Part shown: positions 1 through 64,000 of the stretch, one piece after another
How positions within the stretch are numbered: the stretch's first letter is position 1
Layout of the letters: each line of letters begins with the position of its first letter
Origin: a virus
DNA length: 64,000 nucleotides
Direction: 5' to 3' (one strand)
Virus record (IMG/VR): IMGVR_UViG_3300029286_000024
Span: 1-64,000 of that record
Notes under the pieces: model-generated
Database searches by the model: none
What the model saw: only the letters and a program-made list of their open reading frames with translations
What the model was told of the DNA's origin: nothing
Program-made: the position numbers and the translations under genes

Positions 1-750
1 TCATAACTACTCGAACTAGAACTGGAACTAGACATAGAAGAACTTGAACTGCTTGAATCTACACTGCTGGAAGAACTTTCACTACTTATAGAAGAACTAC
101 TTGAAGAACTTTCGCTTGAAACCGAAGAGCTACTTGAGCTTTCACTACTTACAGAAGAACTAGAAGAACTACTTTCAGAACTTAAACTGCTAGAACTAGA
201 ACTAGAACTAGATTCGCTACTCATTGAAGAACTGCTGGAACTACTAGAACTGCTTCCGGAACTTGAAGAACTTGAACTTTCACTAGAATAAGAACTTGAA
301 GAAGAAGAACTGCTGGAACTGGAAGAACTGGATTCGCTTGAATACGAACTTGAAGAACTTGAACTTTCACTAGAATAAGAACTTGAAGAACTAGAACTGC
401 TGGAACTAGAAGAACTGGATTCACTTGAATACGAACTTGAAGAACTAGAAGAACTAGAACTACTAGAGCTACTAGAATTACTTGAGCTAGAAGAACTTGA
501 AGAACTAGAGCTTGAAACGCTTGAGCTACTTGAACTACTAGAACTTGAAACACTTGAACTACTTGAGCTACTTGAACTAGAACTACTGGAACTACTAGAA
601 CTGCTTGAACTGCTTGATGAACTAGAACTACTGGAACTACTTACAGACGAACTACTACTGGAACTACTAGAACTGCTTCTGATTTCTGTTGAACTACTAG
701 AACTGCTTGAACTACTTGATTCACTCGAACTAGAAGATGAACTAACCCAC
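1..750. repeat. Low-complexity Ser-codon repeat (gaacta/gaactt/gaagaa units on +)
   Basis: Directly visible; encodes poly-Ser on the minus strand, punctuated by motifs such as STEIRSS. Confidence 0.95.
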
Positions 751-2780
751 ATTTCTGATTCTTCCTCTATAGATAATTTTCTAATAGCTATTTCAGAAGG
801 CGGCAATAAATCTAGAACGGCAATGTTGCTATTTAAACCTTCATTAGTTGCCAAATCTACATCGGATAACTGGAGCTTGATGTAGGCTTCTGATAAAGAA
901 AGATTGCTTGCCAAATAGGATGAAGCGTTCCATATAAGATGATTTCTCCCCGGCATTACGCTAAGCCCAACATCTCCGATAACAAAACTTGAACTGACAT
1001 TAGACCACGAGTTCCCACTGTCTTGCGATACCATCAATTCTATTTGTGAGTTGTTGATTTCAGATTTCCCAAAGTAATCATAATAGGTATCCACTAATCC
1101 TGTCCCATCCTGTCTTTGGAAAACATTAACAATAGTCAATCCCAACATGGTTTCATTAGCCGGTATAAACTCTTCAGCATAGAATGTATTGACAAATTTA
1201 TTTTCATCTTCAATATCAATACGTGCAAAAATGACATCCCCCATATCTTCACTCGAACTTTCACTTGAAACTAGATCGCTTAAGTCGAAAACATAACTTC
1301 TAGTAGTTCCCCATTCATCAACGGCTTCCATGTAATCCAAACTGTTTTTCCGCCATATGGAATAACGAATTCTTTTTATTGTATCCGCACCAAATACCAC
1401 ATCAAAAGAAACTCTTACCGAATTAACATTTAAAGTTAAAGGATTGTTATTAATATCCGTAATCAACACCTCATCAATCCCCACCGTGCCTCTAGATATG
1501 GGTACTGAAAAGGCTAGGGAACTGGTAACGTTTTTGGGAACATCGGCTCCTATACATTCCAATACATAGGGGTTAAAAAGAATTCCATCAACCCCAAAAT
1601 CTCTTTGTATCTTTCCATCTTTATCAATTAAAATAGATCGGGCCGGATCTCTCAAATATTGCAGGGATTGATTGTTGTTGGAAAAAAGAGATTCTATTTC
1701 AGAAACAAAATTATAGTGTTTATAAGTTGCCATAATCCCGAATAGCCGATCTCTAACAATCTCAACAATATCAGGATAACGTTGTCCGTAAGTAACCGCT
1801 TTCTTTATGAACATACTAGTGGCAAGGGTTTCTTCTCCACCAAATCCTATAATTTTAGAAGGATAATAATCGGCAGTAACTACAGGATGTTGAGAGGCAA
1901 ATAAAACCGCAATTTGATCGGCAACAATAGCTCTTTTTTGATCGTCGGTAACAGAATTTTGATTAGTATTCTTGAAATCATCAAATATTGTATGAGAAAA
2001 TATTTGTTCGAGCGTATCGGTATTGGTAATAGGACTCTTTAAAATTTCAACTGGGGAGGGAACATTAACTAATTCATTGGCACCAGAATAAGTTAACAAT
2101 TGCAATAGAGCTTGATTCTTCTGAAGATAATTGGCCGATATGGGTTTTCTAAATTCGGCATCTTGGTAATAACTATTTTCAACATCAATCCGAATAACGA
2201 ACAATCCAAAAAGTCCAAAGCTGGAAAAAGCTTCGTTATATTGCTCTGGTATTTGCCACTTAAAATAACGAGACGAGTCATCTTGCTCAACTGTAAAATT
2301 TGAGAAAGTATATAGCGGCAAATAGGTTCCCTTAACAACGTCTAAAACAGACAAGGTTAAATTGGTTTTGCAATAAATCCAACTACCATCAACATATCCT
2401 GCCCCTTCGCCTTGAGGAGCAATATAAAACGACAAATTCTGTCCCGAAAAACAAAAGGCGTTACCAATGGCTCTGGATTGCTTGGTGGGATGATGTGTTT
2501 CTTTAAATCCCCACAACGGTTTAGCTTCTGGAAGAAAATCCCTAAGTCGATTAGGGTTCATCCAATCTTTGTTAATAAAGCCATTGCCGCCCAGTTCGTT
2601 CAAATTCAATATGTCTACAGTTAACGAAACAATAGTTGTACTACCGCCATTATCCATGAGATAGGGATAAAAAAGGTTAGCAAAAGGAGTTATTTCAAGA
2701 TCATTGATTTTTCCAGAAAGAAAATCATTGATGTTGCTTTGGGCTCTTGTTAGGCTTATATTTTCTGACGAGTATGACAT
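1..2780 (-). CDS. Large protein with C-terminal poly-serine tracts (partial, runs off the window); probable virion/surface protein
   Basis: ATG at 2780 (MSYSSENISLTRAQ...). The start is in the same frame as the TCT/AGT/TCA Ser tract at 1-750, and no stop was met in the parts I translated. It is absent from the ORF track, consistent with the stop lying outside the window. An AAGG-N19-GAA motif lies upstream (2833-2858). Confidence 0.8.
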   Translation of the reverse strand, partial: MSYSSENISLTRAQSNINDFLSGKINDLEITPFANLFYPYLMDNGGSTTIVSLTVDILNLNELGGNGFINKDWMNPNRLRDFLPEAKPLWGFKETHHPTKQSRAIGNAFCFSGQNLSFYIAPQGEGAGYVDGSWIYCKTNLTLSVLDVVKGTYLPLYTFSNFTVEQDDSSRYFKWQIPEQYNEAFSSFGLFGLFVIRIDVENSYYQDAEFRKPISANYLQKNQALLQLLTYSGANELVNVPSPVEILKSPITNTDTLEQIFSHTIFDDFKNTNQNSVTDDQKRAIVADQIAVLFASQHPVVTADYYPSKIIGFGGEETLATSMFIKKAVTYGQRYPDIVEIVRDRLFGIMATYKHYNFVSEIESLFSNNNQSLQYLRDPARSILIDKDGKIQRDFGVDGILFNPYVLECIGADVPKNVTSSLAFSVPISRGTVGIDEVLITDINNNPLTLNVNSVRVSFDVVFGADTIKRIRYSIWRKNSLDYMEAVDEWGTTRSYVFDLSDLVSSESSSEDMGDVIFARIDIEDENKFVNTFYAEEFIPANETMLGLTIVNVFQRQDGTGLVDTYYDYFGKSEINNSQIELMVSQDSGNSWSNVSSSFVIGDVGLSVMPGRNHLIWNASSYLASNLSLSEAYIKLQLSDVDLATNEGLNSNIAVLDLLPPSEIAIRKLSIEEESEMWVSSSSSSSESSSSSSSSSSTEIRSSSSSSSSSSSVSSSSSSSSSSSSSSSSSSSSSSSSSSSSSSVSSSSSSSSSSVSSSSSSSSSSSSNSSSSSSSSSSSSSSSYSSESSSSSSSSSSSSSSYSSESSSSSSSYSSESSSSSSSSSSSSSSYSSESSSSSSSGSSSSSSSSSSMSSESSSSSSSSSLSSESSSSSSSVSSESSSSSSVSSESSSSSSSISSESSSSSVDSSSSSSSMSSSSSSSSSY

Positions 2781-2832
2781 TTCTAATCCATGAACATTAT
2801 ACACTAAGGGGAATATGGATCACATACATTTA

Positions 2833-2891
2833 TTCATTTTTTTAGGCTTGGTTCCCTTTGTTCTAAAGGACTTTTTAATACCTATGTAGAA
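2833..2891. promoter_or_regulatory. Back-to-back pair of AAGG-N19-GAA promoter-like motifs (minus 2833-2858, plus 2866-2891)
   Basis: Same spacing as copies at 5941-5966(-), 5979-6004(+), 13941-13966(+), 17294-17319(-) and 27318-27343(-). Confidence 0.7.
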
Positions 2892-2915
2892 TTATTAATA
2901 AACTTTAGGAGATCT

Positions 2916-3980
2916 ATGACGGAGAAAAAAATATTCACCCCGGAAGAATTGTCGGTAATAGATAGCAAGCTAAGATTTATTGTATTTGACTGGGCGACTC
3001 ATCTTATTGGACACATTATGGGACAAGCCAAGCAAAAAGGAGTAACCAAACTATATTGGAACACCCCCGATACTCTTGAATCCGGAGCAACCCAAGATGA
3101 AAAAGTTGATTATTTTTATGAGCGTCTTCCTCCCAGACTTGGTTTTAAGGAATCTTCAGCTAATCTTCGGGGAAAAGGAGAAGAAAGATTATGGCTTTTG
3201 AATTTAGCCAGTGTCCAAGCCTCTTATTTTTCTGACTTGTTTAAAGTTGCCGCAAAAACATTTACAATCAACGAAATACCAAAAAAATACCAAGGAGCAT
3301 TTCTTTCTTTGATCGGTAAAAAACCATTTTATACAGAAGAAGATATAAAGAAAGTTATTGACACGGTTGGGAAAAAACAACAGAAGAAACAACCATCTGC
3401 CAGATTCTTCTACGATTGGAGTAGGGAATGGAGTGGCGCACAAAGGTTTCGTGATGATGTATCGGAAATGGTTGTTCTACAAAAAATAACTAGCGATATT
3501 CAAAGCATGGTGTTACAAGAACCTGCTTTAAAAAAATTCTGGGCCTACCTCCTATCTCAGTCCGGACATTTTGGACCTGATGTTTTAGGGTTTGCTTTAG
3601 TTAGCCCTGTCAATACGGATATATGGCTTATCAATGAAATTCAAACGGACTGCCTTAATAGTTATCTTAAAATTAGAAATGAGGTTCAGGGTTATAAGGG
3701 CGAAGTAAGCGAAAGTAAAGGGATATCGTGGGAAACCATAGTAGATATGCTTAGGGCTAACAACAGAAATAATTGGGTTCCTAAACTTGAGAACAACGAA
3801 ACCATGAAACAGCAATTGATGCAAAACCCAAACATGATACACTCTCTTCCTGATGATGCGGTAGATATTGACAAGTGGATTGAGGAACAAAGGGCTCAAG
3901 GTGCTGGACATGCCGGACTAGATTTAATGAGACATTTCCAATCTGTTGACATGAACGGAAGAGTTATTCGAGTTTATTAA
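2916..3980 (+). CDS. Hypothetical protein with an LINEIQTD motif reminiscent of phage internal-virion/polyvalent-protein domains
   Basis: 354-aa ORF, SD AGGAG; motifs GHF...LGFALVS...WLINEIQTD and GVTKLYWNTP...YFYERLP. Confidence 0.55.
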   Translation: MTEKKIFTPEELSVIDSKLRFIVFDWATHLIGHIMGQAKQKGVTKLYWNTPDTLESGATQDEKVDYFYERLPPRLGFKESSANLRGKGEERLWLLNLASVQASYFSDLFKVAAKTFTINEIPKKYQGAFLSLIGKKPFYTEEDIKKVIDTVGKKQQKKQPSARFFYDWSREWSGAQRFRDDVSEMVVLQKITSDIQSMVLQEPALKKFWAYLLSQSGHFGPDVLGFALVSPVNTDIWLINEIQTDCLNSYLKIRNEVQGYKGEVSESKGISWETIVDMLRANNRNNWVPKLENNETMKQQLMQNPNMIHSLPDDAVDIDKWIEEQRAQGAGHAGLDLMRHFQSVDMNGRVIRVY

Positions 3981-3998
3981 TAGTTGTATAATTATGAC

Positions 3999-5519
3999 AT
4001 GTATAAGTTCATAAAACATATCGCTGTAACATCTACTATCCTAACTACATTATGTTTGGGAACTGTTTTAGCTGGGGACGGATCTGATGAACCCGGATTT
4101 GTGGCTCCTCCGTCTAAGCCTACATTGCCCCCACCACCCCCACGCTCAATATCTTCATCTGAAAACATGATGGCTTGTTGTTGTTGTCCAGTAACCCCCA
4201 TGTCAAGAAGTGAAGCAAAGAAACCTCCATTACCTCCTGTCATGTTTACAAAAATAAAAACCGATAAGGAAAATGAATGGGATGCTACACCCAACGATGT
4301 AAACAACTTGTTAAAAAACGTAAAAGACATTATCGGCACTAGTTATATCATGGAAATTAAAACGCTATCAGAAATAAGCCCCGATCCAGAACAAAATCCA
4401 ATCTTGTATCGTTCGGGACATTATCATTTTGAATTTACGCCTGATGACCGTGAAAAACTTCGAAAATTTATGTTAGATGGAGGCATGCTTATTTTCAATA
4501 CAGGACTTGGATCAAAACCTTTCTATGATTCTGCCAAAAAGGAATTAGAAATGATTTTCCCAGAAGTGCATCTACAGCGGTTAAGTTCAGATCATCCCAT
4601 ATTCCATTCTTATTATGATTTAGACCGGGTTAAATATCGTTCCGGTGTTTATAAGGGTTTCTTTGGCTACAAGGGAAACGAGCCATGGTTTGATGGCATT
4701 ACGATAGATTGTAGAACAGTAGCGGTTATTTCTAGATGGGGAATGGCGGTAGGTTGGTCAGATATAGAAAATGACAACTATCAAGCCTATCAATCCGATG
4801 ACGCCAAAAAACTAGGTGTTAATCTTTTCTCGTATGCCGTGTCAGAACGAGCATGGTCTAAGAATATGGCTTCAAAGATAAAGCTTGTAGATGGAGATAC
4901 GACTACAGGTAACAAGATAAATATTGCACAAATCATTTACGATGGGGAATGGAAAACAAGACATGCTGCTTTACCCATACTATTACAAACCTTTAATCTA
5001 AAAACAGAAGTTCCAGTTAAATACGGACTTAAAGAGATTCGTTTGTCCGACGAGAACCTTTTTTCCGAACCCATTATTTACATTACAGGCCATGAAGATT
5101 TCAGGTTAAAAAAAGATGAAGCTATACGTCTTCGGCAATATGTAATTAACGGTGGCTTTGTTTTTGCCGAATCTTGTTGTGGGAGAAAAGGATTTGATAT
5201 GGCATTTCGTTTACAAATGCAGGCCATTTTTCCAGAGCATCCATTAAACGCTATACCAGAAAATAATCAAATATTTAATCTGCCGAACAAAGTTATTCAA
5301 TGCGGGATTACTCCGTTATTAGGAAGCCAAATGGGGTCTCCGACTATAAAGCCTGTTTTAGAAGGGATAGAAATTGAAGGACACTATGGCGTTATTTATA
5401 GTCATTACGGAATGGCGGGAGGATGGGAAATGTCGCAAAATCCTTATTCGCTAGGCTATGCGGGAACCGATGCTATTCTTCTTGGACAAAACGTTTTGAT
5501 GTATGCTGTAACACAATGA
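3999..5519 (+). CDS. Secreted protein with two DUF4159 domains
   Basis: N-terminal signal peptide (…LCLGTVLA), Pro-rich linker, then two repeats with DUF4159-type motifs (YRSGHYHF…LRKFMLDGGML…HPIFHSYY; YITGHEDF…LRQYVINGGFVFAESCCG). Start placed at ATG 3999, 6 nt after TATAAT. Confidence 0.8.
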   Translation: MYKFIKHIAVTSTILTTLCLGTVLAGDGSDEPGFVAPPSKPTLPPPPPRSISSSENMMACCCCPVTPMSRSEAKKPPLPPVMFTKIKTDKENEWDATPNDVNNLLKNVKDIIGTSYIMEIKTLSEISPDPEQNPILYRSGHYHFEFTPDDREKLRKFMLDGGMLIFNTGLGSKPFYDSAKKELEMIFPEVHLQRLSSDHPIFHSYYDLDRVKYRSGVYKGFFGYKGNEPWFDGITIDCRTVAVISRWGMAVGWSDIENDNYQAYQSDDAKKLGVNLFSYAVSERAWSKNMASKIKLVDGDTTTGNKINIAQIIYDGEWKTRHAALPILLQTFNLKTEVPVKYGLKEIRLSDENLFSEPIIYITGHEDFRLKKDEAIRLRQYVINGGFVFAESCCGRKGFDMAFRLQMQAIFPEHPLNAIPENNQIFNLPNKVIQCGITPLLGSQMGSPTIKPVLEGIEIEGHYGVIYSHYGMAGGWEMSQNPYSLGYAGTDAILLGQNVLMYAVTQ

Positions 5520-5520
5520 A

Positions 5521-5931
5521 TTAGACTGCTTTTGCCATCTCAGGCCTTTCAAGTTCATTTCCACGTTCTACCATTTCTTCACGGATATTTTTAACATAGG
5601 GCAATTCCAAGAGATTCATAAGTTCAATTCTGTCTGTTTGTGGCATATGTTTTTTAAAATCGTGCCAAGAAATCCATGTTTGAAAAAATTCTTCTTTGGT
5701 AGGTAGTCTTCCCAAAATGTCGGTAAGACCACGGATGATATCGCTAAGATACCTGAAATCTCTTATTTCTTCTGGTGACGATACCCCGACAGAGTTAATC
5801 CCTACCATTTTCCCTAATTCCCTATGATAAACCATCCACTGATGAAAATCGGTTTTCTTAATTACCTGAGACGGAGACATTGCTAGCCGGTAAAACCTCT
5901 CTGCCACCTTATAAAGATAATACCAGTTCAT
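5521..5931 (-). CDS. Hypothetical protein with N-terminal NWY..YKVA / FYRLA tag
   Basis: 136-aa ORF; AAGG-N19-GAA motif directly upstream (5941-5966). Confidence 0.7.
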   Translation of the reverse strand: MNWYYLYKVAERFYRLAMSPSQVIKKTDFHQWMVYHRELGKMVGINSVGVSSPEEIRDFRYLSDIIRGLTDILGRLPTKEEFFQTWISWHDFKKHMPQTDRIELMNLLELPYVKNIREEMVERGNELERPEMAKAV

Positions 5932-5940
5932 TTACTATTT

Positions 5941-6004
5941 TTCTCAAATAATCGCTTAAATACCTTTGCCACGTTTAGAAGGGAAAAGCAGTAAACAAAG
6001 AGAA
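5941..6004. promoter_or_regulatory. Divergent pair of AAGG-N19-GAA motifs
   Basis: Minus copy 5941-5966 and plus copy 5979-6004, both with exact 19-nt spacing. Confidence 0.7.
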
Positions 6005-6030
6005 ATATTTACATTAAGAAGGAGAAAAAT

Positions 6031-6384
6031 ATGAAGATATATAAAGTAACCAATCAGTTAGGAGAATTTGAAGATGAAGGCAGAGACCCACTTGAAAACA
6101 CAGAAGAACTTCAGCAATTTGAGGGTCAAAAAGAATTAAGCGACATAGAAAGAGGGAAAAGTGGAAATACGCATACTAGTGAAGTTATTTCGGATATAAC
6201 CCCATCTTTTCAAGAAAGATTGGGAACTTATTGGATTGCTGACGGATCTGTGGGGTGGTTTAGATATAAGGATGGTGTAGTATATGAGATTCAAGTAAAA
6301 CCAATAGGATTAGGTAATTACGAAAATCTATATTTACAATCCAAGCAGGGGCAACAGGAACCGCCAGAAGAATTACCTGTATAA
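6031..6384 (+). CDS. Hypothetical protein, MKIYKVT tag
   Basis: 117-aa ORF with strong SD AAGGAG. Confidence 0.75.
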   Translation: MKIYKVTNQLGEFEDEGRDPLENTEELQQFEGQKELSDIERGKSGNTHTSEVISDITPSFQERLGTYWIADGSVGWFRYKDGVVYEIQVKPIGLGNYENLYLQSKQGQQEPPEELPV

Positions 6385-6396
6385 TTTTCGATTTTT

Positions 6397-9126
6397 ATGC
6401 AATTTTATCGAACATCTGAGGTTGATAAGGCAAAAACATTGCGGGACTATACTGCCTGTGTAACAAACTTCTACGCCGAAAATAAAGCTGAATGTATTGA
6501 GGAATTTTTAAATAAAATTCAAACGGAAGAGGGAATTAGTGCTTTAGCTGAATCCTCTCACGAAAACCTTAGTGCCGTCTTTTTCGTAATTAGCGATATA
6601 CTTAGAAAATATCTCTATAATGCAAGGGGATTGGTCAGCGAAAATGATGTCCGAAAAATAATTAACTACTCTATTTTTACAGGTGATCTTTTTAGGTTTG
6701 CTAACAGAGACTATCTTATCAAATTATTTTGGTCATTTGATTTGCCAAAAGACGTAGCCTATAAACTATATGAACTTATGACCAAAGAAAAGAAGCTAAC
6801 ACATTCTAGTTATTGCGAGTACATTCTTACCAATTCTAGTTTTCCACAAGAATTATTAATTGACGCTTTGAAATATGGCAAAGCTCCAATTGCCGGATGG
6901 GCCTCTGAAAACGAAAATATGCCTCTTGATTCTCTTTTAAAATGGAAAATTGATACTGGACAAATAGCAACCGAAGATCCTACTAAACACATAATAGAAG
7001 AAATGCCAGAACCCAAAGAAGATGAAGATTTTAGAAAATTGAAAGAACTGGTAGGAAAAAATTTCAAAATGTATAGAGCGGCGAAAGAAAAATTCTATTC
7101 AATAAACCTTGCGCAAGGTACTAAAGATCCCCAAATACTAACAGAAATATTGAGAAACAGAAATGTAAATTCACGTTCGTATGCTTCTCTATACGACAAT
7201 TATGTTGCTCAAATTGCAGCAAGAAACCCAAATTGTCCACCTGAAATATTAGAAGAAATATTGAGAAAAGGGGGGAATGATTTAGTTTCTCAGTTCGCAG
7301 CAAAAAATCCAAATTGCCCTATAGACGCTAGGATACAATGGATGAGAGATACCGGACAAATAGCAACCGAAGATCCCACTAAACACAAAATAGAAATGGT
7401 TAATAAGCCAGAAACAAACACCGACTTAAACGAATTAAGAAATCTTATTGGTCGCAATTCGTCTCCAATAAAGAAAACTTCCAAATTAACACATCCAAAC
7501 ATACTGGGAGAAGACTGTTTGAACGATCCAAAATGTATTAATGATTTTCTGGAAATACTGAAAGACCCGGTAAAAACAAAAAAACTAGAAGATTCTATTC
7601 CGAAAGAATGGGGACACTCATATAATGTAAGACTATTTTTGGGAGACATATGCCGAAAACCCAATATTATAAACGATAATACCGTAAGAACCATAATTGA
7701 TTTTGCTATAAGAACCGGAGATTTATTTCTTTATAGTTCTATGTCTAAAGTCTCTTACCTAAGATATCTTTTTATAGGTGTCCCAAATATGCCAAGAGAT
7801 GTATTTTTTAAACTTTATAAATTGATAGAGCAAAGAAAAATAGTAAGTAGCGACCACATAGCTGACATTCTTACCAATCCGTCCTGCCCAATAGAAATTT
7901 TAGAAAAAGTCCTGTTTTCGTATGATTTCCCAGAGTATTATGGCGAATGGGCAAGTGAAAATCCAAGCCTTCCGGTTGAACTAAAAGTAAAATTTATGCG
8001 TGAAAAAGGTTTGATAGCGACGGAAAATCCATTGCGCCACAAAATAGAAGAAATGCCAGAACCCAAAGAAGACGAAGATTTTAGAAAATTGAAAGAACTG
8101 GTAGGAAAAAATTTCAAAATGTATAGGGTTGCAGAAGATTGGCATACGGAAGAAGAAGAAGCAAAATACACTAAAGATCCCAAAATATTAGTAGACATTT
8201 TGAGAAGAGGAATAGACGATTTTGTTTCTCAACGTGCGGCACAAAATATAAATTGTCCACCTGAAATGTTAATGGAGATTTTGAGAAGGGGAAAAAATGA
8301 TAATGTTTCTGGAAATGCAGCAAAAAATCCAAATTGTCCTATAGAAATGTTAGTAGAAGTATTAAGGAGAGGGAAAAACGATTATGTTTCTCACTCTGCG
8401 GCGCAAAATCCAAATTGTCCACCAGAAATGTTAGTAGAAGTATTAAGGAGAGGAAACGATGATTGGATGTCTGACTGTATATCAAAAAACCCAAATTGCC
8501 CTATAGATGTAAAAATACAGTGGATGAAAGATAGTGGAAAAATAGCAACCGAAGATCCAAATAAACACAAAATAGAAGAAGTCCCAGAACAAAAAGATGA
8601 AGATTTAATTCGATTAAAAGAACTGGTAGGAAGAAATTTCAAAATGTATAGAGTGGCCTATATAGATGACAAGAGTATTCCTCGTAGCGTAATTTTGAAA
8701 ATGGTTTCATTGGCAGAATCCGAAAATTGTCCACCTGAAACCTTGATAAAAATATTGAAGCAAATATTAAATAGACCCAAAAACGATGAATTTTCTTGGT
8801 GGGCAGCAGCAAACCCCAATTGCCCACCTGAATATTTAGAAAGAATATTGAATAGAGGAGTATGGAATAGCGTCATTACTTGGAGAGCAGCGTCTAATCC
8901 AAATTGCCCCCCAGAAGCTCTAGCAAAGATTCTAAGTCGTGGAGAGGGAAATATTGTTTCTCAATATGCGGCAAAAAATCCAAATTGCCCTGTAGACGCT
9001 AAAATACAGTGGATGAGAGATCGAGGCGATATAGAAATCGAAGATCCATCCAAACACATCATAGAAAAAATACCAGAACAAAAAGATGATAGTTTCGAAC
9101 AGTTGCAAGGACTTATTAAGGAGTAA
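6397..9126 (+). CDS. Modular LRV/HEAT-like repeat protein (AAxNPNCPxExL repeats), five modules
   Basis: 909 aa; repeated AAKNPNCPPEML units. Each module ends in W..D.G.IATEDP.KH.IE, and three internal modules restart with FKMYR[AV]A. Confidence 0.8.
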   Translation: MQFYRTSEVDKAKTLRDYTACVTNFYAENKAECIEEFLNKIQTEEGISALAESSHENLSAVFFVISDILRKYLYNARGLVSENDVRKIINYSIFTGDLFRFANRDYLIKLFWSFDLPKDVAYKLYELMTKEKKLTHSSYCEYILTNSSFPQELLIDALKYGKAPIAGWASENENMPLDSLLKWKIDTGQIATEDPTKHIIEEMPEPKEDEDFRKLKELVGKNFKMYRAAKEKFYSINLAQGTKDPQILTEILRNRNVNSRSYASLYDNYVAQIAARNPNCPPEILEEILRKGGNDLVSQFAAKNPNCPIDARIQWMRDTGQIATEDPTKHKIEMVNKPETNTDLNELRNLIGRNSSPIKKTSKLTHPNILGEDCLNDPKCINDFLEILKDPVKTKKLEDSIPKEWGHSYNVRLFLGDICRKPNIINDNTVRTIIDFAIRTGDLFLYSSMSKVSYLRYLFIGVPNMPRDVFFKLYKLIEQRKIVSSDHIADILTNPSCPIEILEKVLFSYDFPEYYGEWASENPSLPVELKVKFMREKGLIATENPLRHKIEEMPEPKEDEDFRKLKELVGKNFKMYRVAEDWHTEEEEAKYTKDPKILVDILRRGIDDFVSQRAAQNINCPPEMLMEILRRGKNDNVSGNAAKNPNCPIEMLVEVLRRGKNDYVSHSAAQNPNCPPEMLVEVLRRGNDDWMSDCISKNPNCPIDVKIQWMKDSGKIATEDPNKHKIEEVPEQKDEDLIRLKELVGRNFKMYRVAYIDDKSIPRSVILKMVSLAESENCPPETLIKILKQILNRPKNDEFSWWAAANPNCPPEYLERILNRGVWNSVITWRAASNPNCPPEALAKILSRGEGNIVSQYAAKNPNCPVDAKIQWMRDRGDIEIEDPSKHIIEKIPEQKDDSFEQLQGLIKE

Positions 9127-9127
9127 T

Positions 9128-9514
9128 ATGCCAGAATCAAAAATGATGGAAGCCTTTATCCAACAAACTTATGGCTCAATAGAAAAAATGAAAGAAGCCA
9201 TGACCAAAGCCGACCTTAATCCAAGAAGTAACGAACACCTAGAAAAAGAATTAAACGATAAATTACAAAAAGAAATAATATCAACACATTTTATGAACAC
9301 CCCAATTAAAGAATCTATGCCCATTCCATCTAAACTTAAAGATTCAGAATTAAACCAGAAAACAGAGGGCCATCCCAATTTTAAAAATTACGACCATTCA
9401 CTTGAAACCGAAAGAAAAATAGGGCTTATCTATTTAGCAGAACCAACAAAAGAAGATTCCATGTCTGAAGATTTGGAAGTTGGTAGCGTAAGCGAAATGA
9501 TGGGCGAAAAATGA
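9128..9514 (+). CDS. Hypothetical protein
   Basis: Start corrected to ATG 9128 after SD AAGGAG (MPESKMM…). Confidence 0.65.
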   Translation: MPESKMMEAFIQQTYGSIEKMKEAMTKADLNPRSNEHLEKELNDKLQKEIISTHFMNTPIKESMPIPSKLKDSELNQKTEGHPNFKNYDHSLETERKIGLIYLAEPTKEDSMSEDLEVGSVSEMMGEK

Positions 9515-9981
9515 AAATATATAGAATAGCCGTTAAACCTAGATATTATGGAACCCCCGATCTTAACGATCCTGTTCCCCACGATTTTGAGCCTTCCCAT
9601 AGCTACGAAGAAGAATTACGCCCCAAACGTAAAATGATGAAAGCCTTTGAACAAGCCGCCCAAGATATTGCTGCTAAACATATGGGAGAGTTTCAAGGAG
9701 ATTTTACCAGATTCAGAATAGCGTTTGTCAAAGAGGCTAATGGAGGATTAGCTCAATATGCTGGCGGAACATATAATATGCCCGTTATCCTAATCAATCT
9801 CCGTCTTTGTGCCGAAACACAAAAAGAACTTAAAGATGACTTTTCTATGTATCAAGTCGCTATAACAACCTTAATGCATGAATTGAGACACGCCCACCAA
9901 GAACAAGAAGGCATGAACGAAAGTATGGAATCACAAGAGCTTGAAGATGATGCGGAATCTTTCGGAATGAGATTCATCTAA
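9511..9981 (+). CDS. HEXXH zincin-like metallopeptidase domain protein, MKIYRIA tag
   Basis: LMHELRHAHQ…E motif; ATGA overlap with the upstream gene. Confidence 0.7.
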   Translation: MKIYRIAVKPRYYGTPDLNDPVPHDFEPSHSYEEELRPKRKMMKAFEQAAQDIAAKHMGEFQGDFTRFRIAFVKEANGGLAQYAGGTYNMPVILINLRLCAETQKELKDDFSMYQVAITTLMHELRHAHQEQEGMNESMESQELEDDAESFGMRFI

Positions 9982-9997
9982 CTGTATAATATCTTCG

Positions 9998-10567
9998 ATG
10001 AAAATGAAATATCAAATTATTCTTTCCGATCCCCCATGGAAACAGAAAAAAGGCGGGAAAAGAAATTGCCGCCCCCATCAAGGATTTACTCTCGACTATC
10101 CAACCTTGTCTGTTGATAACATCTTCGATATCCATGACCAAATAGTTAATAATTGCTGCGAACCTAAACATACCTTCTTTATATGGACAATAGATAAGTT
10201 TTTACACGAATGCGAAGAAAAAATGAATGAAAGAAAATATAAGCTTCATGCCAGACTTATTTGGGATAAGGAAAATGGAGTTGCCCCTGCTTTTACTATC
10301 CGCTATTCCCACGAATACCTTTTATGGTTCTATAAACCTTCCATGATCCCTATCGCTAAAAATATGAGAGGAAAATATACAACCGTTCTTAGGGAAAAAT
10401 CAACGTACCATAGCCATAAGCCAGAAATAGCCCATCAATTTATAGAAGATCTATACCCCGATACAAATAAGCTTGAATTATTTGCCAGACAAAAAAGAAC
10501 AGGATGGGATGTATGGGGAAAAGGTGTCAAAGGCAAAGACATTAGAGGAGTATGGATTGAAAGCTAA
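9998..10567 (+). CDS. MT-A70 family N6-adenine methyltransferase
   Basis: IILSDPPW catalytic motif, IWDK, HSHKPE, KLELFARQ…GWDVWG. Confidence 0.9.
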   Translation: MKMKYQIILSDPPWKQKKGGKRNCRPHQGFTLDYPTLSVDNIFDIHDQIVNNCCEPKHTFFIWTIDKFLHECEEKMNERKYKLHARLIWDKENGVAPAFTIRYSHEYLLWFYKPSMIPIAKNMRGKYTTVLREKSTYHSHKPEIAHQFIEDLYPDTNKLELFARQKRTGWDVWGKGVKGKDIRGVWIES

Positions 10568-11156
10568 ACTTTATTATTTTTTTGGTGCCATGGGATCAAC
10601 CAAAACCGCCCAACTCTTAACCACCAACTTTAACTATACCGAAAAGGGACTGTCAACCTTGCTCATTACCAGCGGAAAAGATAACCGATCTGGAATAGGC
10701 TTTATTACTTCCAGAATAGGATTAACCGCCCAAGCCAATATTGTTGTTTATCCCGATACTAACCTTTTTACCGCCATTGAAAACGAAACTAAAATAAGTA
10801 AAATAAATGTAATCCTAGTTGATGAAATTCAGTTTTTTACCCCACAACAAATAGATCAACTAGGCGATGTTGTGGATTATCTAGAAATTTCAGTCCTTTG
10901 CTATGGATTAAAAACTGATTTTCAGTCCCACTTTTTTCCGGCAACCCAACGACTTATGGAAATAGCCGATAGCATTACCGAAATTAAAACCATATGCCAT
11001 TGTGGAAAGAAAGCTACCTATAATGCTAGGGTTCACAACGGCAAAATAGTAACAGAGGGCCAACAGATTCTAACCGGCGGAAATGAAACCTATGTCGCCG
11101 TTTGTAGAAGATGCTGGAAACAAGGACTCATAAAACAATTACAAAAACCAGAATAA
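10557..11156 (+). CDS. tdk: Thymidine kinase (TK1-type)
   Basis: KLYYFFGAMGSTKT P-loop, ILVDEIQF, YGLKTDF, IKTICHCG…YVAVCRRC Zn site; likely TTG start at 10557 after AGGAG. Confidence 0.93.
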   Translation: MKAKLYYFFGAMGSTKTAQLLTTNFNYTEKGLSTLLITSGKDNRSGIGFITSRIGLTAQANIVVYPDTNLFTAIENETKISKINVILVDEIQFFTPQQIDQLGDVVDYLEISVLCYGLKTDFQSHFFPATQRLMEIADSITEIKTICHCGKKATYNARVHNGKIVTEGQQILTGGNETYVAVCRRCWKQGLIKQLQKPE

Positions 11157-11654
11157 TTTTTTCCAATCAAAACTAGATGGTTTTTCCACTATCTTTTCAT
11201 CGGGTTTAAGTTTTGGATTCTCAAATTGAACCCTTACAAAATGATCGCATTCATACATGGTCGGAACCTCTAAATCCCCCTGCATCTTTATTAATTTTTC
11301 AGGAGGAAGCTTCGTATTAGTCTTATTCCTCTCTAAACATACCGCCAAAGGAGTATCAATATAAACGATTCTTGTTTCTGTTGCATATTCTTTACCAATA
11401 TCCAAGAACAACTTACGGATATAACGAGTATGATTAATCCCATCTAAAATGACATTAACCCCTTGACTCAATAGAATACGAATACAGGAATCCGTAATCG
11501 TCCATATAACAGGATTTGCCGCATCCGAATATTGATTTCCAAGAATATTCTCACGTATCCAATCATTACTAATAACAATATCATTCTTATCCTTGTTATT
11601 AATAATCCATGTGCTTTTACCACTTCTCGGCATTCCTACTACTAGTGTAATCAT
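11139..11654 (-). CDS. AAA_33 / polynucleotide-kinase-like P-loop kinase
   Basis: VGMPRSGKSTW, ISNDWIRE, VILDGIN, CLERN. Confidence 0.82.
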   Translation of the reverse strand: MITLVVGMPRSGKSTWIINNKDKNDIVISNDWIRENILGNQYSDAANPVIWTITDSCIRILLSQGVNVILDGINHTRYIRKLFLDIGKEYATETRIVYIDTPLAVCLERNKTNTKLPPEKLIKMQGDLEVPTMYECDHFVRVQFENPKLKPDEKIVEKPSSFDWKKLFWFL

Positions 11655-12469
11655 TTGCCCTCCTCAATAGCTTTTTTGTAAAGCTCCTCAACGTATTTCA
11701 TATGTTTTGGCTCTTGAACTCTTCCCCCTGTATTTAGTCGAAGGAAATAAAGATATTTGTCGGACAGTTTTACCCGCTCTTCTTTGAGATCAGCAATGGA
11801 AATAGGATGACGCTCAAACTGGTCCTGATCCCTATAAGTAAGGTCTTTGAAATATTTCCCGTTAAACTTGAATCGGCTTTCATAAAACTCAGTCAAGGCA
11901 ATAATACGCTGCTTCCCATCCAATACTTCGTAAGAGGGAGAATGATCCTTGAATGGCAAAGCAACAAATACGAACTTGCCAATATCCACATGCATATAGA
12001 TAGAAGAAATAAGTTTGGTCTTATCGTCCATAGTCCATATGTTGCCTCTCTGATAATCGGGACTCATATCTAAGCCGAAATGATAAACCCTCGTAAAAAT
12101 AGAACTCAAGTCCATCTGAGAGAAGCTAAGACGAAGCGTATCTTCTTGAGTATAATTTTCCATAGAATTCAATTCTTCAAGAGTATGATATGGACAAATA
12201 TCAAACCAAGCCACATACATATCTCTTTCACTATCAATTATTTTCCCGTAATGGTTGTCTTTACAATTCTGATGCAGCTTATAGATTTTTCCACCGTCTA
12301 TAACCTCCGTAATAACTGATTTAGCAATGTTACCCATCTGAACCCTCTGCCCAACTTCATAACGAACATAGTTGGGAGGTTCAGGAATATAATGTTCTTC
12401 TCTCAATTCACGAAGTTGTCTTTTTAATCCATCTGCTTCACGATCTTCTATCACTTTATTTCTTTTCAT
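11651..12469 (-). CDS. DUF262 (ParB/GmrS N-terminal-like) domain protein
   Basis: PDYQRGNIW…LISSI…IG…EVLDGKQRIIAL…FLRLNTGG. Confidence 0.8.
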   Translation of the reverse strand: MKRNKVIEDREADGLKRQLRELREEHYIPEPPNYVRYEVGQRVQMGNIAKSVITEVIDGGKIYKLHQNCKDNHYGKIIDSERDMYVAWFDICPYHTLEELNSMENYTQEDTLRLSFSQMDLSSIFTRVYHFGLDMSPDYQRGNIWTMDDKTKLISSIYMHVDIGKFVFVALPFKDHSPSYEVLDGKQRIIALTEFYESRFKFNGKYFKDLTYRDQDQFERHPISIADLKEERVKLSDKYLYFLRLNTGGRVQEPKHMKYVEELYKKAIEEGK

Positions 12470-12478
12470 TTGCCCCTT

Positions 12479-13321
12479 TCATTTATATATTGAATGCTTC
12501 TTGTATTTAATCACTCCATTTTTAATATCAAAAATAGAATAATGTAAATCAAATCCTACTTGACCACCCTGAACACAAAGAGTTTTACCCTCTTGTTGAC
12601 ACCATTTATGACCATTATACTCCGGAGACTCATGAATATGTCCATGAATCGTAAGAAGAGGCTGATACTCCTGAATGAATTTGTAAACAGCCTTGCTACC
12701 AACCCTAGCCCCATGCGAACAAACATCTAAAAATAAATCGGAAGGAGGCGCATGAATAAGCCATATGCTCCTGCCCATATGTTTAACCTTGGCCGCTACT
12801 TTTACCAAGGACTCCCATATGCTCTCCTGCTCTTCCATATACTTAAAATAATCCTTAATAGGCTCAAATTGATTAGAAGCATTAATCAAAAGAGGTTTGC
12901 CATATTGACTAGGATTAATTCTAAGACTATCTTTAAATTCTCCACGGCACCAGAATTTATAACCAAAGGGATAATCGGGGACATAAGGCATACCGGCAAA
13001 TTCATAACCCTTTATCTTAACAACTTCCCCCGCCATGTAATACCAAAGACTTTTTTTGTGTCCTTTTTCCATTTCAGGGATTAAAAGCTGATTATCGTCG
13101 TTCCCCAATAAAAACAAAAATTGAGTACCTGTATCTTTGATTTGTTGAGCATACTTGTTAAAACGGGTAATAAATGAGAGTTGAGAGGTAATTCCTTTAT
13201 CTTTGGGGAAAATATCGCCATTCAAAATTACCACATCAAATTTCTGTTTTTGACAAAGTTTGACTGCTTCCTCCCACTTGGAAATCATCTGGTGAATATC
13301 GGATATCGCTACTATTTTCAT
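12479..13321 (-). CDS. Calcineurin-like metallophosphoesterase
   Basis: SDIH, GD, GNDD, HAPP, HGHIHES motifs. Confidence 0.88.
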   Translation of the reverse strand: MKIVAISDIHQMISKWEEAVKLCQKQKFDVVILNGDIFPKDKGITSQLSFITRFNKYAQQIKDTGTQFLFLLGNDDNQLLIPEMEKGHKKSLWYYMAGEVVKIKGYEFAGMPYVPDYPFGYKFWCRGEFKDSLRINPSQYGKPLLINASNQFEPIKDYFKYMEEQESIWESLVKVAAKVKHMGRSIWLIHAPPSDLFLDVCSHGARVGSKAVYKFIQEYQPLLTIHGHIHESPEYNGHKWCQQEGKTLCVQGGQVGFDLHYSIFDIKNGVIKYKKHSIYK

Positions 13322-13893
13322 AGGTCTTCAATATTTTCGTATTTTCGTTTCCAATAAGGTTTCATGTTTCTCTTAAACTCTTCTCTTGCTTTCTTAAACA
13401 ATATTCCCTCTTTATGTCCACTCTTGATTTCGCCCCACATATTGGCAAGACATACCACCTGTTTTGATGTTAACAAATTGAGTTGATGTTGTGACCAAAG
13501 CCTCATTAAAATAGAGTGAGCAAATTTACCCCAAGAAGATCCCGATTGATTAACTTCTTTTAGAAAATCTACTAGCCACTTAACTTCCATACATTTCTTA
13601 AAGAAATACTTTCTGTCTTGTCGTTTACTATTTCTTTCCTCCAAAGTGGTCAATTCTAAAGCCCTTGCCACAAAAGGTCGCATTCTAGGATTCCTATAAG
13701 TTACGATAGTTGATAGAAAAATTATATAAGGATGATCAAATTCATTAACGTGTTCTATAGAATATCCCGAATATTTACCAAAAGCTAAGATCATTTCTCC
13801 CGGATTAGCTGGACGAACAGGATGAGAGGCTTTTACAAGTTCCCCTTCTATTCTACCAAATCTATATATGGGCTGATCTACATATCCTTTCAT
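13318..13893 (-). CDS. Hypothetical protein with FGKY motif; first gene of the minus-strand operon
   Basis: LAFGKYSG…I..V…YI.FL; ATGA overlap with the downstream gene; sigma70-like TTGATT…TATGAT just upstream (13900-13927). Confidence 0.6.
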   Translation of the reverse strand: MKGYVDQPIYRFGRIEGELVKASHPVRPANPGEMILAFGKYSGYSIEHVNEFDHPYIIFLSTIVTYRNPRMRPFVARALELTTLEERNSKRQDRKYFFKKCMEVKWLVDFLKEVNQSGSSWGKFAHSILMRLWSQHQLNLLTSKQVVCLANMWGEIKSGHKEGILFKKAREEFKRNMKPYWKRKYENIEDL

Positions 13894-13996
13894 TTTAACA
13901 TCATAACGGATTTAAAGTAAAAATCAAGGAAAACTTCGAGAAGGAATAAAATATGTTTTATGAGAAATACTAATCAAATTGCAAAAGGAGACCCAA

Positions 13997-14194
13997 ATGA
14001 AGATCAAAATCAGCAAAACTCAGTGGGAAGAAATGGGTAAGTTGGCCGGTTGGTTGTCTGAAGCCAAGAAAAAGGGGAAGAAAGTAAATCCTTGGGCCGT
14101 TTGCCACACGACGGTTGATAAAGATAAAGACCCTGCCAAATACGAAAGATGTGTCATGGATGTTAAAAAGAAACATCCTATCAAAAAAGATTAA
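13997..14194 (+). CDS. Small basic protein with MKIKISKTQWEEMGKLAGW tag and VNPWAVC…KYERCV motif
   Basis: SD AAGGAG before ATG 13997; AAGG-N19-GAA at 13941-13966. Confidence 0.72.
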   Translation: MKIKISKTQWEEMGKLAGWLSEAKKKGKKVNPWAVCHTTVDKDKDPAKYERCVMDVKKKHPIKKD

Positions 14195-14216
14195 CAACCT
14201 AAATTTTGCGAAGATA

Positions 14217-14780
14217 ATGAATTCCACTATCATAACCTGTCCTGATTGCGGATATCAATCCCAACAGGAAAGCTTTCAAAAAAGTAACTTTCAGCTTTTT
14301 TATTGTCCGGAATGTGGATATAAATGGATTCCTAAGTCCAGCATCTTTGACGAAGTTCCACCTGTTCAAAGATCAATGAGTTACGCTTCTTCAAAAATGC
14401 CGCTACCACAACCCGAATACCAACTTGAAAAAAGCGGATTACTCTATGATATCAACGGTAACGATGTGTTCACCATAAAAGAACTTTTATACTTTAATGT
14501 TCCGGTATTTAAGTCTATTCAACAGGCTAATGAATTTTTAAATCAATTAGAACATGACGGAAAAAGAAATCCCAAAGGTAGAAAATTTGGAAGAGTCCCA
14601 GAAGAAGATCTGTTAGAGAAAATCAAAAAAGAAAGAGACGATCTTACTGATAAGGTTAGGAAAAACAATGAGTTTTCTCGCAAAGAAAATAGAACAAAAG
14701 AACACTTGGAAAGAAATAAACAAATTATGAAAGGGGAGTTTTACGATCTTCCTAAACGACCACAACAAGAAATCCCCTAG
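14217..14780 (+). CDS. Zn-ribbon protein
   Basis: CPDCG…CPECG; start corrected to ATG 14217 following an AAGA-N19-GAA variant (14187-14212). Confidence 0.65.
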   Translation: MNSTIITCPDCGYQSQQESFQKSNFQLFYCPECGYKWIPKSSIFDEVPPVQRSMSYASSKMPLPQPEYQLEKSGLLYDINGNDVFTIKELLYFNVPVFKSIQQANEFLNQLEHDGKRNPKGRKFGRVPEEDLLEKIKKERDDLTDKVRKNNEFSRKENRTKEHLERNKQIMKGEFYDLPKRPQQEIP

Positions 14781-15157
14781 TAATTTTCTTCGTTTATTTT
14801 GCCTGCCCTAAAAAAATAGAGAGGGCAATCTTCATTACAAAAAATTTGATTTAAAGATTTCCATGTTATACCCAATAAAGGATTAAGTTGATATTTCAGC
14901 ATAAAGTCTTTCTGCTCTTGGACCTTTCTCCTGATTACCCTCTTGTCGGGATTGTCTAAGTTTCTCGAAAAATCACAAGATCTGGCATGGTGAACAGGAA
15001 TCACAATACTCGTAATTTTTGGAAAAGAATCGAGATCTATTCCTTCATAGGTTTTAGGAGTGTCATCAGAAGCGTCAATAGGGATGGCATTCTTAATTAG
15101 TTTATGGTAAAAATAATCATAGGCAAATGGAATTTGAACTATACGGTTTTTTAACAT
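14777..15157 (-). CDS. Hypothetical protein
   Basis: Likely leaderless start MLKNRIVQ, 6 nt after GTATAAT. Confidence 0.55.
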   Translation of the reverse strand: MLKNRIVQIPFAYDYFYHKLIKNAIPIDASDDTPKTYEGIDLDSFPKITSIVIPVHHARSCDFSRNLDNPDKRVIRRKVQEQKDFMLKYQLNPLLGITWKSLNQIFCNEDCPLYFFRAGKINEENY

Positions 15158-15338
15158 AAATCTATTATACAGCATCCACGATTTTAAGAGAAGGCGAACA
15201 GCATGCAACTAAAAGATACTCGAAAGGAAAAAGAAAAAGCTTCTTACCCTAGAACAATAAGAAAATTATGAAAGGCGAATTCTACAGTTAATTCGAAATC
15301 TTTAAACCCACAGACATATTCCCTGAATTATCAATTAC

Positions 15339-17220
15339 TTACACAAACCGCATATCTCCTGTGTATGATCCGCCTAGATGCGCATAATAGGACCCCATTG
15401 GATCTGTTCCAAGCCTTTCCCAGCAATCAGTTGGAGCAACATGGCCCTTTACCGTATATAGTGAACATATATATTTGTTGTCAGAATCAGCGTACCACAC
15501 CCTGAAATCAGTTCCCGTTTGCCACCAACACGGGTATCCGTTGTAATCAGCATCAACATTATAGGTGCCAAGCGGAGTAGGTGGGTTTGGCATCGTCATG
15601 TACTGCACCATGGCCTTAATTATTGAACTTTCAGAGCTTGGCGAACTATCAGAACTTAAAGAAGAACTAGAACTACTAGAACTACTAGAACTTCTAATTT
15701 CTGTTGAACTACTAGAACTTGAAGAACTTAAAGAACTGCTACTAGAACTTGAAGAACTCAAAGACGAACTCGAAGAACTACTTTCAGAACTTAAAGAACT
15801 GCTACTAGAAACTCAAAGACGAACTCGAAGAACTACTTTCAGAACTTAAAGAAGAACTAGAACTACTAGAGCTTCTTAATTCTGTTGAACTACTAGAACT
15901 TTCAGAACTCAAAGAAGAACTAGAAGAACTGCTTTCAGAACTCAAAGAAGAACTAGAAGAACTGCTTTCGCTACTAAAAGAAGAACTTGAAGAACTGGAA
16001 GAAGAACTTGAACTAGACGAACTTCTAATTTCTGTTGAGCTACTAGAACTTGAAGAACTCAAAGAAGAACTACTTGAACTACTGGAGCTACTTAAAGACG
16101 AACTACTAGAACTTGAAGAACTCAAAGAAGAACTGGAAGAACTACTTGAAGAACTCAAAGAAGAACTGCTTGAGCTGGAAGAACTGGAACTGCTGCATTC
16201 TCCAACAGCAATAACCCCAGCTTGGTTTTCATAGGTTCCATCCGGACAACCACCATCAATAATCTTATTAGAAACCCAATTAATTTCGGCAGTTGGATAA
16301 ACTAAAGAAATAGCCCAATAATCAGCCCCTACAGTACTCAACCACAAATTATAAGTGCCATTATTAAATACCGCCTTGTCATTGTAATACGCCCCTGTCC
16401 AAGCATAAGTCCCATTAATGTTGTTTGTTGAATAACCCGTAGCGCAATAATATGGCTCACATCCCTGCAAACTACTGCTGCTCGAACTGCTTTCAGAACT
16501 TAAACTGCTGGAACTGCTTGAACTGGAAGAACTACTTCTAATTTCAGATGAACTGCTTGAGCTGGAAGAACTGCTAGAACTTTCAGAACTTGAAGAACTG
16601 GAAGAAGAACTAGATTCGCTAGAACTCGAAGAACTGCTCGAACTTTCAGAACTCGAAGAACTACTCGAAGAACTAGATTCACTTGAACTACTAGAGCTAC
16701 TAGAACTTTCAGAACTCGAAGAACTGGAAGAAGAACTTGATTCGCTAGAACCCGAAGAACTCGAAGAACTACTTGAACTACTGGATGAACTTACCGAACT
16801 ACTACTAGATGAACTTACCGAACTACTACTGGATGAACTTACCGAAGAACTAGAACTACTACTGGACGAAGAAGAATCTATCGAACTACTAGAACTATCA
16901 TCATTGTATACCGCATCTCCCGTTCCCGTTTCACCCGATGTAATGTCTTCCAAACTTTTCCAACTTGTCGTGGTTCCAAAAAGATCATTACCCAACTTCA
17001 AATAAAGCGGCTTGTTAATCGGAACACTTCCATTGGTAATATATCGACGAATGATGTAATAAGCTGCCTCATTACAATACGGCATATGGCTTAAAAAATA
17101 AACTAGATAATATTCACTGTCTTTCTGGTAAGCAGGATAACCACTAATAAATCCTATTTCATAATAAGTCCCGTTTACACCCGTATTCTCAAATGAGTTG
17201 ATATATACTTTGTTTGCCAT
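15339..17220 (-). CDS. Poly-Ser-linked multidomain protein (three NGTY…YNG-type domains), split by a frameshift at about 15810
   Basis: ORFs 15805-17220 and 15339-15761 are continuous in composition. The second copy of a ~63-nt repeat lacks 8 nt (cttgaaga) at about 15810. Confidence 0.75.
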
Positions 17221-17293
17221 ATTTATCCTCGCAAAATCATTCCCTAAATCTTAATTAATCCCTGCTAACCATTCTAAAAATCTATCATACACT

Positions 17294-17329
17294 TTCTACG
17301 CTCAAAGGGTTTCTTCCTTCAATAAAGAA
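17294..17329. promoter_or_regulatory. Overlapping divergent AAGG-N18/19-GAA motifs
   Basis: Minus copy 17294-17319 (N19) and plus copy 17305-17329 (N18). Confidence 0.62.
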
Positions 17330-17338
17330 AAATATATT

Positions 17339-17644
17339 GTGCAAATTTATAGAATAGCTATGGCAAATAAATGGATTCCGTCAATCACTAACCCGGAAAA
17401 CCAATTGCGATACATGTTTAATTGTACCCAAATTAACCAACATAGCTGGCAAATGGAGTTACTCGAATGTATGGATAATAACAACAATTGGCAACCTAAT
17501 CAAATAACACAACGATATCTGGAAAAACAAGTCGGAGCCTTAGAAGACGACTATGCCCTTTCCTTTAAATATTGCATCTATAAAGGAAAACCTTTTGTCG
17601 CTGCCTATTTTAGCAGTATTCATTATGTTTTTGAAGTATCATGA
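17339..17644 (+). CDS. Hypothetical protein, MQIYRIA tag
   Basis: 101 aa, GTG start. Confidence 0.7.
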   Translation: MQIYRIAMANKWIPSITNPENQLRYMFNCTQINQHSWQMELLECMDNNNNWQPNQITQRYLEKQVGALEDDYALSFKYCIYKGKPFVAAYFSSIHYVFEVS

Positions 17645-18168
17645 AAATATACCGACTCTCTAAAAACCCAATAATTTCCATAAACGTCGAAACTACTAAC
17701 TCCCACCATAACCAAACTGACTATCTCATGACCGCTAACCTAAATAACCTTGTCGTAGCCACTCTGGAATTCTCCGTCTATCAAGATGAACCCTATGTCA
17801 ATATGATCAAAGTAGAAGAAAAATACCAGAGACAAGGCATTGCAACACAACTACTTAGGAAGCTTCAAGAAATGTATCCGGAAACCGAAATCCACATGGG
17901 AATGTCCTCTCAAGAAGGATCTGAATTATTAAAATCTATTCCTACGAAATTTATACCCAATGAACGCCATATAGAATTAACCAAGAAAAGAAACAACCTG
18001 AAAGAAAATTTAGATAAACTGCAACATTTCCTAGATTCCGCAAATCCAAAAACACAAAGAGAAGAAATGTTATCCCAAGGAGAAAAGTGGAATCAAATCC
18101 ATGACCAACTCTATGAAATCGAAAAAGAATTAGAGAATATGAAAAGCGGAAAAACAATTATTCTTTAG
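17641..18168 (+). CDS. GNAT-family acetyltransferase, MKIYRLS tag
   Basis: VNMIKVEEKYQRQGIATQLL (motif A) followed by S.EG..L. Confidence 0.8.
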   Translation: MKIYRLSKNPIISINVETTNSHHNQTDYLMTANLNNLVVATLEFSVYQDEPYVNMIKVEEKYQRQGIATQLLRKLQEMYPETEIHMGMSSQEGSELLKSIPTKFIPNERHIELTKKRNNLKENLDKLQHFLDSANPKTQREEMLSQGEKWNQIHDQLYEIEKELENMKSGKTIIL

Positions 18169-19172
18169 ATACATCCACGACCACACTTCCATACGCTTTC
18201 TTCCAACCCTGCCGGATTCTTCTGTTTTATCATCCTCAATGGCCCACCACATTTTTTGCAATGTAGTTTGGCTTTTTCTCTCATAGGATTTGCCGCTTCA
18301 GAAGTTTGTACCCCATCCGTAGGTTGCAAAGGATCAGTCTCAGAAACCAAAATAATATTTTTGACCCTTCTCGAAGTTACAGGATGAACAGACTGGCTTC
18401 CCGTATAATAAGGACATTCTTCCATATGATGCGCATTACTCCCGCATAATTCACACATTGGCTCTGCTACTGGTTCTACTTTCTTTGCTTTGCTACCCAT
18501 CCATCCGTCAATAATCCGATTAACTGTTTGTTGTGTTTCTGCGTAATTTTCCACGTTTAAAGGAACATACTTCGTCTCCGCATACTGATCATTCATCGTT
18601 TCATTGTCGTAATACTTTTCAACGGCTATCATGTTAGATCGCTCCTCAAAATAAACCTGTATGTAAGCTTCCCCTATGGCACCATCATAAAAACTAATAT
18701 CTACATGGCTCCTACCCATACGACCTTCAGGAGAAAAAGTGTATTTCCCTTTACCCTTTAATGATTCTAAAACACGAATAAAAGGAGTTAACTGTTCTTC
18801 GCTAATGGCTTTCTTTATGACGGAATGGTTCTTCCCGGTCAATTCTTGGAAACTTTTCTTTTGATTATTTAATAAAGTAGTATAATTCTTGGCTAAATAT
18901 TCCTCACATCCCGGACAGTTAATCCATACGTCAAATATTTCTTTGAGAGCTACTGTTTTTTCTTTCTTCTCTTTTTTCGTTTTTACATCATAAACTTGTT
19001 GCAAAAGAGAATCAAAAGGAATGAGTAACCCCATCGCCTTTTCATCGTAAGGTAAAGTCATCGAAAAATCAGCTTCGGTTTTAGGTGGATGTATGATGTT
19101 CTTGATGTCCTTCATCCACCCAGCCTGCTTTCCCATCGCTTCCCATTGAGATTTATTAATGGTAATTTTCAT
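18165..19172 (-). CDS. Hypothetical protein with QWEAMGKQAGW tag and Zn-binding motifs
   Basis: CPGC, CELCGSNAHHMEECP (Zn knuckle-like), CKKCGG…WKCGRGC. Confidence 0.72.
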   Translation of the reverse strand: MKITINKSQWEAMGKQAGWMKDIKNIIHPPKTEADFSMTLPYDEKAMGLLIPFDSLLQQVYDVKTKKEKKEKTVALKEIFDVWINCPGCEEYLAKNYTTLLNNQKKSFQELTGKNHSVIKKAISEEQLTPFIRVLESLKGKGKYTFSPEGRMGRSHVDISFYDGAIGEAYIQVYFEERSNMIAVEKYYDNETMNDQYAETKYVPLNVENYAETQQTVNRIIDGWMGSKAKKVEPVAEPMCELCGSNAHHMEECPYYTGSQSVHPVTSRRVKNIILVSETDPLQPTDGVQTSEAANPMREKAKLHCKKCGGPLRMIKQKNPAGLEESVWKCGRGCI

Positions 19173-19173
19173 T

Positions 19174-20217
19174 TTAAGGAGTTACCGGCAAACCACCTTC
19201 TATTTTTAATGTGCCGTCACCAAGGGCTTGAGTAATTAACCAAACAATGTCTTCCCCCTCAACACAACTGTTTTTATAACAAGAAATACGTCCTGCCCGT
19301 GACCCCTTTCGAAGTTGTATCCTTCCTACTTCTATTCCATTAACTTTTACGACTTTATGCATCCACCAATAAGGAGCACCAAAAGAACCACCACGTTGCC
19401 ATTCCCCATTTATAAATTCAGCCTTCCTAGCTAATTCTTCAGCTTTCCCACGGTTACTAGATTGAGCCGTTTCGTTTTTCATGGTATCTAAAGCGTTTTG
19501 AAAAGCACTGGGCTCATTACTCATCAGATAAAATGGATGCCCGTTAGGTCTCTTAAATTCAATAACCCCAGAAGGTTGAATGTTGATCTTGTATCCAGTC
19601 TCATCCGCTACTTTTTGTACCTCAGAAGGAATAACCACATTAGCTTTCTTCACCAATTTAATACTTTTTACATTACCAATTAAACTGCTCGTATCCCTAG
19701 GATTTCTGGGATTAATCTCCGTCTGTCCCATCGTCGGAGGAGGTTGTGGCAAAGCAGGTTGACTCTTCGGTAACGCTTCTTGAGGACGAACAAAATTATC
19801 CTTGGGTTGATTAACTGATTTCGCAGCATTTAACCTGTCAAAATATCCCATACTCCGTAATTCTTCTTTTGCCGGTTCATCCCAATTTGCAGGAGAATTG
19901 TTTTCAATGTTATAAGCATAATCCACTGCCTCTTCATTATCTTCGGGAAACTTAATCGCTAATTCATAATAAGTTCCAAAATCATGAGGATTCGATTTCT
20001 TGACAAATGAAACTACCCCTTGTAAATTTTCTGGAATAGGAAACATTCTCTGTAATTGATGCATGTAAGCCTTGATCTCCATAATCGCTAAATCATAGTA
20101 ATCTTCCGTGCCTACTTGTGCACAGGATTCATCGTTTGGAGTCGATCCAATCTCTAACTTTTCATAGCGAGAAAGCATTTGCCCCACTTTAAGTAATTTG
20201 ATATTGATAATCTTCAT
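19174..20217 (-). CDS. Hypothetical two-domain protein
   Basis: 347 aa; N-terminal MKIINIKLLKVG and internal IKLVKKA tag-like segments. Confidence 0.72.
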   Translation of the reverse strand: MKIINIKLLKVGQMLSRYEKLEIGSTPNDESCAQVGTEDYYDLAIMEIKAYMHQLQRMFPIPENLQGVVSFVKKSNPHDFGTYYELAIKFPEDNEEAVDYAYNIENNSPANWDEPAKEELRSMGYFDRLNAAKSVNQPKDNFVRPQEALPKSQPALPQPPPTMGQTEINPRNPRDTSSLIGNVKSIKLVKKANVVIPSEVQKVADETGYKINIQPSGVIEFKRPNGHPFYLMSNEPSAFQNALDTMKNETAQSSNRGKAEELARKAEFINGEWQRGGSFGAPYWWMHKVVKVNGIEVGRIQLRKGSRAGRISCYKNSCVEGEDIVWLITQALGDGTLKIEGGLPVTP

Positions 20218-20224
20218 AAACTCC

Positions 20225-20647
20225 TTATTTCTTTGCGAAAGATAATATCCATGTTAATTGATCATCCATGTTCTCTATTGCTTCCACAGCCGTTGCCCCC
20301 TCACACATCGTCAACATTTCATTCGTATCTGCTTTAAAAATATTTAAAGTAAAAAATCCCTCATTCGATCCTTCAAAAACACGAATCATTAACCCCGATA
20401 CTAAAGCCTTACTGCCCGTTTTAGTATCCATCAAAATATGATCCACCACAATTTTTCCAGCATTATCAACGGAAATTATCTTGTCATTATTTTTCCGCAA
20501 TACCTCTGCAATTTGACGAGTGTAATCTTCATTCAACATCCAATCCTCACCCGCAGTCTTTATCCATCCCGCCTGCTTTCCCATTGCTTCCCATTGAGAT
20601 TTGTTAATGGTTATTTTCATCTTCTCCTTTTTATCTTCTATGGTCAT
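20225..20647 (-). CDS. Hypothetical protein with MKITINKSQWEAMGKQAGW tag (true start probably 20620)
   Basis: SD AAGGAG precedes ATG 20620; AAGG-N18-GAA at 20706-20730(-). Confidence 0.7.
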   Translation of the reverse strand: MTIEDKKEKMKITINKSQWEAMGKQAGWIKTAGEDWMLNEDYTRQIAEVLRKNNDKIISVDNAGKIVVDHILMDTKTGSKALVSGLMIRVFEGSNEGFFTLNIFKADTNEMLTMCEGATAVEAIENMDDQLTWILSFAKK

Positions 20648-20751
20648 TTAATTTTTGCCTTATTTGTTTACTATGCCCTCACTTATATCTATTTATTATT
20701 TATTATTCATTTTTATTTCCCGTTTCCCTTTTTCTTTCGTATAATGTTAAC

Positions 20752-21261
20752 ATGCATCACTTAACCCTGAAACAGATTCAACGATTTCTTAAAAAAATCA
20801 ACTACCACCAATCCATCAAAATTCATTACCTTAAAGAATCTAAAAAAAACAAAAAGAAAATTAACTGGCTCTGCGCACAAGCTGCCTTCTCACGCTACTT
20901 GGAAAAAAATTCAAAAAATATTATGATCGCTTCCCAAATCGAAATCTCTAAACAATGGAAAAAAAGACTCTCCAATAACCAATTTAAAGCCGTTCTGTTA
21001 CATGAAATAGGCCACCTCTATACTGGCTTCATAATCAAAAAAAACCAAATCATAGAAAAATCTAAATCCTTATGCGAATTTGAAGCACAAAACTGGGCTC
21101 TTAAACGCTCCCAACAACTCCACTTTAAAAATATCCGTAGAGAAATTTTAACCCTCTATTACGAATGGTCACAGTTTAATTGGAAATCCCCAGAAAGAAT
21201 CTATCTCAAAGCTTATAAAATGGCTGTCAAAAAAGGCATCCTAAAGAAAATTCTCCAATAG
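20752..21261 (+). CDS. HEXXH metallopeptidase-like basic protein
   Basis: AVLLHEIGH…EFEAQNWA; GTATAAT-N6-ATG upstream. Confidence 0.68.
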   Translation: MHHLTLKQIQRFLKKINYHQSIKIHYLKESKKNKKKINWLCAQAAFSRYLEKNSKNIMIASQIEISKQWKKRLSNNQFKAVLLHEIGHLYTGFIIKKNQIIEKSKSLCEFEAQNWALKRSQQLHFKNIRREILTLYYEWSQFNWKSPERIYLKAYKMAVKKGILKKILQ

Positions 21262-21293
21262 GAATTTAAACCCCTAATTGCGAATTACTATAT

Positions 21294-22901
21294 GTGAAGA
21301 TTTATAGAATAGCCGTAATTATAAAACAAGACCCCAAACTATTAGAGGCGGCACGTCTTGTCGTTGAAGAAAATAAAATGATTGGAGAAATGGCTGAATC
21401 ATTTCATTTAAATCCACAAGACCTCTCCGATGCAGTAGCCGATCTTAGAAAAACCAAATCCCTGCCTGTTAATTTAATTGTAGAACTTTATGAAAAATAT
21501 GGCCGTATTAAAGCTGTCGAAAAGAACTTGCGAAAATATAACCTTAATATTTCAGAAGATGATATAGTATGGGTCATCAGAAGAAATGTCCCCACCGCAA
21601 AACTGAATGCAACTAAAAGCGAAATTGAAAAAATATTGTCCCTGAAAGATCAAGGTAAAACCGGACAACAAATATCCAGTAAAGTGTGGATATCTGAACA
21701 GGGTGTCTATTCCCTTATTAGAAAACTAAGACCAGAAACCGTAAATAGCCGAACAGTAGACAATAAACTTGCCCAAACTATTTTAAATTCCTACATCGAC
21801 CTAACTACTAATCATAATAAAACCTTCCAAGAAGCCGTAAATGAGATATCTTTTAATTTAGGCATTGATATCAAAAAAGTAACAAATGCCCTATATGTAC
21901 GGGGAATTAAAGCTGGACGAGAACCGGGCAAAGACTTTACCACAGAAGAAAAAGAAGCTATCCTTAATGAACTGAAAAACGGTAAAAGTTTTCTCGAAGT
22001 GTCTAAGCAATTTGAAAGATCTCAAAGCGCAATAAGACACATGGTTGAAAGAGAATATCCCACCCTCTATCAAAGATTTAAAAAAATACAATACGGCGTA
22101 GATAATATCCCCATCGATATTAGAAACTTTGTCGTTTACCTAGCCAAACAAAATAAAAGCGCAAAAGAAATACAAGAAGCTCTCAAAAATAGCACCTTCA
22201 ATGCCAACCTCACTACTGGCATGATATATAAAATAGAGAAAAGATGGCTCAATAGATCCCTTGTGCAGTTTGTGGTGGACGAAATTACAGAAGCAAAATC
22301 TAATGACCTCATCCTAAAAGATTATGCCCAAGAATATAATGATACCACTACCCTTACTCCATCTATCATCAATAGAATAAGAACCCAATACTTCCCCAAT
22401 GATACCGCCACTATTAATACTCAACCTACTCAACCCACTCAACCTATCAATGACTGGACAAATCCTAACTGGGTAGATCCTAAAAAGAAAAATAATCCAC
22501 CCACCACTCTAGGCCTGTTTACACCAGAACAACTTAATGAGATGAAGAAAAATAAAGTTGCCTCTTTCAATTGGTATCAATTATATAAATTAGCTAAAGA
22601 TTATAACGACTACCTAGATATCGGACACCCACTCAGTAATGAATTTTATGGTAAAATTGCTCTCTGGGCATTTATAGACGGCAAATTACAAGTCCACGTA
22701 ACCGTATCACCAGATGATAACCATGAAGAACTATGGGGAAATTACTTGGAAGATAATAACTATTTCGGAAGATTTGAATATAAATCAAAAATAGCCAGCA
22801 TCGCAATACCCAGTAACCACCAAGGAAAACCTGTGCCTAATATCATCACAAGAGCCCTGTATGATAAATTCGGACATAATATAAAAATAATGGAGTTCTA
22901 A
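21294..22901 (+). CDS. Multi-HTH-like protein with MKIYRIA tag and a separate C-terminal domain after an internal FNWYQLYKLA
   Basis: Repeated short helical HTH-like units (GKTGQQISSKVWISEQGVYSLI; GKSFLEVSKQFERSQSAIRHMV); TAGG-N19-GAA upstream (21259-21284). Confidence 0.65.
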   Translation: MKIYRIAVIIKQDPKLLEAARLVVEENKMIGEMAESFHLNPQDLSDAVADLRKTKSLPVNLIVELYEKYGRIKAVEKNLRKYNLNISEDDIVWVIRRNVPTAKLNATKSEIEKILSLKDQGKTGQQISSKVWISEQGVYSLIRKLRPETVNSRTVDNKLAQTILNSYIDLTTNHNKTFQEAVNEISFNLGIDIKKVTNALYVRGIKAGREPGKDFTTEEKEAILNELKNGKSFLEVSKQFERSQSAIRHMVEREYPTLYQRFKKIQYGVDNIPIDIRNFVVYLAKQNKSAKEIQEALKNSTFNANLTTGMIYKIEKRWLNRSLVQFVVDEITEAKSNDLILKDYAQEYNDTTTLTPSIINRIRTQYFPNDTATINTQPTQPTQPINDWTNPNWVDPKKKNNPPTTLGLFTPEQLNEMKKNKVASFNWYQLYKLAKDYNDYLDIGHPLSNEFYGKIALWAFIDGKLQVHVTVSPDDNHEELWGNYLEDNNYFGRFEYKSKIASIAIPSNHQGKPVPNIITRALYDKFGHNIKIMEF

Positions 22902-24286
22902 TGAAAATCTACCACCTAGCACAAATCAAAGGCCTCAATATCCATAAAGATAAATCCCAATCTAAAAAAGAACATAAACAACAACATAGAGATCTTAAAA
23001 ATTATGTCAAAATTATCCCCGGCCTCGTTGAAAAAATCTACCAAAATGGAAAAATTATCTATGAACAACTCAAAACCCAAATCCCCGGAAGAAATACCGA
23101 CTCCATCCTCAGACAAAGACGTAAACAATGGATGCTCAGAACTAACGAAATAGAAGGATTACAAGAATTCTATTCCTATGTCGCCGGAGAAGATAATAAA
23201 ACAAAAGTTCTAAGACTCATCTGCGATATGGTCAGCGATCAAATCCTGCTCAGAGAGGGTAAAAAAAGACTCGTCAACTGGGCCACTAATTTCTTCAAAA
23301 ATACAGAAACCGAAGAAAAACAAGCCGATTTCCAAGATTCAGGCTATGACCAATCCCTCCTCGACCTCCTCCCACCACAAGTCTATTTCGACCTAGGACC
23401 CAATAGAGAATTACTCACCATTAAAGAAAGCTTCGGTAGAGAACAGAAAAACTGGGAAATTATGTCCAAAAAAATAGCCTATATCGCCCAACACTTCAAT
23501 GCCATGGTCCATGATATCAAAAATGACCTCAACTCAGGCGACGAAACTACTAAATTACTCGCACTGATGATGGCTATTACTATCGAAACCGGACTCAGAC
23601 CCGGTGCCGTAGGAAATGCCGCCAATGTCATCGACCCCATTACTAAAGAAAAAATAGAAATCGATACCTTCGGAGTCACTACCCTCCAAGTCCAACATGT
23701 CAAAATTATCAGAGATGGCTTCGCTGAACTCCAATTCCCCGGTAAAAAAGGAACCGAACAAATTGCCCACCTAACCGATTCCGATATCGTCAACGCCCTA
23801 CAACAAATTCTCTCCACCACTTCCCTTCAAGGAGATACTACCATGCTCTTTGTCACTAAATCCGGCCTCCATGTCGATGATACCTTAATGCGTAACTATG
23901 TCCAAAATAAATGGAGAGATATTTCCCCTACCGATTTTAGAAAATTCGTCGCTACTAAAAACTTCTATAACTATGTCAAACAAGCTACCCTTACCTTTCG
24001 ATCTACCCTCCTCGAAGAATTAACCAAAGATCAGGAAATCGTAAAAGAAACCATCGTCAATGGCATTATTAAAATTATCTCCGACGCTATAGAATCTACT
24101 AAACAAATCCTCAGCCATAAAGAAGGCCACGATGCTTGGCAATCCTATGTCTCACCTAAAATTATCCTCGCCTACCTCTCCAATGGCGGATTAGATGATA
24201 CTCTGGAAGATATCTTAATCGATAATAAAAATGTCCGATTCAGTTTCGATTTCAAGGACTTTATAAAATTTGCGGATACCTTATGA
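22901..24286 (+). CDS. DNA topoisomerase IB (poxvirus/bacterial type), MKIYHLA tag
   Basis: Catalytic pentad recognisable: ETGLRPG (R), FGVTTL, FPGKKG (K), TDFRKF (R), LSH (H), QSYVSP (Y). Confidence 0.85.
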   Translation: MKIYHLAQIKGLNIHKDKSQSKKEHKQQHRDLKNYVKIIPGLVEKIYQNGKIIYEQLKTQIPGRNTDSILRQRRKQWMLRTNEIEGLQEFYSYVAGEDNKTKVLRLICDMVSDQILLREGKKRLVNWATNFFKNTETEEKQADFQDSGYDQSLLDLLPPQVYFDLGPNRELLTIKESFGREQKNWEIMSKKIAYIAQHFNAMVHDIKNDLNSGDETTKLLALMMAITIETGLRPGAVGNAANVIDPITKEKIEIDTFGVTTLQVQHVKIIRDGFAELQFPGKKGTEQIAHLTDSDIVNALQQILSTTSLQGDTTMLFVTKSGLHVDDTLMRNYVQNKWRDISPTDFRKFVATKNFYNYVKQATLTFRSTLLEELTKDQEIVKETIVNGIIKIISDAIESTKQILSHKEGHDAWQSYVSPKIILAYLSNGGLDDTLEDILIDNKNVRFSFDFKDFIKFADTL

Positions 24287-24447
24287 AAATTTACAGAATA
24301 AATAAAAATATCAAGAAAGCAGAATTACCGCAACCGACTAACCCCACTAACCCTACTAACCCTACCTATACCGTTAGATCTATGCTCCAAGATCTCTCAA
24401 AATGGGATGAGTTTTTGAAAAATATCAATACTAATGAAAATATATAG
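24283..24447 (+). CDS. Small tagged protein (54 aa; MKIYRINKNIKKAELPQPTNPTNPTNPT…)
   Basis: Translated by hand; fills the gap between topo IB and the next gene, overlapping both. Confidence 0.6.
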   Translation: MKIYRINKNIKKAELPQPTNPTNPTNPTYTVRSMLQDLSKWDEFLKNINTNENI

Positions 24448-25036
24448 ATTATCACAAAATACTACCTCTAATCAATTTAAAGAATGGTTCGGAGATTGGA
24501 CAAACGAAGATGCCTATTCGTCTAAAAACCCAAAACCCATACCCTCTATGGCAATCAACGAAGATCAAACACCCAAAGTTATGTATCATGGAACTTCAAA
24601 AGATTTTAACGATTTTGAAGTAGGGAAAGAAGGTTATAATAGCAATGTTTTTGGGTCATGGAAAACTACCCGTAATGCAATATTCTTTACCCCCAATCCA
24701 AATGATGCCAATACCTTTACGTCTAGCGGAGGAAATACTACTGGCGGAAATATTAAACCCGTATACCTGAATGTCCGCTCACCCCTCGATTTTCGTAACG
24801 GAGTGGATAACCTTACACTTGATGAATTTGAAAAAGAAGGCATAAATCCAAAATGGCTTATCAATTTTACATGGGAACACTTAGATGACGAAGATGGAAA
24901 ACTTTTTGTTGATGCCGCACGTCGCTTAGGATATGATGGAATTATCTTTACCGATGAGAATCCCGAAACAAGAGAAAATATGGAAACGTGGGCAGTATTT
25001 AATCCATCCCAAATACGCTCTGTTTATCAAAAATGA
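24434..25036 (+). CDS. ADP-ribosyltransferase-like (ART-PolyVal-type) protein, MKIYRLS tag
   Basis: FKEWFGDW…PKVMYHGT…IFFT…PVYLNVRSP…GYDGII…ETWAVFNPSQIRS, the pattern of the ART domain of phage polyvalent proteins. Confidence 0.78.
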   Translation: MKIYRLSQNTTSNQFKEWFGDWTNEDAYSSKNPKPIPSMAINEDQTPKVMYHGTSKDFNDFEVGKEGYNSNVFGSWKTTRNAIFFTPNPNDANTFTSSGGNTTGGNIKPVYLNVRSPLDFRNGVDNLTLDEFEKEGINPKWLINFTWEHLDDEDGKLFVDAARRLGYDGIIFTDENPETRENMETWAVFNPSQIRSVYQK

Positions 25037-25572
25037 AAATATATAGACTATCACAAGAAATATTCCGTGGCGACTCCTCCCCCATCCATATCAATGACTA
25101 TAACCCCGAATATGGCGTCAAAGAACTCGGAAAAGAATTAGGCTCCGCAGCAGCTTGGGGTCCCGGTATCTATTTCGTCACACAAAAAGATATCGCCCAG
25201 ATGTACGGCCCCCATATTACTAAAAAATTTCTCAGTAATGCACATATCCTCACAAAACAAAACCCCAAATTTAATTCACAACAAATAAACAATATGCTCC
25301 AAAACATCGATAAAGAAAAAATGGAAATAGCCATATCTAACTGGAACGAAAATTATAACCTAGGAAAAAAAATATTAATACAATCCATAGTCAATGCCGA
25401 TAACCCACTAGATCAATTAATGAATATATGGTCAGAAGTCTTCCTACACCAAAATGCCAATGCCTTTATTGAACTTATGATTAAAAACGGGATCGATGGA
25501 ATCTCTATAACCAAAGATGACGCTACCTATTATGTCATCTATAATAAAGAAATACTAAATGAAAATATATAG
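25033..25572 (+). CDS. Second ART-like protein, MKIYRLS tag
   Basis: IFRGD…WGPGIYFVT…AQMYG…GIDGI…YVIYN. Confidence 0.62.
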   Translation: MKIYRLSQEIFRGDSSPIHINDYNPEYGVKELGKELGSAAAWGPGIYFVTQKDIAQMYGPHITKKFLSNAHILTKQNPKFNSQQINNMLQNIDKEKMEIAISNWNENYNLGKKILIQSIVNADNPLDQLMNIWSEVFLHQNANAFIELMIKNGIDGISITKDDATYYVIYNKEILNENI

Positions 25573-26179
25573 ACTATCTACCACTACCTTTACCCCGCAA
25601 TTTACCCCTGCAAAAAATACCGCCCAAGATCTAGCCCTGTCTAACCCACAAGAAGCTATGAACGCTAAAGGCTTTAATGTCAGAAAAATGCTCGCTAACC
25701 GCATCCTTAATAAAACTAATGCCGGAAATCTCTCCAATCCCAATTACCAACAAATAGTCGATTTCTACTGCCAAAGAGAAAACTTGCCACCACTCCAAAT
25801 TACATGGTTCGGCAATATCAAAGATCCCAAAATATCAGGACAATCTATCGTGGGACAATTTGGCATCTATACCGATAAATCCCCCTTCCTTAAGCTGAAT
25901 AAAGCCTTCCTCGATATGCCACAAACTATGATCCTTACCATACGCCATGAAATAGAACATGCCATAGATACCCTGAAACATAATTACCGCACTACCCCTT
26001 CCAACCAACACCATAAAAATTACTCACGCTTCGATAGACAATATGCCCATAAAGAAATACTCCAAGATGCTATCGAAAACCAAAAACCCGTATCTGCCCT
26101 AGCTATAGAACATTTTAATATCCCCATCCCCGAAAATTATACCCGAAATGGAGATTATTATGTCCCAATACCACAATAG
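25559..26179 (+). CDS. HEXXH metallopeptidase-like protein, MKIYRLS tag
   Basis: LTIRHEIEHAID. Confidence 0.65.
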   Translation: MKIYRLSTTTFTPQFTPAKNTAQDLALSNPQEAMNAKGFNVRKMLANRILNKTNAGNLSNPNYQQIVDFYCQRENLPPLQITWFGNIKDPKISGQSIVGQFGIYTDKSPFLKLNKAFLDMPQTMILTIRHEIEHAIDTLKHNYRTTPSNQHHKNYSRFDRQYAHKEILQDAIENQKPVSALAIEHFNIPIPENYTRNGDYYVPIPQ

Positions 26180-26208
26180 CTCTATTTAATGCTGTAATTA
26201 ATGCACAA

Positions 26209-26919
26209 TCAATTAGAATGCCTTAACCTAGGAATAATCCATTTAGCTTCTTTATACCAATTATTTGATTTTGCTGCTATTCCTTTACCTTTTAATTGAT
26301 TTAAGGTCTCTTTCCCACCTTCTATGAATAAAGCCGCTAAATCCCCACGCTGATGAACAACATTAAGCATGGCATCAACCCAAAATAATTGCTGCTCTGG
26401 AGTTTGCGATCTCATAAGATTTGAAGCAAATTCTTCCAACTTAGGCAACCCGTAATCACTTATAGGAGTCCCATACGGAGTTTCAAGATAAGACCAATTA
26501 AAATCATTCGAACGATCTTTAGAAGTCGGTATCTTATATCCCGTAATATCCTCTATATCTGACCATCCACCTTGACTATGACCCGATAAATCATTCGATG
26601 CCCTTAATCTAGCCAGTAACTCTATCATTTTATCCGCTATTTCTTGCATCCCTTTATAATCATGTACCACCCCATTCCTACTATAATCATTCCATATCTT
26701 GATTAATCTGGCCTTGGGAATTACTGTCCACTTCATCATGGTGTTCTTTTTACGCTTCTTATCATAAAAATCTCCAAGAATATCCCGCTTCTGCTCATCG
26801 GTTAAATTAAATAAGTTCTCTATCTTTTCTTCATAGAGACGAGATTCAGGATCAATAAGATCTTTTTCCATGTCAATAGAATTTTCCAACGATTCATTTG
26901 ATAATCGATATATCTTCAT
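26209..26919 (-). CDS. Hypothetical protein, MKIYRLS tag
   Basis: 236 aa; SDYGL…LNVVHQRGDLAALFIEGG; C-terminal NNWYKEA. Confidence 0.72.
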   Translation of the reverse strand: MKIYRLSNESLENSIDMEKDLIDPESRLYEEKIENLFNLTDEQKRDILGDFYDKKRKKNTMMKWTVIPKARLIKIWNDYSRNGVVHDYKGMQEIADKMIELLARLRASNDLSGHSQGGWSDIEDITGYKIPTSKDRSNDFNWSYLETPYGTPISDYGLPKLEEFASNLMRSQTPEQQLFWVDAMLNVVHQRGDLAALFIEGGKETLNQLKGKGIAAKSNNWYKEAKWIIPRLRHSN

Positions 26920-26934
26920 AAGAATTATTTCTAT

Positions 26935-27426
26935 AAATATTTGTAATATCTTGCAACGAAAAATTTATAAGAAAAAAATTTCCCGGTGTATTTTTTTCCC
27001 GGTGTATTTTTTTTTATGGGAGTACCTATTTTTTATAAGAAAAATTATGGAAACATCGAAGGTATATTGAGGAACGACAGATTATGTTTTTGAGGGTGTT
27101 CCCCATCTTCCACCATTTTTCCTGAGTACAAATTCTGCCCAAAGAGATAAAAATTGAGGTTGTTCAGAAATAAATTCTTTCATCCATTCTCTTTTTTCAC
27201 TCATTAATTCTAATTGGGTGTCTAAAACACTCCATCCTGCTTTTTTGCCCATTTCTTCCCACTGGCTTTTGTTTAACTTAATTTTCATTTTATATCCTCC
27301 GATTGTTTTCTTAGTATTTCATAAAAACAAATTTGTAATCCTTCTCGAAAGTATTTGTAATTTAAAAAATTTCCGTGTGTTTTTTTTATGGGAGTCCCTT
27401 ATTTTTTATAAGAAAAAAATTATAGG
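26935..27426. repeat. Degenerate ~100-bp AT-rich direct repeat (about 26935-27050 and 27330-27426); candidate replication origin
   Basis: Shared aaaaaatttcc..gtgt.tttttttatgggagt.cc..ttattttttataagaaaaa; internal tandem tttcccggtgtatttt x2. Confidence 0.6.
27082..27288 (-). CDS. Small protein with MKIKLNKSQWEEMGKKAGW tag
   Basis: SD GGAGG; AAGG-N19-GAA at 27318-27343(-). Confidence 0.7.
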   Translation of the reverse strand: MKIKLNKSQWEEMGKKAGWSVLDTQLELMSEKREWMKEFISEQPQFLSLWAEFVLRKNGGRWGTPSKT

Positions 27427-27609
27427 CTAAAGCAAAAGTAGCCGGGCCGTGATCTAGGGAACCCCCATGATTTAAAAACGGTGAATAAATCGAAGGGGTC
27501 TTTACGTATGCCTTTCCCAAAAAAATGCCCATGTCAAGCTTATAATGTAAATAAATATTTATTTTTCAACGCAAGAAAATCTCCACGCTAAAACATATCC
27601 ATATAGGGC

Positions 27610-27638
27610 TTGACATTCAGTGGGGTATATGATATGCT
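27610..27638 (+). promoter_or_regulatory. sigma70-type promoter on + strand (TTGACA-N17-TATGCT, extended -10)
   Basis: Exact spacing; near-identical -10 region (ATGATATGCTTCCC) at 28147-28175. Confidence 0.6.
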
Positions 27639-27667
27639 TCCCCATGTTCTACCCCATGATCACAAAC

Positions 27668-27695
27668 GAAGAGAGGGTTGCGTTCCCCTCTCTTC
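27668..27695. terminator. Hairpin ending the minus-strand cassette array
   Basis: gaagagaggg…ccctctcttc perfect 10-bp stem. Confidence 0.65.
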
Positions 27696-27718
27696 CCTTT
27701 CGTTCTTACTTGGTAATG

Positions 27719-28030
27719 CTAGGCGGCAATTCGGGCCTTGCGGAATTTCTTAGCGGCCATGATGTTCCTCAATTTCGTTTCATGGTTGAGCATGATGGAA
27801 ACTACGTCTCTGGCAGAAAGGAGGCGACCTACGAGATTGAGTTCCAGAGCCTCATGGATAGCGGTACTGAAATCCCGTAGCCTCTCAACTTCTCTGGCTT
27901 CGTCCCTGTCAAAGAGGATCGTTCCATCGTTAAGCTGATAGGCCGTAGTTCTTGCCGTTTTTCCTACGATAGCCCCGTTGACAATTTGACCTTCTCCTTC
28001 TTTGGGAACCATGACCGATATATGTTTCAT
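27719..28030 (-). CDS. Hypothetical protein (last cassette of the array)
   Basis: 103 aa with its own promoter and SD. Confidence 0.7.
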   Translation of the reverse strand: MKHISVMVPKEGEGQIVNGAIVGKTARTTAYQLNDGTILFDRDEAREVERLRDFSTAIHEALELNLVGRLLSARDVVSIMLNHETKLRNIMAAKKFRKARIAA

Positions 28031-28163
28031 ATTGCTCCTGTCCTTTGTTATTGTTTATGCGGTACTTATACTACAGATTGCTAAGAATGTCAAGGGGAAA
28101 GTTGGTTTTTCTTTTGATGACATACATTTCCACGCTATAATAAATCTTGACATTCCCATGATT

Positions 28164-29087
28164 TTATGATATGCTTCCCGAAGTTGTTGACTTTTCTGTT
28201 TGGGCTTTGTTGGCATCCTCTTCTATTTCATGTTTGATATTCAGAATGTAATCGCTTGCCTTTTGCGCTTTGCCTGCTGCTAAGATCAACATTTTCGGAT
28301 CGGACTTTAGGGACTTAAGCCAATGTTGAATATAGGCCACGTTGTTATCCCAAGTCTTCGCAAGGCCAACATGATTGCAAAGGAAAATGCAAGTCATTTC
28401 TGCTACAAGTTCCTCTTTAGAATAGGCATGATCTACCGTAAAAGAGGACAGGCCGATTTCAGGACGAGCAAGGCGGCTAGAATGACCTGTAGAATGTCCT
28501 AACTCATGGAACATAGTAGCGTAGTAGCTTTCCTCATCATTAAACAATTCTTTTCTAGGCATATTGACATGATCAGCGGTAGGACAATAGAACGCTCTAG
28601 CCTCTTTGAATTGAATCTGAGGGGCTTTCTGCATTTCCTTAATGATCTTTTCCGCATCCTGTATGGGGTTGAATTGTATGACAGGGATTGAAGGGATTTT
28701 CTTGGCATCAATTCCTTCGGTTTGTTCGACGTTGAAAACGGTATAGTATCGAAGGAACGGGATTTTCTTTGCCTTGGTTGTTCCGTTATCTTGTTTCTCA
28801 TCAATCAAAAGCCATTTCCAATATACAACGGGGATACCATGTTCTCCCTTCTTGATTTTACCCCCAAGGTCTTTTGCCTGTTTGAAGGAAAGGAAATAGG
28901 GGGAAGCATAGCCAAGCATTGAAAGGATGAAAACGTTAATACCCCGATAGTTTTTCTTAGTTATCAGGTTTTTTGGCATTCCCCCGCCGAACCAAGGTTT
29001 ATGCCAAGGACAATTACCTTTTTCCAATTCCGCAACAACCTTGTCGGTGATCATCTTGTAGATTGTTTCTTGTCCGTTTTGGCTCAT
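28164..29087 (-). CDS. ardC: ArdC-family antirestriction protein (ssDNA-binding DUF1738 + zincin-like domain)
   Basis: PWHKPW…YRGIN…FLSFKQA…GGKIKKGE…YTVFNVEQ…AFYCP…HELGHSTGH…YSKEELVAE…YIQHWL. Confidence 0.92.
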   Translation of the reverse strand: MSQNGQETIYKMITDKVVAELEKGNCPWHKPWFGGGMPKNLITKKNYRGINVFILSMLGYASPYFLSFKQAKDLGGKIKKGEHGIPVVYWKWLLIDEKQDNGTTKAKKIPFLRYYTVFNVEQTEGIDAKKIPSIPVIQFNPIQDAEKIIKEMQKAPQIQFKEARAFYCPTADHVNMPRKELFNDEESYYATMFHELGHSTGHSSRLARPEIGLSSFTVDHAYSKEELVAEMTCIFLCNHVGLAKTWDNNVAYIQHWLKSLKSDPKMLILAAGKAQKASDYILNIKHEIEEDANKAQTEKSTTSGSIS

Positions 29088-29264
29088 GTAAATCTCCCTT
29101 GTTCTATTGTTCGAGCTTAACTATACCACAAATAATGGAAATGTCAAGCGGAAACAAAACTATTTTTGTTTCGCTGAGAAGAAAATGAAAGGATAATTAG
29201 GGTTTCCACGCTAGGGATTTTATTCAAATCCCACGCTAGAATAGGCAAAGATTTTAGTTGACAA

Positions 29265-29300
29265 AAAGGAAAAGGCTCCCTTACATTGAGAGCCTTTCCC
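29265..29300. terminator. Intrinsic terminator-like hairpin
   Basis: ggaaaaggctc…gagcctttcc inverted repeat downstream of the 29331 gene. Confidence 0.55.
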
Positions 29301-29330
29301 CTTGCTGATTATTTTAGTCTTTTTTTTTTA

Positions 29331-29855
29331 CTATTTCATATCTGCTACGATCTCATATTCCCCGCCGTTGAACCGCATTCCTTTGACGTTCGACATTTTG
29401 ACATCTCGGACAATGATTTCCTTTTCCAAGTCCGTTTGCGTTGACGTTGGGCCGCTTCGTTCAGGCATAAAGGGCGAAAGAATAGCCTTGTCAACAATCG
29501 TTCCTGTTGCGTCCCGATAGACAGGCGTATCGGTTGACTGCACTTTCATCTGAAGGTAATGCTCGCCCTTATGAGTTACGAAAATGCGGTCATCGGTTAA
29601 GACACCCCATGTTCTAGGCTTGGCTTCCCGTTCCTCTTTGCCTTCCCTGTTGGCTTGGTTGTTGACGCTGTTTTCGTAGTCAAAACCGATCAATCCATCC
29701 ATGCGGCAAAACTTGGTAATTCTGCCGAAAAACGGATTGCCTGTTTTGTTCATTTTCGGGGTTGTTGCGGCATCTACTGAGATTGCCGTACAACCTTTAA
29801 CCGTTCGCTGAATGATGTTGATTGCTTCGGATACTGTTATGACTGTTTTACCCAT
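29331..29855 (-). CDS. Conserved-looking phage hypothetical protein
   Basis: KMNKTGNPF…DYENSVNNQ…PRTWG; start corrected to 29855. Confidence 0.7.
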   Translation of the reverse strand: MGKTVITVSEAINIIQRTVKGCTAISVDAATTPKMNKTGNPFFGRITKFCRMDGLIGFDYENSVNNQANREGKEEREAKPRTWGVLTDDRIFVTHKGEHYLQMKVQSTDTPVYRDATGTIVDKAILSPFMPERSGPTSTQTDLEKEIIVRDVKMSNVKGMRFNGGEYEIVADMK

Positions 29856-30744
29856 GTTCGTCGTTCCTTTCCTCATTGTTTATGCGTAGAGTCTAACAGG
29901 TTTCTTGGTAAATGTCAAGCCTTATTTTTTGAGATTCTTGGTTGCATCCTTATTTAATTATCAAGAGGGTAGCATAACATTTAATGATATAAATGTCGAG
30001 AGAAAAATTCAACTTATTTGGCGTGGAAAATGTTGGGATATTAAGCGGGAATAGGGGAAGAAATTGTCCTCCCCCTACTCCACCAAGCAGCTTGTGACCG
30101 CTTGGCAACCATCAACAGGACATTATACCATAAACGACTAGTTAAGATACAGCGGGATTGAGCCAAGAGTATCACCAGTGCCAATAGTAGCAATGGGGAC
30201 GATCTCATATTTGGCGTCAATGAGTTCTCCAACGTCGAAATCCCTGACTTCGGGAACGCCGAACCATTGACGAATCCGAATCAATTCTCCATCACGATAA
30301 AGAGCGAACCAATTCATATTTCTCCTTTCTTAATGCTTATGCGAAGATTGTAGCAGATTTCTTGGAAAAGTCAAGGATTATTTTCTTACGTATTCAGGGT
30401 GAGGTCAAGAGTCATGAGCATCATTACCCATGCCCGAAGACGATCTGCTTTTGAAAGGGAACGAAGGTAATTCCGATCTACTCCTGTATAACGCATAGCA
30501 GCATAAGCATTCATTGTTTTTCCTCCATTGTTTGAATCAGCTTAACATAAATGAGTGGTAAAGTCAAGGATTATTTTCAAATTTCGGAAAGGGAGAAGTT
30601 AATTCCCCGTTGTTTCATGAGTTCTTCGAGTTCATTTTGATTACCTATGAAACGGCAATGGATGGCGATAGCTTTGCATCCTTCGTCAAAAGAGGGAAAG
30701 GCATAAAGTCTTTCTCCTATTCGCATATCATATCTCTCAGGCAT

Positions 30745-31030
30745 GTTCCTCCGATTTAAGTAGAGACTAACACAATCCGTGGGAAGAGTCAAGGATTATT
30801 CAGGCGGCAGCAATGGATTCGGTCTCAACCCACTTGAACATCCATTCTCTACCCACGATCAGGCGATATTCACTTTCCATGTAATCTTTCTGTTCCTGTT
30901 CGGTAAAGTCGGAGTCGGGGTTGGTTCGGTCAATTTCTTTCCACTCTTGAAGTTTGCATTTGCCCATTAGAATAGCCATAGTTCCTCCGATTTAAGTAGA
31001 GACTAACACAATCCGTGGGAAGAGTCAAGG
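30745..31030. repeat. Exact 50-bp direct repeat (30745-30794, 30981-31030) flanking one 59-aa ORF (30800-30979, -)
   Basis: gttcctccgatttaagtagagactaacacaatccgtgggaagagtcaagg identical in both copies. Confidence 0.95.
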
Positions 31031-31750
31031 CTATTCGGGGAGGACTTCTGAAATAGTTCCCACGTTAGGTCTCTTCCAACGGTTGCGAGTTCTTGTGGCA
31101 CGAAACTGATAAATGGCCCATCGAATATCCGAGCGGAGTTCATAGGCCCAATCAATGATGCAGTTCAGTTTTTCTTGTATATTTTTCATGCGATCATCCT
31201 ATCATTTAGTGGGTGGAAAGTCAAGCAATTTTAATCCATAATGTTCGGGAGGGAATTCTGCTCCCACGAATTTCCACGCCATAGTTTCCTTGTTCATGCT
31301 CAGATACTTGGCATTGTATTCGGGGAATTTTGGGTGCTCCTTTGACAGAAAGGTTTTGTCGGGAAACTCAAGCCAAAAATGCCATGAGTTATTCATTCGA
31401 CTCTTTAGGTTTGCTGACCAGTTTTCCTATTGCTTTAACCACATCATCTTTATTAAGCATGACTATCCTCTTGGCATTTAACTTAGTGGCACAGCAATCC
31501 ATCCTAAGCATATCCCATAAGGCATCAGTTAATGGTTTGACATCACATTTATTAATGTCTGACCACTTGGTATGTTCTTGATCATTCATTGACATCTACG
31601 GCTTTTTGACAATGGGGACACCAATAGACTTTGGTTCCGTTCTTATCAACAAGCAGTAATTCCATGTGGGTATTGCAAGTTTTACATTTCATGCGCATAC
31701 CTTATCATAATCAGTGGGTAATGTCAAGGGAAATTTCTTGAAACTCCCTG

Positions 31751-31978
31751 TCAAGGTTTATCTTCTCTAGGTTTATCGGCATAAGGGGAAATGTCAATGA
31801 TGATTTTACCGTTAGTACAAACTAAGTGAGCAAAGTAATCGCCTTGTTTAGTATATCGGGGCAAGGTTACAATATGAAAATCAGGACGCCGTTTAACAAA
31901 CCAATGAGATGCAGACCAGCAGCCCATTCTACGCTTTTTCGATTGCCATTCTCTTAAAACTCTGTCAATAGTTTTCAT
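31751..31978 (-). CDS. Small papain/transglutaminase-fold-like protein
   Basis: GC…AS…HLVC…IIIDIS (Cys-His-Asp order). Confidence 0.45.
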   Translation of the reverse strand: MKTIDRVLREWQSKKRRMGCWSASHWFVKRRPDFHIVTLPRYTKQGDYFAHLVCTNGKIIIDISPYADKPREDKP

Positions 31979-32266
31979 GCGTATACCTTATCATAATCAG
32001 TGGGTAATGTCAAGAGGTAAACTTTGCATTGTCCATTCGTTAGGCAAAGGGGTTCCTCCACCAACCCATTTATCATAGTTCATATCCTTGATGAAACTGT
32101 TAGCTTGTTCTTTGTTAAAACGAACAGGGATAGCATGATGAAAAGCAACTTTTTCCTTTGTTGTTTCATTGACATAGAAAACGCCATACTCTATGTTAGT
32201 TTTCATGCGAGCAGCCTATCACAATCAGTGGGTAATGTCAAGGTAATGTTTCAAAAACATTCCCTG

Positions 32267-32614
32267 TCAAGGTCTTTTCAGGAACATATAACAAAATTCA
32301 TTAGGGAAATCACTCCAACGAATAACTTTGAAGCCCATTCTCTTTAGCATTCTCTTCATGACAAAACCATTATGCCCATTGCCGTTATAGAGAAGGATCA
32401 AGAGACTTCTCCGTGTTTGCTGAAGGAATTGAGTCAGGACTTGTTTAGCTATTCCCTTCCCTCTTAATTTCTCATTAACCCAAATGTAGGAGAGATAATG
32501 GTAAGAGGGGACATGGAATTTTGAAGGGGAAGGAAGCGGGTCAAAAGTTTCGTAACTTCTATCCTTAATGATTGGCTCGTATTCGATATAGCCGCCATAG
32601 AATTCTACTTTCAT
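32267..32614 (-). CDS. GNAT-family acetyltransferase
   Basis: LSYIWVNEKLRGKGIAKQVL…RMGF. Confidence 0.75.
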   Translation of the reverse strand: MKVEFYGGYIEYEPIIKDRSYETFDPLPSPSKFHVPSYHYLSYIWVNEKLRGKGIAKQVLTQFLQQTRRSLLILLYNGNGHNGFVMKRMLKRMGFKVIRWSDFPNEFCYMFLKRP

Positions 32615-34625
32615 GCGTATAGCGTATCATTCAGTGGGAAGAAAGTCAAGGCTAAACTACGCAAAGGTCTTTAGGGTTGACAGAGCCTTGAATGGTAGGA
32701 TTTACTGCCCATGCTATTTCGGGAGAGGCACAACCTAATCTTGCTGCAACTCCATAGACATCGGAATAAATTTCAAACTCTTCGTAGTTGTCATAAACTT
32801 CATGGAGTTTTGCTTGCCATCCTTTGATTCCGCTTTTGGTAGTAACTATTTTCATGCGCACATCATATCATTCAGTGGGAAGAAAGTCAAGCTATTTCGT
32901 CTAGGAGAATAGCGGGATTTAGAATCGTCATTTGCTCAAAGGGAATGGTATGAGCATCGCCTTGAGGAACATCAGGCAAAGCAATTAACCCTCTCTCCTG
33001 CGCCTGTAAAACAACTTCCCGATGGAGCATATAAGTGGCAGCAATCGAGAGTGGTTCATGCCTTCGGATACGCCTAAGATACTCTATGAGTTCTGAATCG
33101 TTATAATGCCAAGTTGATCTCCACATATTCATAAGGGGCATACTAACAGAAGCAGGAAAGAATGTCAAGCAGGAAGAGAGAAGTCTTTTGTTATATTTCC
33201 TGTAGAGCAATCGTTGAAAGTTGGAATGAAATCTTGTTTTGCCAACTTGACGAAACGGTTTCTTGCTTTACCTTTGAGCAGGACATAGCATCCTTTGCCT
33301 GTTTGAAACGGGTCTTTAGGGTCAAAGGTTTCATCGAAGAAAGGAAAGCCACAATCAGCCCACCCGCTTCCCCGTAGGTAGACATACTTAGTTCCCATGT
33401 ATTCTAGTTCATCAGCGCAATAGCAATCGTGGGCTGTTTGAAGGTCAACTAGAAGTTCTCCGAAAGGGGTATCTTTAGGGATGTCAACGGTAGGGGCTTC
33501 ACCAAGCATTTTGAAATTAGGGAGCCATTTAATATGTTCCCCTTCCCATGTTAAGAGTTGTCGGGGGTAATCTCCTTTTCGGGGGTCTTTATTGGGGACA
33601 AAAGGGAAATGGCCTATCTCATTATTTTTCATGTGGCAATACTAACAGAAGATGGGATGGGTGTCAAGTATTATCTGAAATGATTTTGATTCCTCCACCG
33701 CCCATACCTACAGCAAAAATCCATGATCATTTTTTCTCCAAGTTTTTGCGGATTTTTGCTAATTCAGCGTCTATTTCGATAAAGAGAGTAGTCTTATCCA
33801 TTTTCACGCCAGAATAAAAGTCGCAGAGCGTTAGGGCAAGACGGTCATCTTGTGTTTCCCTAACGCCCCGCTATGGAGGTGCTACTTAACCAAGGCGATC
33901 TTTTCCTCAATCTCCTTCGTCATGGCGTTCTGTTCGAGATTGCGGCAGTTATACCCAAAACTATACTCATGAACCTTGAGAGCTTCGGTAATGCGGAAGA
34001 AATGGTGTTGCCACTCGAAGTTGACAACCTTTCCCTTTCCTTCGGCGGGAATATAGATACCCCGACAATGCGTAAAGAAACCCGTTACAGGGGCTTGCGG
34101 TAACGCCTTGCAGAGAATGTTGACCAACTGCTTACCAACCGATTGACCGTTCTTCATGATCTTTGCCATGTTCTTCCTCCTTATTGTTTATGCGTAGAGC
34201 TTAACAGAAAATGCGGATAATGTCAACAACAATCCCACCACATTTCTTCTTCAACATTCCTCTTAAAGTTGGCGATAGGCTCTTTCAAGGCATCAACCAA
34301 CCCACGCAGGATGCTAATGACTTCTTCTTCTCCTGCAGAATGTCCACGTTCATAAGCCATATAGGAAAGAGCCGATCTAAACTCTTCGGGGACATTGGCA
34401 AGAATTTCTTTGTATTGCTTTTTAACTTCTTCATCGGTCATATCTTCCCCATTGTTTGAGAAGAGCTTAACAGAAATTGGTGGTAATGTCAAGCCTTTTG
34501 TCCAAGATTTTTCAAGGCAAGAGCGGCAATCTTGGCATTGATTTTGCGCCACCATTCGCCATTAACCCATGTTCCTCTTTCAACAGCATCTTTCAAGGGT
34601 TGCGTTGACATGGTAGGACATTTAC

Positions 34626-35927
34626 GAGAGTGAGCGGGAAAGCCCACGAAGCGAGTCTTCGAGCGTCTTTAGTCGTGGGATGAAAGCGAACAAGTAAAAT
34701 ATATTTAGAAAAAAGAAGGAATTATTCTAAAAATTTTGTATAATATAGGTATGAAAGCAATTAAAGTAAAAATATATCCTAAGAAATGGCAAAAGGAGTT
34801 AATAGAAAAACACTTTGGTTGCTGTAGACTTATCTATAATTATGGATTAGAAAGAAAAACAAAGACATATCAAGAATCTAAAAAATCAATTGGGATTTAT
34901 ACTATTCAAAAAGAAATACCCAAAATGTATGAAGAAAAACCGTGGCTTAAAGAAGTTAATTCTCAAGCAATACAACAATCATTAAAAGACTTAGATTCTG
35001 CTTTCTCTCATTTTTTTAAAGCAAATAATTCTTTTCCTAAATTCAAATCGAAGAAAAATCCTAAGCAATCTTTTAGAGTCCCTCAGCATTTTGAAGTTAG
35101 TAAAGATAAGAAGCATATTAAAATACCTAAACTAAAGTGGATAAGATTCAAAGATAAATTCAATATTCCCAAAGATGTTGAATTTAGAAATATTACAATA
35201 TCAAGAAGTGGAAATGAATACTTTGCTTCAATTTGTTATGATGATAAAAAACAAATTCCAAGTTTAGCTAAAATAACTGAATCTAAAACAGTAGGAATTG
35301 ATTTAGGAACAAAAGTATTAGCAACATTATCAGATAATACAGTTATAGAAAACCCAAGACACTTTAAAAAATACGAAGATAAGTTAGCATTAGAACAACA
35401 AAAATTATCTAAGAAAACAAACAGAGAAACTAAATCATATCAGAAACAGAAAAATAAGGTCAATAAAATACATAAAAAGATAAGTAATACGAGAAAAGAT
35501 TTTCTTCATAAATTAACTACAAATCTAGTTGAGAACAAAGACTGGACTAGTTATGCTATTGAAGATTTAGCAGTGAAAGATATGCTTCAAAATAATTCAA
35601 CCAGTATGTCAAGAACAATAGGTGATACTGGTTGGAGAATGCTTAGAAGTATGATGGAATACAAGTGCAATGAAAAAGGTAAGAATCTTTTGGTTATAGG
35701 AAGATTTGAGCCTTCTTCTAAACTCTGTTATTGCGGTGTAAAAAATAATGAGTTAGAACTAAAAGACAGGAAGTGGACTTGTAAAAATTGTGGTCTAACT
35801 CATAATAGAGATGAGTTAGCTGCTAATAACATTAAGAATTTTGCTTTAATAAAGAGTCTGGGCAAAGACTTTAGCGAGCGTAAGCGAGCTTAGAACCCCA
35901 CGATCTTTAGTCGTGGGAGTATGTCAG
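34626..35927 (+). mobile_element. Non-autonomous IS200/IS605-family (IS1341-like, tnpB-only) element
   Basis: Subterminal hairpins cccacga…tcgtggg at both ends (about 34643-34679 and 35897-35917); inserted after TTTAC, ends TCAG; no target duplication; lower GC than the flanks. Confidence 0.85.
34751..35893 (+). CDS. tnpB: TnpB RNA-guided endonuclease
   Basis: HTH (KIYP…FGCCRLIYN), RuvC I VGIDLG, RuvC II AIEDL, Zn finger CYCG…CKNCG, RuvC III RDELAANNI; start ATG 34751. Confidence 0.93.
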   Translation: MKAIKVKIYPKKWQKELIEKHFGCCRLIYNYGLERKTKTYQESKKSIGIYTIQKEIPKMYEEKPWLKEVNSQAIQQSLKDLDSAFSHFFKANNSFPKFKSKKNPKQSFRVPQHFEVSKDKKHIKIPKLKWIRFKDKFNIPKDVEFRNITISRSGNEYFASICYDDKKQIPSLAKITESKTVGIDLGTKVLATLSDNTVIENPRHFKKYEDKLALEQQKLSKKTNRETKSYQKQKNKVNKIHKKISNTRKDFLHKLTTNLVENKDWTSYAIEDLAVKDMLQNNSTSMSRTIGDTGWRMLRSMMEYKCNEKGKNLLVIGRFEPSSKLCYCGVKNNELELKDRKWTCKNCGLTHNRDELAANNIKNFALIKSLGKDFSERKRA

Positions 35928-36607
35928 ACCAACGCTTTTGAGCTATTCTTTTCATAAGGGAAGATTACCCTAAGAGAGCAAGAATGTCAAGCTTTCTTTT
36001 TGAGGTCAATTCCAAGGGTGAGCAAAGTATCTTGGATAATGACAGCCTGATCGCCTCTCAAACTCTTCCAATCGAATCGAGAGAGTCTTTCTATTGCGTT
36101 ATTTTCTTTAATGCGTTGGAGGTCTACAGGAGTAGCAACTTGGATACGTTGTTTTGACCATGTATCGCTTCCACGCTGAGACCCGTTAATATCAAAAGAG
36201 GATTCGCCAACATAAATAGTTCCGCCTCTTCCATCGGTAATTCGGGTAATGCGAGTAAGACTTTCGGGCCGATAGGAGTTCCCGTTATCATAAACGAGCA
36301 TCCCAACTTTCCAATTACCAAGTTCTTGAAGTTCTTTAGCCATGACTTTCCTCCATCGTTAAGAAGAGATTAACAGAAAGGGGTGAGAATGTCAAGGTTA
36401 ATCTTCAACGCAAGAGCCATCGCCGTTATGAGTAATCCAATGGCATCCGCATTTAGGACAGAAATGGCTTTCCTTGGCAGGTTTCTTGATTGACTTAGCA
36501 GGCTTCTTTTTGTTTGGTTTCTTCATTTCCACTCCAGATTTTTCAGGGGAGGGGGATAAACCTCTTTGCTAAAATTTTCCCCCTCCCCACCCTCTCGCCT
36601 GCTAAGA

Positions 36608-36994
36608 TTAGTGCTCAGAAGGTAGGATGATGCAGTATTGACCATCTCCCATCGGTTCAACCCACAACTTCATTTCGGGCAACGGGAAACCTGTGTTTTC
36701 GATTTCCTGTTTAATGGCAACATCCCCGCTATCCCGTTCGCAAATAACCGTAGCGGAGTGGTCAGGATGAACCGTGAGCGTCCAGAACTGAATATCTCGG
36801 AGCTTCTTATCTTTCAGGGCTTTGGGTTGATGCGAACCGATAACGTCCAAGAGCCAATAACATTCTGCGTTATCAGCCAACCACTTGACTCCATCGGTCA
36901 GGAGCATTCTAGGGAACAGGGGTGAAAAACGATACCAGTTTTCTGTCCCGTAGAAGTTTCGCAATCCCTCATTCATTTCCGCTGCTGTTTTCAT
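36608..36994 (-). CDS. DUF6876-like protein
   Basis: FYGTENWYR…LTDGVKWLA…YWLLDVI…QFWTL…LPSEH. Confidence 0.7.
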   Translation of the reverse strand: MKTAAEMNEGLRNFYGTENWYRFSPLFPRMLLTDGVKWLADNAECYWLLDVIGSHQPKALKDKKLRDIQFWTLTVHPDHSATVICERDSGDVAIKQEIENTGFPLPEMKLWVEPMGDGQYCIILPSEH

Positions 36995-38375
36995 ACTGTT
37001 TTCCTCCATTGTTTATGCGAAGAGCTTAACAGAAAATGGTGGTAATGTCAAGGAATAACTTATATTCGCATGAGCCAAAAGAAGACAGCCCAACCTATTG
37101 ACGGATGAATGATTTGAACAACGGGAATGTTAGCGTCAAGATTTTTCATGCCCCTCAGAATGAAGGTCGCAAGCCTGTTGATATAGGCAAACGTCCAAAA
37201 GATAGCCCATCCCAAAGTTATGACTTGAAAAAGTGGAAGCGATAACAGTTGTATATTATTCATATTCTCCTTTATTTTGAAACAAGACTATCACAAATCG
37301 TTAGTAATGTCAAGCAGGAAGATAGGGATTAAATGGCCTTGGAATTATCTTATGCCATTCCTTATGAGGTTTCTCTTCCGTCCCCCAACAGAAAGCCCTG
37401 AGAGGAACATCATTGAGCCATAAGGTTTTGATAGCTCCGCAACGGGGACAGGGACCAACTGCTTTCTTCATTGCCATTACTGAAATCTTTTTTTCTTTGG
37501 GCATATCAATCCTTTATTTCTTTTGAGTTTCTTGAAGGTTATAGTAGTTTTTTCGATGACGCCAATACCTCTTCGTTCCAATTCGCTTTCGCAGAGGATT
37601 TTCCCGATAACATCATTGGAGCCGAAGCAATTCATTTTGATGGCGTGGTCATGTTCCCTAAAACGATACTTCAGTTGTTTGATGGTAAGGTCTTTCATTT
37701 TCATAGATATACCCTATCACATTCGGTGGGAGAAGTCAAGCATTACTTCAAACAATATTTTTGGGGTTGGGTGCACTCCTGTCCATCCCATACCCTTCTC
37801 TGTATTCTACCTCTTTTTTCTATATGGTAAAAGTTTTTGAGGTAGCCGCACTTCTGACAGTCTTGTTTTTCGCAAGCTGAAATTGTTTTGGGAAATGGTT
37901 TCTTGTTTTTCATACGCATACCTTATCACATTCGGTGGGTAAAGTCAAGAACTTTTATGGAAAAGATTAACAGGTTCCCATAAGAAATCCCATAACTCTA
38001 CAAGCCATGACTTAAATCTTTTCATTACTTCCTGTTTTGTCTGCGAGCCTTTTTCTGATTGCGCTGTTGTCTTGAGGCCGGCGAATTTCCACGCTTGGGT
38101 ATTTGGAAACTTCGTCGTTCCGTATATCCAAGAGAATCCATCCATCCTAACGTCATCGCTTGTGCAAGTATACTATTCATTATCATACTCCTTTAGTTGA
38201 CAAACATTAGTCCTGTAAAAGAACTTCAATCGCTTCATCCTGAATCTGGGTTCGCACCATTACTCTATTTTTCTTTTCTCCATGTTGCCTGCTGTATACA
38301 ACCCATTCTTCATTGTCCCATACCATCCAACGTTTTCCATTGACAAGACGAATATCGTTTTTCCTCATTGCTGAA

Positions 38376-39014
38376 TCAATGTTCATAATCATACTCCTTT
38401 AGTTGATTGACAAACTCCTGATATTCCTCTTCGATTAAACTATCCCACGTTGGCAGAGTTGAAACGCATCGGTCAAAGAGGGGATTGATGATTGCCGCCG
38501 TTTTCTGCCACCATTCAGGGAACAGAACCAATTTCTTTTCGCAACGCCCCGCATAGATAGCCGAAGAAATAGTAACAGGAGACAGGATATAACGTCTCAA
38601 TTCAAGATTAGCATAGGCGTAAGTATGATCGCATTTGTCACGGACTTTTTTGCTTTGAATGCTATCCTTGAAGGGAAGCATATTATAGCGTCTCATGCAA
38701 AGTTGTTTACGAGGCAAGAAAGTATTCAAGAAAGCCTCTAGGGACTTTTCGCCATCGGGTAGAACGTCAAGCAATGGCCCTTGAACATTCTTAGGGTCTT
38801 GATGATCGTAGTAACAAGAACCATATAGATTTTTGCGAGAATTGAAATGATTACTTGCCCATTTTTCAAGAGAGGGGTAGCGTTGTTCATAGGGGGCATA
38901 ATCGGAAAAACCAAGAGCAGGGGTGCCACCTACTATGATCCAAAGACGGATTTGCTCTCCGTCAACCTCAAAAGTTGTTTCGCAAGCAGAAGTTTTTAGT
39001 TGTTTGATGTCCAT
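38376..39014 (-). CDS. Hypothetical protein
   Basis: Start corrected to MDIKQL after GGAG; the ORF-track start is the TTG of the -35 box. Confidence 0.65.
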   Translation of the reverse strand: MDIKQLKTSACETTFEVDGEQIRLWIIVGGTPALGFSDYAPYEQRYPSLEKWASNHFNSRKNLYGSCYYDHQDPKNVQGPLLDVLPDGEKSLEAFLNTFLPRKQLCMRRYNMLPFKDSIQSKKVRDKCDHTYAYANLELRRYILSPVTISSAIYAGRCEKKLVLFPEWWQKTAAIINPLFDRCVSTLPTWDSLIEEEYQEFVNQLKEYDYEH

Positions 39015-39775
39015 GTTTTCTCCTATTGTTAAAGAGAGATTACCACAAAGAGGGAAGAATGTCAAAACAATTTTAGTATCATTAGGATATTGATGGCACT
39101 CCCTATGGTCATGATTGCCATACAGGTTTGCGTAAATTGGTTAGTAAGTTCGGGTCTGAAAATTCCTATCGCAAAAGCAGTTCCGCAACACAAAAAAGCG
39201 ATAGACGGACAAATGATTACCAAGAGTTTTTTTGCTTTGCTCATTTTTCTCCTATTGTTTAAGAGAGGGTATCACAAAAGGGAAAGAATGTCAAGGCTTA
39301 TCTTCAACGATCCGAAGTTCTTTGATGTCAGGCAACCAATACCAATCGTTACCAATATGGACATTTTTGTTTGCGACTTCCAATACGACTCCTCTTTTCT
39401 TGGTATCAATAAATGCGCTTCTCGCATCTTCCCATTCAACAAGCTTCCCAATGAGTTTTCTAGCGTCAGGTGTTTTCATTCTTCCCCTTATTGTTGAAAA
39501 GAGATTACCACAAAAGGGAAAGAATGTCAAGGTTATTTGTTTGGGTCTCTCCAAAAACAGAACTGATCGGCTAATGAAAACTCAAACAGGCCAATGGGAA
39601 AATTGTCATAGGGCATTATGTTTCCAAGAATCCAACTGCCCTGCCACTTCCCATCATAGAACATCGTTACGCTTTTCTCGCCTCTAGCACCTACATGGTC
39701 AACTCTTCCGATTGCTTTCATGTTACTCCTTATTGATTTTTGATACGAAGAGATTACCACAAATTGTTGGGAATG

Positions 39776-40099
39776 TCAAGCGCAAATGGGTTCCTTAAAA
39801 GATTTTTGTCGAATATAAAACGGCAGTTGTTCAGGCGAATTTTTTCCCCATGGACATTCTGAATCGTAATACCTTTTCTTGAATTCAAAAAAACAATGTC
39901 CTTCGGGGTCAACTCCATTGGTAAAGAATTCAGGATAATCGTCTCCCCATATCGCCTTACCTTCGGGAAACTTTCTCTCTAACTCTTCCGCAAAAGAATC
40001 ACAATTACCACAATTTATGGATCGAGGACTTATCCCTTGCTTGTTATATTTTTCCCTTAACCGATAAATTGCCGCTCTAACATGTTGATGTGTAGCCAT
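39776..40099 (-). CDS. Small papain/transglutaminase-fold-like protein
   Basis: INCGNCDSFA…HCFF…YYDSE. Confidence 0.55.
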   Translation of the reverse strand: MATHQHVRAAIYRLREKYNKQGISPRSINCGNCDSFAEELERKFPEGKAIWGDDYPEFFTNGVDPEGHCFFEFKKRYYDSECPWGKNSPEQLPFYIRQKSFKEPICA

Positions 40100-41227
40100 T
40101 TATGCACCTACTTCTGCTGGCCCTGAGATTTGTTCATAGCCGATTTTGATACCTTGGGAAATTCCATCTTGGTGGGAAAGAGATTGAAGGGTAGCGATAC
40201 GTTCAAAAATGCCTTTGATTACATTTTTTGAACAGCCCTTGGAATGGAGCAGGGTATAGATTTCCGTTTCCGCTAGAAGACGTTGGTAATTTTCTTCATC
40301 GCAATAATGAATAAAACAGGTTCCATCGGCTTTAACGGAAAGACGATAGAGAGAACTTTCCTTGGATGGCTTTTCGAGAACTTCAATAATGTGTATCATG
40401 ATTTTCCTCCATGTTTAATATGAAGGTATCACAAAATTGAAAGAATGTCAAGTCTCTTCTTCTTTTTCTATTTCGATATAAGAAAGATTTTCCGCAACTC
40501 CTTCCATATAATTATCGAGCATAATATGAAGGGCTTTCTCAATGGCCTGATTAGGAGTTTTCAGGGGCTTATCAAGGAAATAGGGAACAATGTCATCAGA
40601 AGGTGGTTCCCCTGATCCATCGGGAAAGTAATGAACCCCGAAGTTATGTTTGACAATTTCGATTTGATACCAAATGGCTCCAACTTTTTCATTTTTACCA
40701 ATAGTTCGGAAACTTTCTTCGGCAGTTACAGGAGAGATAATAAGCCATTCGTCAATGATGATACAGGGATCGAAAACAGTTCCATCATGTTTTACAATGC
40801 GTCCGACCACAACGCCATTGACTTTCTTGTTCCCGTAAGTCAGGGGATACTTCAATGCTCCGAAGTAATAACAGGCAACTTCTTCAAGGCGATTTACTGC
40901 TTGTTCGATGGTTTCAATACGCATACTTCCTCCATGTTTGCGAAGAGATTACCACAAAACGGAAGGAATGTCAAGGCTTTTTTCTGAGATAAATCGGATT
41001 GAAACGAAGCCGATTATGAGTCAATTTTGAATAGGTCTTTCTGCGGGGGAGAGATTCACAACGATTACAATATATTCGATAGCCTGCCTCATGTCCCCCA
41101 TTGGTATTCTCACCCCATTCCCCAAGTTGATCTTCCCAATAGCCATGTCTTATCTTTTGGCTATTTTTCATAGAGGCATAGAATACGGATTTGCCTCCCC
41201 TGAAATGTTTTGTTATGCGAAAATGTT

Positions 41228-41482
41228 TCATGCTTTTGATTCCTCCAATAGGCGTTGACCTTCGATGAAATCCTGTTCTAACCATGCTTGAAGTTCGGCA
41301 TCCTCTTCTGCAGCCTGTTTCTTTCCCTGCTCAAAATCCTTAAGTTCACAGCATTTCTTATACTTTTTCAAAGAGCCACAGTAACAGGGGGAATTACGGC
41401 CTATCTTATGACCGACAACTTGCTCAGTTTTTGGAACCGAAGGATACGGATTGACATAAACGAATTCTGTTTCATTGTTCAT
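41228..41482 (-). CDS. SEC-C motif protein
   Basis: KIGRNSPCYCGSLKKYKKCC. Confidence 0.88.
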   Translation of the reverse strand: MNNETEFVYVNPYPSVPKTEQVVGHKIGRNSPCYCGSLKKYKKCCELKDFEQGKKQAAEEDAELQAWLEQDFIEGQRLLEESKA

Positions 41483-43199
41483 ACGAAGAGCTTATCACAA
41501 AACCTATGAAATGTCAAGGTTTTTCTAACTTGATTACAGGAGTGTTAGTTACGCTTGCTTTGATCATTTCGATTTTCAGTTGGAGTTCTATTTGCTTGGT
41601 TTTCTCTTTCTCAATTTCAACTTTGCTTAGAGTGGTAAAGCCAGCAGCACAGATAATGCTATGAAGAACCAAGTCGTTTCGTTATCAAAAATGTTCATTC
41701 GTGTCCTTTTTTACGTGCTTCTACTGCCAACTCTTCTAGTAATCTCATCCCTTCTTTTGAAGATCTCTCCCAATTCTTTTTGAGGTAATAGAGGGCGGCA
41801 GCGGTATCGGCTTTTTCTTCATCTGATTTGGTGGCAAATATAGATGATGGGAAATTACATTTTTCCAAGGTATTCCAAAGACATTGCCCCAAAATAATAT
41901 GGATAACCTTTTTTGCCCCAAACTTCTCGATAGCCAAAGCAATAACATCTTCGGCTTTCAAGGTTACTTTTGTGAAGTATTCAAGGCTTGTATTTATGGG
42001 TTTCTTACTTTTCATGGCAATACTATAGCAGATTATTGGGGAATGTCAAGCTATTTTATCAAGCATCAGCCATTCATCGGTTTTGGCATTATAAGCGAAA
42101 CGACAAGAGAACATGGCGTTAAGATGATCTATGAGAGCAGAATAAGCAGCTTCTTCCCCATGACCATCTTCCCATTTTAGAATAGAATCCCGATCAACAA
42201 GAATGACATTGGTTTGATCAACGGAAACGTATTTGATTCCCACAGAGCTTAGGTAATCTTCAACCTTTTTTCTATCTTCAAATTTCATGCGAATAGATTA
42301 CCAAAAAATTTAGGAAATGTCAAGGGAAATTAGTCGTAACTCCAAGGATCAAAAGAGGATTCCCAAACAACTTCCACGCCAGAATCACATCCCTCTCCAT
42401 CCGAAACAGCCTTGTAGAGAGCATTCTTGAGACGGCGACGATCAATCTGCCGATGCATTTGCTTGGTGGCAGCATCAGCATGGACCTTCTTGTAATTATC
42501 CACGTCACAAACAAGCACCTCCTTGTAAATGCGGGAGATACCTTCGACCTGCCAATACTCCTTGCCGAAAACCTCTTCGATTTTGGGATAGAGATTGAGG
42601 GAAACATCCTTGTAGGGATTGAGGATTTCCCCGTTGTAATGTTCAAACCAACGAGACGCCTTACGAAACGTTCGAGACATATATACTCCTTTAGACAGCT
42701 TTATTGCCGTCATTAGTATCTAGTATGTCTCATAGCATCTCCTTTTTTTTGAATTATTTAACCTACCAACTTGGGTTTTGCTTCTTTTATCAGATGAAGG
42801 TCTGCTTTTGGGTAATGGGTATCTTTGAGTTTTTTTGCTTCCTGATTTGCTAATTGAGCACTATGTAAAATGACGCCGATCCGAATAAAGTTGACGAGAA
42901 TCTTAAAACCATCTTCATCAACTACGACATCAATTTGACTCATGCGCTACCTCCGAATCCATTGTTTGAAAGCATTGTAACACATTTCATAAAAAAAGCA
43001 AGAACTATTTTCTGTTTCTTTTTACCCATGCCAACAGGTCATCAATATCACTAGCCGTTGCAAGCTCGCCTTCGTCCTGCTCATCGAAACGCAGAATGAA
43101 ACCTTTTGCGTACCTGAGAGCCTTGACGAGTTTGTTTATGATTTGCTTATTGGTTGCTTTCTTCATATTCATTCCTTAATGGTTATACGCATCATATCA

Positions 43200-43649
43200 T
43201 TACGTGGAGGAAATGTCAAGGCTTATCGCTAAAATCTTTTCGCTCAAATCGGGATCAGGACTTTGATTAGCCCATTGTATATCCTTACAAGAACAAATGG
43301 TTTTTACCTTTTCATAACCTACATGATTTTCGGGGACGACGAAGACTTCAGGAAGGTCAGAATCGAATTGAGTAACCGTTATATCAACAATGTTCCCATC
43401 AACTTCTACCCAACAATGATCTGATCGAGTACCCGTGCGTTTGCAATAAAACTTTCCTGAAACCATTTGACATTCAATGTTTTGTTTTTGGAAAGCAGTA
43501 AGAAGGGTATGAGAAGCGACAGCGCACATGCAACGCAAATCATATTGGTTGTGGAAATCGTATTCTTTGGCGGCAGGAGATTCAGCAAAAGTTTCGCATT
43601 GCTTTCTAACCTGATTGGCAATAGAACGAATAACCATTTCGTTTTTCAT
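43200..43649 (-). CDS. Transglutaminase/papain-fold-like protein
   Basis: MCAVAS…HCWVEVDGNIVDITVTQF. Confidence 0.65.
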   Translation of the reverse strand: MKNEMVIRSIANQVRKQCETFAESPAAKEYDFHNQYDLRCMCAVASHTLLTAFQKQNIECQMVSGKFYCKRTGTRSDHCWVEVDGNIVDITVTQFDSDLPEVFVVPENHVGYEKVKTICSCKDIQWANQSPDPDLSEKILAISLDISST

Positions 43650-44260
43650 GCGTATACCCTATCACATTCAGTGGGTAATGTCAAGGATTATCGCCAATGT
43701 ATTTTCCATCCTGCTATATGAAGCCACTTTCTAATAGTGGACGGATGTTTTTTTGCTGAGGCGGCGATTTCCTTAATGGATTGTCCTGAGCGATAGCAAT
43801 TTTTAGCAGATATGATAGCGCATACCCTTGCAAATCTTTCCATTCTTTTCATGCGCATACCCTATCACATTCAGTGGGTAATGTCAACAATTAAATACTC
43901 GGAAGTCCATCATGATAAAGGGATTTTCGTAGCCTAATGACATCTTCCCAAACTTCCAAGATTCATATTTCTGCTTCGGCATTTCAACAAACTCAACAGC
44001 CGAAACCAAGGTATGTCGTTTCATTACACGCTTGATTATCCAAGTAGCTTTTCGTAAACTGATTCCTTCTTTGAAAAGATAACCGCTATTGAATAAACAG
44101 CTTTTCTTTACGACAGGCAAGGTTATGAAGATTCGGAAACTTGCATCGTCACTCCAATCATCAACCGAAACATCTATATCCGCTCGCCCTGTTGATAATC
44201 GAAAAGCAGTCTCTAACTCTGCTGCTATCTTTCGAGCCTTGGTAATCTGATTTTCAGTGG

Positions 44261-44659
44261 TCATCCAAATTTTTCCTTTAGCCGTTGATACTCCGCAAGT
44301 TCCTTAGTATGAACATCTTGTGCTTCGACCTGCTGCATGATTCCAAGGATATTATTTGCTTTCAGTAGTCGTTGGATTTCCTGTTCAGCATCGCAAAAGG
44401 TAAATTCAGGAGAGCCATAGCAAGGGTAGCTCAAGGTCTGTTGAAGAAACCTAACCTTATCGGAAATGGTGGTAAAGTATTCTTCCCAAAAGCCAAGCTG
44501 ATTGTAGTGAGCGATATGGCCGAACGTATTGGAAAGCCGTTGATAAAACTTCTTGGTAAAGAGATGTTGAGGAAATCCCTTTTCGACAAAGGCCATAAAT
44601 TGTTTCACGAATTTCGCCTTGTCTTCTGCCGTACTGAATTTTGTAGCCGTGTAGTTCAT
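44261..44659 (-). CDS. Hypothetical protein
   Basis: FTKKFYQRLSNTFGHIAHYNQLGFW; start corrected. Confidence 0.65.
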   Translation of the reverse strand: MNYTATKFSTAEDKAKFVKQFMAFVEKGFPQHLFTKKFYQRLSNTFGHIAHYNQLGFWEEYFTTISDKVRFLQQTLSYPCYGSPEFTFCDAEQEIQRLLKANNILGIMQQVEAQDVHTKELAEYQRLKEKFG

Positions 44660-44900
44660 GTTTCTCCTATTGTTGAAGAAGAGATTACCACAATGAATAG
44701 GAAATGTCAAGACTAAATCATTGCGAGTTGGAGAACAGGATGCCCTTCATCAAGAGCCGTAGCAACATCTTTTGACGATATTTCCACGCTTGAAACGGGA
44801 TAGCATTCATCAATTTCAGGATTGTAAACTGTTACGTTCGCATCCTTCCATTCAGGAGACATGGCATTAATCGCTTCTGCTAATTGACGATAGGTTAGAT

Positions 44901-45263
44901 TCATGTTATCCTTTTGGCTTTTTGCAGAGCTTTATCATAACCATCGAGCCAAGCAATACGCAGAAACTTTACTTCCTGCTCTGAAAATGAAATACCATGC
45001 ATTCGAGCAAGAGCATCTAAAAAGAAAGTAATTTCTGTTTCTACTTCCTGTTGAAATTTTGTGTTGATTCTAACTACTTCGCTGATTTCGGGATTGAGGG
45101 CAAAAGGAATATTGGCGCAACGATGATCTTTGGGACATACCAATTTTCCAAAAGGTTCGCCGTCTAATTCAACGACAATGATGCTATAACCAAAATCGCA
45201 TCGTAGAACATCGCCATAGAATATTTCTTTACCGTTCTTGTCTTTCTGTCCTGTAGTTTTCAT
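44901..45263 (-). CDS. YopX-like protein
   Basis: TGQKDKNGKEIFYGDVL. Confidence 0.7.
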   Translation of the reverse strand: MKTTGQKDKNGKEIFYGDVLRCDFGYSIIVVELDGEPFGKLVCPKDHRCANIPFALNPEISEVVRINTKFQQEVETEITFFLDALARMHGISFSEQEVKFLRIAWLDGYDKALQKAKRIT

Positions 45264-45294
45264 GCGCATACCTTACCACAATGAATAAGAAATG

Positions 45295-46038
45295 TCAAGG
45301 ATTTTCAAAAGAAAGTATTTCAACTTTAGGAGAAGCATCTACCCATTCACTCGCAAATGCAGAAGTATCAACAGAAGAACAGCTTAGAGTACAAGTGGGA
45401 TACCCTTCAAGAAACGAAGAAAATGTTTTTGATTTACGTTCAAGATAACATTGCCTGCCGCTGTATTCAAACGGACAACTACCTTGGGGAAGAATAAAGG
45501 TTCCTGCATTGGCTACTTCTATTGCCACGCCTAATGTCATCAGGTCTGCCACGCCGTTATATTTAAGCCATTCTCCTTTGGTCTGCCCGATTTGTCCGAA
45601 AGGTGGATTAGAAACCGCAAAATCAAATTGGCCTAACTTATCCCATAATTTCTTATCAAAAATGTCTCCTTGAACCCATGTTGCTTCGGGGACTAATTTC
45701 CTACCAACTTCAAGAAATCTTTGGTTACGTTCGACACAAACCACTTTCAGTTTGAGACTTTCGCATCCTTGAATCGTTGCTGTATCTATGGCGGCTCTTG
45801 AAAGTCCTCCAATACCCGCAGCAATATCTACCAACGTTCCTGATTCGGGAGTATACATAGCCACAGCATAAGTCATATTGATCGGGGTAAAAAAGGCGGC
45901 AATCTTCCCTACCAATTCATCATAAGACGGTTGATAGTTCTCAAAGACAAATTCCCTTTCGGTCATTTTAAGGGTATGCTTTTTGAGAAGGTCAATGGCT
46001 TGTTCGTGCAGCTTGATTTTCTGTTTCGATAATTTCAT
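45295..46038 (-). CDS. SAM-dependent amino-methyltransferase (probable DNA adenine MTase)
   Basis: AFFTP, VDIAAGIGGL (motif I), AVSNPPFG (motif IV), FILPQ. Confidence 0.85.
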   Translation of the reverse strand: MKLSKQKIKLHEQAIDLLKKHTLKMTEREFVFENYQPSYDELVGKIAAFFTPINMTYAVAMYTPESGTLVDIAAGIGGLSRAAIDTATIQGCESLKLKVVCVERNQRFLEVGRKLVPEATWVQGDIFDKKLWDKLGQFDFAVSNPPFGQIGQTKGEWLKYNGVADLMTLGVAIEVANAGTFILPQGSCPFEYSGRQCYLERKSKTFSSFLEGYPTCTLSCSSVDTSAFASEWVDASPKVEILSFENP

Positions 46039-46061
46039 GTGTTGACATTACCATAATTCAT

Positions 46062-46523
46062 TCAGGAAGTCAAGATTAGAATTGCTTTATCTGCATCGGC
46101 TTCATTCATACCTTTTTCAGAATCAGTTTGAACATGACGATGCCCATGAGGATCAATGTCTGAGTCGTCATCAAGAATTACAAAAGATTCCACGTCAGAA
46201 TGTTTATTAAGCCATAAGGTAATTTCATGTCCACGATGTTCGCTTAAACAAAAAGGGGTTTTATCAATAAGAGCATCGGCAGGCAAACCACATTCCGTAA
46301 ATAGCTCTTTCATTACGAGCATAGCATCTTTTTGGGAGACGATTTTCCCTCCGTCTTTCCTCCAATCAATAAAGCCATGTCGCCAACAACTTGATAGGAC
46401 AATTTTAGCTCCTGTAACATCAAGCAACCTTTTCAGGGCTTTGACGCAATCAGGATCAAAGGTTTTCCATTTTGTTCCTAGAGTGGTGAGTACTCCGTCA
46501 ATATCAAGTGCTATAACTTTCAT
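46062..46523 (-). CDS. HAD-superfamily (HAD_SAK_2-type) phosphatase
   Basis: LDIDGVL…IVLSSCWR…RGHEI…FVILDDDSD. Confidence 0.85.
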   Translation of the reverse strand: MKVIALDIDGVLTTLGTKWKTFDPDCVKALKRLLDVTGAKIVLSSCWRHGFIDWRKDGGKIVSQKDAMLVMKELFTECGLPADALIDKTPFCLSEHRGHEITLWLNKHSDVESFVILDDDSDIDPHGHRHVQTDSEKGMNEADADKAILILTS

Positions 46524-46568
46524 GCGTATACCCTATCACATTCAGTGGGTAATGTCAAGAAAAACTAA

Positions 46569-46599
46569 GGGCGGCTAGGGGAACAACGCCTAGCCGCCC
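46569..46599. terminator. GC-rich hairpin
   Basis: gggcggctagg…cctagccgccc. Confidence 0.65.
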
Positions 46600-46621
46600 A
46601 CGCAACGGAGGAACGAGCGAA

Positions 46622-47242
46622 TCATTTGGCTACAGAAGCAGGCGTTTGAGCCTCCTTGCTAATCATATCCGTAACTTTCCCAATCATTTTGATAATGTCG
46701 GAAAGGTCGCCGCTTTGACGGATATTGCCAAGATTAATGGGAGTTGTCATGCCATCCCCAAAACCCATAATAGGCCCATCAGCAAGAAACTTGGAGTTAG
46801 GCGGCAGAAGATCACGAAGAGCCTTACGTAGAGCCTCTTCCTTATCGTTCACTTTATGGTCTTCGACAAAATCAAGCTCAGGGTCATAGCCTTCAACTAT
46901 AGAACCCTTGAAGAACTTGGAACAACGCTTTTGGAAGATTTGATAATCTCTTGCAATGCCGTACTTATTTTCGGCCTTTTCGCTGATAGGAGAGCCGCTT
47001 TGACGAACAGCCTTTACCGTAGCAAAAGCAACTCCTGCATCGGCATTGAAACTATCGCCTGCATGGAACTTAACTACGCTCCATCCTGTTTTAACAACCA
47101 AATTACCAATATTGATACCGACGAAGGTTCCGATTCGCCCCACTTGCTTCTTTTCCCTGACAATGAGCTTACCCTTTGCATCCCTTGTCTTGGTAATGAC
47201 TACGTGCGGCCTGACTACGTGTTGAACTAGCATCTTTTCCAT
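46622..47242 (-). CDS. Hypothetical protein
   Basis: 206 aa with SD GGAGG and its own promoter. Confidence 0.7.
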   Translation of the reverse strand: MEKMLVQHVVRPHVVITKTRDAKGKLIVREKKQVGRIGTFVGINIGNLVVKTGWSVVKFHAGDSFNADAGVAFATVKAVRQSGSPISEKAENKYGIARDYQIFQKRCSKFFKGSIVEGYDPELDFVEDHKVNDKEEALRKALRDLLPPNSKFLADGPIMGFGDGMTTPINLGNIRQSGDLSDIIKMIGKVTDMISKEAQTPASVAK

Positions 47243-47312
47243 ATGTCCTCCGATGTTTTTCCTACATTGTTGCGATCATCATAACAGATTTTATTAGAAA
47301 GTCAAGAACTAT

Positions 47313-48269
47313 TTAGCGATTAATACTTATTCTATATCCTTCGGGTGGTCTTCGGGTTCCCCATATTTTCTTAGAAGCCCAACGGATATGCGCTTTGAAC
47401 CATTCATCTATGAGTGGTTTATTCTTAGGATTTCCCAGTCTTTCCACATCAATGATTAAATGTCGAAGTACATTAACGCTAGGATTTGGTATTACTTTTG
47501 GAGAAGCAAACAGAACTCGAATACAGGGGCATGTTGCTTGGGAACCCTTAAGTTTCCCCAACACTTTTTCAACAGCATAAACCCAAAGACAATTTTCACA
47601 AAGATACTCATATTCATGGAAGCAATGAGGGCAATGTGTAGCTGAACCGCATGTAAGAGTTAATGCCCCCTTATTTCTTTGGATAATTTGTCGGGCATGT
47701 TGTTTGGTAGAAATCGAAGCGAGAAGTGTAAGAATCTTCTGCGATTGTTTCCAAGTAACTTTCAATGTTTTCATTTTGCTCCTATGTTTGAAGAAGAGCC
47801 TAACATAATCACCAAAGAAAGTCAAGAACTATTTATTGACTTCTCTTCGATATTTTTTGGGAGCCTTTTTTGTTCCCCAATTTTTTGTATCTGAGGCCCA
47901 ACGGATATGCGCCCTAAGCCACAATCTTGTTACTGTACGTGAGTTGTTGCAATTTAAATGGCTAGCTGCAAGTTTAACACCTGATGGGATACCGTCAAAT
48001 GCTTCCAAGAAATCTACATTGCAACAGGGGGCACCTTCAAAAGCTCCTAAAGAAATTTTAGAAACCTTATTGAAGGCATACGTCCAAAGGCAATTTTTAC
48101 AATGGAATCTAGCCCTACTTGTAAAAAGGCAATGTGGACAAGGGGTTTGAGAATAGCCACTTTCCAGAGCTTCCGAATTACGCTTAATGATTTGTTCAGC
48201 ATGTTCCTTGGTAGATACAGAAGCAAGGATTTTAAGAACTTCCTGAGATTGCTTAAATGTAAGTGCCAT
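47313..48269 (-). CDS. Two tandem paralogous Cys-rich proteins (47313-47774 and 47829-48269)
   Basis: Both carry KQSQ..L..LAS.STK.HA.QII.RN…CPHC…C.NCLW.YA…W..AHIRWAS…WGT. Confidence 0.75.
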
Positions 48270-51139
48270 TTTTTCTCCTAGTTATCTGCCACCCACCATC
48301 CTAATTCCATAAGAGCTTTACGGGTTGCTTCCTCAGAATTAGCGGCCTTGACTGTAAAGGTATCATTGCCATCATAATCGTTGATAACCGTAAAGTCAAT
48401 CTCTTTGACCTTCTTTGTCTTGCTCTTTTTTCTTTTCATTAGTTCTCCAAGTCAACATACATCTGCCCCAAGTCTCGAAGCATAGCAATAAACTTTTCTT
48501 TCTCCTTAATTGTCGGCACTCCATCTTCGGGTTCAATACATTCTTCGCAATGGTCAGCAAATCGTGCGGCTGTTATCATGGTACGGTTATTATCGCCCCA
48601 AGAAAAGGGAGCATCCGTAGAAATCACATCGTAAAACCATCCTCTCCATTTCTTCGGGACAATCTTGGTTACACAAACAAACTCCGTTGACATAACAGGA
48701 ATCTTACCAACCTTGCGAACAACTTTCGTATTTAGTTTCTTCATGTTCTCCTTATTGTTTTATTATTTGAAGAGAGCTTACCACAATCCCAAGAAAATGT
48801 CAAGCCTTATTGATAGAGTTTGATATATTCTGTAATCTTAGCGACAAGGTTCGTTATGGATTCAGGAGTTGGCCCATCCAAATACCAATCCTTCCCGCAA
48901 TGCTCAATAATGCCAACTTCCCCTTGATTTCTGTCTGTATGATCGTTAGGAAGTTTTAACCAATCCTTGAACGAGAAAGTCTGTCGAGTAATCGTTCCAT
49001 TGGTCTTATGAATGATGGTAACAAGAAAAGCGGCATAGGTTCCCGAAACTCCCTGCTCAATCAGCTTAATTTCTGCATTGACGGTTGTACCAATAGGAAT
49101 GACGATCCTACGGTTGAAATAATGAATAGAAATGAAAGCCCTATGAAGGAAAGTTTCGCCAAAGAAACGTTTCATAAAACCCTCAAAGGTCGTTGTTCCA
49201 AAATTATTTTTCCAATCCATGTTTCTCCTTATGCTTCAAATGTCTTTTGCACCACTTACAAGTAACTTTCTTGGGGTCTCTCGTATGAATGGGACTGCCG
49301 CCATGCCCCCTCATCCAATATTGAAAGGGACATTTTCTATTGCCATGAATTACTTTCGTTTTCATTTTCGGAGAGCTTATCATAATCCCAAAGAAATGTC
49401 AAGACTCATTATCTTCAAAAAACTTTTTAATCTGTTGTCTCATCTCGTCATTATCTTCGCAGAGTTCCATGAGGTCTTCTTGCATGAGATCGAAACAATC
49501 AACCTTGGCGATTTCTTTTGCCAATTCAGAATCAGAATTGGTGGTAGAAAAACGCTTACGGTATTCTTGAAATATCCTAACGATAACTTTTTCTTTGGTT
49601 GTCATTCAAACCTCAGTAGATGCAAGTATGGCTTCCTCACCAAGAACAGGATACTCAATAACATCATCAAGGTCAAACCATTCATTTGCTTGGGTTGTTA
49701 TATCAGCATAGGCTAGACCACTTGCTTGATCCTTATTGGCTTGCGCAAGGGCTTCTGCTTTGGTCTCTGCCTGATATTGTTCAGTAGCGACTTGAGTAAC
49801 AACCCTCCTGCGAATGATGATAAAGTTATTCATATTTCCCAAAGTTTTTCGAGTTCAGCCGTTATCTTTGCCTTACATTCTGCCATCGTTTGCGCTTTAA
49901 TCTTCGGCATTTCTGCATCCCTAATCTGTTGGCGAATAATCTCAATCGTTTCAGGGAGAATTGCTTTCCCGCTAAGTTGTTCTAGGGCTATGGTATTACG
50001 AACCTTTTTTGCTTCAGCGGCAGTCCAAAGGAATATATCCTTCATCCTTGCTTCGCTTTCTTTATGATATTGAGCATGAGTTTTATAGGCATAGATAGCG
50101 AACCATACGGCATCCTTAACACTCAAATCGCCGCCCATTGTCTTAGGACGATTTGGCCCCCTACCCTTCTTACCAAGTCTCTCAAAACAACTACGATTGA
50201 GATACTTAGAGGCTTGCTGAACAAATGCAACGCCTTCGGGAGTATTCGGGACATTGAAAATCTGAGTTCCTTCTGACTTGATTTGCTTCGGGCTTGTAAT
50301 CTTTTCCATAATCTCCTTAATTGTTTATGCGAAGAGCTTAACAGAAAGGTGGATGAATGTCAAGCTATTTCTTAGCCAATTTTTTCATAGCCTGAGCGAT
50401 TGCGATAAGTTGGTCGGCATCGTAATCGTTACGGTCTGTATAGTCGGGAACAAACCAAACGCTATCTATTCCCTTTACAACTGTCCCCGCCATAAGACCA
50501 TTTTCGCTACAAATGTCATATTCGTTACCTTTAGCAATTCGGATAACAAGAGTAATTTTCATTTTCTCCTTTAGCCTTCCATAGAGACCAAATCTATAAC
50601 TTCCCGTATCATCTCGGTAGGAATGATATGTTGAGCATTCTTGGAGCAGTTGACTTCATCGCCGCCATTGGATTTAGAACCGATACAAGTCACTCTTCCA
50701 TTTCTGCTGATACGATGGGACTCAAATCCATCTTCAATTCGCTTATGAACCAACGTAGCATGACAAACAGGACATTCAAATTTAAATTTCATATTTCTCC
50801 TTATTGTTAGAAAAGAGCTTACCACAACTCCCAATAAATGTCAAGACTAAATGAAAGGTAATATTGCTTTCTTGGTAATCGGTAGAAGTTCTGCAGCCAA
50901 TTTACAAGAGGCCTCATTACGAAGATCATAATAACCATCGGCCTGCTTTTGCGCAAAAATCTGAATGGAAGGAACAATAATTCGCCGCATGAAGTTCTGT
51001 TGAAGGGTTCGATGTTGCTTGGCTAAAACTTCTTTGAGAGCTTCGTTTATTTCAAAATCCCCACCCATTTTATTAAGGGCATCGAAAAGGGAGTTAAGCG
51101 CATCCCTAGCTTGTATTCTTAGCTCGTTCATGTTCTCCT

Positions 51140-51433
51140 TTATATGCAGAGAATACAAATCGGACTTTCTGTATAACCATGCTTAACGGTTCGGCCCGAT
51201 TTCTCTACGATCCCCGCTTTGAGCAAACAATCAAGCATCCCCGCATTTTCTGAATAGTCTTTGATTATGACTTCATCAGGCGCAAGAGCAACTTCGGGAA
51301 CATTGATTGTCGCTATTGCAATCGTTTCTCCGTCTGTTGCATCGGATAACTCAAGGGCAACTCTGTCGTTATTGGTATATTTGCGCTTGAGAACTTTACA
51401 ATCCCATTGCATGAATTTGACAATCTTATCCAT
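51140..51433 (-). CDS. DUF4313-like protein
   Basis: Y.NN.R.AL.L…GE.IA.ATIN…IKDYSENAGML..L…GIV…G. Confidence 0.6.
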   Translation of the reverse strand: MDKIVKFMQWDCKVLKRKYTNNDRVALELSDATDGETIAIATINVPEVALAPDEVIIKDYSENAGMLDCLLKAGIVEKSGRTVKHGYTESPICILCI

Positions 51434-52023
51434 ATTTCTCCTATTGTTTGAATAAGAGCTTACCACAAAACTTTGGAAATGTCAAGAATATTCTCTTGGA
51501 TTTTCAGGACATGAATTGCAAGCAGCGGTTCCTAGTATCGGGCAGGTCGGGCAATCATCAGGAGTTGCGCCTTGGGGAATTTTCTCTGCGCATTCGGGAC
51601 AATACATTTTTTCCTTCTTGCCTTTCTTAACGGAATCCTCAACATCAAAAGTCTTCTTACATTCTGAGCAACCAAACGTATCGTCCTTTTCCCGTTTGCT
51701 TTCCAAGGCTCCGCTAAGGTCTATGATATGCGTCGGGTCTTGTTCGTTAATATCTGTCCAAATGATAACCCGTAACTTTCCATTGACCTGCTCAATCAGG
51801 ATAGGGCAACCATTACCGTCACTTGAATAGTAATCCCCATATCCTTTAGCTTTGATAAGGATGCTACGGTCTCCATTGATTTCAACTTGAACAGGGATAG
51901 GAGGAATTTTCCCATTCTTATCATCCAACTGTTCCCGAAGTAAGGCACTCAATTTATGCATTTTCTTCTCCATTGTTTATGCGAAGAGTTTACCACAACT
52001 TTACGATAATGTCAAGAAGAAAG

Positions 52024-52096
52024 TACCCCCAATCGGACTCGAACCGATGACCCATACATTAAAAGTGTATTGCTCTGCCAACTGAGCTATGGGGGC
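52024..52096 (-). tRNA. tRNA-Lys(UUU)
   Basis: GCCCCCA TAGCTCAGTTGGCAGAGC A ATACA CTTTTAA TGTAT GGGTC ATCGG TTCGAGT CCGAT TGGGGGT A; canonical cloverleaf, CCA not encoded. Confidence 0.93.
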
Positions 52097-52100
52097 ATTC

Positions 52101-53030
52101 TTAATTCAATACCATAATCATTTTCTTCCAATCCGTTTTCTTCAAATCGGCTACCCTGCGAATTCGACAAGCCTTAATGAATGTCCGAATGTTGAACTGT
52201 CCAAAAGTTTCGCAACGTTCCCCAAGATACGTCAAGACTTCTTTCTTTTCCCCGACCTTCATCTTAGGTTCAATCTCTTCGATAAGATTCCAAAGATGCT
52301 CGCAGATTTCCTTACGAGATAATTGCAAATCAATTACCATCGTTCTGCTTTGCACCGCTTCATCAATCCGATCAGAATTTATGTTGGAAATGAAAATGAT
52401 CTGTCCCGTAAATTCAAATTCGGGTTCAACGTCTTCGGGCATTTTCGTAGAGAGCCAACAGACTTTGCGAACATCGTAAGAATCAAGAGCCGACTTCAAA
52501 ATGTTGATAGAAGTTTGCTCACCAAATACGCTATCGCAATCATCAAAGACTGTCGTTTGATCCCTATGGTCATGCAAGAACTTATACAGACCCATGGGAG
52601 AACTATGCCCCTGAACGAAATTGTAATCCATCCCCTCCTTCTTGCCGTTAATCTCAAAACGTTCTTTGACTAAAAACGTTTTCCCTATTCCCGCAATCCC
52701 TGTAATCAGAAGGGAAGGAGAAATACCCGCTTGAACCATATCCACCAAATGCCTGACATATTCAAAACGTTCCAAGGGAGAAAGGGAAGACATATTGGTT
52801 CCCGAACTAAGTTGAATTTTCCCCTGAGTTGATAGGGTAGCATAGAAGATTCTCCCGCCGTCCTTATGATCTATGCGGAGTTGTCCTTCCCCCACCATTT
52901 CTCGAATCATAAGATAGGCAGCAGAGGGACTAACCTGTGCAACCAATGAAATGTTTTCAGGCGTAAAGGGTTGATTCTGAACGAGAATATCCTTACGCAA
53001 CTTGTCCTTATTGATCCGTTGTCCACCCAT
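52101..53030 (-). CDS. AAA+ ATPase with N-terminal HTH-like domain
   Basis: ITGIAGIGKT (Walker A), VFDDCD (Walker B), FISN, AVQSR (Arg finger). Confidence 0.85.
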   Translation of the reverse strand: MGGQRINKDKLRKDILVQNQPFTPENISLVAQVSPSAAYLMIREMVGEGQLRIDHKDGGRIFYATLSTQGKIQLSSGTNMSSLSPLERFEYVRHLVDMVQAGISPSLLITGIAGIGKTFLVKERFEINGKKEGMDYNFVQGHSSPMGLYKFLHDHRDQTTVFDDCDSVFGEQTSINILKSALDSYDVRKVCWLSTKMPEDVEPEFEFTGQIIFISNINSDRIDEAVQSRTMVIDLQLSRKEICEHLWNLIEEIEPKMKVGEKKEVLTYLGERCETFGQFNIRTFIKACRIRRVADLKKTDWKKMIMVLN

Positions 53031-53104
53031 TGTTCCTCCATTGTTTAATTGTTAAAGAATAGCATAGCAGAAAGAATCGGGAAAAGCAAGAACAATCACA
53101 AAAA

Positions 53105-53617
53105 TTATGCGGCTGCTTCTCTAACAAAAACAACCCGCATACGGCAACGATTACATGTTCTTGTTTGCCCTTGTTGAATACGTTTATGCAGAATACTCGT
53201 CAACCTATGTACCGCACAACTACAAGAATAAATATAAGGCCGTTCCCTACGTCTCGCCAACCCTTCAATATTGTAATGATGGCAACGAGTAGCGTCTTTT
53301 ACTCCCAACTTTATCATAACCTGTTGCCACTCAAATCCATGGGGCTTAGGACGTTTCCCCGCATTAAGAACATAAGCAATCAGGTGGGCTATTTCATGGG
53401 GAACGGTTCGATTAGAAAAATCGTCCTGATGTCGGGAATAAATATCGGGATTAAATTTGAGCATCCATCTTGAGTAGCAAGCTCTTCCCGCAACGGCTCC
53501 TGACAAAGCAATAGAAACACTAGGCATGACAAACTTACGCCCATAAATTTCTGAAGCCAAGTCAATCCATGTTTTCGTACAATCGGTCAACTCTTTAAGA
53601 ACGCTTGAATAGTTCAT
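53105..53617 (-). CDS. sprT: SprT-family zinc metalloprotease
   Basis: AGRA…TVPHEIAHL…PHGFEWQQVM…RCH…YSCSC…CNRC. Confidence 0.88.
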   Translation of the reverse strand: MNYSSVLKELTDCTKTWIDLASEIYGRKFVMPSVSIALSGAVAGRACYSRWMLKFNPDIYSRHQDDFSNRTVPHEIAHLIAYVLNAGKRPKPHGFEWQQVMIKLGVKDATRCHHYNIEGLARRRERPYIYSCSCAVHRLTSILHKRIQQGQTRTCNRCRMRVVFVREAAA

Positions 53618-54118
53618 TACTTCCTCCATTGCTCGAATAAAGAAATCGAATAAAGAAATGTTTTCTTATTCCATTGTTTGAACAGAGGGTATCATAATGA
53701 GTGAGAAATGTCAAGAAGATTTTTTGAAAAGATATTTATCAAAACGAGTACCCTTTTTGCATTGCTCAAAGTCCCGATACTCGCTAAGAACTTGAAGGAA
53801 CTCGACTTGTAACAAGAGCGGCAAATGTTTTCCATCATGTCTTGCCATCTTGAGGAGGGAAGTATCCGCCCCGTTTGCTAAAATACATCCCCGGCCTGAA
53901 GATTCCGTACTAACTGTGATCTTTGTTGGTCTCATCTTTTTCTCCATGTTCTTTACAACAATCGCATTTCTTCTTATGACGATTTTTGAACCATCCATAG
54001 ACAAGCCCGAAGCCCATAAAGACAAGGGTTGTTTCGATGATACCCCCGCAAAATATACACGCTAGAATCATTATCCCTCCTTATGTTTTGCGCAGACTAC
54101 CATAATCCCATTCCAATG

Positions 54119-54481
54119 TCAATAGAAATCGGCAATATCCCCAACATAAGCCAGAATGTCTTCGTCCCCATTAGCATTAGCCATTGAAAGCCTATGTATC
54201 CCATCCAGAATTTCATACCAAGTTTCTGCATCTTTTGAATCGGTAAGGAGAATGACAGGATATTTTTTAGAGCGGTTAGGAAATTTTGGATCAGCTATGG
54301 TTCTTACTCCAATAGCCTTCAAGGAAACCTTTTGCAGCTTCCAAGTTTTAGCATGTCCGGCAAGCTCTTTAGCATCCTGATATTCCAGTAACCCATTGGC
54401 ATCCCGAAGTTTCCACGCTAGAATCTTATCAATTAGTTCTTCGGCAGTCAGTTGTTCTGGAAAAGAAATTATTTTTTTCAT
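54119..54481 (-). CDS. ParB/Srx-like domain protein
   Basis: YPVIL…YEILDGIHRL..A…G…ILAYV; start corrected. Confidence 0.7.
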   Translation of the reverse strand: MKKIISFPEQLTAEELIDKILAWKLRDANGLLEYQDAKELAGHAKTWKLQKVSLKAIGVRTIADPKFPNRSKKYPVILLTDSKDAETWYEILDGIHRLSMANANGDEDILAYVGDIADFY

Positions 54482-54522
54482 GAAGCCACGATAACATTGC
54501 TTGGGAAAAATGTCAAGGGAAA

Positions 54523-55284
54523 TTACAGACAAACGGTTATTACTTTGTCTTCCGGCCAAACTAATTCTTTCCAAACAATAACATTAGTATCATAGGCTGT
54601 TCGATACCAATAATCCCTACCATTGATTATGAGCCGCATAGTTACATTGTCCGCAGTAGGTCTATGGTTTATCCAAAGATAGTCATGGATCGCATTAGAC
54701 AAGACTGTAGTAAACATGTGCCATCGGGTAGCCATTGTTCCCAATCTATATTCAGCCTGATACCAAGCATTCCCGATTTCAAGATTCAGGAATTTTTTAG
54801 GTGTTTTTTCAAGCCAATCAAAACCAATGCCATGTTTCCCATCTCTCAAATCCGAAGCATGATAAAGCCAGTAGGGAGGATATTTTCCTGTATACTGATG
54901 GGTAATTTTAGCATGAGCTTGCTTTACTTTAACTACTGCATTGAAAGCAGGCGTCCAGATAGTATTGAATTCGAGATGATAGCGGTGAGCTATTTTTTGA
55001 CAACGAGCTTCAAGTTTAGGAATGTCTTTAAGAATAGGTGGCCAAATTTTTACAGAAATCCCATGGTTTTCCGAGTAAGAATTCTGGAACCATTTTCTTA
55101 TTTTCTTGCCATCTACATACATCCAATAATCTTCCCCAAATATGCAAGCTCCTGTGGGTGGATTTCCGTTTACTCCCAAGACAGCAAGCATGGACGTACC
55201 CAAAGGAATAGTACAAACCAATTTCCCATTTTCTCTTACTTCGCCTTTTTCGTTCCGTTCCATTACATTCTGTTCCTTTTTCAT
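54523..55284 (-). CDS. Hypothetical protein
   Basis: About 253 aa after SD GGAGG. Confidence 0.65.
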   Translation of the reverse strand: MKKEQNVMERNEKGEVRENGKLVCTIPLGTSMLAVLGVNGNPPTGACIFGEDYWMYVDGKKIRKWFQNSYSENHGISVKIWPPILKDIPKLEARCQKIAHRYHLEFNTIWTPAFNAVVKVKQAHAKITHQYTGKYPPYWLYHASDLRDGKHGIGFDWLEKTPKKFLNLEIGNAWYQAEYRLGTMATRWHMFTTVLSNAIHDYLWINHRPTADNVTMRLIINGRDYWYRTAYDTNVIVWKELVWPEDKVITVCL

Positions 55285-56123
55285 ATCATTCCTCCAATTC
55301 AACGATGCAATCTCCTGTTTCCTTATTCAATTCAATCAGGGTTCCAATTCCAAGAGGGGAGATAACTTTGTCTCCTACATCAAATGTGCATTTAACAGGC
55401 GCATTACGTGTATGAGTAAGTTGGAACGTGGTGGCTGTTATTTTCTGTTTCATTTAGCTCATATAGGCTTCGGGACTATCCAAGGTTTCATAGCCCAACT
55501 TTCTTGCTTCCCGAATGAGCTTGGCATAGAATTTCTTGGCTTTCGTTTTTCCCATCTGATGATATTCCCCATAAGTCGGCCATTTGGTGCCTGTCAACTT
55601 TACAGAAATAGTTTCAACAACTTGCTCTCTGGTTACAGTATCGCATCCATATGCATCAATACTTTCTGCAACTTCGAGCATAAGACTTTTATTTGGTGCT
55701 AGGACTTTCTTCATTTGACGAGGGGTAAGGGAAATCTGATACCATTCCTTAATATCCTTACAAAGCCATCGCCATTCTTGCTCAGTCAATTTGATTTTTA
55801 TGATTGCCATTTTCTTCTCCTTATTTGCGCATACTATACATCATTCCGTGGGTAAAGTCAAGCATTATTTTTTTCTTTCCCATATATTCTTGCCCCAGTA
55901 TTTAGGTTCAAGAATATGTGTTGAAAATAGCCTTTTGGCAGAAGTTAAAGAATTGGAATAGTCAACCTTACCAGCGTTTCTTGTTTCAACACTTAAGACC
56001 CATTTATCAAACAATTTTTCGTAATGAATACTTGCGCTTTTAACATAACTTCGAGGGTTTTTAAGAACATAGCTCATGCGTACACCTTATCGCATTCCGT
56101 GGGTAAAGTCAAGCATTATTTAT

Positions 56124-56199
56124 TGGTGGTCAAAGCGGGACTCGAACCCACACAAACTTGATTTAGAGTCAAGCGCATTAACCCTTCTGCCATTTGACC
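56124..56199 (-). tRNA. Amber-suppressor tRNA (anticodon CUA)
   Basis: GGTCAAA TG GCAGAAGGGTTAATGC G CTTGA CTCTAAA TCAAG TTTGT GTGGG TTCGAGT CCCGC TTTGACC A CCA; perfect acceptor and anticodon stems, encoded CCA. Confidence 0.9.
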
Positions 56200-56368
56200 T
56201 ATTGATTGTTTCAGAGGCTATCAAGCATCTCTTTTGCCAGACGAATATCCTTATAGGTAAGTCCATAACCAAAATTTTTCGAGTCAACTTCTTTTTGGTT
56301 TTCGGGAGAGCCATCATACTCTAGAGCAATCCATCTCCATAACTGTCTGATAATATGTTCAATAGTGC

Positions 56369-56650
56369 TCATGGCTTCTCCAAAATCGGCTGCTTCGGCG
56401 GAATCGTTGAATCAAATAAACAGTTCTTGTAAGTGATAATACCACCATCATTTACCTGCACTTCCCAAATGCTTCCGTCAGAACACTTTACAATAAACAT
56501 TTGGGTCAATGAAGTTGATTTAACAAAGGCTACATCGTTAGTAAAAGAAAGTCGTATTGTTTCTATTTTTTCAGGTTGATTATAGCATCCCGCAGAAATA
56601 GCAACAAACGCCATTAGCCATAGACAGATTTTGGTTTTATGTCCATTCAT
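56369..56650 (-). CDS. Putative lipoprotein
   Basis: Hydrophobic leader with lipobox-like ISAGC. Confidence 0.55.
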   Translation of the reverse strand: MNGHKTKICLWLMAFVAISAGCYNQPEKIETIRLSFTNDVAFVKSTSLTQMFIVKCSDGSIWEVQVNDGGIITYKNCLFDSTIPPKQPILEKP

Positions 56651-58108
56651 ATTTTTCTTTATGGGGTTGTTACAAAGACAGTAATGGTTGTTTCATTAGT
56701 AAGAGAATTAAGAGAATAGTCATAAAGTACCGATTCAACTCTGTAAGATACGTCAGTAGTTTGACCAATAATCCTTTCTCCAATGCGAGGGATATGTTGT
56801 GGGTTAATGACAAAGAGTATGGTTGTTCTGCCATCTTGCGTAACTAGCATTTTTGTGATCATTCGTCACCTCTCGCAATTTTGAAACTTTCTAACACATT
56901 ATGTCTTCGCAGCAATTCCTTTTCAAAAAGAGAGAAAGCCGGATCAAGGCAGCTTGCAACATTAAGTAGCTCTTCGTAAAAATTCAGAAGCTCCTTAAGT
57001 TCTTCGTCAGTTAAGACAATACCCTTTAGGAATTTCTCATTGGCCGATATGATCATTTATCTCCTTACTTTTCATACGCATATCATAACTTATTTTGGGG
57101 GTAATGTCAAGGCTTTATTTTGTTTTTCTTCGGCTATCTTTAGTTGTGTCCGGATATACCAAATCATTGCCTCAAACCAAAACGTATAAAGAAACTTGGT
57201 CTGCTCATCCGGAATTTCTTCATAAAGCCCAAAATCGAAACAAGGGCCGGGAGTTTCTACATGATGATGATAATACTCTACCCTTTCTAAATACCAAGCA
57301 ATTTCCTTGCGGATCTCAGAATCGCTGGTATCCAGAAAAGCTCGATCTGTTTTGTTCAGGCTTGCTAAAACAGGACTATCTATGTTAAAGTTTTCCACGC
57401 CAGATTATCCAATAAATAAATGGGGGTTGATCTACGTCATACAGGGAATAAATTCCTCTGCGCCGTGTAGTCTAAGCCCCCTTGATTTTCTTTTCAACTT
57501 TCCATCTCTGAAGCAATCCCCTAGCTTCATTAACCAAATCCTTATGCTCAGGAGAATTACCCAATACCTTAATCACCTTGAAACAGAAAATCAAACAGCG
57601 GCCCAAAAGCCATCCTAGGGAAGCTTGTTTCATTTCGGAAGGTTCTGTTTTGGTAAGCATCAATCCTCTTCAAACTCTGTTTCTGCTTCGGTTCCGCAAG
57701 TAGCACAAGTCCAAATGTTCCCCATGGTTGGCTTATGAGTTACTTCCAAACATTCCCCACCCTTCGTAATCCTAATAAATTCGCCGTGTTCATCAACAAC
57801 CCATTCTTGCATGATATGGGCAACAGTAATGAACCTCTTATGCTTCCTGTTTTTGGGACAAATTGCTTTCATTATTTCTCCTATTCTGGTATAACAACAG
57901 CCGTATCAATTATGTCCCCACAAGCAGGACAAGCAATCTTGAAATCCCCTACCTGATCAAGATAGGTTACATCAATCCCCATGTGGTATCCGCAATTGCA
58001 TTCTACCACTTCCAACTGAACTTGACTGTTTTCTAAACTTTGAAGTCTTTTCATTCTTCTCCTATTGTTTACGCATACTATACATCATTCAGTGGGTAAA
58101 GTCAAGTA

Positions 58109-58540
58109 TTATTTATCCTTTTCTTCTCGACAACGAATTACTGTAGCTTGCTTTTCCCGAACATTCTGCATCTCATTGGTATCGCCTGCTTGATATGCCT
58201 TCTGATATTCTGCGGCGAGTTCCTTATCTTCTGCTAGTCTTTCTGATTTCTTGGTGCAACCCTCTTCCCATGAAATCAATATTCCGCCAATAAATACAAT
58301 AGCCCAACCAACAGTAAACTTTGTCAACCAAGGACTAGGTACACCCATTTCATTCCCGTATTGAATTATCATTACCATAATCGCAAAAATAAATACAATA
58401 AGGAATCCTCCATCCTGAAAATGTTCCCAAATCATACCTCCCGCAAATCCCCAAGCCAAAGTGCGAATAGAAGTACTCCCGAAAATAATACCTAGGATGA
58501 CAACTGCCCAAATGATTAGAAGTGGCAATAGTTCAGTCAT
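58109..58540 (-). CDS. Membrane protein
   Basis: Three to four hydrophobic segments. Confidence 0.7.
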   Translation of the reverse strand: MTELLPLLIIWAVVILGIIFGSTSIRTLAWGFAGGMIWEHFQDGGFLIVFIFAIMVMIIQYGNEMGVPSPWLTKFTVGWAIVFIGGILISWEEGCTKKSERLAEDKELAAEYQKAYQAGDTNEMQNVREKQATVIRCREEKDK

Positions 58541-59469
58541 GTTATTTCTCTACAATTTCAAAGAGGTTTTTCTTCAATCCGAAAACGCAAGAGCCATTAC
58601 CAAATTGAAAGTTGACATATTCCCCTTCGTCATTGAATATATCCCCTTCAACAATGTCCCCCTTATAGAAAGTTTCATCCGATCTTTCCACAATGACATC
58701 TCTAATCTCATCGAAGTTTGCAACAACTTCCATGGAACAGTCTTCTAGGAATTTGATTTTCATAACGTCATCCTATCACAAAGAATGAGAAATGTCAAGG
58801 AAGATATTTGATCTGCCTGCGAACAATATCTTTTTCCCCCTTAAATTGAACATCGCAATCCAAGATTCCATCCCTTTTGCTATGAATCTTGATTACTTTG
58901 GCAATTCCCTCATGCTTGTGTTGGGTTAGTACATCCTCAAAGACTTCAACGCAAGCTCCTACGATAGGTTTCCATGCAGGAATGTCGCCGGTCTTTTCAA
59001 ATACATCAAGAATATTTTTCTTCATTTAGCCTTTCAATAGATATTCGAGTTTAGTCATGGAAATGCGCATACCCTCTTCCATATCAGAAACAACGTCCAT
59101 GGGAATTTTTTATGCCAGTATCTAAACTGCTCTGCACAATTCCATGATGAACCCTAGTAGCATCAAGAACTTCCTGAACGACCCGCTTGGTTTCCTGTTC
59201 TTTGGCGTATGCTTTTCGAGCCGCTTCTTTGCCACCCTTATCCATAAAGCTCCTTATGTCTCTTTTTGGTGTTTTTCTTAAAAGTAACTGTCCATACGCC
59301 TGACATAAGACGAGAAGCCGTAAGATGTCGAATAGGTTTCCCTTGAATAACTTTGTTATATTCCACGTCAGACATATTTAGGGAATACGAATTTCTGTAA
59401 TTCTTCCCGCCATTAGTTAAAGTTACTTTGCTTCCCAGTTCCATATTACTCCTTTATCCCAGAAATGTC

Positions 59470-59620
59470 ATCTCTCGTAGAATTCGCCCTTTTTACTCAG
59501 AGGGAACTTTGGTCAAGCCCGAACCCTACGAAAGTTGCTTCCCACCTACTTAGCCGACCCGGTTCAGCGGGAGTGGTTAGCCTCAACTACTTAGGACTGA
59601 ACTCCCTTTCGTCTCTTATT
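59470..59620 (-). ncRNA. Candidate structured RNA (leader or sRNA) occupying a cassette slot
   Basis: About 170 nt without an ORF between the promoter (59630-59658) and the gene at 59444; 15-bp stem CTTTCGTAGGGTTCG/CGAATTCTACGAGAG enclosing two small hairpins. Confidence 0.5.
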
Positions 59621-59953
59621 GTTACGCACATCATAACAGAAATGATGGTAAATGTCAAGTCTTTTTTTCTCTTTTCCATCCACCCAGCTCTTTAGCAATC
59701 TTTTCAAGAATCTTTTTCCATTCTGTTTCTGATTTCACATTCCTTATAAGAGGATCAAGAACAACATCGGCATCAACCCCCTTATGCCCTTGTTTTGTAT
59801 TCTGAGAAAGAAAGCAAGCCATTTGATAACTGACGCAAGTTAAATAGTCGGCTCGATCCGTCTTACTATTCGGCCATGCATCACCATCATCAATATGTTC
59901 CTGCGCATAATGACATGCCTTTGCCATCATTGTAACCAATTTCATGTTTCCTC

Positions 59954-60418
59954 CTAGTCCATTACATCTTCATCTCGATAAGAACATTGATTGCATTTGT
60001 AAGTAATGAGAGCGCATTCAGGCCCCATCATTTTGCTCTTACGGGTAATGGAATCTAGAGCTTGACATTGCGGACAAAAACGATTAGCTAAATAATTATC
60101 ATGGTAATTTTTATCACTGATTTTACCAATAACACAATTGGCTTGGTAAATCAACTTACCCTTAACATCCATTGCCGCCAAAGTAAATCCAACGAAAGGA
60201 CTTATTCCTTTAGGTTCAAATTTGTCTCGAAGAGGCTTTTCAAACTTGAAGTAAGCAACGGTAGCAACACCTAACTGCTTATGATCGTAAGTCTTGACAT
60301 CAACAGAATGAGAATCCCCTACAAGAATACAACCCCGATTTTTCCAGTCCTTATTGGGAGCATCACGAATTGCTTTCTTAGCCAACTTCAACATGGTTTC
60401 TGCGTTAATCAATAGCAT
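59954..60418 (-). CDS. Hypothetical protein with C-terminal Zn ribbon
   Basis: CPQC…CNQC; start corrected. Confidence 0.65.
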   Translation of the reverse strand: MLLINAETMLKLAKKAIRDAPNKDWKNRGCILVGDSHSVDVKTYDHKQLGVATVAYFKFEKPLRDKFEPKGISPFVGFTLAAMDVKGKLIYQANCVIGKISDKNYHDNYLANRFCPQCQALDSITRKSKMMGPECALITYKCNQCSYRDEDVMD

Positions 60419-62231
60419 GTTTTTCTCCTTATTGTTGCGCAGATTACCACAAGTATCAGGGAATGTCAAGGATTATCTTACAGGCTCTAATACGTTGAAA
60501 AATTCAGAACCACCACTTGTCCAGAAATAGATACTAAGTCCATGAGCGGTAAAATGATTGTAGTCATCCCTTTGCCCATTAAACGTAAAAATGGTATCTT
60601 TAGGAAATGTCACGCCACATTCATCATCATGGCCTGCTACCGTAGCCTCTTCCGTAAGTATGTAATGACTACCCACAATTAAATCTGCTTCTTTCATTTT
60701 TTCTCCTTATTGTTATGCGCATCATATCATTACGTAGAGGAAATGTCAAGCTAAATCCCATAGCTCTTTGTAATCTCGCAAAACCAATTTCCGACAATCA
60801 GGTGGAAGAGAAGAGAAAGAAATTCTTGTTCCTAAATGATTTTTTCTTCCGATAGCAGGAGGCCAACAATACTTCCCATTCTTGCCTATCGTATCTATAA
60901 TCCTGTTGTGCTCCCCATGTAATCCTATGCCCTGTGGATGAAAAGGCGAACCTGACATGGCAAGATAGGGGTGATAGGTAAACTGACTAGCTTGGTGACA
61001 GTTATTAAAATTCCCCGAAAAAACAACAGTATATCTGTCAGAACTTCCATTAACAGCATCTATCCCCCCGTTATCATAGCATCTCACGTATTTCGGAATG
61101 CCCAATGGAAGCAAACTTTTTTGTCTAGCTTTTTGTCGCTTGGTCATTTACCCTCAATGATTTGTGCCGAATAACCGTTAGCTTCAAATAGTTTCCCCGT
61201 AATATGCTCCCTAACTTCTTTGGCAGGCATATCTGGCTCATTCTCCAGAATTACAGCGTACCAATGAATTTCCGCTATCTCTTTCCCTTTCTTGGTATTC
61301 GGGAAAGAAGTAGTACCCAGAACCTTACCGTCTGCCATCTCAACTACATTGACTGTCTTAACTGATTTCATGTTTTTTCTCCTTGTTAATATTGTTGACC
61401 CTATCACAATCCAAAAGAAATGTCAAGAGTTCGTTGCAATTTTGAATCTCTTGGGAACATGTAACCCGCAACGAAAAGCACCATCAACGAAATAAGTAGC
61501 AGGCCTGTCGCAAGAGTAAAGATTAGAACAACCGTCATAGGGCACCTTTTTTTCGCACTGGTTATTTTCCCATTCTTTACGTGTAACCCTACGAAGACCT
61601 TTTTTAATCTTAATCATGTTCCTTCCTCAATTCTTTCGGCTCCACCCCAAATATATTTTCTTTCTGCCGCTATCTCTTTCCCCGTTTTAATACACATAGA
61701 CCTTATTTTTTTCAACAATAGCGCAAGAGGATCATTCAGCATTAAGGTTTGATAAGAGTCGTTAGGATGATTCCCTGAAAAATAAAGAACACAACCATTG
61801 TCAAGCATAATCGTATACCCATAACGATTATATTCCCCTATGACATTACGCTTTTTCATTTTCATATACGCATCATATCATTACGTGGAGGAAATGTCAA
61901 GGCTTTAATTTAGGAAACTCAGGCAATTCAAATTTCGCAAAATGAGCCTCTTCTAATTCTTTCTCGTACATAAATTGACCATCAGCAGCATGAATAAGAC
62001 CATTAGCGCACTTGTAAACCCTAACAATCATCCATTCAGGCTTGTTCTTAGTAATACTGGTCATCTTCCCATAACGATAACCATAGAACCAATAGTTACC
62101 TACTTTGTTCGGGAATTTAGTTGTCCATTTCACTTTCATATACGCATCCTATCATTATGTATGAGAAATGTCAAGAATAAAAAAGATATTTGTTTGAAGG
62201 AAATTCTCAAGAAATATAGAAATAACTATAT

Positions 62232-62393
62232 ATGAAAACACATCAAAAAAATAAACGAGACGGGTTCTATATGGCGATTATTCCAGAAGAACGAAAGATG
62301 ATTGATAGGCTACAGGAGCAGGCAATTAATGTTTCCCAAGCATTCAAGCTGTTCCTTAAACAAATGCTTGAAAGGATTGAAAAGCATGAATAA
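62232..62393 (+). CDS. Small ribbon-helix-helix-like protein (53 aa)
   Basis: MKTHQKNKRDGFYMAIIPEERKMIDRLQEQAINVSQAFKLFLKQMLERIEKHE*; INVSQAF..FL resembles RHH helix B; overlaps the endonuclease start. Confidence 0.55.
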   Translation: MKTHQKNKRDGFYMAIIPEERKMIDRLQEQAINVSQAFKLFLKQMLERIEKHE

Positions 62394-63216
62394 ATGTGGA
62401 ATTTACTGTATAAGAAATTTGACCAATGATAAGAGGTATATCGGTAGTACAAGTAATATGGAAAGGCGATGGAGTCAACATAGAAGACTCCTTAAAAGAA
62501 ATTTACATGAAAATCCTATTCTCCAATTTTCTTACAATAAACACGGAGAAAATAATTTTATTTATGAACTCCTAGAATTATGTAGCGAATCAAATCTCAT
62601 AGAAATCGAAGATAAATATATTAGACTTTTTGACACCATGAATAGAAATCATGGCTACAATTTTGATCTTCCTAGCCGACCTAACCAAAGCCCAGAAGCA
62701 AACGAGAAAAGAAGGCTTGCTATGACTGGAAGAAAAATGAGCGAAAAACAAAGAATTCAAATGAGTATAGACAGAACAGGGAAAAAACATACTCCTGAAC
62801 ATAAAGCCGCAACAAAACTAGCTATACAAAACAGAACCCAAGAAGAGAAAGAGGCAATCTATAAAAAAATATCAGAAGCCAATAAGGGTAAAATAATGAG
62901 CCAAGAAGCTAGACGGAAAATAGGGTTAGCTCATTTGGGAACAAAATATTCAGAAGAGAGCAAAACAAAAATGTCTGAAGCTCATAAGGGGAGTAAGAAT
63001 CCCAACTATGGTAGAACAGGAGAACATCATTGGCATTATGGGAAACATTTTTCTAGTGAAACAAAAGAAAAAATGCGTTTGGCACATAGCGGTAGTAACA
63101 ATCACAACTATGGCAAACCCATGTCCGAAGAGCAAAAACAAAAAATAAGCGAAACGAAGAAGAGACAATATCAAGAGAAATTACTTCTAAAATTTAATGT
63201 CAATGTCGAAGTATAA
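62386..63216 (+). CDS. Free-standing GIY-YIG homing endonuclease with NUMOD3 repeats
   Basis: CGIYCIRN…RYIGST…RRWSQH…E…GYN; repeats SEESKTKMSEAHKG, SSETKEKMRLAHSG, SEEQKQKISE; start ATG 62386. Confidence 0.9.
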   Translation: MNKCGIYCIRNLTNDKRYIGSTSNMERRWSQHRRLLKRNLHENPILQFSYNKHGENNFIYELLELCSESNLIEIEDKYIRLFDTMNRNHGYNFDLPSRPNQSPEANEKRRLAMTGRKMSEKQRIQMSIDRTGKKHTPEHKAATKLAIQNRTQEEKEAIYKKISEANKGKIMSQEARRKIGLAHLGTKYSEESKTKMSEAHKGSKNPNYGRTGEHHWHYGKHFSSETKEKMRLAHSGSNNHNYGKPMSEEQKQKISETKKRQYQEKLLLKFNVNVEV

Positions 63217-63922
63217 CCATTTTGCTTCCCCTTACTTGACAACGATTACATACCCTACAGTCCCCTTTGCAAACCCCGTATCCTTTTGGCCTATCCTTCT
63301 TATCCTCAATCATCAGGAAAATGTTAGGAATACCCTCTTTCTGAAAACCCGAACCAGAAACAATTAAGTGGCGAACATTTTTGAAATTCAAATCTTTCCT
63401 AGCAGAATAACAGTAGGTTTTTACATTGAAACGATTTAACAACCGTGCAACTTTTTCAACCTTATCTAAGTCGTTCTGATTATGAAAATCTCCGCTTTCA
63501 TTGAACCGCAAAGAAGTCCATGGATTGTTTCTTGTTGAATTTATCAAAAGAAATTGCGTAACAAATTCTTCTGCCGTTATGGTTTCCCAATACTTTTTTT
63601 GAGCATCCCGATAAGGTTGAACAAAAGGACGAGAAGAATTTTCAGAACGTTTCGCATAACAAACGTGCGTCCCCGCTTTCTTCCCCTTTTTCAAAATAGC
63701 CTGACAAAATCCCAACTTAAATGAAGGACAGGAATGAGCACTAGAAAGGTTATAGATAGCTGTTGAAGTAGGAAGTTTATAGTTGCCAGAACCCAGTAAA
63801 GAATAGAGCTTGCAAAAATCTCTAATCTTTCCCCCTTCGATCATTACATTGGCAAAACGTTTAAGGGGAACGTTAGCCGCTATTCTAGACAAAGGGATTT
63901 TTTCTACTTGAATTTCCTGCAT
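63200..63922 (-). CDS. Phage gp88-like protein
   Basis: GNYKL…SCP…C…CYA…RFNESGDF…Y.YSAR…CKGDCRVCNRC. Confidence 0.72.
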   Translation of the reverse strand: MQEIQVEKIPLSRIAANVPLKRFANVMIEGGKIRDFCKLYSLLGSGNYKLPTSTAIYNLSSAHSCPSFKLGFCQAILKKGKKAGTHVCYAKRSENSSRPFVQPYRDAQKKYWETITAEEFVTQFLLINSTRNNPWTSLRFNESGDFHNQNDLDKVEKVARLLNRFNVKTYCYSARKDLNFKNVRHLIVSGSGFQKEGIPNIFLMIEDKKDRPKGYGVCKGDCRVCNRCQVRGSKMVILRH

Positions 63923-64000
63923 TTATATCTCCGTTGTTGTGCGTAAGGTATCAGAAGGTTTAGGAAATGTCAAGGTTATTTTACTTGAGGAAGCCCGAAA

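Follow-up and report, generated by a model that had tools for sequence, protein, structure and literature searches.

In phage P1 the Dar proteins, which are anti-restriction cargo, are loaded into the heads by means of N-terminal information and helper proteins, and the cargo-loading peptides of encapsulins are short disordered terminal peptides that are carried by unrelated cargo and dock inside an HK97-fold shell. In phage T4 the internal proteins IPI, IPII and IPIII, as well as Alt, bear a capsid targeting sequence (CTS) described by Mullaney and Black in 1996 (via PMC9026906, PMC3012670). According to these two sources, the 10-residue CTS is by itself enough to load foreign proteins into T4 heads, and its residue 4, a tyrosine, is a main targeting determinant. 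The leaders in the T4 record read MKTFKEFTST (IPI) and MKTYQEFIAE (IPII and IPIII). Polyvalent proteins were argued by Iyer, Burroughs, Anand, de Souza and Aravind (2017, PMC5512222) to be delivered with the DNA.

We have found that in an uncultured lake phage unrelated proteins from 12 or 13 adjoining genes open with one common stretch of seven residues. The window analysed is the 64,000-nucleotide stretch at positions 1 to 64,000 of IMG/VR record IMGVR_UViG_3300029286_000024, a contig of 82 kb. Its tagged genes, and two untagged genes that are discussed with them, are as follows.

5521..5931, minus strand: 136-aa protein with the composite variant tag MNWYYLYKVAERFYRLA (nt 5881-5928); body without a Pfam family
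6031..6384, plus strand: 117-aa protein, tag MKIYKVT; without a Pfam family; clear Shine-Dalgarno sequence, one of only two tagged genes to have it
6397..9126, plus strand: 909-aa LRV-repeat protein, tag MQFYRTS; LRV repeats confirmed
9511..9981, plus strand: 156-aa protein, tag MKIYRIA; HELRH zincin-like motif; DUF6782 at E 2e-4, below the curated cut-off
17339..17644, plus strand: 101-aa protein with a GTG start, tag (M)QIYRIA; without a family
17641..18168, plus strand: 175-aa GNAT acetyltransferase, tag MKIYRLS; Acetyltransf_1 at 2.9e-6, above the cut-off
20752-21261: zincin-like gene, untagged
21294..22901, plus strand: 535-aa protein with a GTG start, tag (M)KIYRIA; weak HTH repeats
22901..24286, plus strand: 461-aa topoisomerase IB-like protein, tag MKIYHLA; Topoisom_I at 4.7e-11
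24283..24447, plus strand: 54-aa protein, tag MKIYRIN followed by a PTNPTNPTNPT linker
24434..25036, plus strand: 200-aa ART-PolyVal ADP-ribosyltransferase (ART), tag MKIYRLS; E 1.9e-20
25033..25572, plus strand: 179-aa protein, tag MKIYRLS; weak ART-PolyVal similarity at E 0.005, below the cut-off
25559..26179, plus strand: 206-aa protein, tag MKIYRLS followed by a Thr/Pro-rich linker; HEIEH motif; without a Pfam family
26209..26919, minus strand: 236-aa protein, tag MKIYRLS; all-alpha domain ending in NVVHQRGDLAALFIEGG (the 'HQRGDL' domain)
28164-29087: ArdC-N+MPTase-PolyVal gene, untagged

When written strictly as M-[KQ]-[IF]-Y-[RKH]-[ILVT]-[ASTN] at residues 1-7, the tag was present in 12 of the 183 ORFs of our own ORF call on the 82-kb contig, against 0.016 expected from the internal frequency of the motif (Poisson P ~8e-31). 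The strict starts all lie within 6031-26919, the gene at 5931 having the variant form, and the tag was confined to one block, being found in 12 of 30 ORFs in 5521-27288 and in none of the 153 ORFs elsewhere on the contig (Fisher P 4e-11). Tyr-4 is invariant in the tagged genes of the window. Each start listed in the preliminary description was found again, on bodies that are unrelated by Pfam. Its assignments of these bodies held for the ART-PolyVal protein (24434), the GNAT, the topoisomerase IB and the LRV repeats; the second ART (25033), the zincin at 9511 and the HTH protein at 21294 gave weak matches only, and the HEIEH protein at 25559 had neither a Pfam match nor a relative among cultured phages. 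The untagged neighbours, which had been called housekeeping genes, do include TK, MT-A70, an AAA_33 kinase, a GmrSD_N/DUF262 protein and a metallophosphoesterase, but the zincin-like and ArdC-N+MPTase-PolyVal genes are also untagged.

In AF2 structure predictions pLDDT was below 50 at residues 1-6 of the ART and 1-8 of the 236-aa protein, with confident cores, and in some proteins a Pro/Thr or poly-Pro linker lies directly behind the tag; as modelled, the tag is a free, disordered handle. No Sec/Tat signal peptide was recognised when the sequences were read directly, as the 7-residue tag is followed by polar or linker residues, in place of the hydrophobic h-region of ~10-15 residues that comes after a basic n-region in such peptides. 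All 24 ART homologues were tagged (20 with MKIY/MRIY/MKIF-type and four with MNWY-type leaders), as were 26 of 48 homologues of the 236-aa protein by regular expression and another four to five by eye, the tag being kept while the residues that follow it vary. Tags also stand inside proteins. The 909-aa LRV protein has three, each opening a repeated module (FKMYRAA at 7063-7083, FKMYRVA at 8113-8133 and 8638-8658), and in the 535-aa protein FNWYQLYKLA (nt 22566-22595) opens a C-terminal module of ~110 aa, which in another phage is found behind an internal tag and a different upstream domain (34% identity over 102 aa, E 4e-16). The similarity of this internal tag region to the 136-aa protein (5931) is limited to the first 13 residues of the latter. 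A second tag-like stretch, NNWYKEAKW, lies close to the C-terminus of the 236-aa protein (nt 26239-26265). At the module junctions of the ART fusions of the lineage a tag-like motif with its Met replaced was present in five of five, and among the long members of the 236-aa protein family a tag-like motif was found at the junction in 10-11 of 15. The unit of shuffling is the tag together with its body, and the proposal of a portable module defined at the peptide level is borne out.

Leaders of the type [NKS]-[WI]-Y-[KR]-x-[AS] are found on many unrelated proteins and are swapped between orthologues; the MKIYR and MNWYK forms are interchanged in this way, and KIYR and NWYK are mixed on single contigs. 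Judged by these sequences, MKIYR[LI][AS] is one dialect of MNWYK-x-[AS]-Q, the tag that uncultured huge phages carry. In the related metagenome loci the tag stands at 81 gene starts in 685 kb, with up to 11 in 9.6 kb, and one tagged protein of a relative (G001) is rubrerythrin/EncFtn-like. Across 596 Gb of prokaryote genomes the DNA pattern for MNWYK[LIFM]AQ had four matches, approximately the number expected by chance, only one of them at an ORF start, on a 3.5-kb MAG contig, and the tag appears to be restricted to viruses. Cultured relatives of the tag-bearing lineage were not found, tag-like starts in Bacillus phage G were at chance level (2 of 692), and literature searches returned no published description of the tag.

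The orthologue of the tagged 236-aa protein in phage G007 (40% identity over 176 aa, E 1e-42) starts with MKTFKQFILE, close to the T4 CTS, and the product of a neighbouring gene starts with MKTFKQFMLE, while the leaders of the two orthologues cannot be aligned. T4-type gp23 and gp21 genes were both found in G007-G010, and neither was found in the tag-bearing G001-G005, where both families were searched. The analogy with T4 drawn in the preliminary description is strengthened by this T4-CTS-like leader on orthologues of the 236-aa protein in gp23/gp21 phages. In other phages ART-PolyVal, 2H and Tpt1-like domains and the domain of the 236-aa protein lie inside single polyvalent proteins of 1000-5500 aa. 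ART-PolyVal relatives on other viral contigs were within ORFs of 629-3776 aa in 11 of 12 loci, and giant proteins of 3341 and 4132 aa combine 2H, NUDIX, ART-PolyVal, PARP/Tpt1-like and 236-aa-protein domains. Since the same domains sit inside giant proteins elsewhere, and the tagged bodies match the polyvalent domain set, to speak of a polyvalent protein split into separate genes, as had been done, is a fair description of the locus. Among the classic polyvalent proteins P0028-P0056 the tag had one strict match, which is chance-like, and the passages of PMC5512222 consulted here do not mention it.

Peptide-level conservation, portability, disorder of the tag, its exchange between orthologues and a polyvalent-type domain repertoire were all obtained here, and we consider it somewhat probable that M-K-I-Y-R-[LI]-[AS] targets proteins to the capsid, as a head-loading tag peculiar to its lineage. 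Each of the effector modules (ADP-ribosyltransferase, GNAT, zincin, topoisomerase IB, repeat proteins, 'HQRGDL' domain) would start with a short unstructured handle, which would dock on an internal component of the procapsid during head assembly, candidates being the scaffold or core, the portal, or a giant protease-fusion protein with a tag-like N-terminus. The docked module would then be enclosed in the head and later exit with the DNA, packaging, injection and any cleavage being conjectural steps. In favour of this reading, the strong early promoters of host type form an array that does not reach the tagged block: their strict matches were all at 31-69 kb (15 of 15) and none at 1-30 kb, and sigma-70-like sites were not enriched in 5-25 kb (67 vs 63.6 +/- 9.5). 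As nothing is conserved after residue 7, and the window tags have behind them neither a shared cleavage motif nor an I/L-x-E motif, trimming of the tag finds no support. Giant protease fusions with a tag-like start do occur: two MNWYK-bearing megaphages, G003 and G002, encode a protein of 1834 or 2306 aa that has a head-maturation-protease domain (phrog_18299, 3.4e-8) at its N-terminus and opens with MAIYKTAT or MAFYKTAT. In the family of head-protease fusions 95 of 150 representatives start with M-(x)-hydrophobic-x-K-x-A, a loose three-residue pattern that has Tyr at the invariant position of the tag in only 13 of the 95. The 82-kb contig itself (G000) is a fragment (CheckV 43%), on which no head gene was recognisable and a search for Peptidase_S77, limited to the gp21-type family, found none; the reader of the tag is thus unseen.

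Several observations weigh against head loading. A purely N-terminal signal fails to explain the internal and near-C-terminal tags, for which an extra assumption is needed, whether processing, position-independence or recent fusion. Some polyvalent-type genes are untagged (ArdC-N+MPTase at 28164-29087, the zincin at 20752). Phylogeny is a confounder when leader type is matched with head type, since a correlation would be expected for any trait peculiar to a lineage. The tag might instead be a peptide that docks its proteins on a shared partner other than the capsid (a host hub protein, a phage chaperone or adaptor, a replication compartment, another tagged protein), so that in the infected cell they would be brought together or placed under joint control. 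Like short linear motifs it is short, disordered, portable and tolerant of position (N-terminus, junctions, near C-termini), and the presence of both KIYR and NWYK on single contigs makes one tolerant reader plausible. Such a partner, however, leaves unexplained the T4-CTS-like leader of the orthologues in T4-like phages, the presence of the same domains in polyvalent proteins and the likeness to the N-terminus of the head protease, and we regard it as unlikely. Even with a partner other than the capsid, the tag would be a real sorting or docking code of seven residues that is restricted to viruses.

It could also be proposed that the tag is a ClpX N-terminal degron (N-motif-1) by which dangerous enzymes are kept short-lived; ATGKI, STAKL, TIKV, TNTAKI and SQNTLKV are E. 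coli examples of this motif (Flynn et al. 2003, tabulated in PMC9775585). The tabulated examples end in a small/hydrophobic-basic-hydrophobic pattern with which Y-R-L and Y-K-I, a hydrophobic-basic-hydrophobic triplet within the first seven residues, are compatible; several tagged bodies are potentially toxic enzymes, and G001 encodes ClpP (E 8.6e-45). ClpP was present, however, in only one of the five tag-bearing records and was not found in the complete G003; the invariant Tyr and the strict Ala/Ser at position 7 are absent from the listed degrons, internal copies without cleavage cannot serve as N-degrons, and a role in turnover would leave the swap for a T4-type CTS without explanation. 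A degron is, in our judgement, improbable.

Slightly more doubtful still is a common start that serves mainly translation, as an A/U-rich, unstructured initiation region or as favourable first codons or residues in genes without a Shine-Dalgarno sequence. A Shine-Dalgarno core of at least 4 nt is indeed scarcer in the tagged genes (2 of 13) than at the valid untagged starts of the block (9 of 18; the Fisher P of 0.06 for this contrast was computed on 10 of 19, counting row 10545, which turned out to lack a start codon), and A/T predominates strongly in ATGAAAATATATAGA, the DNA that most often encodes the tag. Nevertheless, different codons are used at every position of the tag (K AAA/AAG, I ATA/ATT/ATC, Y TAT/TAC, R AGA/CGA, and later L CTC/CTA/TTA, S TCT/TCA, A GCC/GCT/GCA), and the residues are kept through synonymous and two-step changes (AGA/CGA, CTC/TTA). 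The NWYK dialect has quite different bases, conservation runs to residue 7, and tags stand at internal module junctions, where initiation is irrelevant. The 45 nt upstream of the tagged starts showed no similarity to one another. Given such variation in codons and this lack of kinship upstream, selection acts on the peptide, in agreement with the earlier claim of conservation at that level. That the tag has no function and is a recombination joint common to gene starts, left behind passively when cassettes were shuffled, is very improbable although the tagged modules are clearly shuffled and fused, since such joints are conserved as DNA, whereas here the peptide is kept with varied DNA and unrelated flanks, across homologues of 55-83% identity and in distantly related phages.

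If the tag is a head-loading signal, it would mark, without cultivation, dozens of proteins per genome as injected cargo, many of them anti-defence or host-takeover enzymes and many without a known family. The T4 capsid-targeting principle, so far a matter of a few proteins in one phage group, would be extended to a large class of uncultured huge phages, and polyvalent proteins and tagged single-domain genes would be two solutions to one delivery problem. The tag would also offer a compact handle for engineering, by which chosen proteins could be loaded into such heads. Three gene architectures, interchangeable with one another, would bring the same effector domains into the head: in the phage described here and its relatives each domain has its own gene with a KIYR-type tag, in T4-like phages its own gene with a T4-type CTS, and in other phages the domains are parts of one giant polyvalent protein. 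Tailed phages in general may then have at least three interchangeable routes into the head for a common effector arsenal, each tag being a lineage-matched code and the one described here mimicking the N-terminus of a protease fusion; we offer this wider proposal tentatively, at somewhat less than an even chance. Were it true, sequence alone could suffice to list the proteins that uncultured huge phages inject.

Like the Dar proteins of P1, the tagged proteins would be loaded through N-terminal determinants, but we know of no short motif common to many genes in that system. Encapsulin peptides have another sequence and are usually C-terminal, and no encapsulin shell gene was seen. The domain set characteristic of polyvalent proteins (ART-PolyVal, MPTase, GNAT, 2H and others) is found here too, the common repertoire comprising ART-PolyVal, GNAT, zincin-like peptidases, 2H phosphoesterase and the domain of the 236-aa protein; polyvalent proteins, however, hold 2-15 effector domains per polypeptide, whereas most tagged genes have one recognisable domain, and each domain (or natural two-domain fusion in relatives) is its own tagged gene. 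The T4 CTS, of the type MKT[YF][QK]EF...[IL]xE with a gp21 site, differs from the window tags MKIYR[LI][AS], which share only M-K-x-Y with it and are without the I/L-x-E cleavage site of the gp21-type protease. Tagged genes are also much denser here, with 12-13 in 21 kb, and tags persist at internal junctions. Nonetheless, both are short N-terminal peptides common to otherwise unrelated, fast-evolving anti-defence proteins, both start with M-K-x-[YF], with the Tyr-4 that is a main determinant in T4 being invariant here, and a single cargo family bears either leader, depending on the phage.

The window forms the first 64 kb of a viral record of 82,012 bp (CheckV estimate, 43% of the genome), in which the genes bearing the N-terminal tag MKIYR[LI][AS] occupy 5.5-27 kb, between genes for highly Ser-rich proteins of probable surface location (3-2804 and 15805-17220) and the early-promoter array. 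Every start listed in the preliminary description was present when the sequence was checked. In our own ORF call the pattern M-[KQ]-[IF]-Y-[RKH]-[ILVT]-[ASTN] begins 12 of 183 ORFs, and the motif search of the contig's ORFs that had been proposed earlier places the tag in the block and does not spread it over the contig (12 of the 30 ORFs within 5521-27288 vs 0 of the 153 outside). The minus-strand gene at 5931 makes a thirteenth, opening with the composite tag MNWYYLYKVAERFYRLA. Since the six-residue tag core was seen twice at 22,348 internal positions, 0.016 tagged starts would be expected (P about 8e-31). Tag-like matches at 79734 and 81674 were rejected as gene starts, since both belong to the repeats inside a repeat protein.

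In the family of the 200-aa ART-PolyVal protein encoded at 24434 (24 members including itself, 55-83% identity) all 24 were found to have a tag-type leader, which is MKIY, MRIY or MKIF in 20 and MNWY in 4. Of 48 homologues of the 236-aa protein (26919, minus strand), 26 matched MKIY[RK][IL][AS] or M[NS]WYK[KQ][AS] and another 4-5 were recognized by eye. The related record G001, which has about ten genes in common with the window contig, contains 8-9 tagged starts with both dialects mixed (MKIYRIA, MKIYHIAQ twice, MNNWYKIYRMA, MINWYKLSQ, MKSWYKIAQ, MKNWYKTAQ, MKSWYKLAQ and MTTNWYKLAQ), and among their bodies are a 2H/Acb1-like phosphoesterase and two proteins that are Tpt1-like and rubrerythrin/EncFtn-like, respectively. 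Taken together, these data indicate that KIYR belongs, as one of several dialects, to a wider tag, and on such comparisons it reads as a local variant of the MNWYK tag. The KIYR and NWYK dialects also stand side by side in metagenome loci; among 80 loci fetched via the 236-aa family (684,721 bases) 23 contained 81 tagged gene starts, and a single 9.6-kb metagenome locus has 11. In 596 Gb of prokaryote genomes MNWYK[LIFM]AQ gave 4 matches, which is about chance, and just one of them lay at the start of an ORF, in a MAG contig of 3.5 kb. A tblastn search of 50,697 phage records returned only 6 distant ART matches, none covering the tag, and the 236-aa protein, the 206-aa protein (25559) and P0101 had no matches among cultured phage records. 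Bacillus phage G was rejected as a model, having no MNWYK pattern and a tag-like start in 2 of 692 ORFs; in its loci (L028-L052) 13 of the 692 ORFs start with MKRL, maybe another recurrent N-terminus or a paralogue family.

The domain of the 236-aa protein is all-alpha, ends in NVVHQRGDLAALFIEGG and is without a Pfam family, and its fold had no PDB match at E <= 0.001. In 64 viral loci this domain was found in three other guises. As a 192-aa protein that starts with MKTFKQFILES it occurs in 7 loci, and in two records (G006 and G007) this gene adjoins a second one starting with MKTFKQFMLES. In about 20 loci it has leaders of the type ...IIKEE..FLKE, and in 20 it forms part of ORFs 846-5548 aa long. 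In the T4 record IPI starts with MKTFKEFTST, and IPII and IPIII with MKTYQEFIAE. According to passages of two papers, these starts are capsid targeting sequences (CTS), the first ten residues of which suffice to load foreign proteins into T4 heads, with residues 4 and 7 mattering for targeting and 8 and 10 for cleavage (PMC9026906, PMC3012670). G007 (CheckV 100%) and three further records (G008, G009 and G010) encode T4-type gp23 and gp21; of 45 records with the domain or the tag, gp21 occurs in 13, and in none of these 13 was there an MNWYK start. This link between the type of leader and the type of head is confounded by descent. The window protein aligns with its G007 counterpart from a point past both leaders, at 40% identity over 176 residues (E 1e-42). 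Two of the giant proteins join this domain with 2H, NUDIX, ART-PolyVal and PARP/Tpt1-like domains, and at 11 of 12 other viral loci the ART relatives are carried by ORFs 629-3776 aa long. Thus, domains that are separate tagged genes in the window and in G001 are elsewhere either parts of a polyvalent protein or stand-alone proteins bearing a CTS of the T4 type. The tag is not a feature of the classic polyvalent proteins, P0028-P0056 having given one chance-like strict match; one of these, P0029 (1254 aa, ART-PolyVal and GNAT, from a contig of 130 kb), bears an NCBI label as a moss (Sphagnum) product and probably comes from a phage or bacterial contig within the moss assembly. The leader M..[LI]..II[KR]EE...[FY]L[KR]E stands before the domain of the 236-aa protein in phages with gp21 and gp23 (L113, L125, L128, L130, L138-L149, from records of T4-like jumbo phages such as G009, G010, G036, G042 and G044) and may be a further CTS dialect, as its I-K-E and L-K-E triplets fit the T4 protease site.

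By analogy with T4, the most economical explanation, and one to which we give somewhat better than even chances, is a head-loading tag analogous to the CTS, in which another sequence would load effectors into the phage head via a presumably distinct reader. The comparative case for such a tag appears fairly strong. That the tag docks on another common partner is unlikely. All-against-all BLAST of the window record against the tag-bearing records G001-G005 yielded about 16 shared genes and no obvious candidate for a common receptor. A ClpX-type N-degron is highly improbable, since ClpP, which was rejected as a constant companion of the tag, is encoded in only 1 of the 5 tag-bearing records. A function in starting translation seems slightly less probable still; several codons are used at each tag position (AGA and CGA for Arg; CTC, CTA and TTA for Leu) and the 45 nt upstream of the tagged genes have nothing in common, which bears out the earlier claim of conservation at the peptide level. 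The conserved entity is therefore the peptide and not a DNA cassette, and a recombination scar is scarcely credible.

AlphaFold2 places the tag outside the folded core, with residues 1-6 of the ART (mean pLDDT 76.9) and 1-8 of the 236-aa protein (mean pLDDT 85.4) below pLDDT 50. The tag at 24283 is followed by the flexible linker PTNPTNPTNPT, and that of a protein in the tag-bearing record G004 by a proline run. Each of three FKMYR[AV]A copies in the 909-aa LRV protein (6397) opens a repeated module, and the 535-aa protein (21294) has FNWYQLYKLA at the head of its last module, a C-terminal module that recurs in another phage behind an internal tag and a different upstream domain (34% identity over 102 aa, E 4e-16). 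All five natural ART fusions of this lineage have a tag-like joint (FKIYRIA, TKIYRIA, IKIYRIA, KIWKIA or TWYKRA), and 10-11 of the 15 members of the 236-aa family with at least 257 aa have a tag after the conserved domain. These junction tags and the recurring module indicate that the unit shuffled, split or fused is the tag plus its body, and the tag is seen, from such junctions, to outlast the loss of its Met. If it is a head-loading tag, the internal and C-terminal copies would need processing or position-independence, and no cleavage motif was found after the tag; both points weaken that reading.

Among the domains first ascribed to the tagged bodies, ART-PolyVal (24434), GNAT (17641), topoisomerase IB (22901) and LRV repeats (6397) were confirmed by Pfam, while matches for a second ART, the zincin at 9511 and HTH were weak, and 25559 had only a HEIEH motif. 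The untagged genes of the block encode TK, MT-A70, an AAA_33 kinase, a GmrSD_N/DUF262 protein, a metallophosphoesterase and, at 20752, a small zincin-like protein. The view that untagged neighbours are housekeeping enzymes holds for TK, MT-A70 and the phosphoesterase and fails for 20752 and for the following gene:

28164-29087, minus strand: untagged ArdC-N + MPTase-PolyVal protein (E 1.9e-35 / 2.6e-36), at the edge of the early-promoter array

This protein is of an anti-restriction type, is kept in G001 (44% identity) and is a polyvalent-type effector that apparently depends on early expression instead of the tag. That two polyvalent-type genes are untagged counts against the head-loading reading.

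Matches to the strict early-promoter pattern were absent from 1-30 kb, all 15 of them falling within 31-69 kb and on the minus strand, and sigma-70-like sites in 5-25 kb were not enriched (67 vs 63.6 +/- 9.5 in shuffles). The tagged genes are therefore probably outside the immediate-early programme, judging only by the absence of an early promoter. As to the late promoters raised in the preliminary description, no convincing common motif was found by eye upstream of the tagged operons. Regions 26920-27081 (upstream of 26919, with the KIYR tag) and 27289-27420 (upstream of 27288, with the second tag) have in common a repeated ~50-nt element, TTTTTCTTATAAAAAATA.G.ACTCCCATAAAAAAA...ACAC.GG.AAA, and the motif TTTCG...AAGGATTACAAAT, possibly a shared non-early promoter. 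The second, longer N-terminal motif, MKI[TK]I[NS]K[ST]QWE[AE]MGK.AGW, was seen on four otherwise different window proteins, at 13997 (+), 19172 (-), 20620 (-) and 27288 (-), and on three proteins of the G001 locus (L001 8872-9126, 10863-11348 and 16276-16695). Its genes are interspersed with the KIYR genes and, unlike them, have strong Shine-Dalgarno sequences.

No head genes were found on the 82-kb fragment or, by inspection of ORF starts, in the rest of G001, and no HK97-type capsid (PF05065) in the tag-bearing records, the last result being uninformative. In the hunt for a head module of the KIYR lineage, an exact-codon pattern search gave 4 small loci, a first metagenome scan none, and a second one many tagged loci on short contigs. 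Two tag-bearing records, G003 (10 MNWYK starts; a complete genome bounded by terminal repeats) and G002 (8), encode giant proteins of 1834 aa and 2306 aa starting with MAIYKTAT and MAFYKTAT, respectively, and residues 75-187 of the former match a head-maturation-protease family (phrog_18299, 3.4e-8). Among 150 representatives of this family (2558 matches at E <= 0.001), 95 start with M-(x)-hydrophobic-x-K-x-A, in the same register as M-K-I-Y-R-L-S; the pattern is loose, though, and no more than 13 of the 95 have Tyr as their fourth residue. The N-terminus of the protease fusion is a possible model for the tag, as judged by this register. Among the same 45 records the protease type had a strong match only in G003 and G002, and it was not found on the window contig. 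Hint/intein-like insertions were observed in the G002 fusion protein (58732-65652, minus strand) and in a peptidase-like protein, 571 aa long, that G001 encodes (L001 13158-14873, minus strand).

Elsewhere in the window, ARAGORN predicted a tRNA with a CUA anticodon ('tRNA-Pyl') at 56124-56199 (-), which makes it a candidate for an amber suppressor. As 25 of 119 called ORFs end in TAG, there is no sign of general recoding. A 511-aa protein (3984-5519, +) is hydrophobic at its N-terminus, contains a Pro-rich stretch and strongly matches DUF4159 (2e-64), a family associated with bacteria and unusual in phage. Very long poly-Ser tracts occur in three proteins (3-2804, 15339-15761 and 15805-17220, all on the minus strand), possibly glycosylated surface or fibre proteins, and the last has an N-terminal domain that recurs in G001 (L001 16704-17120).

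A literature search that included the motif string did not find the tag described in print, and it is absent from passages of PMC5512222, on polyvalent proteins. Like polyvalent proteins, the tagged genes draw on the same domain set, but they do not have the multi-domain architecture. With the T4 CTS the likeness would lie in the working principle, whereas the tag differs from its consensus and cleavage site. Among the tag-bearing records, neither gp21 nor gp23 turned up in G001-G005, nor did gp21 in the window record. Compared in this way, the tag would work like the T4 CTS, yet it is not a member of that class.

Follow-up and report, generated by a model that had tools for sequence, protein, structure and literature searches.

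Repeated promoter modules between small orphan genes fill half of an 82-kb phage fragment

Half of the 82-kb phage fragment described here is a one-strand array of about 111 mostly orphan genes, into which 71 promoters are set without terminators and in which upstream ORFs prefer to end on the TGA contained in the TTGACA box of the next promoter. The array amounts to the known T4-type promoter cassettes on a very large scale and without hairpins, and is not an integron. We favour, with a probability of roughly 0.6, the explanation that it is an early host-takeover and anti-defence "hyperplastic" region whose packed promoter modules double as crossover points for general recombination. The stretch analysed (the window, 64,000 nucleotides) corresponds to positions 1-64,000 of an 82,012-bp contig, which is recorded in IMG/VR as a virus fragment of 43% completeness and probably derives from an uncultivated, jumbo-sized lake phage.

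Promoter modules and array genes

Matches to TTGACW-N16-18-TANNNT number 71 in the window, as against 5.4 +/- 2.1 expected from 100 shuffles (shuffle maximum 11). The minus strand of the window holds 62 distinct promoter copies, located between 29147 and 63973, and with the array extending beyond the window the whole contig holds 71 minus-strand copies, from 29147 to 69804. The estimate of about 60-65 promoter cassettes in 36 kb, made in a first-pass annotation of this DNA from the sequence alone, is thus borne out, with 62 consensus promoters where about 5 would arise by chance. The copies share the consensus C-TTGACW, 16-17 nt spacer, TAnnnT, the C 5' of TTGAC being present in 64/71 and an extended -10 (TG before the -10) in 63/71. 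A complete module measures about 44 nt and consists of C-TTGACA, a 17-nt spacer, the TG-extended -10 and one of two ends: either a discriminator of 6-7 nt followed by ATGAAA, which we call leaderless-type and which is found in about one third of the modules, or a leader, some 20 nt long and carrying AGGAG (SD-leader type). The array and an example of each type are:

contig 28164-69804, minus strand: whole array, 71 modules, about 111 genes, 41.6 kb
28164..63975, minus strand: part of the array within the window, 62 modules, about 95 small genes
43846..43887, minus strand: leaderless module with -35, 17-nt spacer containing ACCCAC, extended -10, 6-nt discriminator and ATGAAA
39253..39294, minus strand: SD-leader module, in which AGGAG lies within the roughly 20-nt leader that follows the promoter; ORF 39291-39479, upstream of it, stops on the -35 TGA

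As a side observation, stops in all three frames are present in 35/71 modules compared to 19.1 in shuffles, which we attribute to a side effect of the TG-n-TA and ATGA motifs and not to design.

Nearly every small gene had been thought to possess its own promoter. This proved too strong, as a consensus promoter of its own precedes only 67/111 genes, the others being arranged in units of 2-4 genes. At most 21/110 array proteins match any Pfam family, and paralogues are scarce, with only 2 pairs among 125 ORFs, while the promoters are identical in up to 29/29 positions. The array genes and inserted elements that can be given a description are the following:

28164..29087, minus strand: ArdC-type anti-restriction protein, last gene of the array (ArdC-N domain and zincin peptidase, E 2e-35 and 3e-36)
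44261..44659, minus strand: small gene, 65% identical to its homologue in relative A; distant GC-rich IMG/VR phages have homologues as well
45295..46038, minus strand: methyltransferase-like gene, leaderless, stops on a -35 TGA
52023..52096, minus strand: tRNA-Lys(UUU) within the array
56124..56199, minus strand: tRNA with CUA anticodon within the array
34736..35893, plus strand: TnpB (IS200/IS605-type) gene, inserted on the opposite strand where GC content is low
62302..63216, plus strand: GIY-YIG/NUMOD homing endonuclease, inserted on the opposite strand

Other domains found in the array are SprT-like, HAD RNA-repair and DUF6876. The member of the array that falls into a DNA-methyltransferase PHROG family is presumably the gene at 45295..46038, and in one distant GC-rich IMG/VR phage the homologue of 44261..44659 adjoins ArdC. 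We read the array as an anti-defence, hyperplastic region, and a presumably early one; with ArdC and a methyltransferase-like protein standing among about 90 proteins without a Pfam match, it would be a rich place to look for further anti-defence genes. An alternative genetic code, an idea raised by the tRNA with the CUA anticodon, was considered and rejected, as reading TAG, TGA or TAA as sense gave no useful lengthening of large ORFs.

On the explanation that we favour, every copy of the module should be active simultaneously with the host's sigma-70-type RNA polymerase, the discriminator with its ATGAAA end should yield leaderless mRNA, and transcription would add up along the roughly 111 genes because no terminators stand between the modules. 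Terminator-like sites are indeed not in excess in the array (13 versus 16.3 expected).

Stop codons inside the -35 box

According to our own gene calls the upstream ORF stops on the TGA of TTGAC at 24/71 promoters, and an annotation-free method gives much the same count (26/68); at a further 14/71 the upstream ORF stops 5-6 nt short of the box. All 22 ORF ends of this kind that had been listed previously were verified and two were added, at 34223 in the window and at 69172 beyond it, together with a doubtful one, a 52-aa ORF with a TTG start ending at 41514. The tails of ORFs said to read on into the promoter (LDFPPTK, LDITH, LDISST and LTLPPK) are all present as well. Whether in-frame use of the -35 TGA exceeds chance is answered clearly by the frame statistics. 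Among genes that end at most 60 nt from the box or within the promoter, 35/60 are in the TGA frame, where 20 are expected (p=6e-5), and 24 of the 30 ORFs that reach the box stop on its TGA while 6 read on, where 10 stops are expected (p=2e-7). The proposal that the promoter supplies the stop codon therefore holds, far above random phase. The habit is not confined to this fragment, since in dense but unrelated metagenomic arrays an ORF stops on the TGA at 68/264 promoters, corresponding to 68/113 of the ORFs that reach the box (p=5e-9).

The TGA in TTGACA would be the latest position for an ORF to stop before its product gains a tail, and the finding that one third of the genes end on this TGA and one fifth 5-6 nt earlier suggests deletion-driven packing together with selection. 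In practical terms, the array provides a rule for annotation, namely that ORFs show a preference for stopping at the TGA within the following TTGACA and that many putative leaderless starts lie 6-7 nt past the -10. Programs that rely on intergenic space and an SD sequence to call genes will go wrong in such arrays. Our literature search retrieved nothing on point for an overlap of -35 box and stop codon or for leaderless promoter arrays, which is not proof of absence.

The module as a possible crossover point

The first-pass annotation had further proposed that the promoter doubles as the recombination joint, and this claim survives in part. Within the array the promoters that resemble each other most are neighbours: at least 17 of the 21 variable letters are shared by 11/64 adjacent promoter pairs and by 40/2016 non-adjacent ones, an excess that was reached in 0/5000 permutations of the order. 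Several of these like adjacent pairs flank a single ORF of 54-75 aa. The identity between copies sets in sharply, 0-2 nt ahead of TTGAC, and extends to the start codon, 12-19 nt beyond the -10, as in the following case:

30745..31030, minus strand: a pair of roughly 50-nt copies on either side of one unrelated 59-aa ORF, matching letter for letter between 2 nt ahead of the -35 and 19 nt beyond the -10

Moreover, the 29-nt core of the leaderless module at 43846..43887 has identical copies at 43684 and 46558. The modules are the only sizeable homology between otherwise unrelated genes and would thus be suited as crossover points for the phage's general recombination, with module crossovers adding, deleting and reordering genes. 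PeSL cassettes are reported to work through such repeat-based crossovers, according to the accounts of these cassettes in Arbiol et al. 2010 (PMC2839356) and Comeau et al. 2014 (PMC4122927).

Relatives that carry the same ACCCAC-type module (L022, L033, L087, L108, L122 and L058) share 9 genes with the array at 40-70% protein identity, no close relative having been found, and none of the gene pairs that are adjacent in a relative is adjacent here, so that the order is scrambled. The breaks in homology fall at or inside modules. For the gene at 39291-39479 homology ends exactly at the -35 box and the relative has a remnant of the module without the box, for the gene at 31202-31396 it extends across the following promoter and stops beyond the -10, and between L033 and L122 it breaks within the spacer. 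A junction that carries no promoter (44264/44261) is broken in the relative too. At such evolutionary distance any breakpoint is bound to fall between genes and hence at a module, and selection acting by itself would also leave breakpoints in these places. In unrelated marine arrays of similar architecture, 2/8 indels, a 217-bp single-ORF indel and one of 3,194 bp from an analogue at about 95% identity, are flanked by repeats of the promoter module with an overlap of 49-56 bp, as expected for homologous exchange between modules, while 6/8 are not so flanked. Thus the likeness of adjacent copies, the sharp edges of identity, the scrambled order and the breaks at or inside modules in distant relatives, and two of the indels speak for the module as a joint, whereas the remaining indels lie off the repeats and the pairing of gene and promoter is not conserved.

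It is on the latter points that a possible, if less probable, alternative rests, according to which the promoters are only promoters, their likeness stems from selection in favour of strong early transcription and perhaps from a spacer operator bound by a phage or host factor, the TGA overlap is where compaction comes to a halt, and gene turnover results from illegitimate recombination and selection. Several of the six analogue indels without promoter repeats comprise exactly one ORF with microhomology of at most 8 bp, and the habit of stopping on the TGA is general in unrelated arrays, as packing would have it. The gene at 39291-39479 is served by a promoter of its own in this array but lacks one in the relative, and for the gene at 31202-31396 the reverse is true; to judge from these sequences, promoter and gene do not travel together. 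In addition, some copies have a spacer that is 100% identical between phages even though the third codon positions of the genes they share agree in only 41-52%. The spacer is conserved far beyond silent sites, and this may reflect binding by some factor and not recombination. Packing and expression would not readily explain, however, why adjacent copies with unrelated genes between them are far more alike than others and in some cases letter-identical over about 50 nt, nor the module remnant left at a breakpoint. We prefer crossovers at the modules, which would then be a main driver of shuffling. A letter-perfect spacer in diverged phages offers a handle on the question of whether promoter repeats are kept by regulation or by recombination. 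A bolder view, which we regard as doubtful, would make the stop-promoter-start module a portable joint of a clade of uncultivated aquatic jumbo phages. The spacer would stay letter-perfect, in spite of silent sites being saturated in the shared genes, because a phage-encoded factor recognises it, and this factor or homology itself would let single ORFs be captured without an integrase into an anti-defence array of 40 kb; if true, this would be a promoter-based counterpart of the integron.

The stretch is present in three lake-water runs, and the Logan contigs listed for them are letter-identical to the window except for the IS and contain no rearranged form, rare variants being invisible there. 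These contigs break at exact promoter repeats. Among the runs listed as containing the stretch, none was an RNA run. The candidate joints, 15 listed of 17, have 20-59 fitting letters on their shorter side and 20-40 where they lie between promoters, and we read those listed as artefacts of repeats or of diverged IS copies.

Origin of the fragment and relation to known systems

A circular contig was rejected because terminal overlap is absent, and the contig ends are not genome ends. Three stretches compared by megablast with the phages and plasmids collections, two left-arm proteins run by tblastn against phages and two promoter-module patterns sought in IMG/VR all remained without a match. No close IMG/VR relatives were found via the methyltransferase-like protein, an AAA protein or alignment A2, and the relatives obtained via ArdC and A1 (L001-L009 and L128-L132) proved to be distant phages that lack arrays. 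No PHROG or Pfam match to T4 core genes came from the 29 larger ORFs scanned on this 43% complete contig, and no terminase or capsid family was found among the ORFs scanned. The latter result would also suit an anti-defence island from the leading region of a conjugative plasmid or ICE, misfiled as viral, and so would a series of small genes, all on one strand, that includes ArdC, DUF6876, SprT-like domains and an orphan methyltransferase-like gene. We consider this improbable, because VirB4 and VirD4 families (PF03135, PF02534) have 0 matches on the contig, itself a fragment, which instead carries three GIY-YIG/NUMOD endonucleases, two tRNAs and a repeat family common to jumbo phages, because IMG/VR classes the record as virus, and because relatives and analogues of the same architecture carry phage-type genes.

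The least probable reading takes up the integron-like array of the first-pass annotation and adds a dedicated site-specific recombinase, encoded off the fragment or of a new kind such as a topoisomerase IB, which would insert cassettes of one ORF each at the module's left edge. The array does resemble integron arrays in its one-directional single-ORF units and in short repeated junctions that can hold a stop codon, and the sharp identity edges at C-TTGAC, the single ORFs between identical modules, a topoisomerase-IB-like gene in the left arm (22901-24286) and the low completeness of the contig could be cited in its favour. Yet it is contradicted by the absence of any tyrosine or serine recombinase (PF00589, PF00239) from the 82 kb of this fragment, control genomes giving matches, which agrees with the earlier remark that no integrase was in view, by modules that fold no better than shuffles (mean z 0.05 for the 71 modules versus -0.10 for controls; -0.19 to 1.15 for four subfamily examples, with no hairpin or attC-like structure), and by analogue indel junctions of mixed types. 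Integron cassettes are mostly promoterless and read from a single shared promoter, whereas here most genes have promoters of their own, the junction being the promoter, and there is neither an IntI nor an attC hairpin. The poxvirus-type topoisomerase IB recognises YCCTT, and a site of this kind at the module edge was rejected, as YCC precedes TT in only 12/71 modules.

The closest known systems are the PeSL (promoter-early stem-loop) cassettes in the hyperplastic regions of T4-type phages, which the first-pass annotation had rightly named as an analogue. As Arbiol et al. and Comeau et al. describe them, strong sigma-70-like early promoters are repeated between small orphan genes, a stem-loop in or next to the promoter serves as terminator or attenuator, upstream stop codons lie at the edge of the promoter, mini-circles form when neighbouring repeats exchange, and relatives differ in gene content and order through exchanges at the repeats without a dedicated recombinase. 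The present array differs in lacking a stem-loop or terminator, in placing the stops within the -35 box and not in an AT-rich tract, in fusing about one third of its modules to an apparently leaderless ATGAAA start, and in scale, with 71 copies over 41.6 kb. Nor was a T4 core gene seen in the 82 kb among the 29 larger ORFs scanned. The account of Ma-LMM01 (PMC5780444) offers, in its relevant parts, no parallel to the array. The S-PM2 "ORFanage" (9.5 kb, 33 ORFs; Puxty et al. 2015, PMC4503421) is likewise a contiguous block of tiny orphan genes, reported as dispensable and rarely syntenic on metagenome fragments, but in its description there no repeated promoter module or stop overlap figures. 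A link to large Bacillota phages is seen in a repeat protein of the contig, whose best named matches are multi-copy genes of the Listeria and Bacillus jumbo phages LPJP1 and G (52-54% identity). The host-takeover module of SPO1 and the early clusters of these phages resemble the array in their small one-strand early genes with many strong host-type extended -10 promoters. We know of no report of promoter-mediated shuffling in SPO1, and its takeover module comprises about 24-26 genes as compared to about 111 here.

Promoter modules and the stop codon in the -35 box

The window contains 71 matches to the strict promoter pattern TTGACW-N16-18-TANNNT, where 5.4 would be expected. The minus strand carries 62 distinct promoter copies between 29147 and 63973 and nine further copies lie beyond the window, the last at contig position 69804, which brings the array to 71 copies in total, 64 of them with a C before the -35 box and 63 with a TG before the -10 box. 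Two designs follow downstream: either an ATG, mostly as ATGAAA, is placed 5-8 nt past the -10 box (21 modules by distance, 25 genes by gene calls), an arrangement that predicts leaderless mRNAs, or a leader of about 20 nt contains an AGGAG site (39 modules). The modules do not fold (mean z-score 0.05 versus -0.10 in controls; -0.19 to 1.15 for four subfamily examples), and terminator-like sites are not enriched in the array (13 versus 16.3 expected). Two plus-strand consensus promoters with the same -10 region, at window 27610-27638 (+) and 28147-28175 (+), point into the array end antisense to ArdC and to a 103-aa gene, and may provide convergent transcription that closes the array.

The first-pass annotation had listed 22 ORFs that end on the TGA of TTGAC, all of them correctly; with the ends at 34223 and 69172 added, the upstream ORF stops on this TGA at 24 of the 71 promoters. 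Other upstream ORFs end 6 nt (seven cases) or 5 nt (seven cases) before the box or read into the promoter (six cases). Use of the TGA is above chance, both in that it lies in the frame of 35 of 60 nearby upstream genes (p=6e-5) and in that 24 of 30 ORFs reaching the -35 box stop on it (p=2e-7), and the promoter array with its stop/-35 overlap is confirmed. An annotation-free count, which takes the longest open frame upstream and is biased, if at all, against the TGA frame, finds the TGA stop at 26 of 68 promoters. Dense promoter arrays on unrelated contigs from metagenomes show it too, at 68 of 264 promoters (not independent cases, as some of these contigs overlap one another) and for 68 of 113 box-reaching ORFs (p=5e-9), so the overlap is a general trait of phage promoter arrays that are tightly packed. 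In the relatives of the phage the TGA stop is found at 7 of 32 promoters; of their 18 box-reaching ORFs, 7 end on it, which is not significant. The best explanation of the overlap is that genes are packed to an extreme degree around a promoter with a stop codon in its consensus.

The promoter module as a possible recombination joint

It had further been proposed that the promoter doubles as a recombination joint in an integron-like array. The integron analogy is not supported, as the array fails every integron criterion tested, including the module fold and the presence of a tyrosine or serine recombinase, none of which is found in the 82-kb fragment. The joint itself, in turn, is plausible and has partial support. 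Promoter copies match at up to 29/29 letters despite unrelated genes; the similar stretch runs from 0-2 nt ahead of TTGAC to 12-19 nt past the -10 box, at the start codon. Moreover, like copies are clustered: agreement at 17 or more of the 21 variable letters is seen in 11 of 64 adjacent pairs versus 40 of 2016 non-adjacent ones, and permuting the promoter order 5000 times never reached this level. Between the members of several such adjacent pairs lies a single ORF of 54-75 aa. Insertion and deletion by module exchange would leave this trace, and so would local gene conversion.

Four marine contigs (L014, L073, L099 and L120), which are unrelated to the lake phage and have the same array build, are about 88-95% identical to one another and differ by eight non-redundant indels. 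Two of these, one of 217 bp that holds a single leaderless ORF and one of 3,194 bp, lie between direct promoter-module repeats with 49-56 bp of overlap; the other six lie elsewhere, one at an 8-bp repeat (ATGAATAA), two at other repeats of 21 and 43 bp, and three at no repeat. Since module repeats account for two of eight indels and the rest are mixed, module exchange occurs in such arrays as one route among several. A repeat family of about 95-130 bp and 75-85% identity, longer than the lake-phage module, surrounds promoters in L014, L073 and L099.

A metagenome scan with the leaderless-module pattern returned at least 117 contigs. Among the matches listed, fifty locus-strands have four or more strict promoters, with a spacer family that differs by group, and five sources have the ACCCAC-type spacer and homologous small genes in common with the array. 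One relative is covered over about 8.3 kb by L022, L033, L087 and L108 together, and the remaining sources are L122, L058 and L054. Five homologues in the tiled relative follow in the order 44659, 31396, 51961, 47242-like and 39479, whose counterparts lie at 44.6, 31.4, 51.9, 47.2 and 39.4 kb of the window; about three quarters of its genes have no homologue in the contig, and not one gene pair neighbouring in a relative is also neighbouring in the array. Homology of the 39291-39479 gene stops exactly at the -35 box, where the relative has a module remnant (L033, minus strand as shown, about 1474-1500) that retains the ACCCAC-type spacer together with the leaderless start; because the -35 box is missing, the upstream ORF extends to a TGA in the old spacer. 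For the 31202-31396 gene homology passes through the next promoter and stops after the -10 box, and between L033 and L122 it stops in the spacer. The 39291-39479 gene has its own promoter in the array and none in the relative, and the reverse is true of the 31202-31396 gene. These differences in pairing count against a fixed 'promoter plus ORF' unit. A junction with no promoter is likewise broken in the relative. Between phages some spacer copies are 17/17 identical, with about 77% identity at the ten letters not fixed by the choice of modules, whereas identity at the third codon positions of four shared genes is only 41-52%; spacers are far better conserved than silent sites, in a comparison that is biased upward as the modules were picked by motif.

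By exact-sequence look-up, identical proteins occur on no more than two or three assemblies. The pieces shown in Logan contigs of three runs are identical to the window and break at exact promoter repeats; every joint shown has a short side of 20-59 fitting letters, and we reject these joints as rearrangements in favour of repeat or diverged-IS artefacts. No population variants were seen in these contigs, in which rare variants cannot show.

The promoter-early stem-loop (PeSL) cassettes of T4-type phages are reported to consist of repeated strong sigma-70-like promoters, an AT-rich upstream tract with the upstream stop, and a stem-loop terminator; they recombine with one another without any dedicated recombinase, giving rise to indels and mini-circles (PMC2839356; PMC4122927). 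The array is a variation on these already known cassettes, with which it shares promoter repeats, orphan genes, turnover and the lack of a recombinase; new, relative to that description, are the absence of the stem-loop, the stop inside the -35 box, the added leaderless starts and the far larger size. The S-PM2 ORFanage, a dispensable orphan-gene block (PMC4503421), is smaller than the lake-phage array.

Gene content and insertions

The gene map of the array comprises 111 genes (28164-69717; coding share 82%), of which 67 have their own promoter and which end on TGA (53), TAA (39) or TAG (19). For 110 array proteins, 21 Pfam and 32 PHROGs families were found, each matching one member, and the 125 ORFs include only two pairs of paralogues. 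The Pfam matches include ArdC-N plus zincin peptidase, DUF6876, HAD_SAK_2, SprT-like, GP88, methyltransferase, GNAT, YopX and HTH. The array also contains two tRNAs and, inserted on the other strand, a GIY-YIG endonuclease and a TnpB element:

window 52023-52096 (-), tRNA-Lys(UUU)
window 56124-56199 (-), tRNA with CUA anticodon (ARAGORN label Pyl; Rfam tRNA score 66 bits)
window 34600-35990, opposite strand to the array, TnpB element just downstream of the promoter at 35990

The leaderless ORF of the 35990 promoter seems to be cut after about 9 codons, beside a hairpin-like IS end. Diverged copies of this IS are numerous in the lake metagenomes, where they stand in other contexts, as loose ends at 35890-35932 show, and they might serve as a pointer to the host. 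A suppressor-like CUA tRNA is present, yet reading TAG as sense yields no longer ORFs in the contig; a recoded stop codon was rejected, since nothing is gained from reading any stop as sense, and the genetic code is standard. In a distant GC-rich IMG/VR phage (L132:8951-10387) the homologue of the 44261-44659 gene directly adjoins an ArdC homologue, which suggests a functional pair. GC is slightly higher in the array (window 28000-64000, 0.39-0.42) than in the arms (0.34-0.385, compared over 1-27000), except at the IS and endonuclease insertions.

Source record and genome arms

The window spans bases 1-64000 of a single contig of 82,012 bp. The contig, recorded in IMG/VR as a linear virus of 43% completeness (CheckV), originates from lake-water metagenomes and is present in three runs. 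Megablast against phages and plasmids collections gave no match, and family searches of the 82-kb fragment found neither terminase nor T4SS families. PHROGs and Pfam are nearly blank for the large left-arm proteins except for DUF4159, LRV repeats and a topoisomerase-IB-like domain. The right arm encodes two GIY-YIG/NUMOD endonucleases, a second TnpB, a radical-SAM protein and the following repeat proteins (L010 being the stretch right of the window):

contig 78820-79953 (L010:14820-15953), phrog_3532 repeat protein
contig 81165-81950 (L010:17165-17950), phrog_3532 repeat protein

The family is called 'tryptophan repeat gene family' in one record's annotation, and among named entries these proteins match best to genes that jumbo phages carry in multiple copies (Listeria phage LPJP1, 54%; Bacillus phage G, 52%). 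We take the contig to be a piece of a large virulent phage. The TG extension of the -10 boxes and the strength of the AGGAG sites would fit a Bacillota-like host, with which such signals are associated. The phrog_3532 family occupies 31-35 places each in Bacillus phage G, Listeria phage LPJP1 and Bacillus phage BpSp, and it occurs in E. coli jumbo phages as well.
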